From IMG/VR virus record IMGVR_UViG_3300033076_000638, positions 2,887 to 66,886 of that record: a stretch of DNA of 64,000 bases, one strand, 5' to 3'. This DNA is from a virus (lineage: Duplodnaviria > Caudoviricetes). Of the stretch, positions 1-64,000 are shown piece by piece (position 1 is the first letter of the stretch; each line of letters begins with the position of its first letter). A program made the translations under genes and the position numbers. The notes beneath the pieces were generated by a model. That model did not search any database. It saw only the letters and a program-made list of their open reading frames with translations, and was not told the origin of the DNA.

Positions 1-762
1 GCTTTTGGAACAGTAGCATTAGCACAAAGCACCGCATCAACAGCAGCAGGTAAAGTAATTGATGCAGTTTCACAAGGCGCAGAATACTTGAAAAACAGTT
101 CAACAGGAAAAATTGTAAACGATTTCATTCAAGCTGCCGCAAATGCACCAAGATTGAATTATGGACCACAAGTAACAAATACTGTGTCGACCATTCGTTT
201 GAGTATGCCAGACACATTAAACTTCTCTTATGGTATTCAATATGACAAGTTAAGTGTTGCTGATGCAGCAGGTTCTGTACCTTTGGTTGGCCAAATTGCA
301 AGAGCCATCACTTCTGGTATCAAAGACAACGCAGCAGGACGATTGGCATTAAATAAATTGGGTTACGTTTTCAACCCACAAGAACAGCAGATTTTTGAAG
401 GTATTGACTTCCGTGAATATGATATGACATTCATTTTCACACCAATTTCTGAAAGAGAAGCAAATACAGTAAAAGAAATCATCAAAACATTTAGAAAGTA
501 TGCTGCACCAACAATTAACAACAAATTGTCTGGTTTCTTCTTTACACCACCTTCAGTTTTTGACGTATCTTTCTTTTTCAATGGTCAACCAAACCACAAT
601 CTAAACCCAATTAGAAGAAGTGTAATAACAAATATTAACGTAGATTATGCACCAAACGGTTGGGCAGCACTTAGAAACGGTGCACCTGTACAAACAACAT
701 TGACAATTTCCTTCAGAGAAACAGAACTTGTCGATAGAACATCAATAGAATCCGAAAAATGA
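1..762 (+). CDS. gp48: Baseplate tail-tube cap, T4 gp48-like (5' truncated by window edge)
   Basis: Frame 1 is open from base 1, so the real start is upstream of the track's start at 88. Motif NPQEQQIFEGIDFREYDMTFIFTPISEREA of the gp48/gp54/gp19 family; directly upstream of gp53. Confidence 0.8.
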   Translation, partial: AFGTVALAQSTASTAAGKVIDAVSQGAEYLKNSSTGKIVNDFIQAAANAPRLNYGPQVTNTVSTIRLSMPDTLNFSYGIQYDKLSVADAAGSVPLVGQIARAITSGIKDNAAGRLALNKLGYVFNPQEQQIFEGIDFREYDMTFIFTPISEREANTVKEIIKTFRKYAAPTINNKLSGFFFTPPSVFDVSFFFNGQPNHNLNPIRRSVITNINVDYAPNGWAALRNGAPVQTTLTISFRETELVDRTSIESEK

Positions 763-1346
763 AATATTTTGCCAGCACTCCAAAAATAGCAGTAACGGAT
801 AAATTTGGTAATTCTGTTGTATACAGAAATATCATGGCCAGATTGAGTATCATACCATCGGTATTGAAAAATCCTTTATTGTATTATGAATATGATGTGC
901 AAGATGGTGATACACCTGAGGTTGTTGCACACAAATACTACGGTGATGTTAACCGTTATTGGATTGTATTGTTCAGTAATCAAATGATGGATCCACAATG
1001 GGATTGGCCATTAGAGTATAGAAATTTGGTATCCTACATTGAGGACAAGTATCAAGACCCTACTGCTATACATTCATACCAAAAAATAATAACGTTGACT
1101 AACCTAAAAGATAATACCACAACTGTCAACAAATACACAATAAGTCAAGCAGAATTTGATGATATTGTAGAAGAAACAAAAACACTAGACATGGTTAGTG
1201 GTGTTGTTGTGTATACATTAGAGAAAAAATCATTAACAAATTATGAATATGAGGTGGAATTAAATGATGCGAAAAGAAGTATCAAATTATTAAATAGAGA
1301 TTATGCCTCACAATTAGAACAAGAGTTTCAGGCTTTGATGAGTTAA
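759..1346 (+). CDS. gp53: Baseplate wedge protein gp53 (LysM-like)
   Basis: YDVQDGDTPEVVAHKYYGDVNRYWIVLFSNQMMDPQWDWPL is the gp53 signature; ATGA overlap with gp48. Confidence 0.92.
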   Translation: MKYFASTPKIAVTDKFGNSVVYRNIMARLSIIPSVLKNPLLYYEYDVQDGDTPEVVAHKYYGDVNRYWIVLFSNQMMDPQWDWPLEYRNLVSYIEDKYQDPTAIHSYQKIITLTNLKDNTTTVNKYTISQAEFDDIVEETKTLDMVSGVVVYTLEKKSLTNYEYEVELNDAKRSIKLLNRDYASQLEQEFQALMS

Positions 1347-1347
1347 T

Positions 1348-2688
1348 ATGGATGATTTTTCAGACACAACACCGGGTAGTTACACTACACAAGATGCCGG
1401 TATAGATAAAATTGCATTGACCACCGCTGGTGGTGATGTAATTGATTTGAAAAGATTGGTTATCGAATTGTCCTATTTTGAGGACATTTACAGTTTCTCG
1501 GCCTCCGGTTACGTTATGTTGAGAGATTCTTTGGGTCTTATCGAAAAGATGCAGATTACTGGCAAAGAATTGATTGACATTTCTTTTGGTAGGATGCGTG
1601 ACGGTCAAAAGAACGTCAAAAAGACATTCAGAGTCTATAAAATTGGTGATAGGAAGCCAACAGGAAATTTAAGTAGTGAAACTTATAAACTATATTTCTG
1701 TTCGGAAGAATTAATATTGTCAGAACAAATAAAGGTATCCAAGTCATATACAGGATGGAAGATATCTGATATGGTGACAGACATATTGTTTCACAAACTT
1801 AAAACACCAAACAGTAAACTGTACCAAATAGAATCAACAACAGGTCTGTATGACTTTGTTGTACCGTTACTGAAGCCATTTGAAGCAATCAGTTGGTTGT
1901 CTTTGTATGCACGACCATCTTCTACGGATTTGGTTGGTGCTGATATGTTGTTGTTTGAAAACAAGAACGGATTTAATTTTAGATCCATTTCAACGATGAT
2001 GGCACAAAATCCATACACAACATATGTGTATCAACAAAACAACTTGGATAATGACTTACAGAGTTTTGATAGTAAAACAAGGTCTGTGTTAAAATTTGAA
2101 ATTGTAAAAACTTTCGATTCATTGAAAGAAACATCATCTGGTGCATATGCAAACAGAACAATTACAATTGATCCATTGACAAGGTCTTATAAGGTTACAG
2201 ATTTTGATTATGACCAATACACAAAACAAATTAAACCAATGAATGGTTCTGGTGTATTGCCAAATTCCACCAACAGATTGGGTTTGAAACCAAATCAGGC
2301 ATACGAAGGTTCGTTGAAGGTTCTTTGGGGTAATTCTGAAGAAACAACCGTTCCATACATAAAAGACCGTGCAGGTTCGGTAGCAAAAGACATATTTGCA
2401 GAAACCTACGTTCGTTATAGAACCGCACAGATGGCACTAGCAAATCACACGGTCGTTAAACTGGTTATTCCTGGTGATCCTGGACTGGTGGCCGGCAGCA
2501 CAATCAAGTTCGATATGTTTTCTTTGACTGGTGGTACCGAAAAAGATTTAGATAAGTTTTATTCTGGTAAATATTTGGTTACGGCAGTTAGACACGTATT
2601 GCAATCACAAGGTGTATACCAAACGATTGTTGAAATCGCAAAAGAAAGTTCTATGGCTACGTACCAATCAGTATCTACAATTAAGTGA
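1348..2688 (+). CDS. Putative baseplate hub protein (gp27/VgrG-hub-like)
   Basis: Lies between gp53 and gp5. Motifs YFEDIYSFSASGYVMLRDS, LFENKNGFNFRSI and IPGDPGLVAGSTI..SGKYLVTAVRH resemble hub proteins of T4-like phages. Confidence 0.65.
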   Translation: MDDFSDTTPGSYTTQDAGIDKIALTTAGGDVIDLKRLVIELSYFEDIYSFSASGYVMLRDSLGLIEKMQITGKELIDISFGRMRDGQKNVKKTFRVYKIGDRKPTGNLSSETYKLYFCSEELILSEQIKVSKSYTGWKISDMVTDILFHKLKTPNSKLYQIESTTGLYDFVVPLLKPFEAISWLSLYARPSSTDLVGADMLLFENKNGFNFRSISTMMAQNPYTTYVYQQNNLDNDLQSFDSKTRSVLKFEIVKTFDSLKETSSGAYANRTITIDPLTRSYKVTDFDYDQYTKQIKPMNGSGVLPNSTNRLGLKPNQAYEGSLKVLWGNSEETTVPYIKDRAGSVAKDIFAETYVRYRTAQMALANHTVVKLVIPGDPGLVAGSTIKFDMFSLTGGTEKDLDKFYSGKYLVTAVRHVLQSQGVYQTIVEIAKESSMATYQSVSTIK

Positions 2689-2695
2689 GAAATAA

Positions 2696-3838
2696 ATGGG
2701 AAATTACGTAACAAAATCCACTAACATATGGACTGGTGTTGTTGAAGATACAAAAGATCCACTAAACCTTGGTCGTTGTAAGGTACGTGTGTTTGGTGTA
2801 CACTCAGACAATTTACAAGAAGTTCCTACTGCAACATTGCCTTGGGCGACACCAGTAACACCACCAAATTCTAGTAAATCATTTTCAACTTTGCTTGAGG
2901 GTGATTATGTTATTGGTTATTTCCAAGATGGTGAAGGTTCTCAAGTTCCAGTAATTTTGGGTTCAACTCCTGCTGTATTCTCAAAAGCATACAACACAGC
3001 AAAAGGGTTTTCACCACAAAGTAAAGACCCAATCAAAACAGATTTGCCGGCAGGCCAGGCGCATGGACCAGTCACAACACCACCTTCCGCAAGAGGTGAT
3101 ATTGCAAATACTGCCATCTATTACACAAACAAAACATTAGACCATGCTTGTGATTTTAGATACCAAATTAACTTGGATGTAGGATTAGGTACATTTATCA
3201 ATCCAGTTACTGCCATACAACAAGCAATCAAAGCAGGTAAAAATAAAGCTGCCATGCAAATGAGATTGTTGGTTGGTGTAATGGCAGATAAGTTGAGAAA
3301 AGCAGTCAACGCACTTATTGCTATTATGGGATTGGATAAAACTGGTGTTTTGTCTATGAGTTATTCTGTGGCAAAAGATATTTTCAGAAAAATCAATGAA
3401 ATGACTATGAAAGTTGCTGAAGTTGTTGAATTGGCAACATATTATATTTCATTAGTGAAAGAAATACAACAAATTATTGATTATCTAAAGAGTTTGCCTG
3501 CAAGAATCTTGGCAATGGTACAAGATTGTATCTTTGGTTTTGTCAATTCGGTCAAAAACTTTGTCAGTCAAGTCAAATCTATTCCAGGTGCAGTTCAAAA
3601 CTCGGTTGAGAATGTTTTTACGCAATTAACATCTTCTGCAAACGAAACATTAAATCTTGTGAATGCTTCCGCAGCTGCACATCCTGTGCCAGCGTCTTTG
3701 TCTACAATAATTACAAATCCAGGTGAAGCCTCTGCAAATTTAGCAAATACATACTTGAGTACCTTTGCAAATACTGAAACCACACTATCAAATAGTACAG
3801 CAAATTCATATAATAAAAACAAAACACAATCGCCATGA
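2696..3838 (+). CDS. gp5: gp5 N-terminal part: OB-fold hub domain plus helical extension, no lysozyme
   Basis: WTGVVEDTKDPLNLGRCKVRVFGVH..LPWA..GDYVIGYFQDGEGSQVPVILGS is the gp5 OB-fold signature. Confidence 0.85.
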   Translation: MGNYVTKSTNIWTGVVEDTKDPLNLGRCKVRVFGVHSDNLQEVPTATLPWATPVTPPNSSKSFSTLLEGDYVIGYFQDGEGSQVPVILGSTPAVFSKAYNTAKGFSPQSKDPIKTDLPAGQAHGPVTTPPSARGDIANTAIYYTNKTLDHACDFRYQINLDVGLGTFINPVTAIQQAIKAGKNKAAMQMRLLVGVMADKLRKAVNALIAIMGLDKTGVLSMSYSVAKDIFRKINEMTMKVAEVVELATYYISLVKEIQQIIDYLKSLPARILAMVQDCIFGFVNSVKNFVSQVKSIPGAVQNSVENVFTQLTSSANETLNLVNASAAAHPVPASLSTIITNPGEASANLANTYLSTFANTETTLSNSTANSYNKNKTQSP

Positions 3839-4671
3839 GTGAAAAACCAAGTTTCTACAAAGGGTTCTTTGAACCGGAATCCGCTGCAAATACAGATTAC
3901 CAACCAGAATATCGTTACAATAATGTAACTGCCACACCACGTGGTCATATGTTTGAGTTGGATGATACACCAACACGTGAACGTATCAGACTTTCACACC
4001 GTTCAGGCACCTTTATCGAAATGCACCCCAATGGTGACGAGGTACACAAGGTTTTCGGTGACGGTTACGAAATTACAATCAAAGACAAGAACGTTTTAAT
4101 TAAAGGTACCTGTAATATTACTGTCGAAGGTGACTGTAATATGCACGTTATGGGTGATAAAATTGAAACGATTGACGGCAACTTTGAACAACACATCAAG
4201 GGCAACTACACACAAGTTGTTGAAAAGACAAGTAATATCACCACAGTAAACAATATGAGAATAACTGCTGGTGCTGGAATAGCAGGTTCATTGACAATAT
4301 CAACAGGTGATTGTCTGATGTTGAACTGTGACTTATCCACCGAAGGTGAAGTTACTGCTAATAAGATTACATCACGTTCACGTATTGATGCCATGACTGG
4401 TATGAGTGCGGGTCCTGACGGTTTCGTTACACTAACTGGTGGTGTAGGAGTTGGTGTACCTGTTGCGGTACCAACAAAAATCATATGTTCCACAGATATT
4501 ATCGCAGGAACAACAGTTGACGCAGGCGTTTCAGTAAACGCACCTTCTGGTAATTTTGGTGTTATGTCTGCCATTTTGATGACAGACGATTTCAATACCA
4601 CAATATATGACACACATATACATCCATCACCCAAGGGTCCTACTGGACCACCAACAACAAAGATGGTTTAA
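3835..4671 (+). CDS. gp5: gp5 C-terminal part: beta-helical central spike with terminal HxH motif
   Basis: YNNVTATPRGHMFELDDTPTRERIRLSHRSGTFIEMHPNGDEVHKVFGDGYEI is a gp5 motif. It is followed by beta-helix repeats (NITVEGDCNMHVMGD) and ends HIHPSPKGPTGPP. Confidence 0.85.
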   Translation: MSEKPSFYKGFFEPESAANTDYQPEYRYNNVTATPRGHMFELDDTPTRERIRLSHRSGTFIEMHPNGDEVHKVFGDGYEITIKDKNVLIKGTCNITVEGDCNMHVMGDKIETIDGNFEQHIKGNYTQVVEKTSNITTVNNMRITAGAGIAGSLTISTGDCLMLNCDLSTEGEVTANKITSRSRIDAMTGMSAGPDGFVTLTGGVGVGVPVAVPTKIICSTDIIAGTTVDAGVSVNAPSGNFGVMSAILMTDDFNTTIYDTHIHPSPKGPTGPPTTKMV

Positions 4672-4680
4672 GGAGTTATT

Positions 4681-5484
4681 ATGGGCATTTTTGATAGACT
4701 AGGATATAACCCAACAGCGGTAGGAAACAACGTCATAGAATTCTCTGCAAACGTAGTGAATTATATGAATTCTATTCCTGCCCTATTGGAACCATGGCAA
4801 ATGGATGATATTGCCAATAGTGCAGTATCTGGTTATTTTAAGAATCCTGTTGCAAACGTAACAAATAACATATGGAACACAAGTAACTCCATCATTGCAA
4901 TCACAGGTCTCAGTTCTTCTAATATCAATCAAATCTATGTGGCAGCTTCAAACCTGTCAGTAAACGCAGCAAATTCGTTCTTTGCACACACCAATAGAAT
5001 CTCTGGAGTTTCACCAATTACAGGGAATACTGCTGAATTGCCACATTATAGTACAGCCATAGGTTCTGGTAAGGTTCTTGCAACATTGGTGTTCCAGTCA
5101 GATGGTGTACAGAATAATGCACCAATAATTGGTAATTTCACAAGTTTGTTCATTGAAAATGACTTGGTTTCTTATTATACCAGAATACAAGGATATCCAA
5201 CCACAATACAAAACAGTATGATTGCAACGGATGATGGTTTGGGTGGTTTTACATATTCCTCTAATTTGTCACAGGCCACAGCCAATGCCATGGTTGCAAA
5301 CCTAACATCAATAATGTCACTAATGGATTCCAGAAGAAATGGTGATGTAAACTTCTATAACAACTCACAAAGCGTGATTGCAGATTATAAAGCAGTCAAA
5401 CAGTTCAGTAACATGGGACAGACTCAGACCGAGTTGATTAATTTGGTCGGTTCTGACAAATTGAAGGAAAGACTAAATTCCTAA
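4681..5484 (+). CDS. Hypothetical protein (Asn/Ser-rich, baseplate region)
   Basis: 267 aa ORF with a strong AAGGAG RBS; no recognised motif. Confidence 0.8.
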   Translation: MGIFDRLGYNPTAVGNNVIEFSANVVNYMNSIPALLEPWQMDDIANSAVSGYFKNPVANVTNNIWNTSNSIIAITGLSSSNINQIYVAASNLSVNAANSFFAHTNRISGVSPITGNTAELPHYSTAIGSGKVLATLVFQSDGVQNNAPIIGNFTSLFIENDLVSYYTRIQGYPTTIQNSMIATDDGLGGFTYSSNLSQATANAMVANLTSIMSLMDSRRNGDVNFYNNSQSVIADYKAVKQFSNMGQTQTELINLVGSDKLKERLNS

Positions 5485-5566
5485 AATTTCGAATTTTTGC
5501 GTTCCGGCCCAAGAATTTTCTCCGACAGCTCCAAAGTTCCAAAAAGCGATTTTACTCCTGCGCTAA

Positions 5567-5574
5567 CATAAATA
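5567..5574 (+). promoter_or_regulatory. T4-type late promoter (CATAAATA) before gp25
   Basis: Near match to the TATAAATA gp55-type consensus, immediately upstream of ATG 5579. Confidence 0.65.
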
Positions 5575-5578
5575 AAAG

Positions 5579-5971
5579 ATGGCAAACTTACAAAAGATTT
5601 ACTCCGATATAGACTTCACGTTCACAAGAAACCCTGTGACGAATGATGTTGCCTTGAGTTATGATAGGCAAGCGGTGATTCGTTCCATTAGAAATCTATT
5701 ACAGACAAAACACTATGATAGACTGTTTAATCCTGACTTGGGTTCAAATGTAGATGCAATTTTGTTTGAAAATATGTCAGATATGACTGCAATGACATTG
5801 CAAAGAGAAGTATCATCTTTGATAAAGGCATACGAACCAAGAGCCACACTCAAAGAAGTGACAGTTTCTCCATTATTTGACCAAAATGCGTATAGTGTTA
5901 GTGTAACATTCTACATTGAAAATGCCACACAGTCTACAACCGCAACAATTCTTTTAGAGAGAAACAGATAA
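5579..5971 (+). CDS. gp25: Baseplate wedge subunit gp25
   Basis: YSDIDFTFTRNPVTNDV..AVIRSIRNLLQT..RLFNPDLGS..YEPRA. Confidence 0.95.
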   Translation: MANLQKIYSDIDFTFTRNPVTNDVALSYDRQAVIRSIRNLLQTKHYDRLFNPDLGSNVDAILFENMSDMTAMTLQREVSSLIKAYEPRATLKEVTVSPLFDQNAYSVSVTFYIENATQSTTATILLERNR

Positions 5972-5972
5972 A

Positions 5973-8057
5973 ATGGCCGGTGCAAATTCTAATATTCAAA
6001 TAACAGATTTGGATTTTGACACAATCAAAAACAATCTAAAAACATTCCTACGTTCACAGGACACTTTACAAGACTACGATTACGAAGGTTCTGCACTATC
6101 AACATTATTGGATGTTTTGGCATACAACACACAATATAATGCATACTACCTGAACATGGTGGCCAATGAAATGTTCTTGGACACGGCCATTATGAGAAAT
6201 TCCGTTGTTTCTCAAGCGAAACTGATGAATTATATACCAAAATCTGTCATTTCTCCTTCTGCAAACGTGAACATCGTAGTTAATGGTGTAACAACACCAA
6301 CATTGACATTGACACGTGGCACAAAACTAATGTCTGAAGCAATTGATGGTATCAATTACACATTTACAACAACAGACGAACAAACAACTGAAGTTAACTT
6401 GGCAACCAACGTTGCAGAATTTAACAATGTTGAAATTAAACAAGGTATAATCTCAAGTGCAAGTTTTGTTGTGAATAATGCAACAAACAAAAACTCTCTG
6501 TTCTCTATACCAGATTCTAATATTGATATTACAACTATGACTGTGACTGTTGCACAATCTAGTTCTAATACTGCATACGAAATCTACAAAGAATCCAAGT
6601 CTTTCTTATCACTAAACAGTTCATCAAAAGTATACTTCTTACAAGAAGGTTTGAACGGCAACTATGAGATTTATTTTGGTGATGGTATCTTGGGTAAAAA
6701 ACTGACTGATGGAAATATTGTTACCATCACATACATCAGTTCAAGTGGTACAGCATCCGCTGGTGCAAACAGTTTCATTCTAATGGACACAGTTGGTGGA
6801 TACTCCAACGTTTCCGTAAGTAGTGTTACTGCGGCATCTAAAGGTGCGGAGAGAGAAAGTATTGATTCTATCAAATTCCAAGCACCAAAAGCATACTCTG
6901 CACAAGGTCGTGCTGTGAGTAAAGACGATTACATAACAGCAATTCAACAGAATAATCTAGGTTATTCTTTTGATGCCGTTAACGTTTGGGGTGGAGAAGA
7001 TAACGACCCACCATCATATGGTTCAGTATTCATTTCGTTGAAACCAACAGGCGCATATACATTTACACAAACACAGAAAGAAAAGTTGATTAATGATGTT
7101 ATCAAACCAATCTCTGTGTTGACAGTAGTACCAAAAATTGTAGAACCTGATTACACATATCTACAATTGACAGCAAATGTCTTGTATGATCCTAAGAAAA
7201 CAAATCTGACAGCATCACAACTACAATCAAACATCAAATCGGCTATTGCCAGTTATGCCAATACGGCACTAAACACATTCAACTCTACATTCTCTGTTAA
7301 TGATTTCAATGATGTTGTTAAGTCCACAAACCAATCTATTGTGGCAAATGAAATTGAATTGAAAGTTCAAAAGAAATTCTATCCAAACCTGACAACACCA
7401 ACAACATACAACCTATATTATGGTACAAAGTTGAAGAAAGGTATGTTTGAGAGTGGTATCAATTCAACTCCATCATTCCAACTTAGAAACCCATTGAACT
7501 TGGCACAGACCATTGATGGTGTATTCATCGAGGAAGTTCCTTCTTCTACTGGTGGTGTAGAATCTATTTCTATTTTGAATCCAGGTTTCAGTTATCAGGT
7601 TGCACCGACAGTAACAATCAATGGTGATGGTACTGGTGCAACAGCGATTGCAACATTGAATACTAACGGAACAATTAAATCGGTCAAAGTAACAAACTCA
7701 GGTTCAGGTTACACATCAGCCATTGCAGTCGTTACACCAGCAGTAAGTGATACGACAGGACAATCAGGTTCTTTGGTTGTGAACCTAGAAGGTCGTTATG
7801 GTACGTTGAGAACATATTACAATAACACAAAGAACGTTAAGACTGTGTTAAATAATAATATTGGTACGATTGATTATCAGGCAGGTATTGTTACACTAAA
7901 CTCATTCAATCCATTGAATGTTAACAACGAACTTGGTCAATTTACCATTACTGCAAATCCAACCACAACAATCATATCATCATCTTTCAATAGAATTATT
8001 ACAGTTGATCCGTTTGATGCAAATGCGATTGTTGTTAATGTTACTGCCAAAACATGA
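5973..8057 (+). CDS. gp6: Baseplate wedge subunit gp6
   Basis: LDFDTIKNNLKTFL..DYDYEGSALSTLLDVLAYNTQYNAYYLNMVANEMFLDTA; QGRAVSKDDY. Confidence 0.95.
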   Translation: MAGANSNIQITDLDFDTIKNNLKTFLRSQDTLQDYDYEGSALSTLLDVLAYNTQYNAYYLNMVANEMFLDTAIMRNSVVSQAKLMNYIPKSVISPSANVNIVVNGVTTPTLTLTRGTKLMSEAIDGINYTFTTTDEQTTEVNLATNVAEFNNVEIKQGIISSASFVVNNATNKNSLFSIPDSNIDITTMTVTVAQSSSNTAYEIYKESKSFLSLNSSSKVYFLQEGLNGNYEIYFGDGILGKKLTDGNIVTITYISSSGTASAGANSFILMDTVGGYSNVSVSSVTAASKGAERESIDSIKFQAPKAYSAQGRAVSKDDYITAIQQNNLGYSFDAVNVWGGEDNDPPSYGSVFISLKPTGAYTFTQTQKEKLINDVIKPISVLTVVPKIVEPDYTYLQLTANVLYDPKKTNLTASQLQSNIKSAIASYANTALNTFNSTFSVNDFNDVVKSTNQSIVANEIELKVQKKFYPNLTTPTTYNLYYGTKLKKGMFESGINSTPSFQLRNPLNLAQTIDGVFIEEVPSSTGGVESISILNPGFSYQVAPTVTINGDGTGATAIATLNTNGTIKSVKVTNSGSGYTSAIAVVTPAVSDTTGQSGSLVVNLEGRYGTLRTYYNNTKNVKTVLNNNIGTIDYQAGIVTLNSFNPLNVNNELGQFTITANPTTTIISSSFNRIITVDPFDANAIVVNVTAKT

Positions 8058-10879
8058 TAGTAAATAACAATAAGACCTCTTTACTGGCAACACAACAGTT
8101 GCCAGAATTTGTCAGGGATAATCCAGACTACGCCAACTTTTCTTTGTTTCTCAAGGCTTACTATGAGTGGATGGAACAAACAGGTCAAGTTACAGAAGGT
8201 TCTAAGAACCTTTTGTCATATAAGGACGTGGATAGAACTGCAAATAATTTCTTGCAGTATTTCACCAACGATTTTCTACCAAACTTTCCAAAAGAATCTC
8301 TGATTGATGAAAGACAGGCAATAAAAGTCGCCAAACAGTTGTACAATTCTAAAGGTACACCTGCATCATATGAGTTCTTGTTTAAGATACTTTTTAACTC
8401 TGAGTTCAATTACTTCAATACAAAAGATGCCGTATTCAAGGCATCAGACGGTATTTGGTATGTTGCCAAGAGTTTGAAACTGAACACACAAGATGAACGT
8501 TTCTTACAGGTGGACAACTACCGAATTATTGGTGAAACAACAAAATCTATTGCAACAATCGAAAACACAGTTGTTTCTGGTAATAAGATTGACGTTTTCA
8601 TTTCAAATATTGAACGTGTGTTTCAGTCAGGTGAATTTGTACGTGTCGTAGACAATAACAATCAAGATGTTATTATTGATGGTTCAAACCTTAGAGCAAA
8701 GGTTGTGGGTCAAGTCAGTCAACTCAAAATTGATGCAAAAGCCAGAGGTCTTTTATATAAGGTTGGTGATCCAGTAATCATATACAATGGTCTAAGTTCA
8801 AACACAGGCATCGAAGCAACTGCTGAAGTTTCTGCAACAACAAGAGGTTCTATTCAACGTATCAACGTTGTAAATGGTGGTTATGGTTACACATACACAC
8901 CAAATACCGTAATTGATATTACAGGTGATGGACTTGGTGCTAAGGCAGTTGTAGGTTCTTTTGATCCAGACCTACGTAAGAGAGCAAACGTTACATTTGC
9001 ACCAACAAGTTCTATAACATTGGCCAGATTCACAACGATTGGTAATACAAACTATTCTTTCTTACAGAATCACCCAACAGCAAATGCAAACACTTCTCTT
9101 GCAAATGCCTTTTCTTTTGCATCGTTCACAACTTACCCACTCTCATCAGTATTAGTTGAAAATGGTGGTGGTGGATTCTCTACTATACCAACAGTATCAG
9201 CAACATCGACCTATGAAAATGATACAGGTGCTTTCGATGACATTAGCAAATTGGGTATCTTGGCACCAATTCAGATTGAGAATCGTGGACATGGTTATGT
9301 TGCAAACGATAAGATTATCATTGAAGGTGGTTCTGGTGTTGGTGCCTATGCAAACGTCATTTCTGTGGCAGCAAACGGTGCCATTCTGAACGTTGCATAT
9401 GTCTACGACCACACACAGAACATTCCAACCTATCCATTGGGTGGACTTGGTTATAGAACAACAAACTTACCATCACTAAGAGTTGTATCTGCCAACAATC
9501 AGGCGGCCAATGCGGTACTATCTGTGCCAAGTATTTTAGGAACTGGTGCATCATTCTCCGTTATTGTAGACCGTGCAGGTTCTGTAACATCAATCAAGTT
9601 GTTGACCGCAGGTGAAGATTATGTAACTACACCAAATGTGTCATTGAAGGTACAAGATATTGTTGTGTCTAACGTTTCTATTTTGGATTTACCACGCAAA
9701 GGTGATGTAATATACCAAGGCAGCAACGTTGAGGTTGCATCATATCGTTCAATGGTCAACTCAGTATCATTGTTGACACCTTACAATGATCCAACACAAT
9801 CTCTGTATAACTTGCGTGTGTTCAACTACACATCCAATCCTGATCCAACTTTGAAGTTGAAGATTGACAGAAACATCAATCTAATTATGGCAAATACTGC
9901 CATAGATTCTTCTTACAATCAAAATGGTATCAAGAATTATGGTGATGGTTCAGCCAAGGCAACAGCATCTTTCTTAAATGGTTTGTCACTAAGTCAAGGT
10001 CAATACCTGAACGCACAAGGACAGCCAAGTTCTTTTAGTGTATTGCAAAGTGAAAAGTTCAACAACTACACTTACGAAATTACAGTTGAAAAAGAAATAG
10101 AGAAGTATAGAAATGTATTGAAGAACTTGATACACCCAAGTGGTATGAGAGTTATTGGTAGAATGGCCAATAAAATACCATCACAATTTGATTATCATGT
10201 GCAGAAAGCATTGTACGAATCGTATCCTTTATACCACTATGTTGGTGCAACAGGAACAACGGCAACAATCACAACAGATTTTACTAACAAGAGTAACAAC
10301 ATCATCAAGTTTAATAACCTACTTGGTGCCAACATCGCAAACATTATCTTTGCGAACTCAACTTACATTTCATTAGAGTCTGCACACGGTCCAAATGTAT
10401 CAGCCAAAGTTATTGGTGTCAACCATAGTTCCAGTACAATAACTGTCGAAGGTAATGTATGGATGACATTTGCAAACGTTGCTACAGTAACGGCAAATTC
10501 TGGTTCAAATACCATAAATATTACAAGAGTTATTACAGACTCATATAATGTTGTTAATAATGGTGCATACAGTAACACCGCATATCCATTGATGGATATT
10601 CTATATCCTGGTGATACCGTATTAGTTGCAAACAACACAGCAAAAGTAATTGGTTCAGTTGACTATGCAAACGGTAAGATTTATTTGACAAGTAATTTGT
10701 CTAGTGCAGCAAACTCTTACTTGAATGTCAGAAGAACATCATGGGTTGCAAACAGTTCATTGTCAGGTAACCAAATTAGATTATATGGACCAGTAGGAAC
10801 AACATACATACCAGAACTTATGACAGAAGATGGTAGAATAATTATAACAGAAGATGGCAGAACAATTATATTGGGGTAA
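8054..10879 (+). CDS. gp7: Baseplate wedge initiator, gp7-like
   Basis: QLPEFVRD..FLKAYYEWME, LYNSKGTPASYEFLFKILF and YRNVLKNLIHPSGM; lies between gp6 and gp8. Confidence 0.75.
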   Translation: MIVNNNKTSLLATQQLPEFVRDNPDYANFSLFLKAYYEWMEQTGQVTEGSKNLLSYKDVDRTANNFLQYFTNDFLPNFPKESLIDERQAIKVAKQLYNSKGTPASYEFLFKILFNSEFNYFNTKDAVFKASDGIWYVAKSLKLNTQDERFLQVDNYRIIGETTKSIATIENTVVSGNKIDVFISNIERVFQSGEFVRVVDNNNQDVIIDGSNLRAKVVGQVSQLKIDAKARGLLYKVGDPVIIYNGLSSNTGIEATAEVSATTRGSIQRINVVNGGYGYTYTPNTVIDITGDGLGAKAVVGSFDPDLRKRANVTFAPTSSITLARFTTIGNTNYSFLQNHPTANANTSLANAFSFASFTTYPLSSVLVENGGGGFSTIPTVSATSTYENDTGAFDDISKLGILAPIQIENRGHGYVANDKIIIEGGSGVGAYANVISVAANGAILNVAYVYDHTQNIPTYPLGGLGYRTTNLPSLRVVSANNQAANAVLSVPSILGTGASFSVIVDRAGSVTSIKLLTAGEDYVTTPNVSLKVQDIVVSNVSILDLPRKGDVIYQGSNVEVASYRSMVNSVSLLTPYNDPTQSLYNLRVFNYTSNPDPTLKLKIDRNINLIMANTAIDSSYNQNGIKNYGDGSAKATASFLNGLSLSQGQYLNAQGQPSSFSVLQSEKFNNYTYEITVEKEIEKYRNVLKNLIHPSGMRVIGRMANKIPSQFDYHVQKALYESYPLYHYVGATGTTATITTDFTNKSNNIIKFNNLLGANIANIIFANSTYISLESAHGPNVSAKVIGVNHSSSTITVEGNVWMTFANVATVTANSGSNTINITRVITDSYNVVNNGAYSNTAYPLMDILYPGDTVLVANNTAKVIGSVDYANGKIYLTSNLSSAANSYLNVRRTSWVANSSLSGNQIRLYGPVGTTYIPELMTEDGRIIITEDGRTIILG
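10823..10870 (+). repeat. Tandem 24-nt repeat encoding TEDGRIII/TEDGRTII at the gp7 C-terminus
   Basis: acagaagatggtagaataattata followed by acagaagatggcagaacaattata, 22/24 identical. Confidence 0.9.
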
Positions 10880-10882
10880 ACA

Positions 10883-12820
10883 ATGTCAACAGTAAAGATT
10901 TCGGAATTACCATTAATTACGGCACTTAATGCCAACACAGCACAGACAATATTCTTGGCTGTGGACACAATCACGGATGTAACTGGTCGATTCACCGGCA
11001 CAACACTTGCAGAAGGCTTGTATTCACACAACATATTGAATGTGGGTAACAACCACGTTGTTTTACCAAACGTGACTGCACAGTTTGCCGGTTCGTCAGA
11101 CAACTATCTACAATTGAACCTACAAAACAATAGTGGTAATGGTTCAGGTGACATTGTTATTACCGCAAACAATGGTACAGATTCAACCTACTACATTGAC
11201 ATGGGTTTGAATGGTAGTAACTACAATTATGACGGTTATACCTATGCAAAACCTTTGGACGGATATCTGATTGTTCAAGGCGATAGTTCTGCATTGCCTG
11301 GTGGTAACCTGGTGATTGGTACAACTACTCCAAACAAGAACGTTTCTATTCTATTAGGTACCACAGACGCAAGTGGTATTATGGCACAGTTCATACACAA
11401 CCAAGGGTTCAAGATGATTGGAAAGCCAATCATTTTCCAAGATGGTACAAGTCAAAATACCGCATCGGCACCTTTTGTATACAGTAACGCATCGTTCTTA
11501 CACGCAAATTCTAGTTTCACCCATGCGAACGCAGCAATTCTAAAGGCAAACGCAGCATTTATTGTTGCAAACTCTGGTGCAGCATTCGCTAACACAGTTG
11601 CTGATACTGCCGCACAGGCCATCATCAACGCAGCGACAGCAGATAGTAAGGCGGTTACTGCTGGTAACTATGCCAACTCAGCATTCTTAAAGGCAAATAC
11701 ACCACCTGCAATCGCAAACTCAGCAGCACTATATGCCAACGGTGCCTTTGCTGCAGCAAATACAGTATCATCTTATGCATATTTTGGATACACCCATGCA
11801 AACGCAGCCTTTGATAAGGCAAATACTGCACTTGCAAATGCGTCAGGAACTTTGGCTGGTAACCTAAGAGTTACAGGTAGCATAACATCAAGTAACATTT
11901 CATTGACTGGTGACGCTTCAATCTCATACAATCCATCAGCAAGTCCAGCAACATTGTTGTTTACCGCAGCAGGTTCCGGTTTCACTGGAGATGTTGGAGT
12001 TGATGGCATATTAACTGTAAGTAAGAATCTTACAATTGCAAATTCTTCTTTTGCAAATTCCCGAGCATTAGTTACAATCAGTGGTGCAACAAATGGTGCA
12101 TTTCAAACACCACCAAGCGATTTCATGTTGCACATCACAGGTAAAGATAACACAACCACTCGTTTGGTTGTAGATTCATTTGCAACATCTAATGGTCAAT
12201 TGGTATTCCCCATTTTTGGTGGCCGTGCGGCAAGAGGAAATGTGACAAATCCTTCTGCTGTGCAAACAAATGATGTGTTGACAAGATTTAGTGCTCAAGC
12301 TTTCGGTGCAACCTCATATGCATCACCAGCAACTGGTGGCACAGGTTCAATTGATTTTGTTGCAACAGAAAATCATACCGATAGTGCAAGAGGAACTTCA
12401 ATCAAGTTCTATAATATACAAGAAGGTACAAACACCAGAATAAATATTGCAACATTCAATGCAAATAATGTATCATTCTCAGGTTATGTGATGCCAGCCA
12501 AAGGTGTTGTGTATTCACCAAGAATACCTGCTGGCCCACAAACTGCAATTACTATTGATTACACAACAGATTCTGTTATCAAGGCAAACTGTGCTGCAGA
12601 TGTAACAATTTCACACACAAATTATGTTGCAGGTAAAGTTGTTGAAATGTGGTTGGTAAACACAGACAACTCCAACCACACAGTAACACACGGTTGTGCT
12701 GCGTTGCGTTCAACAAACAAATCAACTACTGCAACTATCACCGCAGGAAGTTCTATGTACTTAAAGTTCTTCAGTATTGATGGTGATAACGCAAACACAT
12801 TTGTTTCTATTATTGGTTAA
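10883..12820 (+). CDS. Baseplate-associated fibre protein with short AN-x-A repeat stalk
   Basis: N-terminus MSTVKISELP; central ANxA[FY] repeats; RAARGNVTNPSAVQTND fibre motif; beta-rich C-terminal domain. Confidence 0.7.
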   Translation: MSTVKISELPLITALNANTAQTIFLAVDTITDVTGRFTGTTLAEGLYSHNILNVGNNHVVLPNVTAQFAGSSDNYLQLNLQNNSGNGSGDIVITANNGTDSTYYIDMGLNGSNYNYDGYTYAKPLDGYLIVQGDSSALPGGNLVIGTTTPNKNVSILLGTTDASGIMAQFIHNQGFKMIGKPIIFQDGTSQNTASAPFVYSNASFLHANSSFTHANAAILKANAAFIVANSGAAFANTVADTAAQAIINAATADSKAVTAGNYANSAFLKANTPPAIANSAALYANGAFAAANTVSSYAYFGYTHANAAFDKANTALANASGTLAGNLRVTGSITSSNISLTGDASISYNPSASPATLLFTAAGSGFTGDVGVDGILTVSKNLTIANSSFANSRALVTISGATNGAFQTPPSDFMLHITGKDNTTTRLVVDSFATSNGQLVFPIFGGRAARGNVTNPSAVQTNDVLTRFSAQAFGATSYASPATGGTGSIDFVATENHTDSARGTSIKFYNIQEGTNTRINIATFNANNVSFSGYVMPAKGVVYSPRIPAGPQTAITIDYTTDSVIKANCAADVTISHTNYVAGKVVEMWLVNTDNSNHTVTHGCAALRSTNKSTTATITAGSSMYLKFFSIDGDNANTFVSIIG

Positions 12821-12826
12821 TAAATA
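12819..12826 (+). promoter_or_regulatory. Late promoter (AATAAATA) before gp8
   Basis: TAAATA core immediately upstream of ATG 12831. Confidence 0.55.
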
Positions 12827-12830
12827 AATC

Positions 12831-14210
12831 ATGGCAAATAAATCTCTTATCACATACGGCGCAAAGATTGGACAGGTAGAACAAACCTACTATGCGCCTG
12901 TTGCTGTGGTTCCACCAGCAAATACGTCCATCAGTCAGACATATTGTTTCTTATCTAAAGCAGAACCATGGCCTGATGAAGGTAATCCACCAACACCAAC
13001 ACAAGATGTTAAATCAACCAAACAGATTTTCAAGAACATTTTTGCTGTAAAACATATCACATCAAACGATATTTCACCAGTCATCAAACGTTATGACTGG
13101 ATATCAGGTACAATTTACGACCGTTACATTGATACCGTAGATATGTTTGCGTTGGATGAAAACGGAAACCCAACTAAATTTTACTATGTGAAAAATAGAT
13201 ACGACCAAGTGTTCAAGTGTTTATGGAACAATAATGGTGCAGCTTCGACAGAAGAACCATACTTTGAACCAGGTACATACAACTCAAGTAACATCTTCCA
13301 AGGTACAGACAATTACAAATGGAAGTATATGTATACGATTGATGCTGGTTCTAAACTGAAGTTTATGGACTCATCATGGTTGCCAGTACCAATCGGTAAG
13401 AACATTCCAAACCCACTAGACAACGTGGCCGGTGCAGGTAACATTGATGTTATCAACGTACTGGACGGTGGCCTTGGATATGATCCAGCAAACGCAGTTG
13501 TAACAGTTACCATTACAGGTGACGGCCAAGATGCTGCAGCAACAGCAGTTATTTCTGGTGAGGTTATCACCGATATTCTTGTGACCAATGCTGGTAGCAA
13601 TTACACATATGCAAACGTAGCAATCTCAACCTCTATTGGTTTCGGTGCAATTCTGGAATGTTCCACATCACCAGTTGGTGGCCACGGTTTCGATCCAATC
13701 TCCGAACTAGGTTGCAACCACGTTATGTTGAGTGTGGAATTTAATGGTTCTGAAAATGGTATAGTGCCAACAGACATTGACTATCACCAAGTTGGTCTTA
13801 TTGTAAACCCCACCACAAAAACATTGAGTGAAGAATTTGCGAACTATGTTCCTGCATCAGGTAACGTTTACAAAACAACAACAGACTTTATTGTGGCACC
13901 AGGTTTTGGTTCATTCACTAACGATGAACTTGTATATCAAGGTTTGGACCTTGCAACAGCATCATTTTTTGGAAGAGTTTTAAGTTTTGACCCAGCAACC
14001 AATGTGGTAAGACTTCTAAATATGACAGGTACACCAACAATCAACTCACCGTTGAAAGGTGACACATCTACAACGACAAGAACAATATTATCATACAGCG
14101 AACCTGATTTTGCATTATTCTCTGGTTACATTTCACACATTGAGAATAGAGCTGGAGTTTCTAGAAGCGCTGATGGTATAGAACAATATAAATTTGTATT
14201 AGGTTACTAA
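12831..14210 (+). CDS. gp8: Baseplate wedge subunit gp8
   Basis: VIKRYDWISGTIYDRY, YYVKNRYDQVFKCLWNNNG, DNYKWKYMYTI and PVGGHGFDPISELG. Confidence 0.9.
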   Translation: MANKSLITYGAKIGQVEQTYYAPVAVVPPANTSISQTYCFLSKAEPWPDEGNPPTPTQDVKSTKQIFKNIFAVKHITSNDISPVIKRYDWISGTIYDRYIDTVDMFALDENGNPTKFYYVKNRYDQVFKCLWNNNGAASTEEPYFEPGTYNSSNIFQGTDNYKWKYMYTIDAGSKLKFMDSSWLPVPIGKNIPNPLDNVAGAGNIDVINVLDGGLGYDPANAVVTVTITGDGQDAAATAVISGEVITDILVTNAGSNYTYANVAISTSIGFGAILECSTSPVGGHGFDPISELGCNHVMLSVEFNGSENGIVPTDIDYHQVGLIVNPTTKTLSEEFANYVPASGNVYKTTTDFIVAPGFGSFTNDELVYQGLDLATASFFGRVLSFDPATNVVRLLNMTGTPTINSPLKGDTSTTTRTILSYSEPDFALFSGYISHIENRAGVSRSADGIEQYKFVLGY

Positions 14211-14219
14211 AGGAAAAAA

Positions 14220-17200
14220 ATGGCTCTGTATTTTAACGTTGATCCTTACTACGATGATTTCGATTCAACAAAGAACTTCCATCGTATTCTTTTCAAGCCA
14301 GGATATGCGGTTCAGGCTAGAGAATTAACACAGGCACAAACCATCCTTCAAAACCAAGTTACAAAGTTTGCAGATAACATCTTCAAACAAAACTCACCTG
14401 TAACTGGTGGTCAGGTAACAACAAACTTTGATTGTTACTATATCAAACTACAATCTACCTATAATAACGTTGCAATTGATGTGACACAATGGGAAGGTCT
14501 ATTAATCCAAAACGCAACAGGTGACGTTCTTGCCCGTGTGTTGCAAGTTTCTGTACCTACTGGTACAGGTGGTGAAGGTGATCCACCAACATTGGTTGTT
14601 GCATACAAGACTGGTACACATTTCACCAACAACGATGTTATCTATGATGTAAACTCCAACCTTGCAGTTCAGGCATTGGCCAACTCTGCCACAGGTAAAT
14701 CTTCTGTTGCTTCTATTGCAGAAGGTGTGTTCTATATCGAAGGACACTTCGTACAAATACAACCACAAACAGTTATCATCGACAAGTATAGTTCTGCACC
14801 AAGCAGACGTATTGGTTTGAACATCACAGAAACCATTTACGATTATGTAAATGATGCATCATTATTGGATCCAGCAGTTGGTTCATCCAACTATCAGGCA
14901 CCAGGTGCAGACAGATATGTTATTGAATTGTCACTAGAAACTCGTCCTATCCAATTGGGTGATGACGATAACTTTGTGGAGTTGGTTCGTGTAACAGACG
15001 GTTCTGTTGCAAAACTGGTAGACGGTTCAGTATACAATGTTATTGATGACTACTTTGCGAAACGTGATTACGAAACAAACGGTGATTATGTTGTAGAAGA
15101 TTTCAAACTAACACCAAAAACAAACGAAGATACCACCAAATACACATTGTCTGTTGGTAAAGGTTTGGCATACGTACACGGTTATCGTGTAGAAAATCCA
15201 ACACCAGTAGATTTGGTATCTAATCGTGCAAGAACAACTGCAACACGTGCAAACGGTCCTGTTTATGTGGACTACGGTTCTTATGTATTGGTTGATACAG
15301 TTCGTGGTAATTCACAAGACTTCTTTGACTTCACAACTGCACAACCAGTAGATTTCCATTGCGTTAATGTAAACAACGTAAATAAAACCAACACTACAAC
15401 ATATGGTGCAACAACTGTTGCATCAGGTTACATTCGTAATTTGGTTTATAGCAGCGCATCTAATAGTGCAAACGCTAACACATACATCTATAAGGCCTAT
15501 GTTTATGGTCTACAAAACGGTGCACCTTCTGCAAATGCCACAGGTGGTTCAACAAATACAATTACTTTACCAGGAACATTCTCTGCAACAAGTAATGCAT
15601 ACGATGGTGTAAACATCACCATCACAAAAGGTACCAATGCAGGTGATACTAGAACTATTGTTGGTTACAATGGTACAAGTCGCACAGCATACCTAAATCA
15701 AAACTGGACAACAACACCAGATACAACTTCTGTATTTGTATTGAACTTTGATATCAAAGACGCAGAAGCTTTAGTGTCTGTTGATGGTAGTTTGAACGTT
15801 GTTGGTTCATCATCTGTAAGCGCACAAGGTAAATCTAACGGTGTTGGTTCTGGTGACACAGAGCTTAAGAATCCTGGTTCACCAGAACTGGTGTTCAACG
15901 TTGGTAATCCATACATTTCAACATTGTCTGACACATCATATACAACACAACAGATATGGAGAAACGTATCATTCACATCTGCTGGTGGTTCAGTAACAGC
16001 CGAAATTAATTACAGCAATGCTCTGCAAGGAATCTTCACACACTTTGGAACACCAAGTTCTACATTGAGTGATGAAACTGTCATGGAAAATTTTGTGATT
16101 GTTGTTACAGACAAAGGTTCTAATACCGTAATTAAGAATGGTGATATTGTGCCTTGGGTTTCAGCAGATAGAAGTGTAACATTGGATAGCACATCAGCTG
16201 TTGCAACGTTTGCAGCTACAGATTTGTTACCTTTCACAGCAATGATTGTTGCTAAGGTGTTTGTAGAGAACGCAGACAACACAGGTTATGTATTGAAGTC
16301 TAAGAACTTAATCGAAGCCAATACAACAACAATCAATATTGCTGGTACACAAGTCAACGTATACACATATGTTGATGATGCAGCATTGACTTCTATTGGT
16401 CAAGTTTACATTCAACACAATGGTCTTGTAACACCAGGACAAAAACAAACATTGTATCTATCAGACGTTAAACGTATTGTAAAAATCATTGATACGAAAA
16501 CATCAGGTGCAACACCAACAACTGAAATGTTGTCTAGTTCGGCATATGATATTACAAACAATTACAACTTTGACAATGGTCAAAGAGATGGTTACTATGA
16601 CCACGCATCTATCACATTGAAACCTGGTGCACCACAACCAGCAGGTAACATTCTGGTCTTGTTGGATTATTACCAACACACTGGTGGTGATGGTTACTTT
16701 GCGGTAACATCATACACAAGTTCAACTCTTCCAGAAGATTACAGAAGCATTCCATCTTACAGAAGTAATGGTGGTACTGTATACAGTCTACGTGATTGTT
16801 TAGACTTTAGACCAGCAAGACTGAACGCACAAACAGATTTCATATTCAGATTCTCTACAACAGGTACACAAAACTATGGTTTGAATTTGCCTGTTGACTT
16901 AACAACATTCGTTGGTGATTCTGAATACTATCTTGGTAGAAAAGACAAGTTGACCCTAAGTAAAGACCGTCAATTTAAGATTGTTGAAGGTTCACCATCG
17001 TTGACACCACTACCACCAACAGAACCAGATGGTTCATTGGTATTGGCCAACATCACACATGCACCTTACACAGGTTACATTCCAACAGAAGTGCCAGCAG
17101 GTTTGATTTCTGACCTATCTATCGAGAAAGTACAACACAAACGTTATACTATGCAAGATATTTCTGGTTTGGAATCCAGAATCAACAAAGTTGAGTACTA

Positions 17201-20200
17201 TACTTCATTGAATTTGTTGGAACAAAAAGCACAATCACTACAAATCTCTGACGCATATGGTCTAAACAGATTCAAAAACGGTATCTTAGTTGATGACTTC
17301 TCAAGTTATGCCGCAGCAGACACAATGAGTACAGATTATTCAGCTGCAATCAACCGTAGAGACCGTGTGTTGACCGCATCACACGCAGTTAAAAACTTCC
17401 CATTGAAGTCAACTGCATTGGTAAATAACATCGGTAAGTTGGCTGCAAACTCTGCATCATCTTTGGGTTATGAAATTGATAGTAGTGGTTTGGTAAATTA
17501 TTTCAGTCTACCATATACCACATCTAATGTTGCAACACAAAAGTTTGCATCACGCACGGTCAATGTCAACCCATTCTCATTCGTTTCTCGCCAGGGTGTT
17601 GTTGACTTGACACCTAACGTAGACACTTGGGTAGACACCAATTATGCACCTGCGTTATTGGTGGTTGATCCTAACCTACAGGTGTATAGTGAATCAAATA
17701 CTATCTCAACAATGACTGTTGGAGATTGGAAAGGTATTCCAGGTACACAAACCACATCAACACAGGTTAGTGTAACAGGTGGTGGAAATTGGCAAACAAC
17801 TACCACTACTTCAAAAACATACCAAAACCAAACACAACAAAACATTCTTGGTGCATACCAAAAGGTTGACAACACATATGCAATCAACAATGGTTACATA
17901 ACAGACATTACAGTTCTGCCTTATATCCGTCCACAACAAGTTGTTGTTCGTGGCAAAGATATGTTGTTCAACACAACTGTTAACAACTACTTCGATGATG
18001 TTAATGTTGACAAGTATGTACGTAAAGCCAACGTTATCGAATTGACTGGTGTTTCTGGTACATTTAATGAGAATGATATAATTGGTTACTATACAAGTGG
18101 TGTGTTTACACCTACTGGCCGTGTGTTGGGTGTTTACAATAAAACATCCACAACAGTAAGATTGTATGTTGCCGCTGACGGAACATCAACAACTTATACA
18201 ACAAATGGTGTTGTACAAAACGGTTTCTTTAATGCAAGTGGTACATACACATCATCTACCGCATCAGGTTCATTGAGTTCTACATCACACTTTGGTGGTC
18301 AAATTGCAAATGCACAGACAGCAACAAAGATTGTTCTTTCTGGATTGGCATCCACAACCAATGAATACTACACAGGTAATACCATCTACATCAACACTGG
18401 TGCATCTGCTGGTCATTCCGCAACAATCTCTGCATACTATGGTGCAAACCAAACAGCAGTATTGAGTTCAAGTATCACAACAGCCAATGGTGATATCTAT
18501 TCTATGGGCACATTCAAGACTGACCAAACTGGTACAGTTTATGGTGTGTTCAGTATTCCACCAAATACTTTCCATACAGGTCAACGTATTCTAAAAATTG
18601 ATGACTCAAATGGAAACTCTGGTTCTGAAACAACATTTGCACGTGGTACATTCTACTCAGAAGGTCTACACACAAATGCACAGAAATTGGACTTTGGTGC
18701 TTCACCAGCTGGTGCAAAAGGAACTTTCACTCAGACCAACTATGCAAACAATGTTCTGATTGCATCGAACACAACAAGCATTACTAACCGTTGGGATCCA
18801 GTTGCACAAACATTTATCTTCGACAAAGATAACTATCCAAATGGTTTGTTCTTGAGTTCAGCAACGTTCTTCTTCAAGACAAAACCAACATCAGATAGTT
18901 CACCAATCAATCTTTCTATTGTTGGTACACTAAATGGTTATCCGAATGGTGAAACACTGGACAACTCTATTGTTAGTTTGACACCTGAACAAGTTAACAT
19001 TTCTGATACACCACAGTATTTGGACAAGGCAACTGCAACCACATTCCAGTTCCCAGTTCCAATTTACATTCAACCTGGTGTATTGTACTCTTTCATTCTG
19101 AAAACAAATTCTAAAGAGTACACAGTTTGGACCGCATCAAATGGTGACACAGCAGTAACTTCTTCTGTGAAGAACCAACCAAGTGATCCAACACCATCTA
19201 TAATCACCAAAATTGCTGGTGCACCTTATGTTGGTGGTTTGTTCGTATCTCAGAACTCTCAAACATGGACTGCGGACCAAAACCAAAGTCTAATGTTTGT
19301 CTTGGATCGTTGTGTGTTCGATACAACTGCAACACCAACAGTACAATATGTTGTACCTAAGAAGTTGCCACAAAGAACATTGGTTGAACAAGGTGTTCAA
19401 TACTACCTAAATGCAAACAATATTTCTAGTGGAATTGATTCTATATCAAACACCAACATCTATGTAGATGCATTTAACATCACAACAACAGATTTCTTGC
19501 CAACAACAACAGCAATTAACTACACATACAACGCAACATTAGTTGGTGGTACTGCTGCTGGTACAGTAAATATCCGTCCAGGTAAGTTTGGTACTCCTTC
19601 TGCTGACGATATTTACTTGAGTGATGGTAAAGGTAAACGTATGTTGGATGCCAACAGCGGTTCTTCTTTCTCACTGTATGCTCAATTGTCAACAAATGAT
19701 AATGCAGTAAGTCCAATCATCTCCGATGCTGGTCTATCTACATACGCAATCAAGTGGAACATTAACAACTGTGAACTGTCTAACAACCTAATCACCGTGA
19801 CCAACGGTGGTAGCAGTTACAGTGCAGCGAATGCTGTAGTAACCTTCTCTGCACCAACAGGTACAGGTGGTACACAGGCATACGGTGTGGCCAACGTGGT
19901 GAATGGTGTGATTGATGCCATTTATGTAACACAACCAGGTTCTGGTTACATCACAACACCTACTGTCACAATCACCGCATCGGCCGGTGCTGCATCAGGT
20001 GCAACAGCAACTGTCGCAGGTGAAACTTCTAAAGTTGGTGGTAATGCAACTGCAAAATATGTGACCAAGAAGGTTGTATTGGATGCAGGATTCGATTCTG
20101 GTGACTTGAATGTTTACCTATCTGCATACCGTCCAGTCAACACAGACATTAATGTGTACTACAAGATTTTGAATCGCAACGATACACAACGTTTTGATGA

Positions 20201-20471
20201 TGGAACATGGCAACTGATGACAAAAATCAACAGTTCTGGTTCTAAATATTCTAACAGTCGTGGTGACATTATTGAATATGCATTTGCACCAGGAACAAAT
20301 GGTACAGACCAAGGATATGTGACATACACAAGTACAAACGGACAAACATACTCATCGTTCAGTCAGTTTGCAATTAAGGTTGTGTTCTCATCTTCAGACA
20401 GTACATATGTACCTTACGTGACAGACCTACGTGCAATCGCATTGCCTTCTAACGTTAATACTACATTTTAA
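14220..20471 (+). CDS. Large virion structural protein, VrlC/DUF4815-like
   Basis: N-terminus PYYDDFDSTKNFHRILFKPGYAVQARELTQAQTILQNQ; NYQAPGADRY; NRFKNGILVDDFS; DPVAQTF. 2083 aa, follows gp8 as in T4-like cyanophages. Confidence 0.85.
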   Translation: MALYFNVDPYYDDFDSTKNFHRILFKPGYAVQARELTQAQTILQNQVTKFADNIFKQNSPVTGGQVTTNFDCYYIKLQSTYNNVAIDVTQWEGLLIQNATGDVLARVLQVSVPTGTGGEGDPPTLVVAYKTGTHFTNNDVIYDVNSNLAVQALANSATGKSSVASIAEGVFYIEGHFVQIQPQTVIIDKYSSAPSRRIGLNITETIYDYVNDASLLDPAVGSSNYQAPGADRYVIELSLETRPIQLGDDDNFVELVRVTDGSVAKLVDGSVYNVIDDYFAKRDYETNGDYVVEDFKLTPKTNEDTTKYTLSVGKGLAYVHGYRVENPTPVDLVSNRARTTATRANGPVYVDYGSYVLVDTVRGNSQDFFDFTTAQPVDFHCVNVNNVNKTNTTTYGATTVASGYIRNLVYSSASNSANANTYIYKAYVYGLQNGAPSANATGGSTNTITLPGTFSATSNAYDGVNITITKGTNAGDTRTIVGYNGTSRTAYLNQNWTTTPDTTSVFVLNFDIKDAEALVSVDGSLNVVGSSSVSAQGKSNGVGSGDTELKNPGSPELVFNVGNPYISTLSDTSYTTQQIWRNVSFTSAGGSVTAEINYSNALQGIFTHFGTPSSTLSDETVMENFVIVVTDKGSNTVIKNGDIVPWVSADRSVTLDSTSAVATFAATDLLPFTAMIVAKVFVENADNTGYVLKSKNLIEANTTTINIAGTQVNVYTYVDDAALTSIGQVYIQHNGLVTPGQKQTLYLSDVKRIVKIIDTKTSGATPTTEMLSSSAYDITNNYNFDNGQRDGYYDHASITLKPGAPQPAGNILVLLDYYQHTGGDGYFAVTSYTSSTLPEDYRSIPSYRSNGGTVYSLRDCLDFRPARLNAQTDFIFRFSTTGTQNYGLNLPVDLTTFVGDSEYYLGRKDKLTLSKDRQFKIVEGSPSLTPLPPTEPDGSLVLANITHAPYTGYIPTEVPAGLISDLSIEKVQHKRYTMQDISGLESRINKVEYYTSLNLLEQKAQSLQISDAYGLNRFKNGILVDDFSSYAAADTMSTDYSAAINRRDRVLTASHAVKNFPLKSTALVNNIGKLAANSASSLGYEIDSSGLVNYFSLPYTTSNVATQKFASRTVNVNPFSFVSRQGVVDLTPNVDTWVDTNYAPALLVVDPNLQVYSESNTISTMTVGDWKGIPGTQTTSTQVSVTGGGNWQTTTTTSKTYQNQTQQNILGAYQKVDNTYAINNGYITDITVLPYIRPQQVVVRGKDMLFNTTVNNYFDDVNVDKYVRKANVIELTGVSGTFNENDIIGYYTSGVFTPTGRVLGVYNKTSTTVRLYVAADGTSTTYTTNGVVQNGFFNASGTYTSSTASGSLSSTSHFGGQIANAQTATKIVLSGLASTTNEYYTGNTIYINTGASAGHSATISAYYGANQTAVLSSSITTANGDIYSMGTFKTDQTGTVYGVFSIPPNTFHTGQRILKIDDSNGNSGSETTFARGTFYSEGLHTNAQKLDFGASPAGAKGTFTQTNYANNVLIASNTTSITNRWDPVAQTFIFDKDNYPNGLFLSSATFFFKTKPTSDSSPINLSIVGTLNGYPNGETLDNSIVSLTPEQVNISDTPQYLDKATATTFQFPVPIYIQPGVLYSFILKTNSKEYTVWTASNGDTAVTSSVKNQPSDPTPSIITKIAGAPYVGGLFVSQNSQTWTADQNQSLMFVLDRCVFDTTATPTVQYVVPKKLPQRTLVEQGVQYYLNANNISSGIDSISNTNIYVDAFNITTTDFLPTTTAINYTYNATLVGGTAAGTVNIRPGKFGTPSADDIYLSDGKGKRMLDANSGSSFSLYAQLSTNDNAVSPIISDAGLSTYAIKWNINNCELSNNLITVTNGGSSYSAANAVVTFSAPTGTGGTQAYGVANVVNGVIDAIYVTQPGSGYITTPTVTITASAGAASGATATVAGETSKVGGNATAKYVTKKVVLDAGFDSGDLNVYLSAYRPVNTDINVYYKILNRNDTQRFDDGTWQLMTKINSSGSKYSNSRGDIIEYAFAPGTNGTDQGYVTYTSTNGQTYSSFSQFAIKVVFSSSDSTYVPYVTDLRAIALPSNVNTTF

Positions 20472-20473
20472 TC

Positions 20474-20692
20474 ATGTTACTTAAAGTTCAAGGTACAGAA
20501 TTTGTCCGTGACACAAACTCCACAGCCCTCATCAACAGAGATGCAACGGGCTTGGAGGAATATTATAAGAAAAGACGCTTGATGGCTGCTCAAAAGGATG
20601 AAATAAATAACCTGAAGGAAGACTTCAAGAACATCAAATCGGAAATGTCCGAAATAAAACAACTGATGTTAAAACTATTGGAAAAAAACTAA
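20474..20692 (+). CDS. Small coiled-coil hypothetical protein
   Basis: 72 aa with VRDTNSTALIN motif and a C-terminal heptad helix; tightly packed between the VrlC-like and fibre genes. Confidence 0.75.
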   Translation: MLLKVQGTEFVRDTNSTALINRDATGLEEYYKKRRLMAAQKDEINNLKEDFKNIKSEMSEIKQLMLKLLEKN

Positions 20693-23600
20693 ATGGCTAA
20701 TACAGTTTCAATTTTAAGTTATGCAAACACCTTTGGTGAATGGGTTGTTAACACAAACACTCTTGCAAAAGAGAACAACGACCTTGCTGCAAACAACTAT
20801 GTAAAATCAACAGGGACTTTGTTCTTAAACGACAACTCTCTTGGTCTACAAGTTGCTAACAACGCAATCATAGGTGGTCAACTACAATCTCAAGGTGTTG
20901 GTTCTTCTGCATACGTACAGAACAACATGAGAGTTGATGGTCAGGTTTATTTTACCAATACAACATTAGGTTTAACCAACTCAGGTCAAGCAAATATTGG
21001 TGGAGCATTACTTGCACTTGGTACTGGTACAGGTTTGACAGTTGCTAATACAGCAAACGTTGGTCGTAACCTGAATGTAACAGGTAACACAACAGTCATT
21101 GGTAATTCAACAGTACAAGGTGACTCACAATTATTTACCGTTAAAGCAACAGGTACAGTCAATGTTGCTAACAACCTATTAGTTACACAGAACGCATATA
21201 TTGATGCATCAGCATTTGCTGACCACTACTATGCAAACATTGATATGACTACACCACGTATTGTGGTTTCTGGTTCTGTTTATGGTGTAACTGCACGTGC
21301 CGATTTCGATATACTCTACTCAAACACAACAACATTAAGTAGTGCCTATATCAACACAATACAAGCAAATTCGTCCATCAATACACAAACGATGAACGCA
21401 AGAACATTGTATGCACAATCTGTTGCAACACCAAGTGCAAACGTAACTGGTTCAATTGATGCTAATAATGCATCGTTGTTTATTAACAGTATACAAACAA
21501 ACGGACAGTTGAGTGTTGGTGGTAACTTCGTTATTAATGGTGCCACAGTATACAACTCAAATGCATTTACAATCAATGCAGGTTCAGCAACAGCACAGTA
21601 CGGTTCTTTCATTGTAAACCGTGGTTCTGATGGTGCAAACGCAGAGTTGCGTTGGAACCAACCACTTGGTTACTGGGACATTAAGAATGTTACATCAAAC
21701 ACATTCTACCGTGTTGTTACAAATGAATTCATTAATGACACACTAACATCAACAAGTAACACGGATATAGCTTCAGCAAACGTTGCAAATACATTGAACA
21801 ATACTATTACTGCCGCAAATAATTTCTTGCAGGCAGCAGTAAGTTCAGCAGGATCATATGCCAATTCCGCATTTGAACAGGCCAATGGTGCATTTGCTGC
21901 AGCCAACAACGTGGCACCACAGATTGCACCTGCGTTTGGTCAAGCCAATGCAGCATTCTCTAGAGCAAATACTTCCTCAAATGCTTTCGTAGGTACAACA
22001 GGTACAGGTATCACACCAACAAACGGTGGCATATCATTTGCAAGTAATAACGGTGTGGTTATTTCCACTCCAAGTGGTGGAAACACAGCATTTATTAGCA
22101 CATCACAAGACCTAAGAACCTCTGCAACACCAACATTTGCAGGTCTAAGTCTATCAAATCCATTGGCAGTTACACAAGGTGGTACAGGTGGTTCATCTTC
22201 TACTGCTGCGTTAATTAACTTGTTGCCTGATGCATCATCCGCACCAGCAGGATATGTTCTTGCAACTGGCGGTGTTGGTAGTTACTACTGGACTGCTGGC
22301 GGTTCAGGTGGCGGCGGTGGTACACAACCTGGTACAAGAATTAATACAACACGTTCTTTCCCAACAGTTAATACTAACCAAACAATATTTACCACACCAA
22401 CATACACTCCAGGTGCAGGTCAATTACGTGTGTATATTGATGGTGTTCGTCAATATCCTTCAGACTATTCAGAAACCAATTCAACAACAGTTACATTGGG
22501 TTCAGTAATACCAACTGGTTCATCTTTGATGATTGAAGTTGATGGTTATAACACATATAACAATTGGGCAAACACAACAACGTTTACTGCACCACAAGGT
22601 TTAATACCTTCTTCAGCAAACACCGTTCAGTTGGCGATTGCAGATTTGGAAACTAGAAAAGCAACGTTGGCATCACCAACATTTACTGGATTGGTTTCAG
22701 TACCAACTGCACCAACAAGCACAAGTAATACAATCGCTGCATCAACAGCATATGTAACAAGTCGTTTGGGTGATGGTGGTACATATGCACACAACATCAC
22801 AGGTAATGCAGCAACAGCCAACTCAGCAGCTTCTGTGGCAGCAAGTGCAATTACTGGTCAATCAGGTATGTGGACAAGTGCAACACGTCCTGGTCCATAT
22901 AGATTGTATCGTAGAGACAACGACAGTAATTATTCCGTACAAACATATTGGACCGGCAATCGTTGGAGATTGTATGGTTATAATGGAGATAGTGAACATG
23001 CAGATACACATGTGGGTTATGCAGACTCCGCTGGTTCGGTCGCCTGGGGCAACGTAAGTGGTAGACCAACAGCAGTAAGTTCATTCACAAATGATTCTGG
23101 TTACCAAACATCTTCCGGTTCCGTTAACTATGCATCTAGTGCAGGTTCGGTTGCATGGAATAATGTGACTGGTAAACCAACCACTCTAGGTGGTTTATCT
23201 GATGATACACACATTTATGGCAACAATGGTATCCAATGGGGTATGGGTGCAGTTGCAGGATACACCTACACATTAAGTAGTGGTGCTGTTGATGATACAT
23301 CAACAACATTTAATGTACCTTCTAGTGGATGGTGGTCATTTGATAATGTAAATATATATTTTAGGGGAGAGAGATATTCATGTACAGCATGGGTAAACAC
23401 CACCGCATATGTTATAGGAGCCTTTGACGTTAATGTTGGTGGTTCATGGTATACTATTTCAACTCGTTACTGGGATTTCCAACAAGTAAATGCATTACCA
23501 AGCGCTAACGGAGTCAGAAAAGCTGTTGGAACAAGAGGTACATATTACGGAGCTGGCCTAGGAAAAGATAATATATTAGGTAGTTATAATAAACCTTATT

Positions 23601-23848
23601 ACCTATACGCAGGATCAAATATAAGATTGCGTATGATGTGGAGCACATCCGTTCCATATGAAAATGATTCATCTATAGCGGATATTGGAGCATTTGCTGA
23701 TACATATACTGGTGTGCCTAATTTAATTATAATGCCTAGTTCATATAATTACCAATGGAGAGCTTATCCAAGTCCAATAAACACTTCAGGAACATACTGG
23801 TTTGCAGGTGCCGGTGTATCGTTCGCAGCAACAAGAGTAGGAACTTAA
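20693..23848 (+). CDS. Tail fibre protein
   Basis: N-terminal NTFGEWVVNTN baseplate-attachment-like motif; beta-helical N/T/S-rich body; LAVTQGGTG and WxNVxG[RK]PT fibre motifs; aromatic-rich C-terminal tip. Confidence 0.8.
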   Translation: MANTVSILSYANTFGEWVVNTNTLAKENNDLAANNYVKSTGTLFLNDNSLGLQVANNAIIGGQLQSQGVGSSAYVQNNMRVDGQVYFTNTTLGLTNSGQANIGGALLALGTGTGLTVANTANVGRNLNVTGNTTVIGNSTVQGDSQLFTVKATGTVNVANNLLVTQNAYIDASAFADHYYANIDMTTPRIVVSGSVYGVTARADFDILYSNTTTLSSAYINTIQANSSINTQTMNARTLYAQSVATPSANVTGSIDANNASLFINSIQTNGQLSVGGNFVINGATVYNSNAFTINAGSATAQYGSFIVNRGSDGANAELRWNQPLGYWDIKNVTSNTFYRVVTNEFINDTLTSTSNTDIASANVANTLNNTITAANNFLQAAVSSAGSYANSAFEQANGAFAAANNVAPQIAPAFGQANAAFSRANTSSNAFVGTTGTGITPTNGGISFASNNGVVISTPSGGNTAFISTSQDLRTSATPTFAGLSLSNPLAVTQGGTGGSSSTAALINLLPDASSAPAGYVLATGGVGSYYWTAGGSGGGGGTQPGTRINTTRSFPTVNTNQTIFTTPTYTPGAGQLRVYIDGVRQYPSDYSETNSTTVTLGSVIPTGSSLMIEVDGYNTYNNWANTTTFTAPQGLIPSSANTVQLAIADLETRKATLASPTFTGLVSVPTAPTSTSNTIAASTAYVTSRLGDGGTYAHNITGNAATANSAASVAASAITGQSGMWTSATRPGPYRLYRRDNDSNYSVQTYWTGNRWRLYGYNGDSEHADTHVGYADSAGSVAWGNVSGRPTAVSSFTNDSGYQTSSGSVNYASSAGSVAWNNVTGKPTTLGGLSDDTHIYGNNGIQWGMGAVAGYTYTLSSGAVDDTSTTFNVPSSGWWSFDNVNIYFRGERYSCTAWVNTTAYVIGAFDVNVGGSWYTISTRYWDFQQVNALPSANGVRKAVGTRGTYYGAGLGKDNILGSYNKPYYLYAGSNIRLRMMWSTSVPYENDSSIADIGAFADTYTGVPNLIIMPSSYNYQWRAYPSPINTSGTYWFAGAGVSFAATRVGT

Positions 23849-23851
23849 AAT

Positions 23852-24097
23852 ATGTTAATTAAAAATGTTATAGATGCACAAGTACAACCAGGACAACCAG
23901 GAAATAAAAAAGTTTTGCAGGTATTCTTAAAAATTACTGATAGTTCCGTATTGGATCATCCAGAAATAACTACACCTGTTCCAGAAGGCACTGAAAATGT
24001 TTCAGTAAAAAATATTTTACAGATGGTTTTGATTGATGAGTCACATGAATTGTTCGAGAGAATTAAAAACAAATTTAATATTACCTTCAACGAATAA
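23852..24097 (+). CDS. Small hypothetical protein (possible fibre-tip chaperone or partner)
   Basis: 81 aa, starts 3 nt after the fibre stop; AT-rich like the fibre tip. Function inferred from position only. Confidence 0.6.
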   Translation: MLIKNVIDAQVQPGQPGNKKVLQVFLKITDSSVLDHPEITTPVPEGTENVSVKNILQMVLIDESHELFERIKNKFNITFNE

Positions 24098-24109
24098 AAG
24101 GCAAGTTAG

Positions 24110-24874
24110 ATGACAACAAAAGTAAAACCATCCGTATTGGCAGACACCGCAGTAACCGCAGGTACATATGGTGGTTCCACACAACATTCCGTATTCACAG
24201 TTGATGCACAAGGTCGATTGATTTATGCTGGTAATGCAACACCAAGTATTGCAACCACACAACTGACTGGTACGATTTCTGCCACGCAAGTTGCAAACAA
24301 CCAAACTTATGGCATCAACATAAGTGGTAATGCCGCAACAGTAACCAACGGTGTAGTAACTTCAGGTTCATATTCCGATCCTTCTTGGTTGACCTTATCA
24401 AAATCAAAGGTTGGTTTGGGTAACGTAGATAATACTGCTGATGCAAACAAGAGTGTTAGTTATGCAACAACAGCAGGTAACGGCGGTGTAACAAGTATCA
24501 ACGGTAATACAGGTGCAGTTACATTAGATGCAGTTGGTTGGACAGTAACATACACTTCAGTATCCATTTCAAGTGGCGGAACCTGGAACGTTCCAGCAAA
24601 TTGTATTGGTGTATATGTTTGGTGTGAAGTTTATGGTGGTGTAAACAATGGTGGTTATGGCCGTGTTGCAGTCAAAAACTCAATCTCAACCACCATCGGA
24701 ACATTCTACATTAACGGAACAAATACAAACCACGGTCCTGATGGTGGTTCAGGTATGATGGACGGAGCAGGTTCTTTCATACCACTATCTTCAAGTGCAT
24801 CAAGTTTGTCCATGGACATTATTAACAATGGTGTTTCAGGCAGTTTCATTGTTCAGGCATACGTTACAAAATAA
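24110..24874 (+). CDS. Short tail-fibre-like protein
   Basis: AGTYGGSTQHSVFTVDAQGRL and KSKVGLGNVDNTADANKSV are common phage fibre motifs. Confidence 0.75.
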   Translation: MTTKVKPSVLADTAVTAGTYGGSTQHSVFTVDAQGRLIYAGNATPSIATTQLTGTISATQVANNQTYGINISGNAATVTNGVVTSGSYSDPSWLTLSKSKVGLGNVDNTADANKSVSYATTAGNGGVTSINGNTGAVTLDAVGWTVTYTSVSISSGGTWNVPANCIGVYVWCEVYGGVNNGGYGRVAVKNSISTTIGTFYINGTNTNHGPDGGSGMMDGAGSFIPLSSSASSLSMDIINNGVSGSFIVQAYVTK

Positions 24875-24894
24875 TTCATCTATCAAATTTGGTA

Positions 24895-24902
24895 GATAAA
24901 TA
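24895..24902 (+). promoter_or_regulatory. Late promoter (GATAAATA)
   Basis: TAAATA core in the intergenic gap before 24927. Confidence 0.55.
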
Positions 24903-24926
24903 TAAAATAATAACCAAAGAATTAAA

Positions 24927-25280
24927 ATGGCTGCAGGATACCAAAATTTATACTTAGAACAAGGCGCCACATTTGATATTTCAATCGCATTAGATGATGT
25001 ATATGGCAACAACTATGACCTGACTGGTGCAACTGCCAAAAGTCAGATAAGGAAGTCATACTATTCCGCAAACGTAACTGCGGAATTTACAAGCACGATT
25101 GATGTTACTACTGGTACAATCGCACTATCACTTTCTTCTGCAAATACTGCAAACATTGCAGCAGGCCGTTATCTATATGACACAATAATTTCTATTCCTG
25201 GTGTACCTGGAACCGCAAACACAGTCATACGTGTACTAGAAGGTACAATGGACGTTTCACCTAGAGTAACAAGGTTCTAA
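24927..25280 (+). CDS. Conserved small beta-sandwich virion protein (LEQGATF type)
   Basis: NLYLEQGATF..YDLTGATAKSQIRKSY..IAAGRYLYD..RVLEG. Confidence 0.75.
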   Translation: MAAGYQNLYLEQGATFDISIALDDVYGNNYDLTGATAKSQIRKSYYSANVTAEFTSTIDVTTGTIALSLSSANTANIAAGRYLYDTIISIPGVPGTANTVIRVLEGTMDVSPRVTRF

Positions 25281-25281
25281 A

Positions 25282-25503
25282 ATGGCAACAACACCTCCAT
25301 CAACAGTACGTGTTACGATTGGACAGAACAAACCTTCTGTCACATCACTAAGTTATGGTACAAGAACATTAAAGAGTGCGGCAGATTTGAATTTGTCTAA
25401 CGCACAAGATGGTTTCCCTATAATTTATCGTGCAAACACAAACAGTTTTGTGGTTGGTCCTGCTACTGCCGAAATTCTTACTATTGATAACGGATTATTT
25501 TAA
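25282..25503 (+). CDS. Small linker-like virion protein ending IDNGLF
   Basis: 73 aa; LKSAADLNLSNAQDGFPIIY motif; TAATG overlap with the next gene. Confidence 0.7.
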   Translation: MATTPPSTVRVTIGQNKPSVTSLSYGTRTLKSAADLNLSNAQDGFPIIYRANTNSFVVGPATAEILTIDNGLF

Positions 25504-27980
25504 TGGCAAATACCAGTACCATACAGATATTAAGGTCTTATGCAAATACTACACCGACATTCCTGTATGACGGTCAGCTAGCCTATTCTTTTGTAAACGA
25601 TACACTATACATTGGTAATACTGCACAGAGTGTTCGTGTAATTGGTGGTAATAATTACGTTGGTCTTACATTAGGCGCATATAACAAGGCTAATACTGCT
25701 GCAGCGGTAGCACAACTGGCATATGATACCGCTAATGCGGCAGGCACCAGTTCTACGGTCAACTCAGCATTTATTCAAGCAAACACAGCATTTAGACATG
25801 CGAATGCTGGTTATACACAAGCAAACACCGCAACAACATTAGCACAGGCAGCATTCAATGCAGCTAACAATGCTGCGGTTGCTCAGTCAGCATTCATTCA
25901 GGCGAATGCCGCATTTAATACCGCAAATAGTGTTGCTGCAAGTATCACAGAACTATCTAATATTGATGCGTATCAGAACACTACCATTTCTGCGATTAAC
26001 ACCTTTGCAGGTGCAGCCTTCAATGCTGCCAATGGTGCGATTGCAAATACTGGTGGTACAATCACAGGTTCATTGAATGTTTCAAGTAACCTAACTGTAT
26101 CCGGTAGTCTGACAGTTCTAGGTAATGTGTTTACTGTTTCTGCAACAGATGTATATGTAAACGATTCGTTAATTCATCTTGCAAACAACAATACAACAGA
26201 TGTTGTTGACATTGGTGTTATTGGTCAGTACAATAATGGTACAGCAAATGCTGCAACAGGTTTCTTCCGTGATCCTACATTAAAAGAATTCGTATTCTTC
26301 CAAGGTTACACAGCAAGAATATCATCCAATAACTTAATCAACATTGCACATCCAACGTTTGCTTATGCCAACGTATATGCAAATACATTTAAGGGCAATT
26401 TTGCTTCTAATATAGGATTTATAGGTGGTATCAACGTACAACCACATTTAACATTCTCTTTCACACAGGCCAACGCTTCTTTTGGTGTTGCTAACTCTGC
26501 AGCATTATATGCCAACGGTGCTTTTATAAAAGCCAATGCAGCATATGCACAGGCAAATACAGGTGTAACCAACGCACTTGCAGCTAGTACATATGCCAAT
26601 GCGGCGTTTGCTGCTGCAAATACCGCTTCTGCTGGTGGAACATTAGCCACTTCTGCCTTCATACAGGCCAATGCAGCATTTACGACAGCAAACAATAACG
26701 CAAACAATATTACTGTTGCAGGATCATATGCAAACTCAGCCTTCTTGCAAGCAAATAATGCATATGCAAAGGCAAATAACGTTGAGACATTAACAACTGT
26801 TGCATATGATACGGGTGCAGCTGCACAAGTAACTGCCAACAAGGCCTGGGACCATGCTAATGCTGCTTATGAGAAGGCAAATACTGGTACATCACCAACA
26901 ACGACTGACCAATACGCAAGAGACACAGCAAATGCAGCTTACTTAAAAGCCGATAATGCTCAAGCAAATGCTAGTGCTTCATTTGTTCAAGCGAATGCAG
27001 CATTTATTGTTGCAAATACTGTAACCTCGGCAGCACTATATGCCAACGGTGCCTTCATACAAGCAAATGGATCATTTATATTTGCAAATGCAACAGCATC
27101 CAACGTTGCGGTTGCTGGTGTGTATGCCAACGGTGCATTTATACAGGCGAATGCTGCTTATGGATACGCAAATACTATTGCAAACAATTCTATATCAGCC
27201 AGTCTATACGCCAACGGTGCATTTACACAAGCCAATGCAGCATATGCGAGTCAGAACGTAACAGGCACATATGCCAACTCAGCATACACAACTGCTAACT
27301 CTGCTGGTGTATATGCCAACGGTGCGTTCTTGAAGGCAAACGCAGCACAAGTACATGCACAGGCAGCTTTTAATACTGCAAACAATACAAGTTCAAGTAT
27401 TATTGAACTTACAAACATCGAAACATATCAGAATACCACAATAACCAATCTGAATACATATGCACAGGCAAGTTATGCAACTGCAAACTCTGGTGCATTG
27501 TATGCTAACGGTGCATTTACACAAGCCAATGCAGCATTTGTGGTTGCAAACAACGCTTTACCATTGTCTGGTGGTACAATTACAGGTACATTGACTGTAC
27601 AAGGTCAAACAACCTTACAGTCAAACACATATGCAACGCATATATTGCCTGCAGCCAACGTAACTTATGATTTGGGTTCACCAACAAGACGTTGGAGAAA
27701 ACTATGGATTGCTGGTAATACCATTGATTTGGGTGGCGCACAAATCTCCGCCGAAGGTGGTGCAGTTTCATTGACAAGTGATACTGGTGCATCGTTCTCT
27801 GTATCTGGTAACTCAGGTTCAAGTTTAGGTAACTTTGGTGCGATTTTGGCCAATTCACAGATTGCTTCAACCAACACCACATCAGGTACAATTGTTGTTG
27901 ATGGTGGTATTGGTGCAACAGGTAACGTAATTTTGGGTGGAATACTCCAGGCTAATTTGATTTCTGGTGGTACATTCTAA
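25503..27980 (+). CDS. Fibre protein with AN-x-A heptad stalk
   Basis: Mtd_N-like N-terminus (IQILRS..PTFLYDGQLAY); long ANxA[FY] repeats; ILPAANVTYDLGSPTRRWRKLW motif; ends ISGGTF. Confidence 0.8.
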   Translation: MANTSTIQILRSYANTTPTFLYDGQLAYSFVNDTLYIGNTAQSVRVIGGNNYVGLTLGAYNKANTAAAVAQLAYDTANAAGTSSTVNSAFIQANTAFRHANAGYTQANTATTLAQAAFNAANNAAVAQSAFIQANAAFNTANSVAASITELSNIDAYQNTTISAINTFAGAAFNAANGAIANTGGTITGSLNVSSNLTVSGSLTVLGNVFTVSATDVYVNDSLIHLANNNTTDVVDIGVIGQYNNGTANAATGFFRDPTLKEFVFFQGYTARISSNNLINIAHPTFAYANVYANTFKGNFASNIGFIGGINVQPHLTFSFTQANASFGVANSAALYANGAFIKANAAYAQANTGVTNALAASTYANAAFAAANTASAGGTLATSAFIQANAAFTTANNNANNITVAGSYANSAFLQANNAYAKANNVETLTTVAYDTGAAAQVTANKAWDHANAAYEKANTGTSPTTTDQYARDTANAAYLKADNAQANASASFVQANAAFIVANTVTSAALYANGAFIQANGSFIFANATASNVAVAGVYANGAFIQANAAYGYANTIANNSISASLYANGAFTQANAAYASQNVTGTYANSAYTTANSAGVYANGAFLKANAAQVHAQAAFNTANNTSSSIIELTNIETYQNTTITNLNTYAQASYATANSGALYANGAFTQANAAFVVANNALPLSGGTITGTLTVQGQTTLQSNTYATHILPAANVTYDLGSPTRRWRKLWIAGNTIDLGGAQISAEGGAVSLTSDTGASFSVSGNSGSSLGNFGAILANSQIASTNTTSGTIVVDGGIGATGNVILGGILQANLISGGTF

Positions 27981-28013
27981 ATAGAAGATAATAATTAAAA
28001 GAGTAAGGTAACA

Positions 28014-31000
28014 ATGGCCGCAGCCAATTCAACCCCGATTCAGTTATACTATTCAAACACCAGTGGTAACCAACCATTGGCGGCGACACTCATTCCCGGT
28101 GAATTAGCGATTAACATTAAAGATGGTAAGTTATTTTTCTTAGATGGAAATAACTCAGTCAACCTAATTGCAACTCGTGCGGCCACAATGGGTGAATTCC
28201 CAGAAGTTAGATTCACCAATGACAGTACAATTCAAGTAACTGCTGCTGCACCTTATGCATATTCTAATGCATCTTTCTTAAAAGCAAACGCTGCATATGC
28301 AAGTCAAAACACAACTGGTGTGTATGCCAACTCTGCTTTTGCACAGGCAAATACTGGTATTGCTAATGCAGGTGGCGCATCTCTATACGCCAACGGTGCT
28401 TTTGTTCAGGCAAATGCGGCTTTCATTTCTGCAAATAATAATGCACAAAGTATTACTGCACTACAAGGTGTAGACTTAACACAGAACACCAATATTACCA
28501 ATACACTGACGTTTGCTGGATATGCATTTGATAAAGCAAACACCAACGCAGGGTCAATTGTTAATCTCCAAGGCGTTGACGCAAAACAAAATACAGATAT
28601 TGCATATGCCAACACACACGCAGAGGCAGCATATGCATTTGCAAATACATTGTCTTTTGGTGATGCATACGATAGTTTTGCTAGGGCAAGTGCAGCAGCA
28701 GGACAATTACAAGCAAACTCAGCATATGCCAAAGCAAATGCAGCAGTAGCAAACACATCATCTATCATGTTGGCTGGTTCGTTGACAGTTCCTGGCCAAG
28801 CAAACGTAAATCAAAGACTTGCAGTTGGTACAGGTTCATACCAAATCTTACCTAACCTGATTGCACAATTTACTGGCACATCAGACTATTACTCACAGGT
28901 TAACCAACAAAACCTATCAGGTAAAGGTACAAGTGACTTTGTTCTGACTGCCGATAACGGCACAGACAATATTAACTATGCCGACTTTGGTATGGCAGGT
29001 AGCATCTATGATAATACCACACCAAACGCATTTAGTTTCGTAAAACCAAATGATGGTTACATGATGATTGTTGGTGATCCAGCACAAAATTATGGTGGTA
29101 ACGTATACTTTGGTACAACTGGTTCAGCAACTTATGCGGACATTGTTTTCATACAAGGATCTGGATATACTGAAGTTGCCAGATTTAAGAACGGTGATAA
29201 ATTAGAAGTCTACCGTCCTTTGGTCGCAAACAGTTTCACCACAAAAGATGGTGTAAACGTTATCACTTATACAAATACAGCCAACACATACTTACAAGGT
29301 CTTATTTCTAATAAAGTAAGTAAGTCTGGTGATACAATTACCGGTGTATTAACAATCAGCAACACAGCAAGTGCCAACGCTTTGGTTGTTACAGGTAATG
29401 TGGTTATTTCACAAGACTTACGTGTATCGGGTAACTTGTATTTGGGTGGTAATGCAACAAGTATTACATCCAACAACTTAACATTAAGTGATTCGTTAAT
29501 TTATCTTGCTGATGGAAATCCATCGGATGTTATTGATATCGGTTTTGTTGGTGCATACAATGATGGTGTATACAAACACACAGGTCTTGCACGTGACCAT
29601 TCAGATGGTAAATGGAAACTATTCAATTCTGTAACAGATGAACCAACAACAACAATCAATTTTGGTCAAGCCACATATGGCAACCTAAAAGTTGGTGGTT
29701 TAGAATCCAATACTGCAATAATCAAAGGTGTTAACCTTTTTGATTATGCAAATACAATTCACACACATGCTAACGCAGCATTCATTCGTGCAAACTCAGT
29801 TGTACAATCTGTAACTGTTGTTTCTTCTGGTAGACTAACTCAAAGTGCAACAACAGGCAACCTAACAATCGACCTGGCAACATCAGGTGTAATTGGTGGT
29901 ACATATAGTTACCCAGAAATTTCTGTTGATTCATATGGTCGTGTAACATCTATTGGTAATCAAACACCAGTTACAACATTCAATACTAGAAGTGGTGCAG
30001 TAACACTATCATCTTCTGATGTAACAACAGCACTAACATTCACACCAGAAAATGCAACATCGGCAGCGGCCAACCTTGCATTGATTGCTGGTATTAATGC
30101 ATCACAAAATACTGATATTAGTGGCGCATTGGATGCAGGTTTAACAGGTCAAGCCATTGCACTAGGTGCATTTGGTACTGCAAACTCTGCTGCATCATAT
30201 GCCAACTCAGGATTTACTGCTGCTAATTCAGCAGGTTCTTATGCAAATGCTTCTTTTGTTACTGCTAATGCTGCATACACATTATCTACTGTTGGTATTT
30301 CTCATGCTTTGGCTGCAGGAACATATGCTAATGCATCATTCCTAAAGGCCAACTCAGCGTATTCTAGTCAGAACGTAACTGGTACATATGCTAATAATGC
30401 ATATGACCAAGCAAACTCTGCTGCATCATATGCAAACAGTTCTTTTGTTAAGGCCAACTCAGCATATTTCAGTCAAAATACCACTGGTACATATGCAAAC
30501 TCTGCATTTGACAAAGCAAATGCGGCCTACATTTTGGCACAAGGTGCGTATGATACCGCTAATGCAGGTGTTACAGCTGCGTTCGCATACATTCAGGCAA
30601 ATGCATCATTCTTAAAGGCAAATTCTGCATACGAATCACAAAACGTAACAGGAACATATGCTAACTCAGCATATACACAGGCAAATACCGCAACTTCTAA
30701 TGCTGCTGGTGCCTCATTATACGCAAATGGTGCTTTCATACAAGCTAATGCTGCATACAATAGCCAGAATACTACTGGTGTATACGCTAATGCAGCATAC
30801 ACACAGGCAAATGCAGGTACAGTTTTAGCACAGGCAGCATTTGCCTTTGCAAATAATATTGCGATTGGTTCTAACTTCCTAACCACACTTGCATATAAAG
30901 TGGATAGTTTTGTTGGTAATGGTACTACAACAAGTTTTGTTCTTGCTGATGCTCCAGTTGGTGCAAACAATATCAGTATCAACTATAACGGTGCAACAGT

Positions 31001-32063
31001 ATTAAAGAGTGACTTTACTCTTGTAAACAAGACAGTAACATTCTCTAGTCCACCAGCAAACAACGCTAAGATAGAAATTACTACTGCTGTACCATTGGTG
31101 AATGAAAGTTATTTCAGTAACTCTACCATTTCTATACAATTTGCCAACGACAATTCCAACTCTGCATACATTCATGCTAATGCTGCATATACACAGGCAA
31201 ACTCTACAATTGGTGCAGCTGCAGGTCCATCGTTGTATGCAAATGGTGCCTTCATACAAGCTAATGCTGCATATACACAAGCCAATACTGCAACTACTAA
31301 TGCATTGGCTGGTAGTTCTTATGCAAACTCTGCATTTGCTAAAGCTAATACGGCTGCAAATGATGGTGCAGGTGCTTCTCTGTATGCCAACGGTGCTTTT
31401 GTTCAGGCAAATGCGGCATACTCTAGTCAAAATACTACTGGCACATACGCCAATTCGGCATTCACACAGGCAAATACTGGTGTAACTAATTCTGCGATTG
31501 CTGACAGTAAAGCTGTCACAGCAGGTTCATATGCAAACTCATCATTTGCTGTTGCTAACTCTGCATCACTATATGCCAACGGTGCATTTATAAAAGCCAA
31601 CTCGGCATATGCAGCAGTCAATGCAATCACAACATCTATACAATCAGCTAACGTTGTTGCATCTAGTGTATATACAGGCAACTTATTTGTTACTGGTTGG
31701 ACAACACTAACAGAAACAACAGAACTGTTGACAACAAAAACTGGTGGTACAGGAACAGTTGTACACGACTTGAATGATGGTACAATTTTCTACCACAGTT
31801 CTATTGCAGCGAACATGACTGCAAACTTCACAAACGTACCAACAACAAACGAAAGAACCACTTCTGTCGCTTTGATTTTGGAACAAGGAGCTTCACCATT
31901 CCATGCAAGTGTTGTGCAAATTGATGGTACTCCACAAACAATTAAATGGTTGAACAACCAAACACCAACATTATATCCTAACAAAACACAAATAGAAACA
32001 TTCACATTGATTAGAGTTGGTAACGCATGGGTCGTTACTGGTCAAATGGCTACTTATGGTTAA
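28014..32063 (+). CDS. Large fibre protein with AN-x-A heptad stalks and multiple inserted domains
   Basis: N-terminus IQLYYSNTSGNQP..LIPGELAINIKDGKLFF; repeats; VDSYGRVT; GNGTTTSF beta-sandwich; C-terminal fibre-end domain (LILEQG..IKWLNNQTP). Confidence 0.8.
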   Translation: MAAANSTPIQLYYSNTSGNQPLAATLIPGELAINIKDGKLFFLDGNNSVNLIATRAATMGEFPEVRFTNDSTIQVTAAAPYAYSNASFLKANAAYASQNTTGVYANSAFAQANTGIANAGGASLYANGAFVQANAAFISANNNAQSITALQGVDLTQNTNITNTLTFAGYAFDKANTNAGSIVNLQGVDAKQNTDIAYANTHAEAAYAFANTLSFGDAYDSFARASAAAGQLQANSAYAKANAAVANTSSIMLAGSLTVPGQANVNQRLAVGTGSYQILPNLIAQFTGTSDYYSQVNQQNLSGKGTSDFVLTADNGTDNINYADFGMAGSIYDNTTPNAFSFVKPNDGYMMIVGDPAQNYGGNVYFGTTGSATYADIVFIQGSGYTEVARFKNGDKLEVYRPLVANSFTTKDGVNVITYTNTANTYLQGLISNKVSKSGDTITGVLTISNTASANALVVTGNVVISQDLRVSGNLYLGGNATSITSNNLTLSDSLIYLADGNPSDVIDIGFVGAYNDGVYKHTGLARDHSDGKWKLFNSVTDEPTTTINFGQATYGNLKVGGLESNTAIIKGVNLFDYANTIHTHANAAFIRANSVVQSVTVVSSGRLTQSATTGNLTIDLATSGVIGGTYSYPEISVDSYGRVTSIGNQTPVTTFNTRSGAVTLSSSDVTTALTFTPENATSAAANLALIAGINASQNTDISGALDAGLTGQAIALGAFGTANSAASYANSGFTAANSAGSYANASFVTANAAYTLSTVGISHALAAGTYANASFLKANSAYSSQNVTGTYANNAYDQANSAASYANSSFVKANSAYFSQNTTGTYANSAFDKANAAYILAQGAYDTANAGVTAAFAYIQANASFLKANSAYESQNVTGTYANSAYTQANTATSNAAGASLYANGAFIQANAAYNSQNTTGVYANAAYTQANAGTVLAQAAFAFANNIAIGSNFLTTLAYKVDSFVGNGTTTSFVLADAPVGANNISINYNGATVLKSDFTLVNKTVTFSSPPANNAKIEITTAVPLVNESYFSNSTISIQFANDNSNSAYIHANAAYTQANSTIGAAAGPSLYANGAFIQANAAYTQANTATTNALAGSSYANSAFAKANTAANDGAGASLYANGAFVQANAAYSSQNTTGTYANSAFTQANTGVTNSAIADSKAVTAGSYANSSFAVANSASLYANGAFIKANSAYAAVNAITTSIQSANVVASSVYTGNLFVTGWTTLTETTELLTTKTGGTGTVVHDLNDGTIFYHSSIAANMTANFTNVPTTNERTTSVALILEQGASPFHASVVQIDGTPQTIKWLNNQTPTLYPNKTQIETFTLIRVGNAWVVTGQMATYG

Positions 32064-32065
32064 TT

Positions 32066-34939
32066 ATGGAAAGAATAAGTTCAATATTTTCACCCACTAT
32101 TGTTGCAGCTTCTATACAGAAAGCATTTGAATATCCAATTGTTGGCGAAGAAATAGTTACTGCTCCTGGTTTATATTACTGGACATGTCCAGAAGGTGTG
32201 TATTCCGTTTCTGTTGTTTGTATTGGTGGTGGCGGTGGTGGTTATGGTGGTGCAACGAACTCTGCAACAGGTGGAGGTGGTGGTGCATTAGCATACAAAA
32301 ATACCTTTCCTGTTATTCCCGGAGTAGATTACTACTTACAAGTTGGTGCTGGTGGTTATACATCAAGTACTGGTACACGTATGTTAGCATCCAACAGTTG
32401 GTTTAGTAGTGAAAGTGATGTGTTTGCTGAAAGAGGACAATTCGGAAGAACTGCCACAGGCACATCAACAGTTCAGGGTATACCACAAGGCGGATTTGGT
32501 GGTCAAATTTATATTGGTGATGGCGGTGGACCAGGAGGAAACTCAGGCACACCATCGACTGCATCTACATTCACTGGTGGTTTAGGTGGCGGTGGTGCAG
32601 GTGGTTACTCTGGTGCTGGTGGTAATGGTGGTACAGCAAACGCTACAATAGGTAGTAGTGGTACAGCAGGTTCTGGTGGCGGTGGAGGTGGAGGTGCAGG
32701 TGCTGCGTCAGTTGGTGGTGGTGCAGGCGGTGGTGTTGGTGTATATGGTCAAGGAACATCAGGTGCTGCGGGTATAGGTGGATTGGGCGGAAATGATCCA
32801 CTAAGAGCTGGTCAACCAGGTTCAAATGGTCTACCTATGGTTGCTAACACAGTAGGCACAACAATTTATAACATTGGTGGTGCTTATGGTGGTGGTGGAG
32901 GCGGCGGCCAAACATATCATGGTAGAGGTGCCAATGGTGCAATTCGTATTATATGGCCAGGAGATTTTAGAACATTTCCTTCACAGAATTTACAATCACA
33001 TTCTGTGACACAGAATTATCAATATGCAAATTTGCAAATGGGTTATGCTGTATCCTTACAACCAGTTTCCATTTCAGGAAATATCGGTCCGGTAACATAC
33101 TCAATCACACCATCCATACCAGCAAACACCAACATAACATTCAACTCAAGCACAGGTATACTTTCTGGTAATGCAACAAATGGTTATACAGAAACAGTAC
33201 ACACAATATCAACAGTAGATTCTGTTGGACAATCATCATCAAACACATTAATAATTTCTATTGGTGCACCATCAAACCAAATTGTTTTTGCTGGTAATCC
33301 TGGTGGAACACAATACAGTACATTACAAACAACATGGACTGTTCCTGCAAACGTATATTCTATTAGTATGATAACAGTTGGTTGTGGTGGTAGTACATTA
33401 ATTGAAGCTAACGGATATTCTTCTGTATCTGGCGCAGGTGGCGGCGGCACAGCTTTTGTAAATAATTATAAAGTTGCACCAGGACAAGTATTGGATATTT
33501 ACATTGATAAACCAAAAATTGGTTATAATGAGGTGTCACAGGGAACAAGTATTAGTTATAATGGCACAACAATATGTAAGGCGAGTTCAGGTTCAAATCC
33601 GAGTTCCTATTATACAGGATCTGGTGTAGGTGGAACGTTTCAAGTTGGTGAATATGGATACACCGGTGGTTCAGGTGGAACATCAACAACAGGACCTTAT
33701 AAAGCTGGTGGAGGAGGAACCGCAGGGTATGCGGGTAATGGCGGTGCTGGCGGCACACCACTAACAGGCGGCAGTAGCGCAGCGACCGGCAGCGGTGGCG
33801 GTGGCGGCGGTGCACCATCAAACGTTACGACCGCAGCTGGTCTTGGCGGTGGGGGCGGAGGCATTGGTTTACAAGGTAAAGGTGCAAACGGAGGTGGATC
33901 AAGTTATATAGCTGGTACAAACGCTGCGATGCACGGAAGAAATGGTTCTTACAGGGGTGATATCGTACAACTTGAAAGTACAAACCTTGGTGGTGATTAT
34001 GGTGGTGGTGCCGGTGGTGCTCTTTACAGCAGTTTGAATTCTGGAACTTACGGTGGTCCAGGCGCTATTAGAATTATGTGGCCCGGAACTTTAAGAAGAT
34101 ATGATGCAAACACTCGTACAGAAGATACTAAACCATTAGGTCAAGTAGAGTTTACAACATACGGAACATACACATGGACATGTCCTGAAGGTGTATATTC
34201 TGTTTCTGCTGTTTGTATTGGTGCTGGTGGCACCGCATCATCTAGTCAATTTGGTGTTGTTGCACCATATGCCGGTGGCGGTGGTGGCCTCGGTTACAAG
34301 AATAACATTCCTGTTGTTCCAGGTCAATCATACACAATTCAAGTCGGCAGGCGTGGTGAATGGGTTGCAAACAGTTATCCTTTAGCCAGCACAAATTCAT
34401 GGTTTATGTCAGCAACAACTGTTGCGGGTATTGCAGGTGGTGCTGCTGGCGGAACTCTATGTCGTATTGGTGGTTCTTATATTGGTGATGGTGGAGGCAA
34501 CGGTGGCAATGGTGGTATTGGTACCGCTGGACAAGGTGGTGCTGGCGGCGGCGGTGCAGGTGGTTATTCTGGCACAGGCGGAGCAGGCGGAACATCCGGT
34601 TCATCATCAGGTACCAATGGCTCTGGCGGTGGCGGTGGCGGTGGTGCTGGTTATTTTGGTGGCAACGCACTACGAAATATTGGCGGCAACGGTGGTGGAA
34701 CTGGATTACAAGGTCAAGGCACTAATGGTGTTGGTGGATCAGGTTTCACTACAAGCGGAACTTCACCCAACATATATTATTATGCAAACAATGCTACCGC
34801 TGGTTCGGGTGGAGTAGGTAAATCATATGGTGGTGGTGGTAATTCATATGCTGGTTATGGCGGTGATGGCGCAGTTAGATTAATTTGGCCAGGTGACCAA
34901 AGACAGTTCCCAGCAACCAGAACAGCTGATGAATTTTAA
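32066..34939 (+). CDS. Glycine-rich (polyglycine-II-type) adhesin-like protein with three Gly-rich domains and one Ig-like domain
   Basis: Likely start is ATG 32066, just after the upstream stop, not 32027. Three units run from WT[CV]P..VYS[VI]S...G.GG; units 1 and 3 end GA[IV]R[IL]IWPG and unit 2 ends GAIRIMWPG. Confidence 0.8.
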   Translation: MERISSIFSPTIVAASIQKAFEYPIVGEEIVTAPGLYYWTCPEGVYSVSVVCIGGGGGGYGGATNSATGGGGGALAYKNTFPVIPGVDYYLQVGAGGYTSSTGTRMLASNSWFSSESDVFAERGQFGRTATGTSTVQGIPQGGFGGQIYIGDGGGPGGNSGTPSTASTFTGGLGGGGAGGYSGAGGNGGTANATIGSSGTAGSGGGGGGGAGAASVGGGAGGGVGVYGQGTSGAAGIGGLGGNDPLRAGQPGSNGLPMVANTVGTTIYNIGGAYGGGGGGGQTYHGRGANGAIRIIWPGDFRTFPSQNLQSHSVTQNYQYANLQMGYAVSLQPVSISGNIGPVTYSITPSIPANTNITFNSSTGILSGNATNGYTETVHTISTVDSVGQSSSNTLIISIGAPSNQIVFAGNPGGTQYSTLQTTWTVPANVYSISMITVGCGGSTLIEANGYSSVSGAGGGGTAFVNNYKVAPGQVLDIYIDKPKIGYNEVSQGTSISYNGTTICKASSGSNPSSYYTGSGVGGTFQVGEYGYTGGSGGTSTTGPYKAGGGGTAGYAGNGGAGGTPLTGGSSAATGSGGGGGGAPSNVTTAAGLGGGGGGIGLQGKGANGGGSSYIAGTNAAMHGRNGSYRGDIVQLESTNLGGDYGGGAGGALYSSLNSGTYGGPGAIRIMWPGTLRRYDANTRTEDTKPLGQVEFTTYGTYTWTCPEGVYSVSAVCIGAGGTASSSQFGVVAPYAGGGGGLGYKNNIPVVPGQSYTIQVGRRGEWVANSYPLASTNSWFMSATTVAGIAGGAAGGTLCRIGGSYIGDGGGNGGNGGIGTAGQGGAGGGGAGGYSGTGGAGGTSGSSSGTNGSGGGGGGGAGYFGGNALRNIGGNGGGTGLQGQGTNGVGGSGFTTSGTSPNIYYYANNATAGSGGVGKSYGGGGNSYAGYGGDGAVRLIWPGDQRQFPATRTADEF

Positions 34940-34946
34940 CTAAATA
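34939..34946 (+). promoter_or_regulatory. Late promoter (ACTAAATA)
   Basis: TAAATA core upstream of ATG 34971. Confidence 0.5.
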
Positions 34947-34970
34947 TTAGATAACTATAAGAACAGATAA

Positions 34971-37799
34971 ATGTCAATCACCCAATTACAACCGTTTAAC
35001 TTAGATAGCACCAAAGACTATTCATTAGCAAACGTTAGTGCTAATAATATTGTTGCAACAGGAAACATTTTGTTCTCTGGTGCAAATGTTTCTTTGGGTT
35101 CTATTGCTAACGTACACATTACTGGTGGTAGTTCAGGTCAAATACTACAAACAGATGGTGCAGGCAATTTAACATTTGTTAATAATACATCCGATACATC
35201 AACATCTGCTGCAGCATATGCCAATGGTGCATTTGTTCAGGCTAATGGTGCATTTATCAAAGCAAACACAGCAACTTCTGATGCAGCTGGTGCTTCACTA
35301 TACGCCAACGGTGCGTTCATACAAGCTAATGCTGCATATTCTAGTCAGAACGTAACTGGTGCATATGCCAATAATGCATATGCACAGGCTAATACAGCAA
35401 CATCTGATGCAGCTGGTGCTTCTTTGTATGCCAACGGTGCATTTATTGCAGCCAATACCAATGCAACCAACATCACTGCATTGCAGGGTGTAAATCTTAC
35501 ACAAAATACAAACATAACTGTTGCAAATACCAATGCAATTGCAGCTGGTTCATATGCAAATTCTTCTTTCATACATGCCAATGCGGCATTTGAATTCGCA
35601 AATGCACTATCAGGTGGTACCGCAACAGACGGATTGGCTAGAGCAACTGCATCTGCTGCACTAACGGCAGCTAATGCGGCCTACAATCAAGCCAATACAG
35701 CCACAACCAATGCCGCAACAGCAGATTCCAAAGCTTTAAGTGCAGGTAGTTATGCCAACTCCGCTTTTAGTGTTGCAAATACTGCCGCAGTAAATGCACT
35801 ATCGGCAGGTTCATATGCCAATGCAGCCTTTATTGCTGCAAACAATGCAGGTTCAAGTACAACAGTTGTTGCCGCTTTCATACAAGCAAACTCAGCATTT
35901 ACAAAAGCAAATGATGCGTGGACATTGGCAAACACCGCAAACAACACCGCAACAGGTGCAGATGGTAAAGCCGTTGTATCAGGATCATATGCCAACTCAG
36001 CATACATTCACGCAAATGCCGCATTTGCCTTTGCAAATACAATTGTAAGTGATACACAAATTGATCCTTTTGCAAGACAACATGCAAATGATGCCTTCTT
36101 GCAGGCAAATGCATCATATACACAGGCAAACACAGCTACAACCAACGCAGAAACGGCAGATAGTAAGGCGGTAACAGCTGGTTCATACGCCAACTCTGCA
36201 TATTTACAGGCCAATACAGCCACAAGTAATGCAGCAACAGCAGACGGTAAGGCTGTTACTGCTGGTCAATATGCCAATTCAGCATACACTCAGGCAAATA
36301 CAGCTACAACCAACGCAGCAACAGCCGATTCTAAAGCAGTAAGTGCAGGCACATATGCTAACGGCGCATTTATACAAGCCAATAGTGCAATAACAAATGC
36401 TTTGGCAGCAAGCACATATGCCAACGGTGCTTTCTTACAAGCAAACACAGCTACAACTAATGCATCTGTGGCTGATTCTAAAGCAACTTCTGCTGGTGTA
36501 TATGCCAATGGTGCTTTCTTACAAGCCAATACTGCGGTAACAAATGCAGCGACTGCGGATAGTAAAGCGGTATCAGCTGGTTCTTATGCCAACTCAGCAT
36601 ACACTCAGGCAAATACATCTACGACAAATGCATTGGCAGCAAGTACATATGCCAACGGTGCATTTATACAAGCAAACACATCAATCAGTAATGCGGCTGG
36701 TGCATCTTTGTATGCAAATGCTGCATTTGCAACTGCAAATAGTAAGGTATATACCTTCTACCAAAATACTGCACCAACTACCGCAAATTCATACGACCAA
36801 TGGGTGAATAGTGATAATGGTATCAAGTATCAAAATCTAAATGGATCGCCTCCATTGTGGGTGGAATTGGGTCCAACAACTGTTACAACAGAATCACCTG
36901 TTGCACAAGGTGCATATGACAAGGCAAATATAGCATCATCACAGGCAGTAACAGCTGGTTCTTATGCTAACTCAGCATATGGTGTGGCAAACTCAGGTGC
37001 ATTGTATGCCAACTCCGCTTTCACAAAGGCAAATGCAGCATTCACTTATGCAAATACATCAATAACTACATCAGGTGGTTCAATTACTGGTCGTTTGAAC
37101 GTAACATTTACACCTGTAACAACTCAAAACGTTGCGACAGTTATCACCGCTGCGAACACTAAAGGTGGCGCAGGTTATGCAGACGTAATCCAAATAACCA
37201 ATTCATCTGGTGGTGCAACAAATATAAACAAATACATTCGTTTAGGTCCTACCGGAACACTTGAAATTATTAATAGTGGTTATACAGGTATGCCATTTGT
37301 TTTGACTGATAGTGGTGACTTAACTGTTAGTGGTAATGTGTTTGCAAGCGGTGCAAAATCAGGATATTCTTCTGGTCGACCTGGTTTCCGTGTATATGGT
37401 TCTGGCACATCATCACATGGCACCGGAGTCAATACTGGAGGTTACTTAAATAGTAATCAATGGACAGTAGATTTTAATCAAGGATCATACCTAAATGGTA
37501 CAACAGGTGTATTTACTGCACCTGTTGCTGGTTTATATCAAGTTAACGTAGTAGCTCGTAATGCAGGTAACACAGGTTCTATTAGTCAAATAGTCGTAAT
37601 AAAAAATGCAACAGGTGGTAACGGAAATGGTGGAACAATTGTTGTGATGATTGAATTTGCTGCAAGTTCTACGATGAATCACACTGGTGGTGGTACTTGT
37701 TTACAATTGGCTGCTGGTGATACACTCGTCTTAAAGGTGGCAGCAGGCACCATTCAATTTGACAGCAACGACAACTGGTCAGTAGCATACATAGGTTAA
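34971..37799 (+). CDS. Fibre protein: AN-x-A heptad stalk plus C-terminal C1q/TNF-like head
   Basis: Dense 21/28-aa repeats. C-terminus PGFRVY..FNQGSYLNGTTGVFTAPVAGLYQV..LQLAAGDTLVLKV matches the C1q pattern. Confidence 0.8.
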   Translation: MSITQLQPFNLDSTKDYSLANVSANNIVATGNILFSGANVSLGSIANVHITGGSSGQILQTDGAGNLTFVNNTSDTSTSAAAYANGAFVQANGAFIKANTATSDAAGASLYANGAFIQANAAYSSQNVTGAYANNAYAQANTATSDAAGASLYANGAFIAANTNATNITALQGVNLTQNTNITVANTNAIAAGSYANSSFIHANAAFEFANALSGGTATDGLARATASAALTAANAAYNQANTATTNAATADSKALSAGSYANSAFSVANTAAVNALSAGSYANAAFIAANNAGSSTTVVAAFIQANSAFTKANDAWTLANTANNTATGADGKAVVSGSYANSAYIHANAAFAFANTIVSDTQIDPFARQHANDAFLQANASYTQANTATTNAETADSKAVTAGSYANSAYLQANTATSNAATADGKAVTAGQYANSAYTQANTATTNAATADSKAVSAGTYANGAFIQANSAITNALAASTYANGAFLQANTATTNASVADSKATSAGVYANGAFLQANTAVTNAATADSKAVSAGSYANSAYTQANTSTTNALAASTYANGAFIQANTSISNAAGASLYANAAFATANSKVYTFYQNTAPTTANSYDQWVNSDNGIKYQNLNGSPPLWVELGPTTVTTESPVAQGAYDKANIASSQAVTAGSYANSAYGVANSGALYANSAFTKANAAFTYANTSITTSGGSITGRLNVTFTPVTTQNVATVITAANTKGGAGYADVIQITNSSGGATNINKYIRLGPTGTLEIINSGYTGMPFVLTDSGDLTVSGNVFASGAKSGYSSGRPGFRVYGSGTSSHGTGVNTGGYLNSNQWTVDFNQGSYLNGTTGVFTAPVAGLYQVNVVARNAGNTGSISQIVVIKNATGGNGNGGTIVVMIEFAASSTMNHTGGGTCLQLAAGDTLVLKVAAGTIQFDSNDNWSVAYIG

Positions 37800-37812
37800 A
37801 GAGAAAACAATA

Positions 37813-40779
37813 ATGGCATTAAATTTTCCAGTATCACCGTCATTAAATCAGACATACACTTCAGGTTCAAAAACTTGGAAGTGGAATGGTTCTGCATGGG
37901 ACCTTCTTGTTGTAACTGGTACAAACACAGACGATACTGCTAGACAAGCAGCATACGATGCAGCCAATAATGCAACAGCAGCATATTCACAGGCCAATAC
38001 TGCCACATCAAATGCAGCTGGTGCCAGTTTATATGCAAATGGTGCCTTCGTACAGGCCAACACAGCTGCAACTAATGCGTCATCAGCAGGTTCATATGCT
38101 AATGCGGCATTCACACAAGCAAATTCTGCATACGCATATGCGAATACATTGGCTGGTGGTGCATCAGCACAATATGCTTTTACACAGGCAAATGCAGCCT
38201 TTGAACAAGCGAACAATGTAACTGCGGCTTCATTGTATGCCAATGGTGCATTTATACAAGCAAATGCAGTTTACACATTAGCAAATACAACTCTACTGCG
38301 TACTGATGCTGCATTTATACAAGCTAATGCAGCATTTACAGCAGCAAACATTGGTAAAACATTTGTACAAAGTGGTGGTACAATCAATGGTTCTGTTACC
38401 ATTTCACAAGATTTGAGTGTTTCTGGTAATATTACTTTTGGTGGTAACTCAACAAGTATTTCATCAAATACACTATCATTATCAGACCCGTTAATATATC
38501 TAGCAAACGGAAATTCAGGCAATACATCAGATATTGGTCTTGTTGGTGCATTTGTTCAAGGTAGATATCAACACACTGGTGTTGTTCGTGACCATTTAGA
38601 TGGCCGTTGGAAATTTTTCAGCAACGTTGTTGCGGAACCATCAACTACAATAGATTTTGCAAACGCACAATATGACATTATTAAATCTGGTGGACTTGAG
38701 ACTGTTGGTTCAATAAACATTGGTACTGTTGCCTTCGTTGGATCCAATACAGGTAGTGCCTTAGGTGGTGCAACCAATCCAATTATCGGTTCATTAGGCA
38801 ATTCGACAGGATATATCCAATCTTATATCTACAATACCGCAAACGGCACATCATCTTCTGCTGATTTGGTGGCATATCCAAATAACGGAACAGATGTGTC
38901 TGGTTGGATTGACATGGGTATTACGTCCAACAACTTTACGGATGCAACATTTAATGTAACAGGACGTAATGAAGGTTATGTATTCATGTCAGCACCAACA
39001 GGTACTGGCACATCTGGTAACTTAATTCTGGCTACAGATTCAACTGGTGTTCATAATGCAGTTGAAATCTACACTGGTGGTTTTGGTCAGGGTAAAACAA
39101 ATCCTGCGTTGTTGATTAATAATAACAAAATTAAAACAACCAAACCTATTGCGTTTGTTGATAACACTTTACAAAATACAGCTGCTGCACCATATGGATT
39201 AACAAATGCAAGTTTCACACAAGCAAACTCTGCGTATGATGTTGCAAACTCTGCGGCTTCATATGCTAATGCTGCGTTTGCTAAAGCGAATGCTGCATCC
39301 GGTTCTGCAACATCAGGTTACACCGCAAACAATATTATTGTTGCAAACACTGGTGGTTATCTAAGTGGCACTTCAAACTTACAATTCTTACAATCCAACA
39401 ACAGTTTAATTGTAACAGGTAATGTTATTGCGACCAACTTCTTCGGTCCTACATCTTCAAACACAACAATTAGTGCAAATGGTTATACAACAACATTTGA
39501 CACAACAGGCAGATTAACATTACCTGGTCCAGTAACCTTCTCAGATGCCACAATTCAAACAACTGCATACACAGGTTTTGGTATCGACAACGTTGCAAGA
39601 TACACCGCAAACTCTGGTGCATTATATGCAAACGGTGCCTTCACACAGGCAAATACTGGTGTAACCAATGCAGCAACAGCAGACAGCAAAGCCGTTTCTG
39701 CTGGGTTATATGCTAACTCAGCATATACACAGGCAAATACAGCAACAACAAATGCATTAGCGGCAAGTACATATGCAAATAGTGGTTACACTCAAGCAAA
39801 TACTGCAACAACTAATGCTCTTGCAGCCAGTTCTTATGCCAACTCAGCATTCTTAGTTGCCAATACCGGTGTAACCAACGCTGCGACAGCAGATTCTAAG
39901 GCTGTATCAGCTGGTTCTTATGCCAACTCAGCATATACACAGGCAAATACAGCAACAACAAATGCCGCAACTGCTGATAGTAAGGCTGTTACTGCTGGTT
40001 CTTATGCTAACTCAGCATTTGGTGTTGCTAACACAGCAACAAACAATGCAGCTGGTGCATCCTTATACGCCAACGGTGCATTTATACAAGCCAATACTGC
40101 TGTTACAAATGCGGCAACTGCTGATGGTAAAGCGGTTACTGCTGGCAATTATGCCAACTCAGCATTCCTTCAAGCCAATACTGGTGTAACTAATGCGGCA
40201 ACTGCTGATAGTAAGGCTGTTACTGCTGGTTCTTATGCTAACTCAGCATATACTCAGGCAAATACAGCAACCAATAATGCGGCAGGAGTTTCTTTATATG
40301 CCAACGCAGCATTTATACAAGCCAATGCGGCCTTTGCTCAAGCAAATGCAGGTGGTGCCGCAGGTACAGACAGTTGGGCAAGAACACAGGCTAATGCTGC
40401 TTTCATACAGGCCAATGCTGCTTTTGCTCAAGCAAATACTGGCGGTGGAGCTAGTGCAGGTAATAACACTTTTACAACCAGAAATTACACTGGTGATGGT
40501 ACAACAGCAAACTACACAGTAACAGCAAACACGAATGTAAACAATGTAATTGTTACCGAAAACGGTGTTGTACAGACACCAACAACAGACTACACAATTA
40601 CAGGTACAACATTAACATTCACAACCGCACCTGTTAGTGGAGTAAAAATACAAATTAGGGAATTTGGTACCGTAGAAGATACTTTTGCTAGACTTCAAGC
40701 AAACAACGCATATACCAAAGCAAACACTGGAACATCACTAGGTAAAGCTATTGCCATGACAATAGTATTCGGAGGATAA
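37813..40779 (+). CDS. Fibre protein with AN-x-A heptad stalks, ending KAIAMTIVFGG
   Basis: N-terminus MALNFPVSPSLNQTY..WKWNGSAW; shared fibre modules; GDGTTANY beta-sandwich. Confidence 0.8.
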   Translation: MALNFPVSPSLNQTYTSGSKTWKWNGSAWDLLVVTGTNTDDTARQAAYDAANNATAAYSQANTATSNAAGASLYANGAFVQANTAATNASSAGSYANAAFTQANSAYAYANTLAGGASAQYAFTQANAAFEQANNVTAASLYANGAFIQANAVYTLANTTLLRTDAAFIQANAAFTAANIGKTFVQSGGTINGSVTISQDLSVSGNITFGGNSTSISSNTLSLSDPLIYLANGNSGNTSDIGLVGAFVQGRYQHTGVVRDHLDGRWKFFSNVVAEPSTTIDFANAQYDIIKSGGLETVGSINIGTVAFVGSNTGSALGGATNPIIGSLGNSTGYIQSYIYNTANGTSSSADLVAYPNNGTDVSGWIDMGITSNNFTDATFNVTGRNEGYVFMSAPTGTGTSGNLILATDSTGVHNAVEIYTGGFGQGKTNPALLINNNKIKTTKPIAFVDNTLQNTAAAPYGLTNASFTQANSAYDVANSAASYANAAFAKANAASGSATSGYTANNIIVANTGGYLSGTSNLQFLQSNNSLIVTGNVIATNFFGPTSSNTTISANGYTTTFDTTGRLTLPGPVTFSDATIQTTAYTGFGIDNVARYTANSGALYANGAFTQANTGVTNAATADSKAVSAGLYANSAYTQANTATTNALAASTYANSGYTQANTATTNALAASSYANSAFLVANTGVTNAATADSKAVSAGSYANSAYTQANTATTNAATADSKAVTAGSYANSAFGVANTATNNAAGASLYANGAFIQANTAVTNAATADGKAVTAGNYANSAFLQANTGVTNAATADSKAVTAGSYANSAYTQANTATNNAAGVSLYANAAFIQANAAFAQANAGGAAGTDSWARTQANAAFIQANAAFAQANTGGGASAGNNTFTTRNYTGDGTTANYTVTANTNVNNVIVTENGVVQTPTTDYTITGTTLTFTTAPVSGVKIQIREFGTVEDTFARLQANNAYTKANTGTSLGKAIAMTIVFGG
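39640..40330 (+). repeat. Imperfect 63/84-nt coding repeats with long exact copies
   Basis: Exact 52-mer at 39967-40018 and 40198-40249 (spacing 231 nt = 11 heptads). Exact 41-mer at 39715-39755 and 39925-39965 (spacing 210 nt = 10 heptads). Confidence 0.9.
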
Positions 40780-40783
40780 TTAA

Positions 40784-41146
40784 ATGGCTCAAATGAACGT
40801 AGTCAACGTATCGACAATTTATGGCAATACTAATGGTATGGTCGTTTCGACTGTACCCACAGCAATAGTTACTAATCCATCAAACAGCAATTCTGTTTAC
40901 AAGATAAATAGTCTTGTGGTATCCAATATCTCTGGTACAGGTGCAGCGAGTATTACTGTTGATGTGTATAAAAACCAAGCAACAGCCTATCGTTTATCAT
41001 ACCAAGTATCGGTGGCCGCAAATACATCATTCACACCTATCGACAAAGGTTTGATTATGTATTTACAAGAAAACGATTCAATTAGATTGACTGCAAGTGC
41101 AAACAGTTACTTGGAGGCGGTCTGTTCATACGAGGCTATTAGTTAA
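40784..41146 (+). CDS. Small beta-sandwich protein (putative fibre-tip adaptor)
   Basis: 120 aa; paralogous pattern to 48262..48591; TAATG-coupled to the lectin gene. Confidence 0.75.
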   Translation: MAQMNVVNVSTIYGNTNGMVVSTVPTAIVTNPSNSNSVYKINSLVVSNISGTGAASITVDVYKNQATAYRLSYQVSVAANTSFTPIDKGLIMYLQENDSIRLTASANSYLEAVCSYEAIS

Positions 41147-44100
41147 TGTACAATTCTGGTCGCAGAGGTAAAAGAGCAAATGATGGTTATGGTATAATTT
41201 CTCAGGCTGATAGGTTTAATCAGACAGAATATCCAATACCAATCGTTACCTCGTTTGCTGTCACAAATGGTTCATATGTGCCACTAGATGACACCGCAGC
41301 AAGTACTGCCGGTGGTCAAACAATTGTTGTCTATGGTTCTGGTTTTGCACCAGGAGCAACCGTAATGGTCGGTGGCAGTACAATTGGTGCAGTCACATAT
41401 CTTGACCAGGGTAGATTAACCTTTACTTCTCCGGCAAATTCTTCTGGTAGTTATACCATTATTGTTATCAATGCCAACGGTGGCACTGGTATTTTGGTAC
41501 CAGGTTTGGTATATTCTGGTGTTCCAACATGGTCAACATCAGCAGGTTCTGTTGGTTCTGTATATGAAACAACTTCCGTAAGTTCAACATTTGTGGCCAC
41601 TGGTGATGCACCAATGACATATAGTGTATTGTCTGGTAGTCTACCACCAGGAACATCATTGTCAACAACAGGCGTGTTATCTGGTTCTGCACCAGTAGAA
41701 TCTGGTTCAACAACATATTCATTTACCATCCGTGCAACTGATGGACAATTACAAGATACAGACCGTTCTTTCAGTTTGACCGTAAACACAGACGTTATTA
41801 CTTGGTCATCACCAACAAATAATCAAGTCATTTCTTCATACGAATATGCACCTATTTCTAACGTAACTGCATCAGCAACTTCTGCTGCTGGTTATAGTGT
41901 CGTGTATTCATCAAACACAACACCAACTGGTATATCATTAAATGCCACAACTGGTGTTATTTCTGGTACTGCAAACACAGTTGGTAATACATACACACGA
42001 TTGACTGCAACAGCAAACACAACAGGAAGAAGTGCAATACGTGATGTAGTATTCAATGTGAATCAAGACGTTGTTACATGGAGCACACCAACAGCAGACC
42101 AACAATATTCGTTGTCTGGTGGTTCAGCAATGTCACCAGTATCATTGAGTGCAACCAGTGCAGCGGGTTTTGGTGTTCAATATTCCGCAAACGCATTACC
42201 ATCTGGTGTGTCATTGAGTGGTTCTACAATCTCTGGTACTCCAGATACAGCGCAAACAGTATACACTTTGTTGACTGCAACAGCAAACACAACAAACAGA
42301 AGTGCAACAAGAACTATTAGTTGGGTTATTTCTCTTGGTGATATTTACTGGAAAAACACTTCACTTGCATTAAACGCAACACCAACATCTACTCCATTCA
42401 ATACGGATTTGAGCAACAATAATACAATGTTGACAGTTGTTGGTGATACAAAGCCAAGTAATTTTGATCCATACCAAGAAGGTTATTACAGTACTACTTT
42501 TTCAAGTAGCAATTATCTAACAGTAACAAGCCCAAGTATTGCCATGGGTACAGGTGATTTTACAATAGAATTTTGGATGTATTTCACTGGTACTGATGGT
42601 ACCAGATATGAATTAATAGATACCGGAACCAGCACGATTGTATTGTATCGTTATTCTAACAACGCTTTAAGTTATTTCTTTAACGGTGCCGATAGAATAT
42701 CATTAAGTGGATTCACGGCTGCTGCGTATGGCAATCGTTGGTTACATTTTGCAATCTCTCGTGTTAGTGGCAGCACTAAAATGTTTATCAATGGATCTCA
42801 GGTCGGATCAACATATACCGATACCAATTCATTCACTTTAACTAGCATGATAATTGGTTACAGTCCTGGTGCAGGATCATATTGGGCTGGTCAAGTAAGC
42901 AATTTCAGAATTTTGGCAGGCACTGGTTTATATTCAACCACATTTACACCACCAACAACTCCTTTGACGGCAGTTGCAAATACTGCATTGTTACTTTTCC
43001 AGTCAAATAGAATTATAGATAAATCTCCAAGAAATTATGCAGTTCCAGTGACTGGTACATTACCAATTTCACAATCACATCCATTCAACACTCCAACTAC
43101 TGTGGCATACAATACACAGTATAGTACATATTTTGATGGTACTGGTGATTATTTGTCTCTTTCCAGCAATACAGCTTTTGCATTGAGTGGTGATTATACT
43201 ATTGAGGCGTGGGTTTTTAGAACCGATTCTGGAACACAACGAGCAATTGTTGATTTACGTGGTGGTTCAAACTTAAACGTTCTATTCTATATGAATAGTT
43301 CAAATCAATTAGTTGCATTTAATTCCAGTTCTACTTGGATATCAAGCACAGGAACTATTCCATTAAATCAATGGACACACGTTGCTATTTGTAGGTCAGG
43401 CACATCAGTAAAATTGTTTATAAATGGTGTTAATGATGGTACAGCCACAAACTCAGACGCAAACGTTAGTGTTGGATCTCCATACATAGGAAGACAAAAT
43501 GGTTCAACAGGAAACGATTGGTTAGGAAACATTTCAAATGTTCGTATTGTTAAAGGCCAGGCATTATACACCGGTAACTTTACACCAGCAACATCATCGT
43601 TAACCATTTCAACAGTTGGTACTTCAGGTGCAAACGTTGCTGCATCAATTAGTGGTACAGTTTCTTTATTAACCTGTCAAAATTCTACAATAATTGATAA
43701 CTCAACCAATGCATTTACAATCACAAGCAATGGTGATGCACGTCCTGTTGCTATAAGTCCATTTACACAAACAACCGCAAACACAACAGTAACTACTTTG
43801 GGTTCAGCATACTTTGATGGTACTGGAGATTATTTATCCGTACCACACAATGCTGTTCATTGGTTGAGTAATTTGGATTTCACGATACAAGCCTGGTTCT
43901 ACACAACAAAATCGGGCGAACAATCAATATTAAATAAACAATGGCAAGGAACCAGTGCTGCGTATGCTAGTTATAATATTTACATAGAAGCCGGCAACAC
44001 GTTAAGATTCTTAGCTTCAACAAGCGGTGGCGCTTGGGAGATTGATTCGGGCAGCACCAGTACTGTAATAAAAACTAACACATGGTATCATGTTGCCGTA

Positions 44101-47100
44101 ACCCGTTCAGGTAGCACCTTTAGATTGTTTGTAAATGGTGTTGTTGATAAATCCGTAACAAATTCAGGTACACTATACAATCACCCCGATCCTATGATTA
44201 TCGGTGCGGCCGGTGCATTAACTGGTTATACTTCGGCATTTCAAGGTTATATCTCAGACATTCAACTAATTAGGGGCACAGCACTATATACATCCAACTT
44301 TGTACCACCACAAGCACCACTAACAGCAGTAGCAAACACACAGTTGTTAACATGCCAAACAAATGGTAACCTTAACAATAATCAATTTGTTGATTCATCA
44401 AGTTTTAATAACAATGTCACACGTTACGGAAATACCTCAGCAGGTACGTTTAGTCCATACAGTCCAAATGGATGGAGTACCTATTTTAATGGTAGTTCAG
44501 ATTATCAATATCTACCAACGAATGCTGCATTTGCAATCGGCACAGCCGACTTCACACTTGAAATGTGGGTAATGCCAACAGGTGCAAACTTGTCATGGAC
44601 CACATTGTTTGCTGGTGTAAACTATGGAGCACAAAGTGATTGGGGTTTATATGGTGGTGATGGTAATGGCAACCCATTATATCCAATGTTTATGTTTACC
44701 GGTTCATCAACACAAGGTAATGGAGCAACTCAAACACAAGGCACAGCATCATTAACTGGTTACACAAAGATGACTATCGGTCAATGGAACCATATTGCCG
44801 TAAGTAGAGTGAGTGGTACTGCAAGAATGTTCCTAAATGGTACACAAACAGGACCATCAGTTAATGCATCAACCTGGTCTTTGGCCAACACATTATCAAA
44901 AGGTATTGGTGGTGGATACAACGGTAACGGCAACACACTATTTACTGGTTACATTTCAAATATTCGTTTATTAAGTGGTACTGGTTTATATTCAGCCAAC
45001 TTTACACCACCAACAGCGCCATTGACAGCAATAGCAAATACTGTTGTATTGACATGCCAATCAAACAAATTTGAAGAAGTTAGTCGAAATAATTTTACAA
45101 TAACAAGTGGTGGTGCACCTAAAATACAAGCAATCAGTCCTTTTGGTGGTTCAAGTATTACAAATTATTACTCAACATATTTTAATACCGCAGCCAACTC
45201 ATTAACATACTCAAATAATGCGGCTGGTCCAACAGGCACAGAAGATTTTACATGGGAAGCATGGTGGTATTTCTTGACACAACCAGGTGGTTCTTTCCCA
45301 CGTGTGTTTGAATCCACAACAGCCAGTGCATTCCAAATCTATTTCAATGGTTCAACATTAACGATAGGACCAAACGGGGGTTCATCAGTATTGACATATG
45401 CATTAACATCGGTTAACCAATGGGTACACTTATGTGTAACTCGTTCCGGTTCAGCAATGAGATTGTTTGTTAATGGTGTATTACGTGCATATAGTGCGTC
45501 AGGTGGTACAAACTTTGCATCATCAACAAGTGGTTGGAGAGTTTTATCTGAAGGTGGTTCAGGTCCACACGGATTAATTTCCAACATGCGTGTTGTTAGA
45601 GGTTCAGTTGTTCCTGATTATGTAACAAGTTCAACAACAACTGGTACAACAATCTTTATTCCACCAACAAGTCCATTGACTGCGATTGCAAACACAGCAT
45701 TGTTGGCACACCAAAGTTCAACTCAAATTGATAGTAGTGGAAATGGTAGTACAATTACAACAAACGCAACCAACATTAAAATTTTACCAGTAAGTCCATT
45801 TACACCACCTACACCAACAACAGGTTTAACATATTCACCAACATTACATAGTGGTTCTATGTACCTTGATGGTACATCAGACTACTTAACTGTTGCATCA
45901 AACCCTGCATACACAACTTTACCGGCAAGTGGAAACTTTACAATCGAAGGTTGGTTCTATTTTACTGATTTGAGTATTGCACAACAATTACTTTTCACTC
46001 AACGAAATAGTGGTGCACAATATTGTCCTTATCTAATCTGGACAAGCACCTCTAGCATTCTATTATATGTAAGTTCAAACAATGGTTCGTGGGATATTGT
46101 CAATAGTGCTACATTAGCATCCGGTTTAGTGGCCAACCAATGGTATCATTTTGCATACACCAGAAACGGCAGCACATTTAGATTCTTTGTGAATGGTGTA
46201 CAAACATATACATTTACAAGTTCAGCAGCATTCACAAACACAAACACATACAACATAGGTATGTCTCCTGGTGAAACTAATACCGCTTTCAAAGGTTACA
46301 TTAGTGACCACAGATTTATTAATGGTGTTTCATTATATAATGCAAACTTTGTACCACCAACTGCACCAGCCACACCGGTTGTTTATTCTAACAACTCAAC
46401 TGCAATTGCAAATACTGCATACGCAGCAATTTTGGTGAGTGGTACAAGTGGTGGCATTATTGATGCACACGGTACCAACATCTTAGAAACTGTTGGTGAT
46501 ACTAAGCTTGCACCAGAATCTCCGTTTGAAGGTAGTTATTATAGTAATTACTTTGATGGTACTGGGGATTATTTAACTGTACCAAACAACTCTGGATTGT
46601 ATTTTACTGATGCTGGTAATCATACTTTTGAATGTTGGGTTAATGTTTCAAGTTTTGCTACAACACAAGGTATCATATGGAACCGTTCAGGATCAGCCGG
46701 ATGGAGTTTGGTTATTCAGGTTACCACTGGTTATCCATATTTTGTATTGTATACGCCTACAGCAGTAACAATTACAAGTTCAATCGCACTTACACTTAAT
46801 GCTTGGAATCATATTGCTTTGGTTAGGTCAAGTTCTGTTATTACAATGTATCTGAATGGGGTAAACGTAGGTACTGTTTCCAATGCTAGCGGCGTTAATG
46901 AAAATACGCAAGTAATTAATATTGGGTCTCAACCTAATGGTGGCAATCCATTATTAGGTTATATATCAAATGTTAGATTTGTTAAAGGTACAGCAGTTTA
47001 CACATCAAACTTTACACCTCCAACTGCACCCCTCACAGCAATATCAGGAACAAGTTTATTGACATGTCAATCAAATAAATTTGTTGATAATAGTTCTAAT

Positions 47101-47685
47101 GCATTTACTATAACCAAAAACGGTGATGCCGCAGTTAAAACATTTAACCCGTTCAAACTTAATACTGGTCAATCAATTTACTTTGATGGCACAGGTGACT
47201 CATTATTTCAAGCAGCAAGTCCAAATTATACATTTGGTACAGGTGATTTTACGATTGAATTTTGGATTAACTTCACAAGCACAACCAATAGACAAGATAT
47301 TCTATGGATTTCTACTGCGGGTGCTGCAACAGATAGACTTGGTATCTCATGGAACCTAACTGCTGGTAATTTGACATATTATATTTCACCGACTGTAGGT
47401 AATGCTATTAATGCAGCATGGACACCAACCACTGGACAATGGTACCATATTGCATTGTGTAGATCCTCAGGTAACACAAAATTGTTTATCAACGGTACTC
47501 AAAGTGGATCAACATATACAGATTCAAGAAATTATAATTCACAATATGCACTTTATGTCGGACAAGACAGTACAGGTCTAACGTCAATGTTTAACGGTTA
47601 TCTGAGAGACCTAAGAATCACCAGATATGCACGTTATACATCTAACAACCAGGTTAACTTGACATCCACTTTTGAAGTCAAATAA
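41146..47685 (+). CDS. Giant adhesin: IPT/TIG + 3 putative Ig (He_PIG-like) + 8 LamG/ConA-like domains
   Basis: GGQTIVVYGSGFAPGA (IPT/TIG); LPPGTSLSTTGVLSG-type Ig repeats; eight units, most with S.YFDGTGDYL..DFTIE.W..W.H.A..RSG....F.NG. Confidence 0.85.
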   Translation: MYNSGRRGKRANDGYGIISQADRFNQTEYPIPIVTSFAVTNGSYVPLDDTAASTAGGQTIVVYGSGFAPGATVMVGGSTIGAVTYLDQGRLTFTSPANSSGSYTIIVINANGGTGILVPGLVYSGVPTWSTSAGSVGSVYETTSVSSTFVATGDAPMTYSVLSGSLPPGTSLSTTGVLSGSAPVESGSTTYSFTIRATDGQLQDTDRSFSLTVNTDVITWSSPTNNQVISSYEYAPISNVTASATSAAGYSVVYSSNTTPTGISLNATTGVISGTANTVGNTYTRLTATANTTGRSAIRDVVFNVNQDVVTWSTPTADQQYSLSGGSAMSPVSLSATSAAGFGVQYSANALPSGVSLSGSTISGTPDTAQTVYTLLTATANTTNRSATRTISWVISLGDIYWKNTSLALNATPTSTPFNTDLSNNNTMLTVVGDTKPSNFDPYQEGYYSTTFSSSNYLTVTSPSIAMGTGDFTIEFWMYFTGTDGTRYELIDTGTSTIVLYRYSNNALSYFFNGADRISLSGFTAAAYGNRWLHFAISRVSGSTKMFINGSQVGSTYTDTNSFTLTSMIIGYSPGAGSYWAGQVSNFRILAGTGLYSTTFTPPTTPLTAVANTALLLFQSNRIIDKSPRNYAVPVTGTLPISQSHPFNTPTTVAYNTQYSTYFDGTGDYLSLSSNTAFALSGDYTIEAWVFRTDSGTQRAIVDLRGGSNLNVLFYMNSSNQLVAFNSSSTWISSTGTIPLNQWTHVAICRSGTSVKLFINGVNDGTATNSDANVSVGSPYIGRQNGSTGNDWLGNISNVRIVKGQALYTGNFTPATSSLTISTVGTSGANVAASISGTVSLLTCQNSTIIDNSTNAFTITSNGDARPVAISPFTQTTANTTVTTLGSAYFDGTGDYLSVPHNAVHWLSNLDFTIQAWFYTTKSGEQSILNKQWQGTSAAYASYNIYIEAGNTLRFLASTSGGAWEIDSGSTSTVIKTNTWYHVAVTRSGSTFRLFVNGVVDKSVTNSGTLYNHPDPMIIGAAGALTGYTSAFQGYISDIQLIRGTALYTSNFVPPQAPLTAVANTQLLTCQTNGNLNNNQFVDSSSFNNNVTRYGNTSAGTFSPYSPNGWSTYFNGSSDYQYLPTNAAFAIGTADFTLEMWVMPTGANLSWTTLFAGVNYGAQSDWGLYGGDGNGNPLYPMFMFTGSSTQGNGATQTQGTASLTGYTKMTIGQWNHIAVSRVSGTARMFLNGTQTGPSVNASTWSLANTLSKGIGGGYNGNGNTLFTGYISNIRLLSGTGLYSANFTPPTAPLTAIANTVVLTCQSNKFEEVSRNNFTITSGGAPKIQAISPFGGSSITNYYSTYFNTAANSLTYSNNAAGPTGTEDFTWEAWWYFLTQPGGSFPRVFESTTASAFQIYFNGSTLTIGPNGGSSVLTYALTSVNQWVHLCVTRSGSAMRLFVNGVLRAYSASGGTNFASSTSGWRVLSEGGSGPHGLISNMRVVRGSVVPDYVTSSTTTGTTIFIPPTSPLTAIANTALLAHQSSTQIDSSGNGSTITTNATNIKILPVSPFTPPTPTTGLTYSPTLHSGSMYLDGTSDYLTVASNPAYTTLPASGNFTIEGWFYFTDLSIAQQLLFTQRNSGAQYCPYLIWTSTSSILLYVSSNNGSWDIVNSATLASGLVANQWYHFAYTRNGSTFRFFVNGVQTYTFTSSAAFTNTNTYNIGMSPGETNTAFKGYISDHRFINGVSLYNANFVPPTAPATPVVYSNNSTAIANTAYAAILVSGTSGGIIDAHGTNILETVGDTKLAPESPFEGSYYSNYFDGTGDYLTVPNNSGLYFTDAGNHTFECWVNVSSFATTQGIIWNRSGSAGWSLVIQVTTGYPYFVLYTPTAVTITSSIALTLNAWNHIALVRSSSVITMYLNGVNVGTVSNASGVNENTQVINIGSQPNGGNPLLGYISNVRFVKGTAVYTSNFTPPTAPLTAISGTSLLTCQSNKFVDNSSNAFTITKNGDAAVKTFNPFKLNTGQSIYFDGTGDSLFQAASPNYTFGTGDFTIEFWINFTSTTNRQDILWISTAGAATDRLGISWNLTAGNLTYYISPTVGNAINAAWTPTTGQWYHIALCRSSGNTKLFINGTQSGSTYTDSRNYNSQYALYVGQDSTGLTSMFNGYLRDLRITRYARYTSNNQVNLTSTFEVK

Positions 47686-47688
47686 ATA
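47681..47688 (+). promoter_or_regulatory. Late promoter (AATAAATA) overlapping the lectin-gene stop codon
   Basis: TAA stop at 47683-85 forms the start of TAAATA. Confidence 0.5.
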
Positions 47689-47705
47689 GTTAAAAAAGAA
47701 GTAAT

Positions 47706-48014
47706 ATGACTACCAAATTACAACCGACAAACCTTGACCAGACATTAAATTATTCAGTAAACAAAATAATTGTTTCTGGGGTGGATGTACTCAATTATGC
47801 ACAGTCAGCATTTGCACAGGCAAATACTGGTGCAGTTGCAAATACTTTTGTGCAAGTTGGTTTCCCTATGTCGATGGGTATGATAACCGATGCAACAACG
47901 GGTGGCCTAGGTGGTGAACAACTTATCCAAATCTGGGACAACAGAACAACATTACCAACACACCTAATTTTTGCAAACAATACGATACAACTTGATGCAG
48001 GATATTTAACATAA
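47706..48014 (+). CDS. Miniature fibre/linker protein
   Basis: 102 aa; N-terminus MTTKLQPTNLDQTLNYS matches that of 34971; one AQSAFAQANT repeat; ends LDAGYLT. Confidence 0.7.
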   Translation: MTTKLQPTNLDQTLNYSVNKIIVSGVDVLNYAQSAFAQANTGAVANTFVQVGFPMSMGMITDATTGGLGGEQLIQIWDNRTTLPTHLIFANNTIQLDAGYLT

Positions 48015-48017
48015 ATA
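48010..48017 (+). promoter_or_regulatory. Late promoter (CATAAATA) overlapping a stop codon
   Basis: TAAATA core at 48012-17, upstream of ATG 48037. Confidence 0.5.
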
Positions 48018-48036
48018 CATCTATTAAGGAATAGAA

Positions 48037-48258
48037 ATGCCTACACAATTACAATTTAGAAGAGGTACTACAGCACAGACTGCAACTTTTACCGGCGCAA
48101 CGGCAGAAGTTACTGTTGACACAGATAAAAAGGTTGTTGTAGTGCATGACGGTACCACACCAGGTGGAACAGCATTGGCAACAGAAAACTTTGCCAAGGC
48201 CACGGCCAATACCGCAAATACCGCATATACAAACACGTTTTTATTAATGGGAGCTTAA
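48037..48258 (+). CDS. Stand-alone Mtd_N (major tropism determinant N-terminal)-like protein ending FLLMGA
   Basis: MPTQLQFRRGTTAQTATFTGATAEVTVDTDKKVVVVHDGTTPGG is the Mtd_N-type motif. Confidence 0.8.
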   Translation: MPTQLQFRRGTTAQTATFTGATAEVTVDTDKKVVVVHDGTTPGGTALATENFAKATANTANTAYTNTFLLMGA

Positions 48259-48261
48259 ACC

Positions 48262-48591
48262 ATGCCATCGGTCTTAAAAATCTTGGGTCAATCTAACCCA
48301 GCACCAGCTACTGCTACTACATTGTATACAGTACCTGCAGCAAATAGTACAGTAATTTCCACAATCACAGTTGCAAATTTGGGTGCGGCAGGTGCTTCTT
48401 TTAGAATCGCTTGCAGACCAGCAGGTGCATCATTGGCAAACTCACACTATATTGCCTATGATACAGGTATGGCACCAAACGACACGGTTGGTTTAACATT
48501 GGGTATTACGTTGGCTGCAACTGACGTTATTACTGTTTCCGCAAATACAGGTAACGTTAACTTTACTGCATTCGGTACGGAGAATTACTAA
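48262..48591 (+). CDS. Small beta-sandwich protein (putative fibre-tip adaptor)
   Basis: 109 aa; KILGQSNP..TTLYTVPA..STITVAN; paralogue pattern with 40784. Confidence 0.75.
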   Translation: MPSVLKILGQSNPAPATATTLYTVPAANSTVISTITVANLGAAGASFRIACRPAGASLANSHYIAYDTGMAPNDTVGLTLGITLAATDVITVSANTGNVNFTAFGTENY

Positions 48592-49562
48592 TGGCTATTA
48601 AGAAATCCTCTAATATTGGATTTGCAAATAGGTCTATAATGTATGTTCCTCCTGTTGGAACTGGAGCTCCAGTTGAAGTTGGTTTAACGGCTACTGGTGG
48701 AAACGTAACAACATATTCAACCAGCACAGGTGGCACTTATAGAGTACACACATTTACTACTTCAGGCACATTCACCATTTCATCACTAGGTACAACATTT
48801 AGTAATGTTTCTATCTTAGTTGTTTCCGGTGGTGGCGGAGCACATTCAACAGCATCAGGTGGCGCTGGAGGTGAAATTAGATTTTATGGTAGAGCTGCCG
48901 ATGTTAAAGGATTTACACCACATGGAGCCGAAATCACTAATATGACAGCGAGTTCATATACTGTTACTGTTGGTGCGGGTTCAACTGCTACAACGGCGGC
49001 GATGACTGTTGCTAGTGCATCATCTATATCAGGCACAAATGTATCTATTACTGCTCCAGCCGCAACATTTGATGGTAGTGTAACGTCTACAGCTGGTTAC
49101 TATATTAGTGCCCTTGGCATTAATGCTGTACCTAAAAATACTTTAGGTTTCTTTGGCGGCGGATCATATAATGTATCACCATCCAACGTCATGGATGGTG
49201 CAAGTGGTGGAGGGCCAGGTTACGGCGGCGGCGGATCCGTGCATGGTGGCGGAAAAATATCATCGTGGGAGAACAGCACCGGCGGCGGAAATGGCGGGCC
49301 TGGTTGTTTAGTTAATATGGGATATGATCCATTAATACCCTTCTCGTTTGCTGGCGGAGGCGCCGGCGGCCAAAGAGGAGGATATGGGTACAACAACTCT
49401 AACTTCAAAGCATGGGCAATGCCTGGTTCCGGCGGAGATTCTGGTTATCCAGGAATCGCAAATAGTGGCGGCGGCGGCGGCGGTGGCTGGGGTGGAGGAG
49501 GTAGTGGAAATAACCAGAATGGCGGCAGCGGCATCGTAATCATTAAATATAGAATATATTGA
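48591..49562 (+). CDS. Glycine-rich adhesin-like protein
   Basis: YRVHTFTTSGTFT..ILVVSGGGG…GGSGIVIIKY frame of Gly-rich domains. Confidence 0.75.
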   Translation: MAIKKSSNIGFANRSIMYVPPVGTGAPVEVGLTATGGNVTTYSTSTGGTYRVHTFTTSGTFTISSLGTTFSNVSILVVSGGGGAHSTASGGAGGEIRFYGRAADVKGFTPHGAEITNMTASSYTVTVGAGSTATTAAMTVASASSISGTNVSITAPAATFDGSVTSTAGYYISALGINAVPKNTLGFFGGGSYNVSPSNVMDGASGGGPGYGGGGSVHGGGKISSWENSTGGGNGGPGCLVNMGYDPLIPFSFAGGGAGGQRGGYGYNNSNFKAWAMPGSGGDSGYPGIANSGGGGGGGWGGGGSGNNQNGGSGIVIIKYRIY

Positions 49563-49569
49563 GATAAAA

Positions 49570-49953
49570 ATGGCACATTTCGCACAAATAGATGAAAACA
49601 ATATAGTAACACAAGTTCTTGTTATTGAACAGGACGTAATTGACACTGGTCTTTTTGGAGATCCATCATCATTTATTCAAACAAGTTATAACACACAAGG
49701 TGGTGTTCACGTTTTGGGTGGAACACCACTAAGAAAAAACTTTGCTAGTATTGGATATACATACGATTCTGTAAGGGACGCTTTCATACCACCAAAACAA
49801 TATAATAGTTGGGTATTAAATGAAGATACTTGCCAATGGGAGGCACCAACACCAATGCCAAATGATGGTAAAGTTTATGTTTGGGATGAAGTAACTGTTT
49901 CTTGGAAAGACATGACTTCGGAAGAAGCAACATCAGTAGTAACAATACCTTAA
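49570..49953 (+). CDS. Conserved hypothetical protein (possible adhesin assembly chaperone)
   Basis: MAHFAQIDENNIV..QTSYN..RKNFASIGYTYD..DAFIPPK..SWVLNE..CQWEAP..YVWDE; chaperone role inferred from position. Confidence 0.7.
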   Translation: MAHFAQIDENNIVTQVLVIEQDVIDTGLFGDPSSFIQTSYNTQGGVHVLGGTPLRKNFASIGYTYDSVRDAFIPPKQYNSWVLNEDTCQWEAPTPMPNDGKVYVWDEVTVSWKDMTSEEATSVVTIP

Positions 49954-49975
49954 ATATTTTTGAAAGATTTATAAT

Positions 49976-50353
49976 ATGTCAGCGCATGAACTTGGTTATT
50001 TTGGAAACATTTGGGTCAGACAACACGTTTTAGAAAATAAAGGTGATTCTGGCCCAGCACATACACATTATTTCGACCACATTACACTACTGACAAAAGG
50101 TAGTGTAAGTGTCCAGGTTAAAGGACACGAACCAAAGACTTTTAAGGCACCAACTTTTATTGTTATTAAAAAAGAACATGAACACCAAATAACTGCCTTG
50201 GAAGATGATGTGAATTATTATTGTGTATTTGCATTAAGAAATTTAGATGGTGAAGTGATTGGTGATGTTTATGGAGAAGAACACAATCCAATGTCAGCAA
50301 TGGATTGTCCACCAGATTACCACGAAAAAGTAAAAAAACTAGAGGATCTTTAA
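49976..50353 (+). CDS. Cupin-fold (RmlC-like) protein
   Basis: GDSGPAHTHYFDHITLLTKGSVSV..APTFIVIKKEHEHQITAL matches cupin motifs 1 and 2 with metal-ligand His residues. Confidence 0.75.
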   Translation: MSAHELGYFGNIWVRQHVLENKGDSGPAHTHYFDHITLLTKGSVSVQVKGHEPKTFKAPTFIVIKKEHEHQITALEDDVNYYCVFALRNLDGEVIGDVYGEEHNPMSAMDCPPDYHEKVKKLEDL

Positions 50354-50366
50354 GTATCCAGTTCAT

Positions 50367-50374
50367 ACTAAATA
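50367..50374 (+). promoter_or_regulatory. Late promoter (ACTAAATA) before gp13
   Basis: TAAATA core in the intergenic gap. Confidence 0.55.
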
Positions 50375-50397
50375 CCTTATTATAAGGAGTTTTAGTA

Positions 50398-51171
50398 ATG
50401 GCCACAATCACAAGTAGAGCCGACTTCAAAAATTATTGCCTGAAACGTCTAGGTTTCCCTGTCATAGATATCAACGTTGATGATGACCAGATAGAGGATC
50501 GTATTGACGATGCATTACAATACTGGCACGATTACCATTTTGACGGTCTGCAAAAAGTTTATTACATAAAAAAAGTTACACAAACGGACATTGACAACCG
50601 TTACCTAAACTTGGCTGACGCACAAGACCGTGCCAACAATTCATTGGAAATTACTGGTGTCACCAGAATTTTCCCAATTCAAGACTCACAATCTTCAATC
50701 AATATGTTTGATTTGAGATACCAATTGCGTCTGAATGAATTGTATGACTTCACATCAGCATCCTATATCAACTACACTTTAACTCAACAACACCTACGTT
50801 CTTTGGAACTGATGTTCACAGGTGAAGTTCCGATTCGCTTCAACCGTCACATGCAACGTCTAATGATTGATTGGGCATGGGGACAATCTGAGGCACCAAT
50901 TGGTACCACAATCGTTGCAGAATGTTATGCAACTTTGGATCCAGAAACATATGGCAAAGTATGGAACGACCGTTGGTTGAAAGAATATGCAACAGCACTC
51001 ATCAAGAAACAATGGGGTTCTAACCTTAAAAAGTTCTCTGGTGTCCAATTGCCTGGTGGTGTTACATTAAATGGTGACACAATCTTCAAAGAAGCGGAAG
51101 AAGAAAAACGAGCATTAGAAGCCGACATGGAAAAGAACTATGGTGGTATGCTAGAATTCTACATGAACTAA
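50398..51171 (+). CDS. gp13: Neck protein gp13
   Basis: YCLKRLGFPVIDINVDDDQIEDRIDDALQY; WLKEYATALIKKQWGSNLKKFSGVQLPGGVTLNG. Confidence 0.96.
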   Translation: MATITSRADFKNYCLKRLGFPVIDINVDDDQIEDRIDDALQYWHDYHFDGLQKVYYIKKVTQTDIDNRYLNLADAQDRANNSLEITGVTRIFPIQDSQSSINMFDLRYQLRLNELYDFTSASYINYTLTQQHLRSLELMFTGEVPIRFNRHMQRLMIDWAWGQSEAPIGTTIVAECYATLDPETYGKVWNDRWLKEYATALIKKQWGSNLKKFSGVQLPGGVTLNGDTIFKEAEEEKRALEADMEKNYGGMLEFYMN

Positions 51172-51172
51172 C

Positions 51173-52057
51173 ATGGCAACATCCGTTTACTTCAATAATT
51201 ATAACGCACTCAATGAACAAAGAGTCGTTGAGGACCTAATCGTAGAATCCATTAAGATTATGGGTTTTGATGCGTTCTATTTGCCAAATGATAATGACAC
51301 GGCAAGAGACTTATTGTACGGTGAAGATCCAGTTAAGAAATTTCAATCAGCATTCCCTGTTGAATTCTATCTATCGAGTTCATTGGAGTATAGTGGTGAA
51401 AGAGAATTCTTCTCCAAGTTTGGATTGGAAATCAAAAACAACGCCAACGTTATTATATCAAAACGTTCTTTCTCCCAACGTGTACCACAAAATACATTCA
51501 CACGTCCACGTGAAGGTGACCTAATCTATGTACCATTCCTAAACGGTACTGGTGAATTGTTTGAGATTAAGTTTGTGAACCAAACTAAAGATTTCTTCAC
51601 ATTAGGTCGTAAGATACCATTCTTCTATGAATTAGAAATGGAGAAATTCAAGTATTCACAAGAAGTTATCGACACTGGTGTACCAGATATCGACATGGTT
51701 GTGGACAATTCTGCATACACCATCGACATGAGAATGTCAAATGGTGGTACAGGTAACTATGAATACAAAGAAGAAGTGTTCTATTCAACAGACCAAACAT
51801 TGGCCAACGCAACGGCAGTTGGTACTGTTTCTGAATGGGTTGCAAATACAAAGATTCTATCCATCACAAACATTATGGGTGAATTTACAGCCAACAATTT
51901 AGTGATTGGTGCATCAAGCAATGCAAGATACACAATCTCTAGATATGATCCATTGGATGTGGAATTGAATAATGAAAAGTATGATAATTTATACATAGAA
52001 GAACAAGCAAATTCTATTATTGATTTTAGTGAGACTAACCCTTTTGGTGACATTTAA
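51173..52057 (+). CDS. gp14: Neck protein gp14
   Basis: EDLIVESIKIMG; FFSKFGLEI; RPREGDLIYVP; IIDFSETNPFG. Confidence 0.95.
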   Translation: MATSVYFNNYNALNEQRVVEDLIVESIKIMGFDAFYLPNDNDTARDLLYGEDPVKKFQSAFPVEFYLSSSLEYSGEREFFSKFGLEIKNNANVIISKRSFSQRVPQNTFTRPREGDLIYVPFLNGTGELFEIKFVNQTKDFFTLGRKIPFFYELEMEKFKYSQEVIDTGVPDIDMVVDNSAYTIDMRMSNGGTGNYEYKEEVFYSTDQTLANATAVGTVSEWVANTKILSITNIMGEFTANNLVIGASSNARYTISRYDPLDVELNNEKYDNLYIEEQANSIIDFSETNPFGDI

Positions 52058-53037
52058 TGGCAAACGTATTCTATAACCGTATCATCCGTAAGATGGTTGT
52101 TGGCTTTGGTAATCTGTTCAATGAGATTACCATGGTAAGATACAATCCAGACCTAAGTGAATCAGAAAGATTCTTGGTACCAATCACATACGCACCAAAA
52201 GAACATTATGTGTTGCGTCTTGAAGAAGATTATAATTTGGACAAAAAAGTTCAAATGACTCTACCAAGATTGTCTTTTGAAATGATGGGTATGACATACG
52301 ATCCATCCAGAAAACAAAACACAAACATCAGAAACTATGCACAGACAGCAACTGGTGTTAAAGGACAATACAACCCTGTACCATACAATTTTGATTTTAA
52401 CTTGTATCTGTATGTCAGAAACATCGAAGATGGTACACAAGTCATCGAACACATACTACCATACTTCACACCAGATTACACAATCAAATTAAATTTGATA
52501 CCTGAAATGGGCATCGTCAAAGAAATACCTGTCATATTGAATAGTGCAACACACGATACACAATATGAAGGCAACAGAGAATCTGATCCACGTTTGATTA
52601 TTTGGACATTAAACTTTACTGTCAAAGGTTTTGTGTATGGTCCAGTTTCAAACACAAACGTGATTACCAATTCCATCACCAACATATTGGAACAAATTAC
52701 ATCAGATGATGTTGTTCGTTTTTCAATGAATCCAAATACAGGCACAGGTGATTACCAACTAGGTGAATTGGTGTATCAGGGTTATAGTGCAACGAATTCT
52801 ACTGCATCAGCTAAAGTAACTGGCTGGTCAAACAATAAATTGAGTCTGGTGAACATAGATGGAAACTTCATTTCGTCACAACCAATTTATGGCTATACGA
52901 CAAATGCAAATTATAAGTTTACATCATATAATGTTCAACCTGCACAAAGAGTTGAAATTAATATTGTGCCAGATCCATTAAATGCCAATGCGGCATCACC
53001 CTGGACGGCAAATACGAGAATAAGTGGATCTAATTAA
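52057..53037 (+). CDS. gp15: Tail sheath stabiliser/terminator gp15
   Basis: FYNRIIRKMVVGFGNLFNEI; VPITYAPKE; TLPRLSFEM; PVPYNFDFNL; QVIEHILPYFTPDY. Confidence 0.95.
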   Translation: MANVFYNRIIRKMVVGFGNLFNEITMVRYNPDLSESERFLVPITYAPKEHYVLRLEEDYNLDKKVQMTLPRLSFEMMGMTYDPSRKQNTNIRNYAQTATGVKGQYNPVPYNFDFNLYLYVRNIEDGTQVIEHILPYFTPDYTIKLNLIPEMGIVKEIPVILNSATHDTQYEGNRESDPRLIIWTLNFTVKGFVYGPVSNTNVITNSITNILEQITSDDVVRFSMNPNTGTGDYQLGELVYQGYSATNSTASAKVTGWSNNKLSLVNIDGNFISSQPIYGYTTNANYKFTSYNVQPAQRVEINIVPDPLNANAASPWTANTRISGSN

Positions 53038-53038
53038 T

Positions 53039-54115
53039 ATGGATATTTCAGGTGTCAACTTATCTGGTGTAACAATCAGAGACTTACAATCCGAATTCAA
53101 TATAATTGAAGGCGGTACGATAACATATTACCAAAACTATACAATACACACATTCACCGAAAATACAACACTTACAGTAAAATCATTAGGCAAATCAAAT
53201 AACAGAATCGAAGTTTTCTTGTTAGGTGGCGGCGGAGGTGGCGGCATGCCTGGATCCGGAGTCGGTATTGCCGGCGGAGGTGGCGGTGGCGGTGGAGCAT
53301 TCTATAAATCAAATGCAATATTACCTGTTGGTCAACATGATGTTATTATTGGTCAAGGTGGTGTTGGTGGAAATAACGTAACTGATATGAGAACCAATAC
53401 CGCTGGTGGAAACACACAATTATACAACATGATAGCTCTTGGTGGCGGCGCAGGTGGTACAGCTGGTTTATCATACACATTAGGCGGCGCCAACACATCA
53501 TATTATGAAAATGCAATGGCTGGAGGCAATGGTGGCGGTGCTCACTCTGGAAGATTAAACACAAACTATACATATCTTGGTGGTTTAGGTTTACAAGATT
53601 CTTTCGACTCAACACAACCACAAGCAAATGAATATGGTGGTGGTTATGGTTCTAACCGTGGTGGTGCTGGTTATAGTGAATCAACAAACGCTTGGCGAGT
53701 TGCCGGTGGCGGCGCATGTTTTAGTTTTTTAGGTAATGATGGTACAGCTGCATACACAGATGGAAATAAATGGTATGCTGGCAAAGGAGCCGGTGGCAGA
53801 TATAATTCCAATCCAATAGTAGGTTCAACACATGGAGTATATTCTCCTACATATAATGTTTACTTTCTTGGTGGCGGCGGTGGCGGCGCTGCATATTCCA
53901 CAGATTCGACAACTAGAGGAATTGGTGGTACCGGAGGTGGCGGCGCCGGCGGTGTTGGTGTAACTCCTCAAACCGCATTATATCCAGGAGTCAACGGCAC
54001 AAACGGATACGGCGGTGGCGGCGGTGGTGGTACAGGTTATTCTAACGGTGGAGCAAATGCTTCTGCCGGTAATGGTGGTTCCGGTGTTGTCATCATTCGT
54101 TACCGTAACAGTTAA
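53039..54115 (+). CDS. Glycine-rich adhesin-like protein inserted between gp15 and gp16
   Basis: Likely start ATG 53039 (MDISGV). TIHTFT..EVFLLGGGGGGG…GGSGVVIIRY; paralogue pattern with 48591. Confidence 0.75.
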   Translation: MDISGVNLSGVTIRDLQSEFNIIEGGTITYYQNYTIHTFTENTTLTVKSLGKSNNRIEVFLLGGGGGGGMPGSGVGIAGGGGGGGGAFYKSNAILPVGQHDVIIGQGGVGGNNVTDMRTNTAGGNTQLYNMIALGGGAGGTAGLSYTLGGANTSYYENAMAGGNGGGAHSGRLNTNYTYLGGLGLQDSFDSTQPQANEYGGGYGSNRGGAGYSESTNAWRVAGGGACFSFLGNDGTAAYTDGNKWYAGKGAGGRYNSNPIVGSTHGVYSPTYNVYFLGGGGGGAAYSTDSTTRGIGGTGGGGAGGVGVTPQTALYPGVNGTNGYGGGGGGGTGYSNGGANASAGNGGSGVVIIRYRNS

Positions 54116-54121
54116 TAAATA
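54114..54121 (+). promoter_or_regulatory. Late promoter (AATAAATA) before gp16
   Basis: TAAATA core immediately upstream of ATG 54128. Confidence 0.55.
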
Positions 54122-54127
54122 GAAACT

Positions 54128-54547
54128 ATGAATACATTTGACAAAAACATGGAAAAGATATTTGATGTTACACCGGTTGAACCAGTGGAAAAACCATTGG
54201 TGCCTGTCGAACCAAAATCTCCAGTAGACAACTTGGATCTAAAACAAGACCTAGTTGATTCTTACGAACAAACAAAATCAAATCTACAAGACCTAATTGA
54301 TTCAGGTAAAGATGCAATGGAAGAATTGCGTCAGATTGCCAGTGCAGGCCAGCACCCACGTGCCTTTGAAGTTTATGCCACGTTACTAAAGAATATGGTA
54401 GACGCAAACAAAGAACTTTTGAATGTACAAAAACAGATGCGTGATATGGATGGAAAGAAGAAAGATGATGGCGGCACCAAGATTGACAAAGCCATTTTTG
54501 TTGGTTCTACTGCTGAGTTGAACAAACTCATTAAAGGCAAAGAATGA
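54128..54547 (+). CDS. gp16: Terminase small subunit gp16
   Basis: LKQDLVDSYEQTKSNL..GQHPRAFEVYATLLK..AIFVGSTAELNKLI. Confidence 0.93.
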   Translation: MNTFDKNMEKIFDVTPVEPVEKPLVPVEPKSPVDNLDLKQDLVDSYEQTKSNLQDLIDSGKDAMEELRQIASAGQHPRAFEVYATLLKNMVDANKELLNVQKQMRDMDGKKKDDGGTKIDKAIFVGSTAELNKLIKGKE

Positions 54548-56244
54548 TTGATGATGATGATTATACCTTAGATGCCAAAGACTCTTATAGGGATAACCCT
54601 TTATTAAAAAAGGTTGGGGTCAAGGTCGAATGGACCGCAGAAACTATTGAAGAATATAAAAAGTGTGCAAAGGATCCAGTTTACTTTGCGGAGAACTATG
54701 TAACGATTGTTAACGTTGACGTAGGTCTGATGAAGTTTAAGATGTGGCCTTTTCAAAGGGACATGATTCGCACATACCATGAAAACAGATTCTCAATCAC
54801 AAAATGTCCTCGTCAGGTTGGTAAGACTACCACATCAGTTGCATATCTTCTTTGGTTAACACTATTCACAGACCAACAAAACGTGGCTGTTCTGGCCAAC
54901 AAAGGTTCACTTGCACGTGACATTCTGGGTAAATATCAATTGGCATATGAAAACTTACCTATGTGGTTGCAACAAGGTATTGTGGTATGGAACAAAGGTA
55001 ACGTTGAACTGGAGAACGGTTCTAAGATTGTTGCGGCATCCACATCTAGTTCTGCGGTTCGTGGAGGTTCTTTCAACCTAGTATTCTTGGACGAATTTGC
55101 GTTCGTTCCAAACAACATCGCAGAAGAATTCTTTAACTCTGTTTACCCTGTAATTTCATCTGGTAAAACTTCCAAGATTATTATCGTGTCTACACCAAAC
55201 GGTATGAACTTGTTCTACAAGTTGTGGATGGATTCTATCAATGGCAAGAACGGTTACAAGAACTTTGAAATTCATTGGTCAATGGTACCCGGTCGTGATG
55301 AGGCCTGGAAAGAAGAAACAATCCGCAACACAAGTGAACGTCAGTTTAGACAAGAATTTGAAACAGAGTTTTTGGGTTCATCCAATACTCTGGTATCTGG
55401 TTACAAGTTACAGACAATCGCATATCGTGATCCAGTGGTGATACACGACTTGTTAAAGATATATGAACACCCAGTCAAAGAGGCAAACGGTGCCAAATCA
55501 GACCACCTATATTGTATCTGTGTTGACGTATCTGAAGGTAAGAACCTAGACTACTCTGCATTCCAGGTTATTGATATATCAGAAACACCATACAAACAGG
55601 TCGCAACATATCACAGTTCGTCAATCACACCTATTTTATTCCCAACTGTTATCTACAACGCAGCCAGAATGTATAATGATGCGTATGTATTGGTAGAAAT
55701 TAACAACAATCCACAGGTGGCAGACTCACTTCACGCCGATTTTGAATATGAGAACTTGTGGAAAGTATACACAGGCAACAAGAAACCACAACAACTGTCG
55801 GCAGGTTTTGCCCGTGGTATTCAAATGGGTCTGAAAATGTCACCACAAGTTAAGGCAATTGGTTGTTCAAACCTTAAAACTTTGATTGAAGGTGACAAGT
55901 TATTAATTAATGACTTTGATACATACTCAGAGCTTACCACATTTGAACAACAAAAGAATTCTTTTGCGGCAGCTTTAGGTGCCAACGATGACTTGGTTAT
56001 GTCATTAGTTATTTTTGGTTGGGTATCAACTCAACAATACTTCAAAGAAATTGTAAATCACGATATACGTAAACAAATCCAACTGGAGAATATGAACCAG
56101 ATGGATGAAGATGTTTTACCAGCACCAATTATTGAGGACGGTCTAGAAACTCCATTTGAAATTATGGGTGGTGACGTATGGGAAGTTGCAAATGGTGGTG
56201 AAACGTATGCAGATTTTACAAGAAACATGTTAAACAGGTTGTAA
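54544..56244 (+). CDS. gp17: Terminase large subunit gp17
   Basis: Walker A CPRQVGKTT; Walker B LVFLDEFAF; VSTPNGMN; nuclease DVSEG..DYS and NDDLVM motifs. Confidence 0.98.
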   Translation: MIDDDDYTLDAKDSYRDNPLLKKVGVKVEWTAETIEEYKKCAKDPVYFAENYVTIVNVDVGLMKFKMWPFQRDMIRTYHENRFSITKCPRQVGKTTTSVAYLLWLTLFTDQQNVAVLANKGSLARDILGKYQLAYENLPMWLQQGIVVWNKGNVELENGSKIVAASTSSSAVRGGSFNLVFLDEFAFVPNNIAEEFFNSVYPVISSGKTSKIIIVSTPNGMNLFYKLWMDSINGKNGYKNFEIHWSMVPGRDEAWKEETIRNTSERQFRQEFETEFLGSSNTLVSGYKLQTIAYRDPVVIHDLLKIYEHPVKEANGAKSDHLYCICVDVSEGKNLDYSAFQVIDISETPYKQVATYHSSSITPILFPTVIYNAARMYNDAYVLVEINNNPQVADSLHADFEYENLWKVYTGNKKPQQLSAGFARGIQMGLKMSPQVKAIGCSNLKTLIEGDKLLINDFDTYSELTTFEQQKNSFAAALGANDDLVMSLVIFGWVSTQQYFKEIVNHDIRKQIQLENMNQMDEDVLPAPIIEDGLETPFEIMGGDVWEVANGGETYADFTRNMLNRL

Positions 56245-56255
56245 ATCCAGCCTTT

Positions 56256-56263
56256 CATAAATA
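56256..56263 (+). promoter_or_regulatory. Late promoter (CATAAATA) before gp18
   Basis: Intergenic, upstream of the AAGGAG RBS and ATG 56317. Confidence 0.65.
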
Positions 56264-56316
56264 TCTCTATGGTATAGAACTACCAGTAGAACACATAATA
56301 ATTCAAGGAGAAAAAA

Positions 56317-57999
56317 ATGGCGTTTCAAATCTCTCCAGGCGTAAACGTTTCAGAAGTTGACCAAACAACCGTTGTTCCTTCTGTTCTAACTACAGCTGGC
56401 GCATATGCTGGGGCATTTAAGTGGGGCCCAGCAGACACAATTACACAAGTTGACAATGAAATTACACTTGCAAGTCGTTTCGGTAAACCAGATTCTAACA
56501 CAGCAACATCATTCTTTACTGCTGCCAACTTCTTGGCATATGGTAATAACTTGAATATTGTTCGTGCAGTAGCTTCAACAGCCAGAAATGCAACAGGTTC
56601 AACTACTGTTTTAATTAAAAACAAAGACGTATTCGAAGCATCTTACTTAAACCAAAACAATAGTGGTACATATGGTTCGTTTGTTGCACGTTATCCAGGT
56701 GCAATAGGTAACTCATTACAAGTTGCAGTATGTGATAACGCAACAGACTTTGCAACATGGACATACAAATCTTATTTCACATCTGCACCAGGTACTTCTG
56801 ACCAAGCTGACACAGCAGGTGGTTCAGCAGACGAAATGCACATTGTTGTTATTGATGAAAACGGTTTGTTTACTGGTACAGCAGGTACAGTATTGGAAAC
56901 ATATGCATTCGTTTCTAAGGCATCTGACGCAGTTATCAATGGTGTATCAAATTACTGGAAACAAGTAATATTCAATAACTCAAAATACATCTATGCGATT
57001 GACCCACCAGACTATTCAACTCAAGTTGTAACATGGGGCCGTCCATCTTCAACCGCATTTACTTCATTGCCAGCTGCAGAATTGATTTCTCTTGCTGGTG
57101 GTATTGATGCAACACCTACCGAAGGTAACGTTGAATCTGCATACGATAAGTTTAACAATAAAGAAGTTGTTGATGTATCATTGTTGTTGACCGGTGGTCA
57201 TGGTGCCAACGTACAAAACTATGTAATCACATCAATTGCTGCATCACGTGCAGACTGTGTGGCATTTGTTTCTCCACCATCTACTGCGGTAGTTAATAAC
57301 GCTGGTAGCGAAACATCAAGCATCACTTCTTGGTTGACTTCTTTGGGTACAACATCTACATATGCAGTTGCTGATTCTGGTTACAAATACCAGTACGACA
57401 AGTACAACAACACATATCGTTGGATTCCATTGAACGCTGACATTGCTGGTCTATGTGTATATACAGACACAGTTCGTGACCCATGGTTCTCACCAGCTGG
57501 TCTAAGTCGTGGTCAAATTAAAAATGCCATCAAGTTGGCATGGAACCCAAACAAAACACAACGTGACACATTGTATGCTGCAGGCGTAAACCCTGTTGTA
57601 TCTTTCCCTGGTCAAGGTATCGTGTTGTTTGGTGACAAGACATTGACAAACAAACCATCTGCATTTGACCGAATCAACGTTCGTAGATTGTTCTTGGTAT
57701 TGGAAAAATCAATTGCGGCAGCTGCCAAATATTCTATGTTTGAACAAAACGATGAATTCACACGTGCTCAGTTTGTATCTACTGTAACTCCATTCTTGCG
57801 TGACGTTCAAGGTCGCCGTGGCATTACAGACTTCAAAGTGGTTTGTGACACAACAAATAACACATCACAAGTTATTGACTCTAACCAGTTTGTTGGTGAC
57901 ATTTATATTAAGCCTTCTCGTTCAGTTAACTACATTCAATTGAACTTTGTTGCTGTTGGTACTGGTGTAGACTTCAATACCATCGTTGGTGTGGCTTAA
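56317..57999 (+). CDS. gp18: Tail sheath protein gp18
   Basis: SPGVNVSEVD; PWFSPAGLSRG; SAFDRINVRRLFL; IYIKPSRSVNYIQLNFVA. Confidence 0.98.
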   Translation: MAFQISPGVNVSEVDQTTVVPSVLTTAGAYAGAFKWGPADTITQVDNEITLASRFGKPDSNTATSFFTAANFLAYGNNLNIVRAVASTARNATGSTTVLIKNKDVFEASYLNQNNSGTYGSFVARYPGAIGNSLQVAVCDNATDFATWTYKSYFTSAPGTSDQADTAGGSADEMHIVVIDENGLFTGTAGTVLETYAFVSKASDAVINGVSNYWKQVIFNNSKYIYAIDPPDYSTQVVTWGRPSSTAFTSLPAAELISLAGGIDATPTEGNVESAYDKFNNKEVVDVSLLLTGGHGANVQNYVITSIAASRADCVAFVSPPSTAVVNNAGSETSSITSWLTSLGTTSTYAVADSGYKYQYDKYNNTYRWIPLNADIAGLCVYTDTVRDPWFSPAGLSRGQIKNAIKLAWNPNKTQRDTLYAAGVNPVVSFPGQGIVLFGDKTLTNKPSAFDRINVRRLFLVLEKSIAAAAKYSMFEQNDEFTRAQFVSTVTPFLRDVQGRRGITDFKVVCDTTNNTSQVIDSNQFVGDIYIKPSRSVNYIQLNFVAVGTGVDFNTIVGVA

Positions 58000-58005
58000 T
58001 AAATA
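57998..58005 (+). promoter_or_regulatory. Late promoter (AATAAATA) before gp19
   Basis: TAAATA core upstream of the AGGAG RBS. Confidence 0.55.
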
Positions 58006-58026
58006 AATCATAACTAGGAGATTACA

Positions 58027-58569
58027 ATGGCATTTAACGTAGCAGAATTTAGAGCGAACATGGTTGGAGACGGTGCCCGTCCTAACCTGTTTCAAGTCTC
58101 TCTAACATTCCCAGCATTAGTTACAAACGGTGTTGCTGCTAGCCAAAAGGCAACTTTCATGGCTAAAGCTGCACAACTACCAGGTTCAACCGTAGGTATG
58201 GTCACAGTACCATACTTTGGTCGTGAACTGAAGTTTGCAGGTAACAGAACTTTCCCAGACTGGACAATTACAATCATCAACGATGAAGATTTCACTATTA
58301 GAAATACTATGGAATCTTGGTTGAACGCAATTAACAGTCATGCTGGAAACGTTCGTGACGGCGCAGCAACAAACCCATCCAGTTACTCTGTTGATGCTGA
58401 AGTGATTCAGTATGGCAAAGCTGGTAATGAGTTGAAGCGTTACAAGTTTGTGGGTATGTTCCCTCAAGATGTGGCACCAATTGACTTAGATTGGGGTTCA
58501 AATGATACTATCGAAGAATTCGCAGTAACATTTGCATATCAATATTGGGAAGCAGAAACAACAACCTAA
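58027..58569 (+). CDS. gp19: Tail tube protein gp19
   Basis: GARPNLFQV; VPYFGRELKFAGNRTFPDWTITIIND; IEEFAVTFAYQYWE. Confidence 0.97.
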   Translation: MAFNVAEFRANMVGDGARPNLFQVSLTFPALVTNGVAASQKATFMAKAAQLPGSTVGMVTVPYFGRELKFAGNRTFPDWTITIINDEDFTIRNTMESWLNAINSHAGNVRDGAATNPSSYSVDAEVIQYGKAGNELKRYKFVGMFPQDVAPIDLDWGSNDTIEEFAVTFAYQYWEAETTT

Positions 58570-58580
58570 TGACTCTATAT

Positions 58581-58608
58581 AAGGAGGGCTTCGGTCCTCC
58601 TTTTATGT
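58581..58608 (+). terminator. Rho-independent terminator with cUUCGg tetraloop
   Basis: Stem AAGGAGGGC / GTCCTCCTT (9 bp including one G-U), loop TTCG, followed by a T-rich tail. Confidence 0.9.
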
Positions 58609-58637
58609 TTTCTTGATTTTATTATTACTTAAAAAAT

Positions 58638-60365
58638 ATGGCACAAAATAACAAATTTTCACTTTTCGGTTTTACCATTTCTCGTGACGAGAAAGAACAG
58701 CAGACTGCTGTTGAAAAGTCGTTTACGCCTCCGACCTCGGAAGATGGCGCATTAACTATACAATCTGCCGCATATTACGGCACATACGTTGACCTAGACG
58801 GTACAGCAAAGAATGAGGTAGAACTCATTTCTCGTTACCGTGAAATGGCAATGCAACCAGAAATCGAATCAGCAATAGATGATATAGTTAATGAAGCTAT
58901 TTGTCAAGATGATGTTGGTACAACCATTCGTATTGTTTTGGATGAGTTGAAACAACCAGAAAAAATTAAGAACGCAATCAAAGCAGAGTTCAATACCATT
59001 TTGCGTTTGATGAACTACAATAATATGGCACAAGATATCTTCCGTAGATATTATGTGGATGGTAGAATGTATTACCACGTTATTATTGATAGAGAAAATC
59101 CAACAGAAGGTATTAAAGAACTTCGTTACGTTGATCCACGCAAACTTCGTAAAGTTCGTGAAATCAAAAAACAAAAGGATGAAAAAACTGGTGCAGAGGT
59201 TATTCTGCCAGTTAATGAATACTACATCTACAACGACAAGGTGACAACCGGTTCTTCATCGAACTACGGACCTGTCGGTGTAAGAATCACCACGGATTCC
59301 ATCGTTTCGGTGGTTTCTGGACTTATGGATTCACGTAGAGCTGTCGTTCTGAGTTATCTACATAAAGCAATCAAGCCTCTCAACCAATTGCGTATGATTG
59401 AGGATGCAACGGTCATTTACCGTATTTCGAGAGCTCCAGAACGCCGCATTTTCTACATTGACGTTGGTAATTTACCAAAGTTGAAAGCAGAACAATACCT
59501 ACGTGACATTATGGTTAAGTACAAAAACAAGTTGGTATACGATGCCAACACAGGTGAAGTACGTGATGACCGTAAATTCATGTCTATGATGGAAGACTTC
59601 TGGTTACCTCGCCGTGAAGGTGGTAAAGGTACAGAAATCACCACTCTACCTGGTGGTCAAAACTTGGGTGAGTTGGAAGATGTTAAGTATTTCCAAAAGA
59701 AATTGTATGGTGCGTTGAACGTACCTATCTCCCGTTTGGAACCAAATCAAGGTTTCTCTTTGGGTCGTGTGTCTGAAATCACACGTGACGAATTAAAATT
59801 CTCTAAGTTTGTAGATAGAATCCGCAACAAGTTTGCAGAAGTGTTTGACCAGGCTTTGCGTGTACAATGTGTACTGAAAGGTATTTGTACAGCAGAAGAA
59901 TGGGATTCATTCAAAGAAAACATTTACTACGACTACATCAAAGACAATAACTTCACAGAACTAAAAGAAGCAGAATTGATGCGTGAACGTTTGAGTCTGT
60001 TGGCTGAAATCGACCCATATACTGGTCGTTACTTCTCACAAAATTGGATTCAAAAGAACGTGTTGCGTCTTACTGATGACCAAATTGAAGAAATGCAATC
60101 CGAAATTGATGCCGAGAAAGAAGAAGGTCTTGGTATACCAGTTGAAGTTACCAACCAAGTTGCACAAGCACAGATGGTTGGCCAAGTGGATGCAGAGAAT
60201 CAACTTGCAATGGCACAAGCAATGCCGCAAGACCAAGGCGCAGGTTCATCTGGTGGTTCATCAAGTAGTTCAAAGCCTAAACCAAAAACTGAAGATAAGA
60301 AAACAGTAAAAGGTGATTTGAGTTTGGAAAATACAACCTTCAGTAAACTGAAGCGTATTCTATAA
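58638..60365 (+). CDS. gp20: Portal protein gp20
   Basis: YREMAMQPEIESAIDDIVNE; YRISRAPERRIFYIDVGNLPK; EDFWLPRREGGKGTEITTLPGG. Confidence 0.98.
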   Translation: MAQNNKFSLFGFTISRDEKEQQTAVEKSFTPPTSEDGALTIQSAAYYGTYVDLDGTAKNEVELISRYREMAMQPEIESAIDDIVNEAICQDDVGTTIRIVLDELKQPEKIKNAIKAEFNTILRLMNYNNMAQDIFRRYYVDGRMYYHVIIDRENPTEGIKELRYVDPRKLRKVREIKKQKDEKTGAEVILPVNEYYIYNDKVTTGSSSNYGPVGVRITTDSIVSVVSGLMDSRRAVVLSYLHKAIKPLNQLRMIEDATVIYRISRAPERRIFYIDVGNLPKLKAEQYLRDIMVKYKNKLVYDANTGEVRDDRKFMSMMEDFWLPRREGGKGTEITTLPGGQNLGELEDVKYFQKKLYGALNVPISRLEPNQGFSLGRVSEITRDELKFSKFVDRIRNKFAEVFDQALRVQCVLKGICTAEEWDSFKENIYYDYIKDNNFTELKEAELMRERLSLLAEIDPYTGRYFSQNWIQKNVLRLTDDQIEEMQSEIDAEKEEGLGIPVEVTNQVAQAQMVGQVDAENQLAMAQAMPQDQGAGSSGGSSSSSKPKPKTEDKKTVKGDLSLENTTFSKLKRIL

Positions 60366-60368
60366 ATA
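60361..60368 (+). promoter_or_regulatory. Late promoter, exact TATAAATA
   Basis: Perfect T4 late consensus overlapping the gp20 stop codon. Confidence 0.75.
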
Positions 60369-60388
60369 TTTTATATGGAGAAAAAATT

Positions 60389-60586
60389 ATGTCAGATATA
60401 ACAAAAGCAATCGTAGACTATGCAGAAGAAGATAACGCAAAAGATATGCGTGATGCTTTGTATTCTGCCATTCAAGACCGAGTAATGGCACATATTGATG
60501 CAAAGAAACAAGAGATTGCACAGAATTTAATTAATCCACAAGTAGACATTGCAACTGAAGTGGATACAGAAGTTGCAGCCGAATAA
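60389..60586 (+). CDS. Small acidic prohead core protein (gp67-like position)
   Basis: 65 aa, acidic, helical, directly after gp20; GGAG RBS. Confidence 0.65.
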   Translation: MSDITKAIVDYAEEDNAKDMRDALYSAIQDRVMAHIDAKKQEIAQNLINPQVDIATEVDTEVAAE

Positions 60587-60598
60587 TAGGAAAAACAA

Positions 60599-61126
60599 AT
60601 GGCAAACTCATACGATTATCAAGTAATCAAAGATACAACAGAACATACTGTTATTAAATTAACAGCATCTTTTGACGGTTCTGGTCAAGAATCTAACGCA
60701 GTTCGTATCCAAGCAAACACACTTTATGGTGCATTGGCAACAAACGGTTATCTTGTTGCTAACAGTCAAGGTGGTGCAGCTAATACAACATTGTCTTACT
60801 ACGGACTTGCATTGAACCGTTTGTGGTATGATTGTTCAGTTACAGGCGATGTTCAATTAACATGGAACGCAGCAACACCAAAAACACTCATGTTCTTGAA
60901 TGGTAATGGTGAGTTTGACGGTATGGGCAACTGGACAACTATTCCAAACAACGCAGCAGGAACATCCGGTTGCAAAGGTGATATTGGTGTCGTAACTAGA
61001 GGCATGGTTTCTGGTGACAGTTACACAATCGTTATAGAACTACGCAAAGACAATGCTCACTATCAACGTGGTCAGTTCAATGATCCTGCAGCATTCAACT
61101 ATGCACCATACAACCTACGTCCTTAA
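60599..61126 (+). CDS. Hypothetical beta-rich protein in the head cluster
   Basis: 175 aa ORF with AGGA RBS; no recognised motif. Confidence 0.75.
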   Translation: MANSYDYQVIKDTTEHTVIKLTASFDGSGQESNAVRIQANTLYGALATNGYLVANSQGGAANTTLSYYGLALNRLWYDCSVTGDVQLTWNAATPKTLMFLNGNGEFDGMGNWTTIPNNAAGTSGCKGDIGVVTRGMVSGDSYTIVIELRKDNAHYQRGQFNDPAAFNYAPYNLRP

Positions 61127-61135
61127 GGATAACAA

Positions 61136-61780
61136 ATGAAACTCATTAAAGAAATTACCGAATCGGTAAATTACTTAACAGAAGAAAAAGACGGCAAAAA
61201 GACCCTTTACATTGAGGGTCCTTTCCTTGTGTCTGAAGCTGTTAATAAAAACAAACGCATGTATAAAGAAGAAACCATGAGAAAAGAGGTTGCTCGTTAT
61301 ACAGAAGAAGCTATTTCTAAAAATCGTGCCTTTGGTGAACTGGGACATCCAGACACCCCATCTATTAATCTTGACCGTGTATCACACTTAATCGTTGGTC
61401 TACGTCAAGAAGGTAATGTTTGGATAGGCAAAGCTAAAATTCTTGAAACACCAATGGGAAACATTGCAAGACAATTAATCGAAGGTGGTGGCCAACTAGG
61501 CGTATCATCACGTGGTCTTGGTTCTTTGAAAACTGTTAACGGTGTAAACATAGTTCAAGATGACTTCCATCTTGCCACAGCGGCAGATATTGTAGCAGAC
61601 CCTTCCGCACCTGGTGCTTTTGTACAAGGTCTAATGGAAGGTAAAGAGTGGATGTTGGTAAATGGTGTATGGACTGAACAAAATTACGAAGAAGCAAGAC
61701 AAGAAATTCGTCAAGCTTCTCGTCAACAAATTGAAGAAGTAAGTCTACGCATCTTCCAAAACTTCCTGAAAAAACTTTAA
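61136..61780 (+). CDS. gp21: Prohead protease gp21
   Basis: LYIEGPFL..NKNKRMY; AFGELGHP; LGVSSRGLGS; ADIVADPSAPGAFV. Confidence 0.97.
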   Translation: MKLIKEITESVNYLTEEKDGKKTLYIEGPFLVSEAVNKNKRMYKEETMRKEVARYTEEAISKNRAFGELGHPDTPSINLDRVSHLIVGLRQEGNVWIGKAKILETPMGNIARQLIEGGGQLGVSSRGLGSLKTVNGVNIVQDDFHLATAADIVADPSAPGAFVQGLMEGKEWMLVNGVWTEQNYEEARQEIRQASRQQIEEVSLRIFQNFLKKL

Positions 61781-61781
61781 T

Positions 61782-61789
61782 TATAAATA
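61782..61789 (+). promoter_or_regulatory. Late promoter, exact TATAAATA, before gp22
   Basis: Perfect consensus upstream of the AAGGAG RBS. Confidence 0.75.
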
Positions 61790-61819
61790 TCCAATATAAA
61801 AATCAAGGAGATTCTCAAA

Positions 61820-63085
61820 ATGGGAAAATTAAATCTGACAGACGCCGCTAAAGCAATTTTGACAGAAGGTTCAAAAGAAAATCTTGAAGCTTCTGTACGT
61901 AGTGGCCACAAAGATGCACCAGCTAAGTTGCCTACATCAGTTGCATATGGCACAAAAGATGTTGGTGAAGTTGCAGACGTTGTTGATAAAAAAGATGACG
62001 ATAAGCCAGACTACACAAAAGGTACACCAACAGCAACACCTCCAGGTGCAACACCACCAGTTGGCGCACAACCTGCAGCTAAGTTGACAGGTCAACCACA
62101 AGAAACACAAGGTGCTGCACAAGCAACACCACAAGCAGATGCAACAGACTACGCATCTATCCGTGACCGTGTTAAGGCACGTTTGGCACAACAAACATTC
62201 CAATCTAACCCAGGCGCAACATTCCAATCTTACGGTGAAGAAACTGAAGAAGTGGAAGGTGACTTGGTAGAAGAAGAAAAAGAAGGTCACGAAGACGCAG
62301 CCGAAGACAAGAAAATGATTAAGGCTATGATGAAGAAACAAAAAGTCAAAGAAGATATGGAAGCTGACGTTTCTGCTCTTCTATCTGGCGAAGAATTGTC
62401 AGAAGAATTCAAAGACAAAGCCACTACAATTTTTGAAGCTGCCGTTATCGCACGCTCACAATCTATCGTAGAAGAAATCGAAGAAGCTTTGTTTGAAGAA
62501 TTCGAAGTTGCAGTTGAACAAGTCAAAGAAGAATTGGCTGTTAAACTAGATGACTACATCAACTACATGGCAGAAGAATGGGTTAAAGACAACCAAATCG
62601 CAATCGAAAAAGGTCTACGTGCTGAAATCGTGGAAGACTTTATTGCTGGTCTACACAACTTGTTCAAAGAACACTACATCGAAATCCCAGAAGAAAAAGT
62701 GGACGTAGTAGAAGAATTGACAAACAAAGTGGAAGAATTGGAATCTGAATTGAATGAATCTATTCAATCAGCAGTTAACCTACGCAAAGAATTGAACGAA
62801 CAAAAGAAAAATGAGGCTATACATGCAGTATGTGAAGGCCTAACACAGACACAGGTAGAAAAATTGAAAGCACTTGCAGAAGGTGTTGAGTTTACTACTG
62901 ATGAAGAATTCGCAGACAAACTGGTAACTATCAGAGAATCTTACTTCTCTACAGCAGTTAAATCAGCAGATACTTCCGCTCTGAATGAAGAAGTGCATAT
63001 CGAAGATGACAAGAAGGCATCACCTGCTGTCGATCCAATGATTGCACAATATGCTCAAACAATCTCAAAAACTTTGGTAAAATAA
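61820..63085 (+). CDS. gp22: Prohead core scaffold protein gp22
   Basis: LSEEFKDKATTIFEAAV; LDDYINYMAEEWVKDNQIAIEKGLRAEIVEDFI; KLVTIRESYF. Confidence 0.95.
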   Translation: MGKLNLTDAAKAILTEGSKENLEASVRSGHKDAPAKLPTSVAYGTKDVGEVADVVDKKDDDKPDYTKGTPTATPPGATPPVGAQPAAKLTGQPQETQGAAQATPQADATDYASIRDRVKARLAQQTFQSNPGATFQSYGEETEEVEGDLVEEEKEGHEDAAEDKKMIKAMMKKQKVKEDMEADVSALLSGEELSEEFKDKATTIFEAAVIARSQSIVEEIEEALFEEFEVAVEQVKEELAVKLDDYINYMAEEWVKDNQIAIEKGLRAEIVEDFIAGLHNLFKEHYIEIPEEKVDVVEELTNKVEELESELNESIQSAVNLRKELNEQKKNEAIHAVCEGLTQTQVEKLKALAEGVEFTTDEEFADKLVTIRESYFSTAVKSADTSALNEEVHIEDDKKASPAVDPMIAQYAQTISKTLVK

Positions 63086-63088
63086 ATA
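63081..63088 (+). promoter_or_regulatory. Late promoter (AATAAATA) before gp23
   Basis: Overlaps the gp22 stop; upstream of the AAGGAG RBS. Confidence 0.6.
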
Positions 63089-63128
63089 AAATACCAAAAA
63101 AACAGGTACTTACAAGGAGAACTACTAA

Positions 63129-64000
63129 ATGTACTTAACAGAAGAACTACAAAAGAAATGGCAACCAGTTCTGGAACACCCAGAATTAGAAGCGATTAAA
63201 GATCCATACAAGAAAGCTGTTACAGCTTTGGTTTTGGAAAACCAACAACAAGCGTTGGCTGAAACAGCTCAACAATTGAACGAAACAACATACAGCGCAG
63301 CACCTACAAACGTGACTGGCTCTGGTGTTCAAAACTACGACCCAATCTTGATTAGCTTGGTTCGCCGTGCATTGCCAAACTTGATTGCTTATGACGTTGC
63401 TGGCGTTCAGCCAATGACAGGCCCAACAGGTTTGATTTTCGCAATGCGTGCTCGTTACAATGCACAATCTGGTGCTACTGCTAACGCAAACGAAGCATTC
63501 TACAACGAAGCTAACACATTGTTCTCAGGTGCTGGTTCATCTGGTAACTTGTACGGTTTCCGTGGTAACAATGCAACAGATATCGTTACAAACACTGGTG
63601 CAGACTTGACAGCTAACAGTTTCACAACTGGTATCGGCATGTCTACAAGCACTGCTGAAGGTTTGGGTGCAGACACTTCAACAGGTATGTTCAATCAAAT
63701 GGCTTTCTCTATCGAGAAGGTAACTGTTACTGCTCAAAGCCGTGCTTTGAAGGCAGAATACTCACTTGAATTGGCACAAGACTTGAAGGCAATCCATGGT
63801 TTGGATGCTGAAACAGAATTGTCTAACATTCTGTCAACAGAAATCTTGGCTGAAATCAACCGTGAAGTTATCCGTACAATCTATACTTGCGCTGTTGCTG
63901 GTGCTCAGTATGGTGTTACAAACGCTGGTGCTTTCGACTTGGACACAGACTCTAACGGTCGTTGGTCTGTTGAACGTTTCAAAGGTTTGATTTTCCAAAT
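63129..64000 (+). CDS. gp23: Major capsid protein gp23 (3' truncated; absent from the ORF track)
   Basis: Manual translation from ATG 63129: MYLTEELQKKWQPVLEHPEL..NYDPILISLVRRALPNLIAYDVAGVQPMTGPTGLIFAMRARY..SRALKAEYSLELAQDLKAIHGLDAETELSNILSTEILAEINREV. Confidence 0.98.
   Translation, partial: MYLTEELQKKWQPVLEHPELEAIKDPYKKAVTALVLENQQQALAETAQQLNETTYSAAPTNVTGSGVQNYDPILISLVRRALPNLIAYDVAGVQPMTGPTGLIFAMRARYNAQSGATANANEAFYNEANTLFSGAGSSGNLYGFRGNNATDIVTNTGADLTANSFTTGIGMSTSTAEGLGADTSTGMFNQMAFSIEKVTVTAQSRALKAEYSLELAQDLKAIHGLDAETELSNILSTEILAEINREVIRTIYTCAVAGAQYGVTNAGAFDLDTDSNGRWSVERFKGLIFQ

Follow-up and report, generated by a model that had tools for sequence, protein, structure and literature searches.

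In the tail-fibre genes of an uncultured T4-like marine myophage, the motif at the end of a protein predicts which module will open the product of a gene further on. This holds in many loci and in proteins with otherwise unrelated bodies, and it is specific to subtypes of the motifs. We propose that the fibres are assembled from numerous individually encoded proteins, with a few end modules used again and again as connectors (joints B, C, D, and F), and we put the probability of this reading at roughly 60%.

The window that we analysed is a stretch of 64,000 nucleotides from a phage of the "Far-T4" type (Cr30/pelagimyophage-like), whose gp13 shares 50% identity with Cr30 gp13. The tail-fibre and adhesin genes lie between baseplate genes and the neck gene gp13, with DUF4815, sheath, and portal genes around them, and they encode the host-binding fibres as about 17 separate proteins (Table 1). 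Many gene junctions overlap or are just 0-40 nt apart, and fibre modules are shuffled between phages. The first-pass annotation of this DNA had placed genes and four motif pairs in the cluster, and we located all four pairs at those positions. It had also suggested looking for co-occurrence across related phage genomes, and there the pairs recur far beyond the window.

Table 1. Genes of the cluster, which are called in the text by the position of their first nucleotide in the window.
Gene product	Position	Strand	Features and evidence
1051-aa fibre protein	20693..23848	+	one F-socket-type beta-sandwich, aa 547-621 (nt 22331-22555); HMM 1.4e-26
254-aa protein, start MTTKVKP	24110..24874	+	regex match; weak tail-fibre PHROG matches only
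117-aa LtfC-like beta-sandwich	24927..25280	+	Pfam PF23926, 30.5 bits (cut-off 27); phrog_3304, 4.9e-16
73-aa connector, without known family	25282..25503	+	C-terminal plug IDNGLF (B1), nt 25483-25500
825-aa fibre	25503..27980	+	gp37-N-type N-terminus, nt 25503-25650; C-terminal plug ISGGTF (B1), nt 27960-27977
1349-aa fibre	28014..32063	+	gp37-N-type N-terminus; F socket aa 957-1026 (nt 30882-31091); compact end domain, last residues ...TGQMATYG
Adhesin, three Gly_rich_2 units, start MERISS	32066..34939	+	Pfam PF21722, 3.8e-11
942-aa fibre	34971..37799	+	F-plug N-terminus MSITQLQPFNLD; D socket aa 593-642 (nt 36747-36896); C1q-like tip aa 832-929
988-aa fibre	37813..40779	+	D-plug N-terminus aa 1-40; F socket aa 883-953 (nt 40459-40671); hydrophobic tail AIAMTIVFGG (nt 40747-40776)
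120-aa jelly-roll adaptor, class I	40784..41146	+	HMM 1.6e-53
2179-aa adhesin, 8 LamG/ConA-like domains and He_PIG Ig domains	41146..47685	+	Pfam PF13385, 1.7e-137 over 8 stretches
102-aa mini-fibre, proposed converter	47706..48014	+	F-plug N-terminus; B2 plug LDAGYLT (nt 47991-48011)
73-aa mini-fibre	48037..48258	+	canonical Mtd_N (Pfam PF18454, 57.8 bits; cut-off 26.3), short stalk, hydrophobic tail FLLMGA
109-aa jelly-roll adaptor, class II	48262..48591	+	AF2 model pLDDT 94, 8 strands
323-aa Gly_rich_2 adhesin	48591..49562	+	Pfam PF21722, 2.4e-8; start overlaps stop of adaptor gene 48262
127-aa protein	49570..49953	+	phrog_7759 (function unknown) sole match; no role in the scheme found

In pair B, a C-terminal peptide is followed by a gp37-type or Mtd_N cap. 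The pattern [IL][DS]xGx[FL] has five matches in the ~12,000 residues of the window, and three of these are at C-termini (IDNGLF of 25282, ISGGTF of 25503, and LDAGYL, plus a final T, of 47706). The N-termini encoded by the next genes align as one family, which bears out the claim that three such tails are each followed by an Mtd_N-like start; by combinatorics, the chance of three plugs meeting three sockets among 21 adjacent pairs is about 1 in 1330. The N-termini of 25503 and 28014 match that of T4 gp37 and do not reach the Pfam threshold for Mtd_N, and starts of this kind (type 1) have a weak link to canonical Mtd_N (hhalign E = 0.007, probability 5.6%).

After removal of duplicates, 87 sources gave 458 pairs of adjacent genes, in which the plug and an Mtd_N-like start were strongly associated (55/13/28/362, p = 2e-37; because the loci are phylogenetically related, our p-values overstate independence). 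The subtypes match as well: in 90 viral loci, tails that end in xGxF (B1) were followed 40 times by a type 1 start and 0 times by canonical Mtd_N, and DxGx[LIVY] tails (B2) were followed by canonical Mtd_N in 20 pairs and by no other start. This matching was repeated, with no crossovers, in 79 metagenome loci that were selected by a separate criterion (26/0 for xGxF and 6/0 for DxGxL). The upstream proteins that carry the two plug subtypes belong to at least 7 and at least 5 unrelated families, and the gaps at the conserved junctions vary from -1 to 55 nt. The docking code that was proposed in the first-pass annotation stands as a subtype-specific prediction of N-termini from motifs, but it is not one-to-one, because xGxF tails also precede 170-200 aa "knee-like" proteins without a gp37-type cap, and hydrophobic tails (pair C) also precede canonical Mtd_N mini-fibres (10 pairs) or end terminal fibres that adjoin gp13, where no adaptor gene is present.

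The last residues of T4 gp36, QDFGYY, form a D-x-G-x-aromatic peptide. The start of T4 gp37, which is homologous to those of 25503 and 28014, scores 44 bits against a profile made solely from type 1 starts. The distal rod of T4 is (gp36)3-(gp37)3 (10.64898/2026.03.06.709160). Similarly, Bbp9 of phage BPP-1 ends in ADLGGIA, which is of the same D-x-G-x-hydrophobic type as LDAGYLT of 47706, and the next gene encodes Mtd (PDB 1YU0), whose cap is of the canonical kind found in 48037. Judged by sequence, pair B is the gp36-to-gp37 joint of T4, and it also matches the Bbp9-Mtd gene pair. The xGxF peptide would bind the gp37-type cap with which the following protein begins (25282 to 25503 to 28014); in a variant, the DxGxL(T) peptide would bind the canonical Mtd_N cap (47706 to 48037). 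Unlike in T4, two or three such joints follow one another, in two co-varying subtypes, and they also occur on mini-fibres of 57-102 aa that have little beyond their two ends. Unlike Mtd, 48037 is a 73-aa stalk without the receptor-binding lectin domain, and its tail is followed by a jelly-roll adaptor and then an adhesin. In the papers that we consulted, no peptide-level motif is described for T4.

The root of the chain is probably 24927, as an anchor or collar. In relatives, its homologue is always directly 5' of the homologue of 25282, and the gene after that has a gp37-N-type start in every case; D69, G71, and F73 of 25282 are invariant in 6 homologues. In T5/DT57C, the collar protein LtfC holds LtfA through strand augmentation (PMC10713586). 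Gene product 24927 is above the Pfam threshold for LtfC. It probably grips 25282 in the same way, and 25282 could donate strands as the N-terminus of LtfA does. In contrast to T5/DT57C, the setting is a myovirus, and the strands would come from a stand-alone protein of 73 aa with a B1 plug at its end.

Pairs D and F are the proposed branch points. As claimed, the window holds pair D once: the module in 34971 is followed by the MALNFP..WKWNG start of the next gene, 37813. At the locus level, plug and socket occur together in 16 loci (16/6/4/143, odds ratio 95, p = 3e-14; cross controls, p = 0.008 and p = 0.11). In 17/17 cases the socket gene lies 5' of the plug gene, and one locus has three plug-and-socket fibres in series (L143). 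Module D (~45 aa) would accept fibres that start with (M)xFPxSP, giving an end-to-end joint if it is at the C-terminus and a side branch if it is internal (34971 to 37813).

For pair F, which had been described as occurring three times, one HMM finds the ~70-aa beta-sandwich in 20693, 28014, and 37813, and T[KQ][LV][KQ]P has just three matches in the window, each at residues 3-8 of an N-terminus. We ruled out 24110 as a third plug: it shares the pentapeptide alone with 34971 and 47706, and because the F-plug HMM misses it (and finds the other two), it is not in this family. The sandwich of 20693 is also present in homologues from three relatives (G001, G002, and G003). The socket profile matches the Kp7 tail adaptor (2e-9), a P-SCSP1u fibre, and CBA120 TSP4-N (1e-3). 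The top structural match of its AF2 model is TSP4-N and the next is the N-terminal domain of T7 gp17, at a modest Foldseek E of 3e-3, which suggests the docking fold of these two proteins. The support for pair F, which comes from few complete genomes, is weaker than for the other pairs. Plug and socket are associated across loci (p = 6e-5), and the socket is upstream in 11/12 cases. This T7 gp17-N/T4gp10-like sandwich within the shaft is a likely docking site for fibres that start with TK[LI]QPxN[LI]D, with proposed contacts from 28014 to 34971 and from 37813 to 47706. The mini-fibres with F plugs end in a hydrophobic tail, B1, or B2, and the next gene always accords with the type of C-terminus.

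We think it unlikely, although this is the strongest alternative, that the fibres are independent or purely linear, with joints B and C being real, the N-termini of pairs D and F attaching to the baseplate or another site on the virion, and the internal "sockets" being shaft knobs or relics of gene fusion. The T7 gp17 domain anchors the T7 fibre to the tail itself, and in G003 and L148 the D socket is at the extreme C-terminus with the plug gene directly next, as in a linear joint. Parts of the 34971 and 37813 types are within one chain in L133 and L120, so fusion and fission are common, and the F rule is broken by a socket without a plug (G004) and by a plug upstream of a socket (L107). However, the co-occurrence of D plug and socket holds even for internal sockets that are separated from the plug by further genes (G002 and L105), and TSP4-N, the best structural match for F, is itself a branching hub. 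Furthermore, a single fibre of G002 has two F sockets in tandem, and two F mini-fibres are encoded downstream of it, so that the numbers match after rearrangement; the 28014 homologue of G002 lacks the F socket, and G002 has no 34971-type fibre. In all, the rules are kept in four relatives with rearranged modules (G002, L105, L143, and L133).

Pair C links a hydrophobic tail, a jelly-roll adaptor, and an adhesin. Both of the occurrences that had been claimed are present: 37813 (AMTIVFGG) is followed by 40784 and the LamG protein 41146, and 48037 (FLLMGA) by 48262 and the Gly_rich_2 protein 48591. Every one of the ~22 + 22 distinct jelly-roll genes comes 0-10 nt after a gene whose product has a hydrophobic tail. 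The type of tail co-varies with the class of adaptor: VFGG is always upstream of the 40784 class, LLMGA or FLTSGM goes with the 48262 class, and a third and a fourth class have ILALEG and IVALG, respectively. The 48037 cassette (Mtd_N, stalk, and hydrophobic tail) recurs in three loci (L086, L089, and L098). The tail would meet a small, probably oligomeric adaptor that bears the adhesin, giving a three-part tip at the ends of 37813 and 48037, and the adaptor would be the adhesin's detachable attachment domain. A fibre end whose glycine-rich adhesin has its own gene and begins with an attachment module recalls the gp37 tip and gp38 adhesin (attachment domain and polyglycine sandwich) of T2 and S16; here the attachment module is a jelly roll, and often a separate gene.

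It seems improbable that the jelly rolls of 109-120 aa, and possibly also the mini-fibres, instead help fibre assembly as chaperones like Tfa or T4 gp38, acting on the C-terminus of the preceding fibre rather than serving as structural adaptors in the virion. Tail-fibre assembly genes typically come right behind a fibre gene, the annotations of phrog_3304 and phrog_33642 include "assembly", and, as mentioned above, some fibres have the same tails without an adjoining adaptor gene. Yet the jelly roll is also found as the fused N-terminal domain of Gly_rich_2 (as in P0003) and RCC1-repeat adhesins, the stop of a jelly-roll gene overlaps the start of the adhesin gene, and the closest structures are trimeric cement and turret proteins of virions (for 48262, the KHP40 trimeric cement protein at Z 10.2, although the jelly-roll fold is generic). 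The shuffling and tight spacing of modules would also suit conserved termini that mark module borders as linkers for recombination or as signals for translational coupling, with no protein-protein role, but this is very improbable given amino-acid-level conservation across unrelated bodies and variable gaps, subtype co-variation that spans two genes, and the known physical joining of T4 gp36 and gp37.

A fifth type of junction, in which a protein ending in ...GQxxxYG is followed by an M.R[IY]SS start, would join 28014 to 32066 and was seen again in G003 and L105 with different parent proteins.

Serial fibre joints in gene order are classical in T4, and the Klebsiella phages KP32, K11, and KP34 have a T4gp10-like branching domain and a conserved N-terminal docking peptide. 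The statement that no such code had been described goes too far: experiments on Klebsiella podophages have shown a conserved peptide docking onto a branching domain (PMC6872550, PMC13352976). These anchor-branch proteins, with CBA120 TSP4-N (the closest match to our F-socket model) and G7C gp66, share with our phage the concept of a modular docking code and the pairing of a short conserved peptide at the N-terminus of one fibre with a small beta-sandwich of another. In our phage, by contrast, the predicted sockets lie far inside long shafts or close to their ends, not directly behind the virion anchor; the plugs have an unrelated sequence; and the phage is a T4-like myovirus.

From the paired modules we infer physical contacts and their stoichiometries. 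A branched tree, whose exact form is likewise our reading of these pairs, is plausible, and the order of the genes is consistent with it, as the first-pass annotation had held. The genes would stand in assembly order, parent first and child after. As in the long tail fibre of T4 (gp34-gp35-gp36-gp37), where separate fibre proteins are also encoded in assembly order, end motifs that predict the start of the next gene would probably let the parts join in the order of their genes.

The fibre region of the window encodes the tail fibres and adhesins of an uncultured marine myophage of the T4-like kind, because it is preceded on its 5' side by a DUF4815 structural protein (2083 aa) and followed on its 3' side by the neck proteins gp13 and gp14, and because this gp13 is akin to those of T4-like phages: it is 44-50% identical to gp13 of Caulobacter phage Cr30, Stenotrophomonas phage DLP_6, Pelagibacter phages Mosig and HTVC008M, and cyanophage P-TIM40. 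The 64-kb window makes up nearly the whole of a 66.9-kb viral contig. All of its large ORFs lie on the plus strand, and those beyond gp13 and gp14 are, by gene order, presumably the sheath, tube, portal and capsid genes. A DNA search with the window found no near match among cultured phages, and neither a near-DNA search nor tblastn found anything in cultured phages for 25282, one of the fibre-region proteins. (Proteins are named by the start positions of their genes in the window.) Three small proteins in or at the edge of the cluster have no place in the scheme described here: one of 81 aa that is conserved in the relative G002, one of 127 aa that belongs to phrog_7759, and one of 125 aa with a weak similarity to cupins.

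The first-pass annotation proposed that short motifs in these proteins act as plugs and sockets that join one protein to a later one. In pair B, a C-terminal [IL][DS]xGx[FL] plug (divided below into xGxF, B1, and DxGxL, B2) is followed by a gene with an Mtd_N-like start; in pair C, a hydrophobic C-terminal tail is followed by a small beta-sandwich protein and then an adhesin; in pair D, a TAP..DQW module (the socket) is matched by a MALNFP N-terminus (the plug); and in pair F, a beta-sandwich socket is matched by a T[KQ][LV][KQ]P N-terminus. We took relatives of 25282 from IMG/VR (among them the complete 176-kb genomes G001 and G002, plus three fragments), a further 80 loci with canonical Mtd_N (Pfam) as the sole criterion, and a replicate set of 79 metagenome loci with another query as the criterion. 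Co-occurrence across genomes, one of the checks that the first-pass annotation had called for, was found for pairs B, D and F, with statistics that are descriptive only because all of the loci share ancestry: a plug [DSNK]xGx[FLVIM] at the C-terminus against an Mtd_N-like next start gave counts of 55/13/28/362 among 458 deduplicated adjacent gene pairs (p = 2e-37), the D plug against the D socket gave 16/6/4/143 (HMMs, locus level; p = 3e-14, odds ratio 95), and the F plug against the F socket gave 11/12/15/131 (locus level; p = 6e-5). The cross controls were far weaker (F plug against D socket, p = 0.008; D plug against F socket, p = 0.11). In G001 and in locus L107, several RCC1-repeat proteins replace the distal cassette, and the fibre genes are separated from gp13 by a gene block of non-structural look, with N-termini that resemble methyltransferases, kinases or sulfotransferases.

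Among the roughly 12,000 residues of the window, [IL][DS]xGx[FL] has five occurrences, three of them C-terminal (IDNGLF in 25282, ISGGTF in 25503, and in 47706 with an extra T). The first ~45 residues of all three of the next genes align as one family. Only 48037, which follows 47706, is canonical Mtd_N (PF18454, 57.8 bits versus a gathering threshold of 26.3); 25503 has no Pfam match at E <= 1, and hhalign of the other type of start (type 1) against canonical Mtd_N gave E = 0.007 with a probability of 5.6%. Because homology between the two types is not established, we class 25503 and 28014 (the proteins that follow 25282 and 25503) as gp37-N-type rather than as Mtd_N. The type of start goes with the type of plug. 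In the viral loci, xGxF at the C-terminus was followed by a type 1 start (IQLK/IQILRS) 40 times and by canonical Mtd_N 0 times. For DxGx[LIVY] within two residues of the C-terminus (x0-2), all 20 of the next starts were canonical Mtd_N. This split was repeated in the 79 metagenome loci (26/0 for xGxF and 6/0 for DxGx). Since the upstream proteins belong to many unrelated families (at least 7 for xGxF and at least 5 for DxGx), it is the tail and not the body of the protein that predicts the start of the next gene.

The exceptions to pair B form a single class, in which an xGxF tail precedes a "knee-like" protein of 170-200 aa. The knee-like proteins start with MDVRLQNAY.EVLL or MSEKYVNHYIELL, end in GGTF, and are followed by a gp37-type start. 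Their N-terminus would be another type of acceptor to which the xGxF plug fits. T4-like cyanophages have a chain of proteins of 84, 550, 187 and 383 aa and an Mtd_N fibre, as in L025-L040. Among 819 proteins from 87 sources, none had a B plug fused directly ahead of Mtd_N. In the cultured cyanophage S-CAM3, the gene ahead of the Mtd_N protein ends in TYGWII, which is plug-like only loosely. A mini-gene and the gene after it might be one gene that is split or frameshifted, but an ATG and a stop are present at every junction and are kept in relatives that are 43-93% identical, so we rejected this explanation.

It is classical that the serial fibres of T4 are encoded in the order of assembly, and the gp36-gp37 joint has been known for decades. 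The C-terminus of T4 gp36 is QDFGYY, which is a D/S-x-G-x-aromatic peptide like those of 25282 and 25503. Furthermore, residues 6-51 of T4 gp37 score 44.1 bits against a profile that was built from 12 N-termini of type 1 and includes no canonical Mtd_N member, so gp37 begins with the same type of domain as the proteins downstream of B1 plugs. In T4, these two proteins make up the distal rod, (gp36)3-(gp37)3 (10.64898/2026.03.06.709160; PMC5537660). Judged by sequence, pair B is a generalised form of the T4 gp36-gp37 joint. The BPP-1 fibre protein Bbp9 has the C-terminus ADLGGIA, and Mtd is the next gene. A sequence search of the PDB with the cap found only Mtd and no solved joint of the pair B type.

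The D module TAP..DQW..W.ELG lies in the C1q fibre 34971, and the gene directly next encodes 37813, which begins MALNFP..WKWNG. Pair D had been seen just once, in the window, and it recurs strongly across the loci. In 17 of 17 cases the socket is encoded upstream of the plug. The protein that bears the socket varies: the C1q fibre (window), a homologue of 28014 (G002), a canonical Mtd_N fibre (G003) and a 159-aa mini-fibre (L105). G003 and L148 have the socket as the extreme C-terminus, with the plug gene directly next. L143 encodes three fibres in series that all start with a D plug, two of them with their own D socket, which suggests a daisy chain of D joints alone. Where a parent has both an internal socket and a hydrophobic tail (G002 and L105), the adaptor and adhesin come first and the D-plug gene after, which is the gene order that had been proposed. 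Homotypic docking, with the D plug being the same motif as the D socket, was dropped because hhalign of plug against socket gave E = 0.27. Pfam searches at E <= 1 found nothing for the D plug, the D socket, the F plug, 25282, or 24110 (a carrier of the F pentapeptide).

For pair C, the window has two hydrophobic tails (IVFGG and LLMGA), each followed by a protein of 109-120 aa (40784 and 48262) and then an adhesin, as claimed. An HMM for the small protein matched 33 proteins of the viral set and 43 of the metagenome set, and every distinct member sits 0-10 nt after a gene with a hydrophobic tail. The class of the small protein tracks the type of tail: VFGG goes with the 40784 class, LLMGA or FLTSGM with the 48262 class, and ILALEG and IVALG with two further classes. 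The model of 48262 is an 8-stranded jelly roll (pLDDT 94). Its nearest structures are the trimeric cement protein of phage KHP40 (Z = 10.2) and a virus turret protein, and the fold class is generic; the fold searches returned generic viral jelly-roll, nucleoplasmin and cement-protein matches and no known fibre adaptor. Because the same domain is also found as the fused N-terminus of Gly_rich_2 adhesins (P0003 and P0007) and of RCC1-repeat adhesins (P0010), the best reading is that the jelly-roll protein is the adhesin's attachment domain in detachable form, and pair C would then be a three-part tip joint of tail, adaptor and adhesin. (Within the window, Gly_rich_2, PF21722, matches 32027/32066 at 43.9 bits and 48591 at 34.7 bits, versus a gathering threshold of 24.3.) P0001 (216 aa) is a tandem duplication of the adaptor, and in P0016 (380 aa) a fibre segment with a plug-like end, ...SDWGSIL, is fused straight to the jelly roll.

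The converse of pair C fails: similar tails also precede Mtd_N mini-fibres (AVALG with a 134-aa protein and FMMMGA with a 67-aa protein) and terminate end fibres that adjoin gp13. In seven cyanophage-like contigs (L035, L042, L051, L052, L056, L058 and L063), the last Mtd_N fibre ends in ...AFAIALG and gp13 is directly next. Because there is no jelly-roll gene near this fibre in any of the seven, its tail may have another partner or role.

For pair F, a single HMM finds the ~70-aa beta-sandwich in 20693, 28014 and 37813, as described. The pentapeptide T[KQ][LV][KQ]P does occur three times, always within residues 3-8, but the assignment of 24110 as an F plug did not hold up, as it has the pentapeptide alone and does not match the F-plug HMM. 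The socket profile matches the Kp7 tail-complex protein 7y22_e (2e-9), the P-SCSP1u fibre gp28 (2e-4), and TSP4-N of CBA120 (7rfo, 1e-3). The top Foldseek match of the AF2 model (pLDDT 81) is also TSP4-N (7rfv; TMq 0.63, rmsd 1.8 Å over 67 columns, E = 3e-3); behind it come the N-termini of several podovirus fibres, among them that of T7 gp17, which fits about as well as TSP4-N. TSP4-N and the podovirus fibre N-terminal domains are known docking modules. The F socket is upstream of the F plug in 11 of 12 cases. Leaving out the 20693-family socket, which is present in all four genomes, the counts of F sockets and F plugs are 2/2 in the window, G001 and G002, and 0/0 in G003. The most telling genome is G002, where two F sockets lie in tandem in the 37813 homologue and two F mini-fibres come after it, while the 28014 homologue lacks the F socket and there is no 34971-type fibre. 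The rule is broken in G004 and L107, and overall the support for pair F from these sequences is moderate.

In Klebsiella podophages, earlier work defined branching domains to which a conserved N-terminal peptide binds, and validated them by experiment (PMC6872550; PMC13352976). Pair F is like this anchor-branch system in that a conserved N-terminal peptide on a secondary fibre co-occurs with a domain. In contrast, the branching domain of the anchor-branch system comes straight after the virion anchor, while the F sockets of 28014 and 37813 occupy residues 957-1026 of 1349 and 883-953 of 988.

The mini-fibres that start with an F plug are 56-164 aa long and have varied ends: a hydrophobic tail in G002, L105 and L108, B2 in the window and L060, and B1 in L107. 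After every F mini-fibre, the next gene agrees with the type of its C-terminus. In L133 and L120, a 34971-type F-plug N-terminus, a 37813-type F socket and a VFGG tail are joined in one polypeptide (1388-1835 aa) without the C1q tip. A fifth junction was found in three different parent proteins, in which a compact fibre end domain, ...GQxxxYG$, precedes a Gly-rich adhesin that starts with M.R[IY]SS. Because this start is at 32066 in the window, the junction argues that the Gly-rich gene truly begins at 32066, rather than at 32027 (the start of the longer ORF).

At the proposed root, 24927 passes the LtfC-like Pfam (PF23926) with 30.5 bits versus a gathering threshold of 27, and genes of this type are always directly upstream of the 73-aa connector (25282 in the window). 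LtfC of DT57C is a collar that grips the N-termini of LtfA via beta-strand augmentation (PMC10713586). By analogy, it would be a mechanistic precedent for the root and for the docking of peptides on sandwiches generally.

Coordinates of the features in the window and in related loci
Source	Position	Feature
Window	20693-49953	tail-fibre and adhesin cluster
Window	23852-24097 and 49570-50353	three small proteins without a place in the scheme
Window, protein 34971	aa 593-642	D module (socket)
Window	32027-32066	fifth junction
G003 (L016-L018)	32337 to 36903	fifth junction
L105	11970 to 12745	fifth junction
G001 (L010-L012)	32205-41086	RCC1-repeat proteins in place of distal cassette
L107	908-9538	RCC1-repeat proteins in place of distal cassette
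L143	9107-18121	three fibres with D-plug starts
L133	9992-15499	fused F-plug, F-socket and VFGG polypeptide
L120	4340-8506	fused F-plug, F-socket and VFGG polypeptide
G003	14629	knee-like protein
G004	2930	knee-like protein
L025-L067, L125-L146		knee-like protein

The branched tree that we infer runs from 24927 through 25282 and 25503 to 28014, which branches to 32066 and 34971; 34971 leads to 37813, which branches to 40784 with the LamG adhesin 41146 and to 47706, 48037, 48262 and 48591. This tree agrees with every junction rule. We give a probability of about 0.4 to the joint claim that uncultured T4-like aquatic phages share a readable grammar with five or more orthogonal types of junction, two of them branching, with mini-fibres as converters. 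The types would be B1 (xGxF), B2 (DxGxL), the hydrophobic tail with its jelly-roll adaptor (in several co-varying classes), D, F, and GQxxxYG followed by M.R[IY]SS. Side branches would arise from two of the junction types, and mini-fibres of 57-160 aa would be pure adaptors that turn one junction type into another. We found no description in the literature of these motif pairs, of the jelly-roll adaptor, or of the D module.

Marine T4-like phages are very abundant, and most of them are uncultured and have fibre genes without annotation. The scheme gives names and testable roles to several widespread families that lack annotation (the 73-aa connector, the jelly-roll adaptor, the D module and the F plug), and it singles out the last residues of T4 gp36 as an easily testable peptide. 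If the grammar is true, gene order could directly reveal how a hyper-branched tree that bears many adhesins is connected. If the joints are physical, they would account for the swapping of adhesins as cassettes and for the many large LamG, Gly-rich, C1q and RCC1 proteins in such phages, and the architecture of the host-recognition organelle would be predictable from sequence alone.
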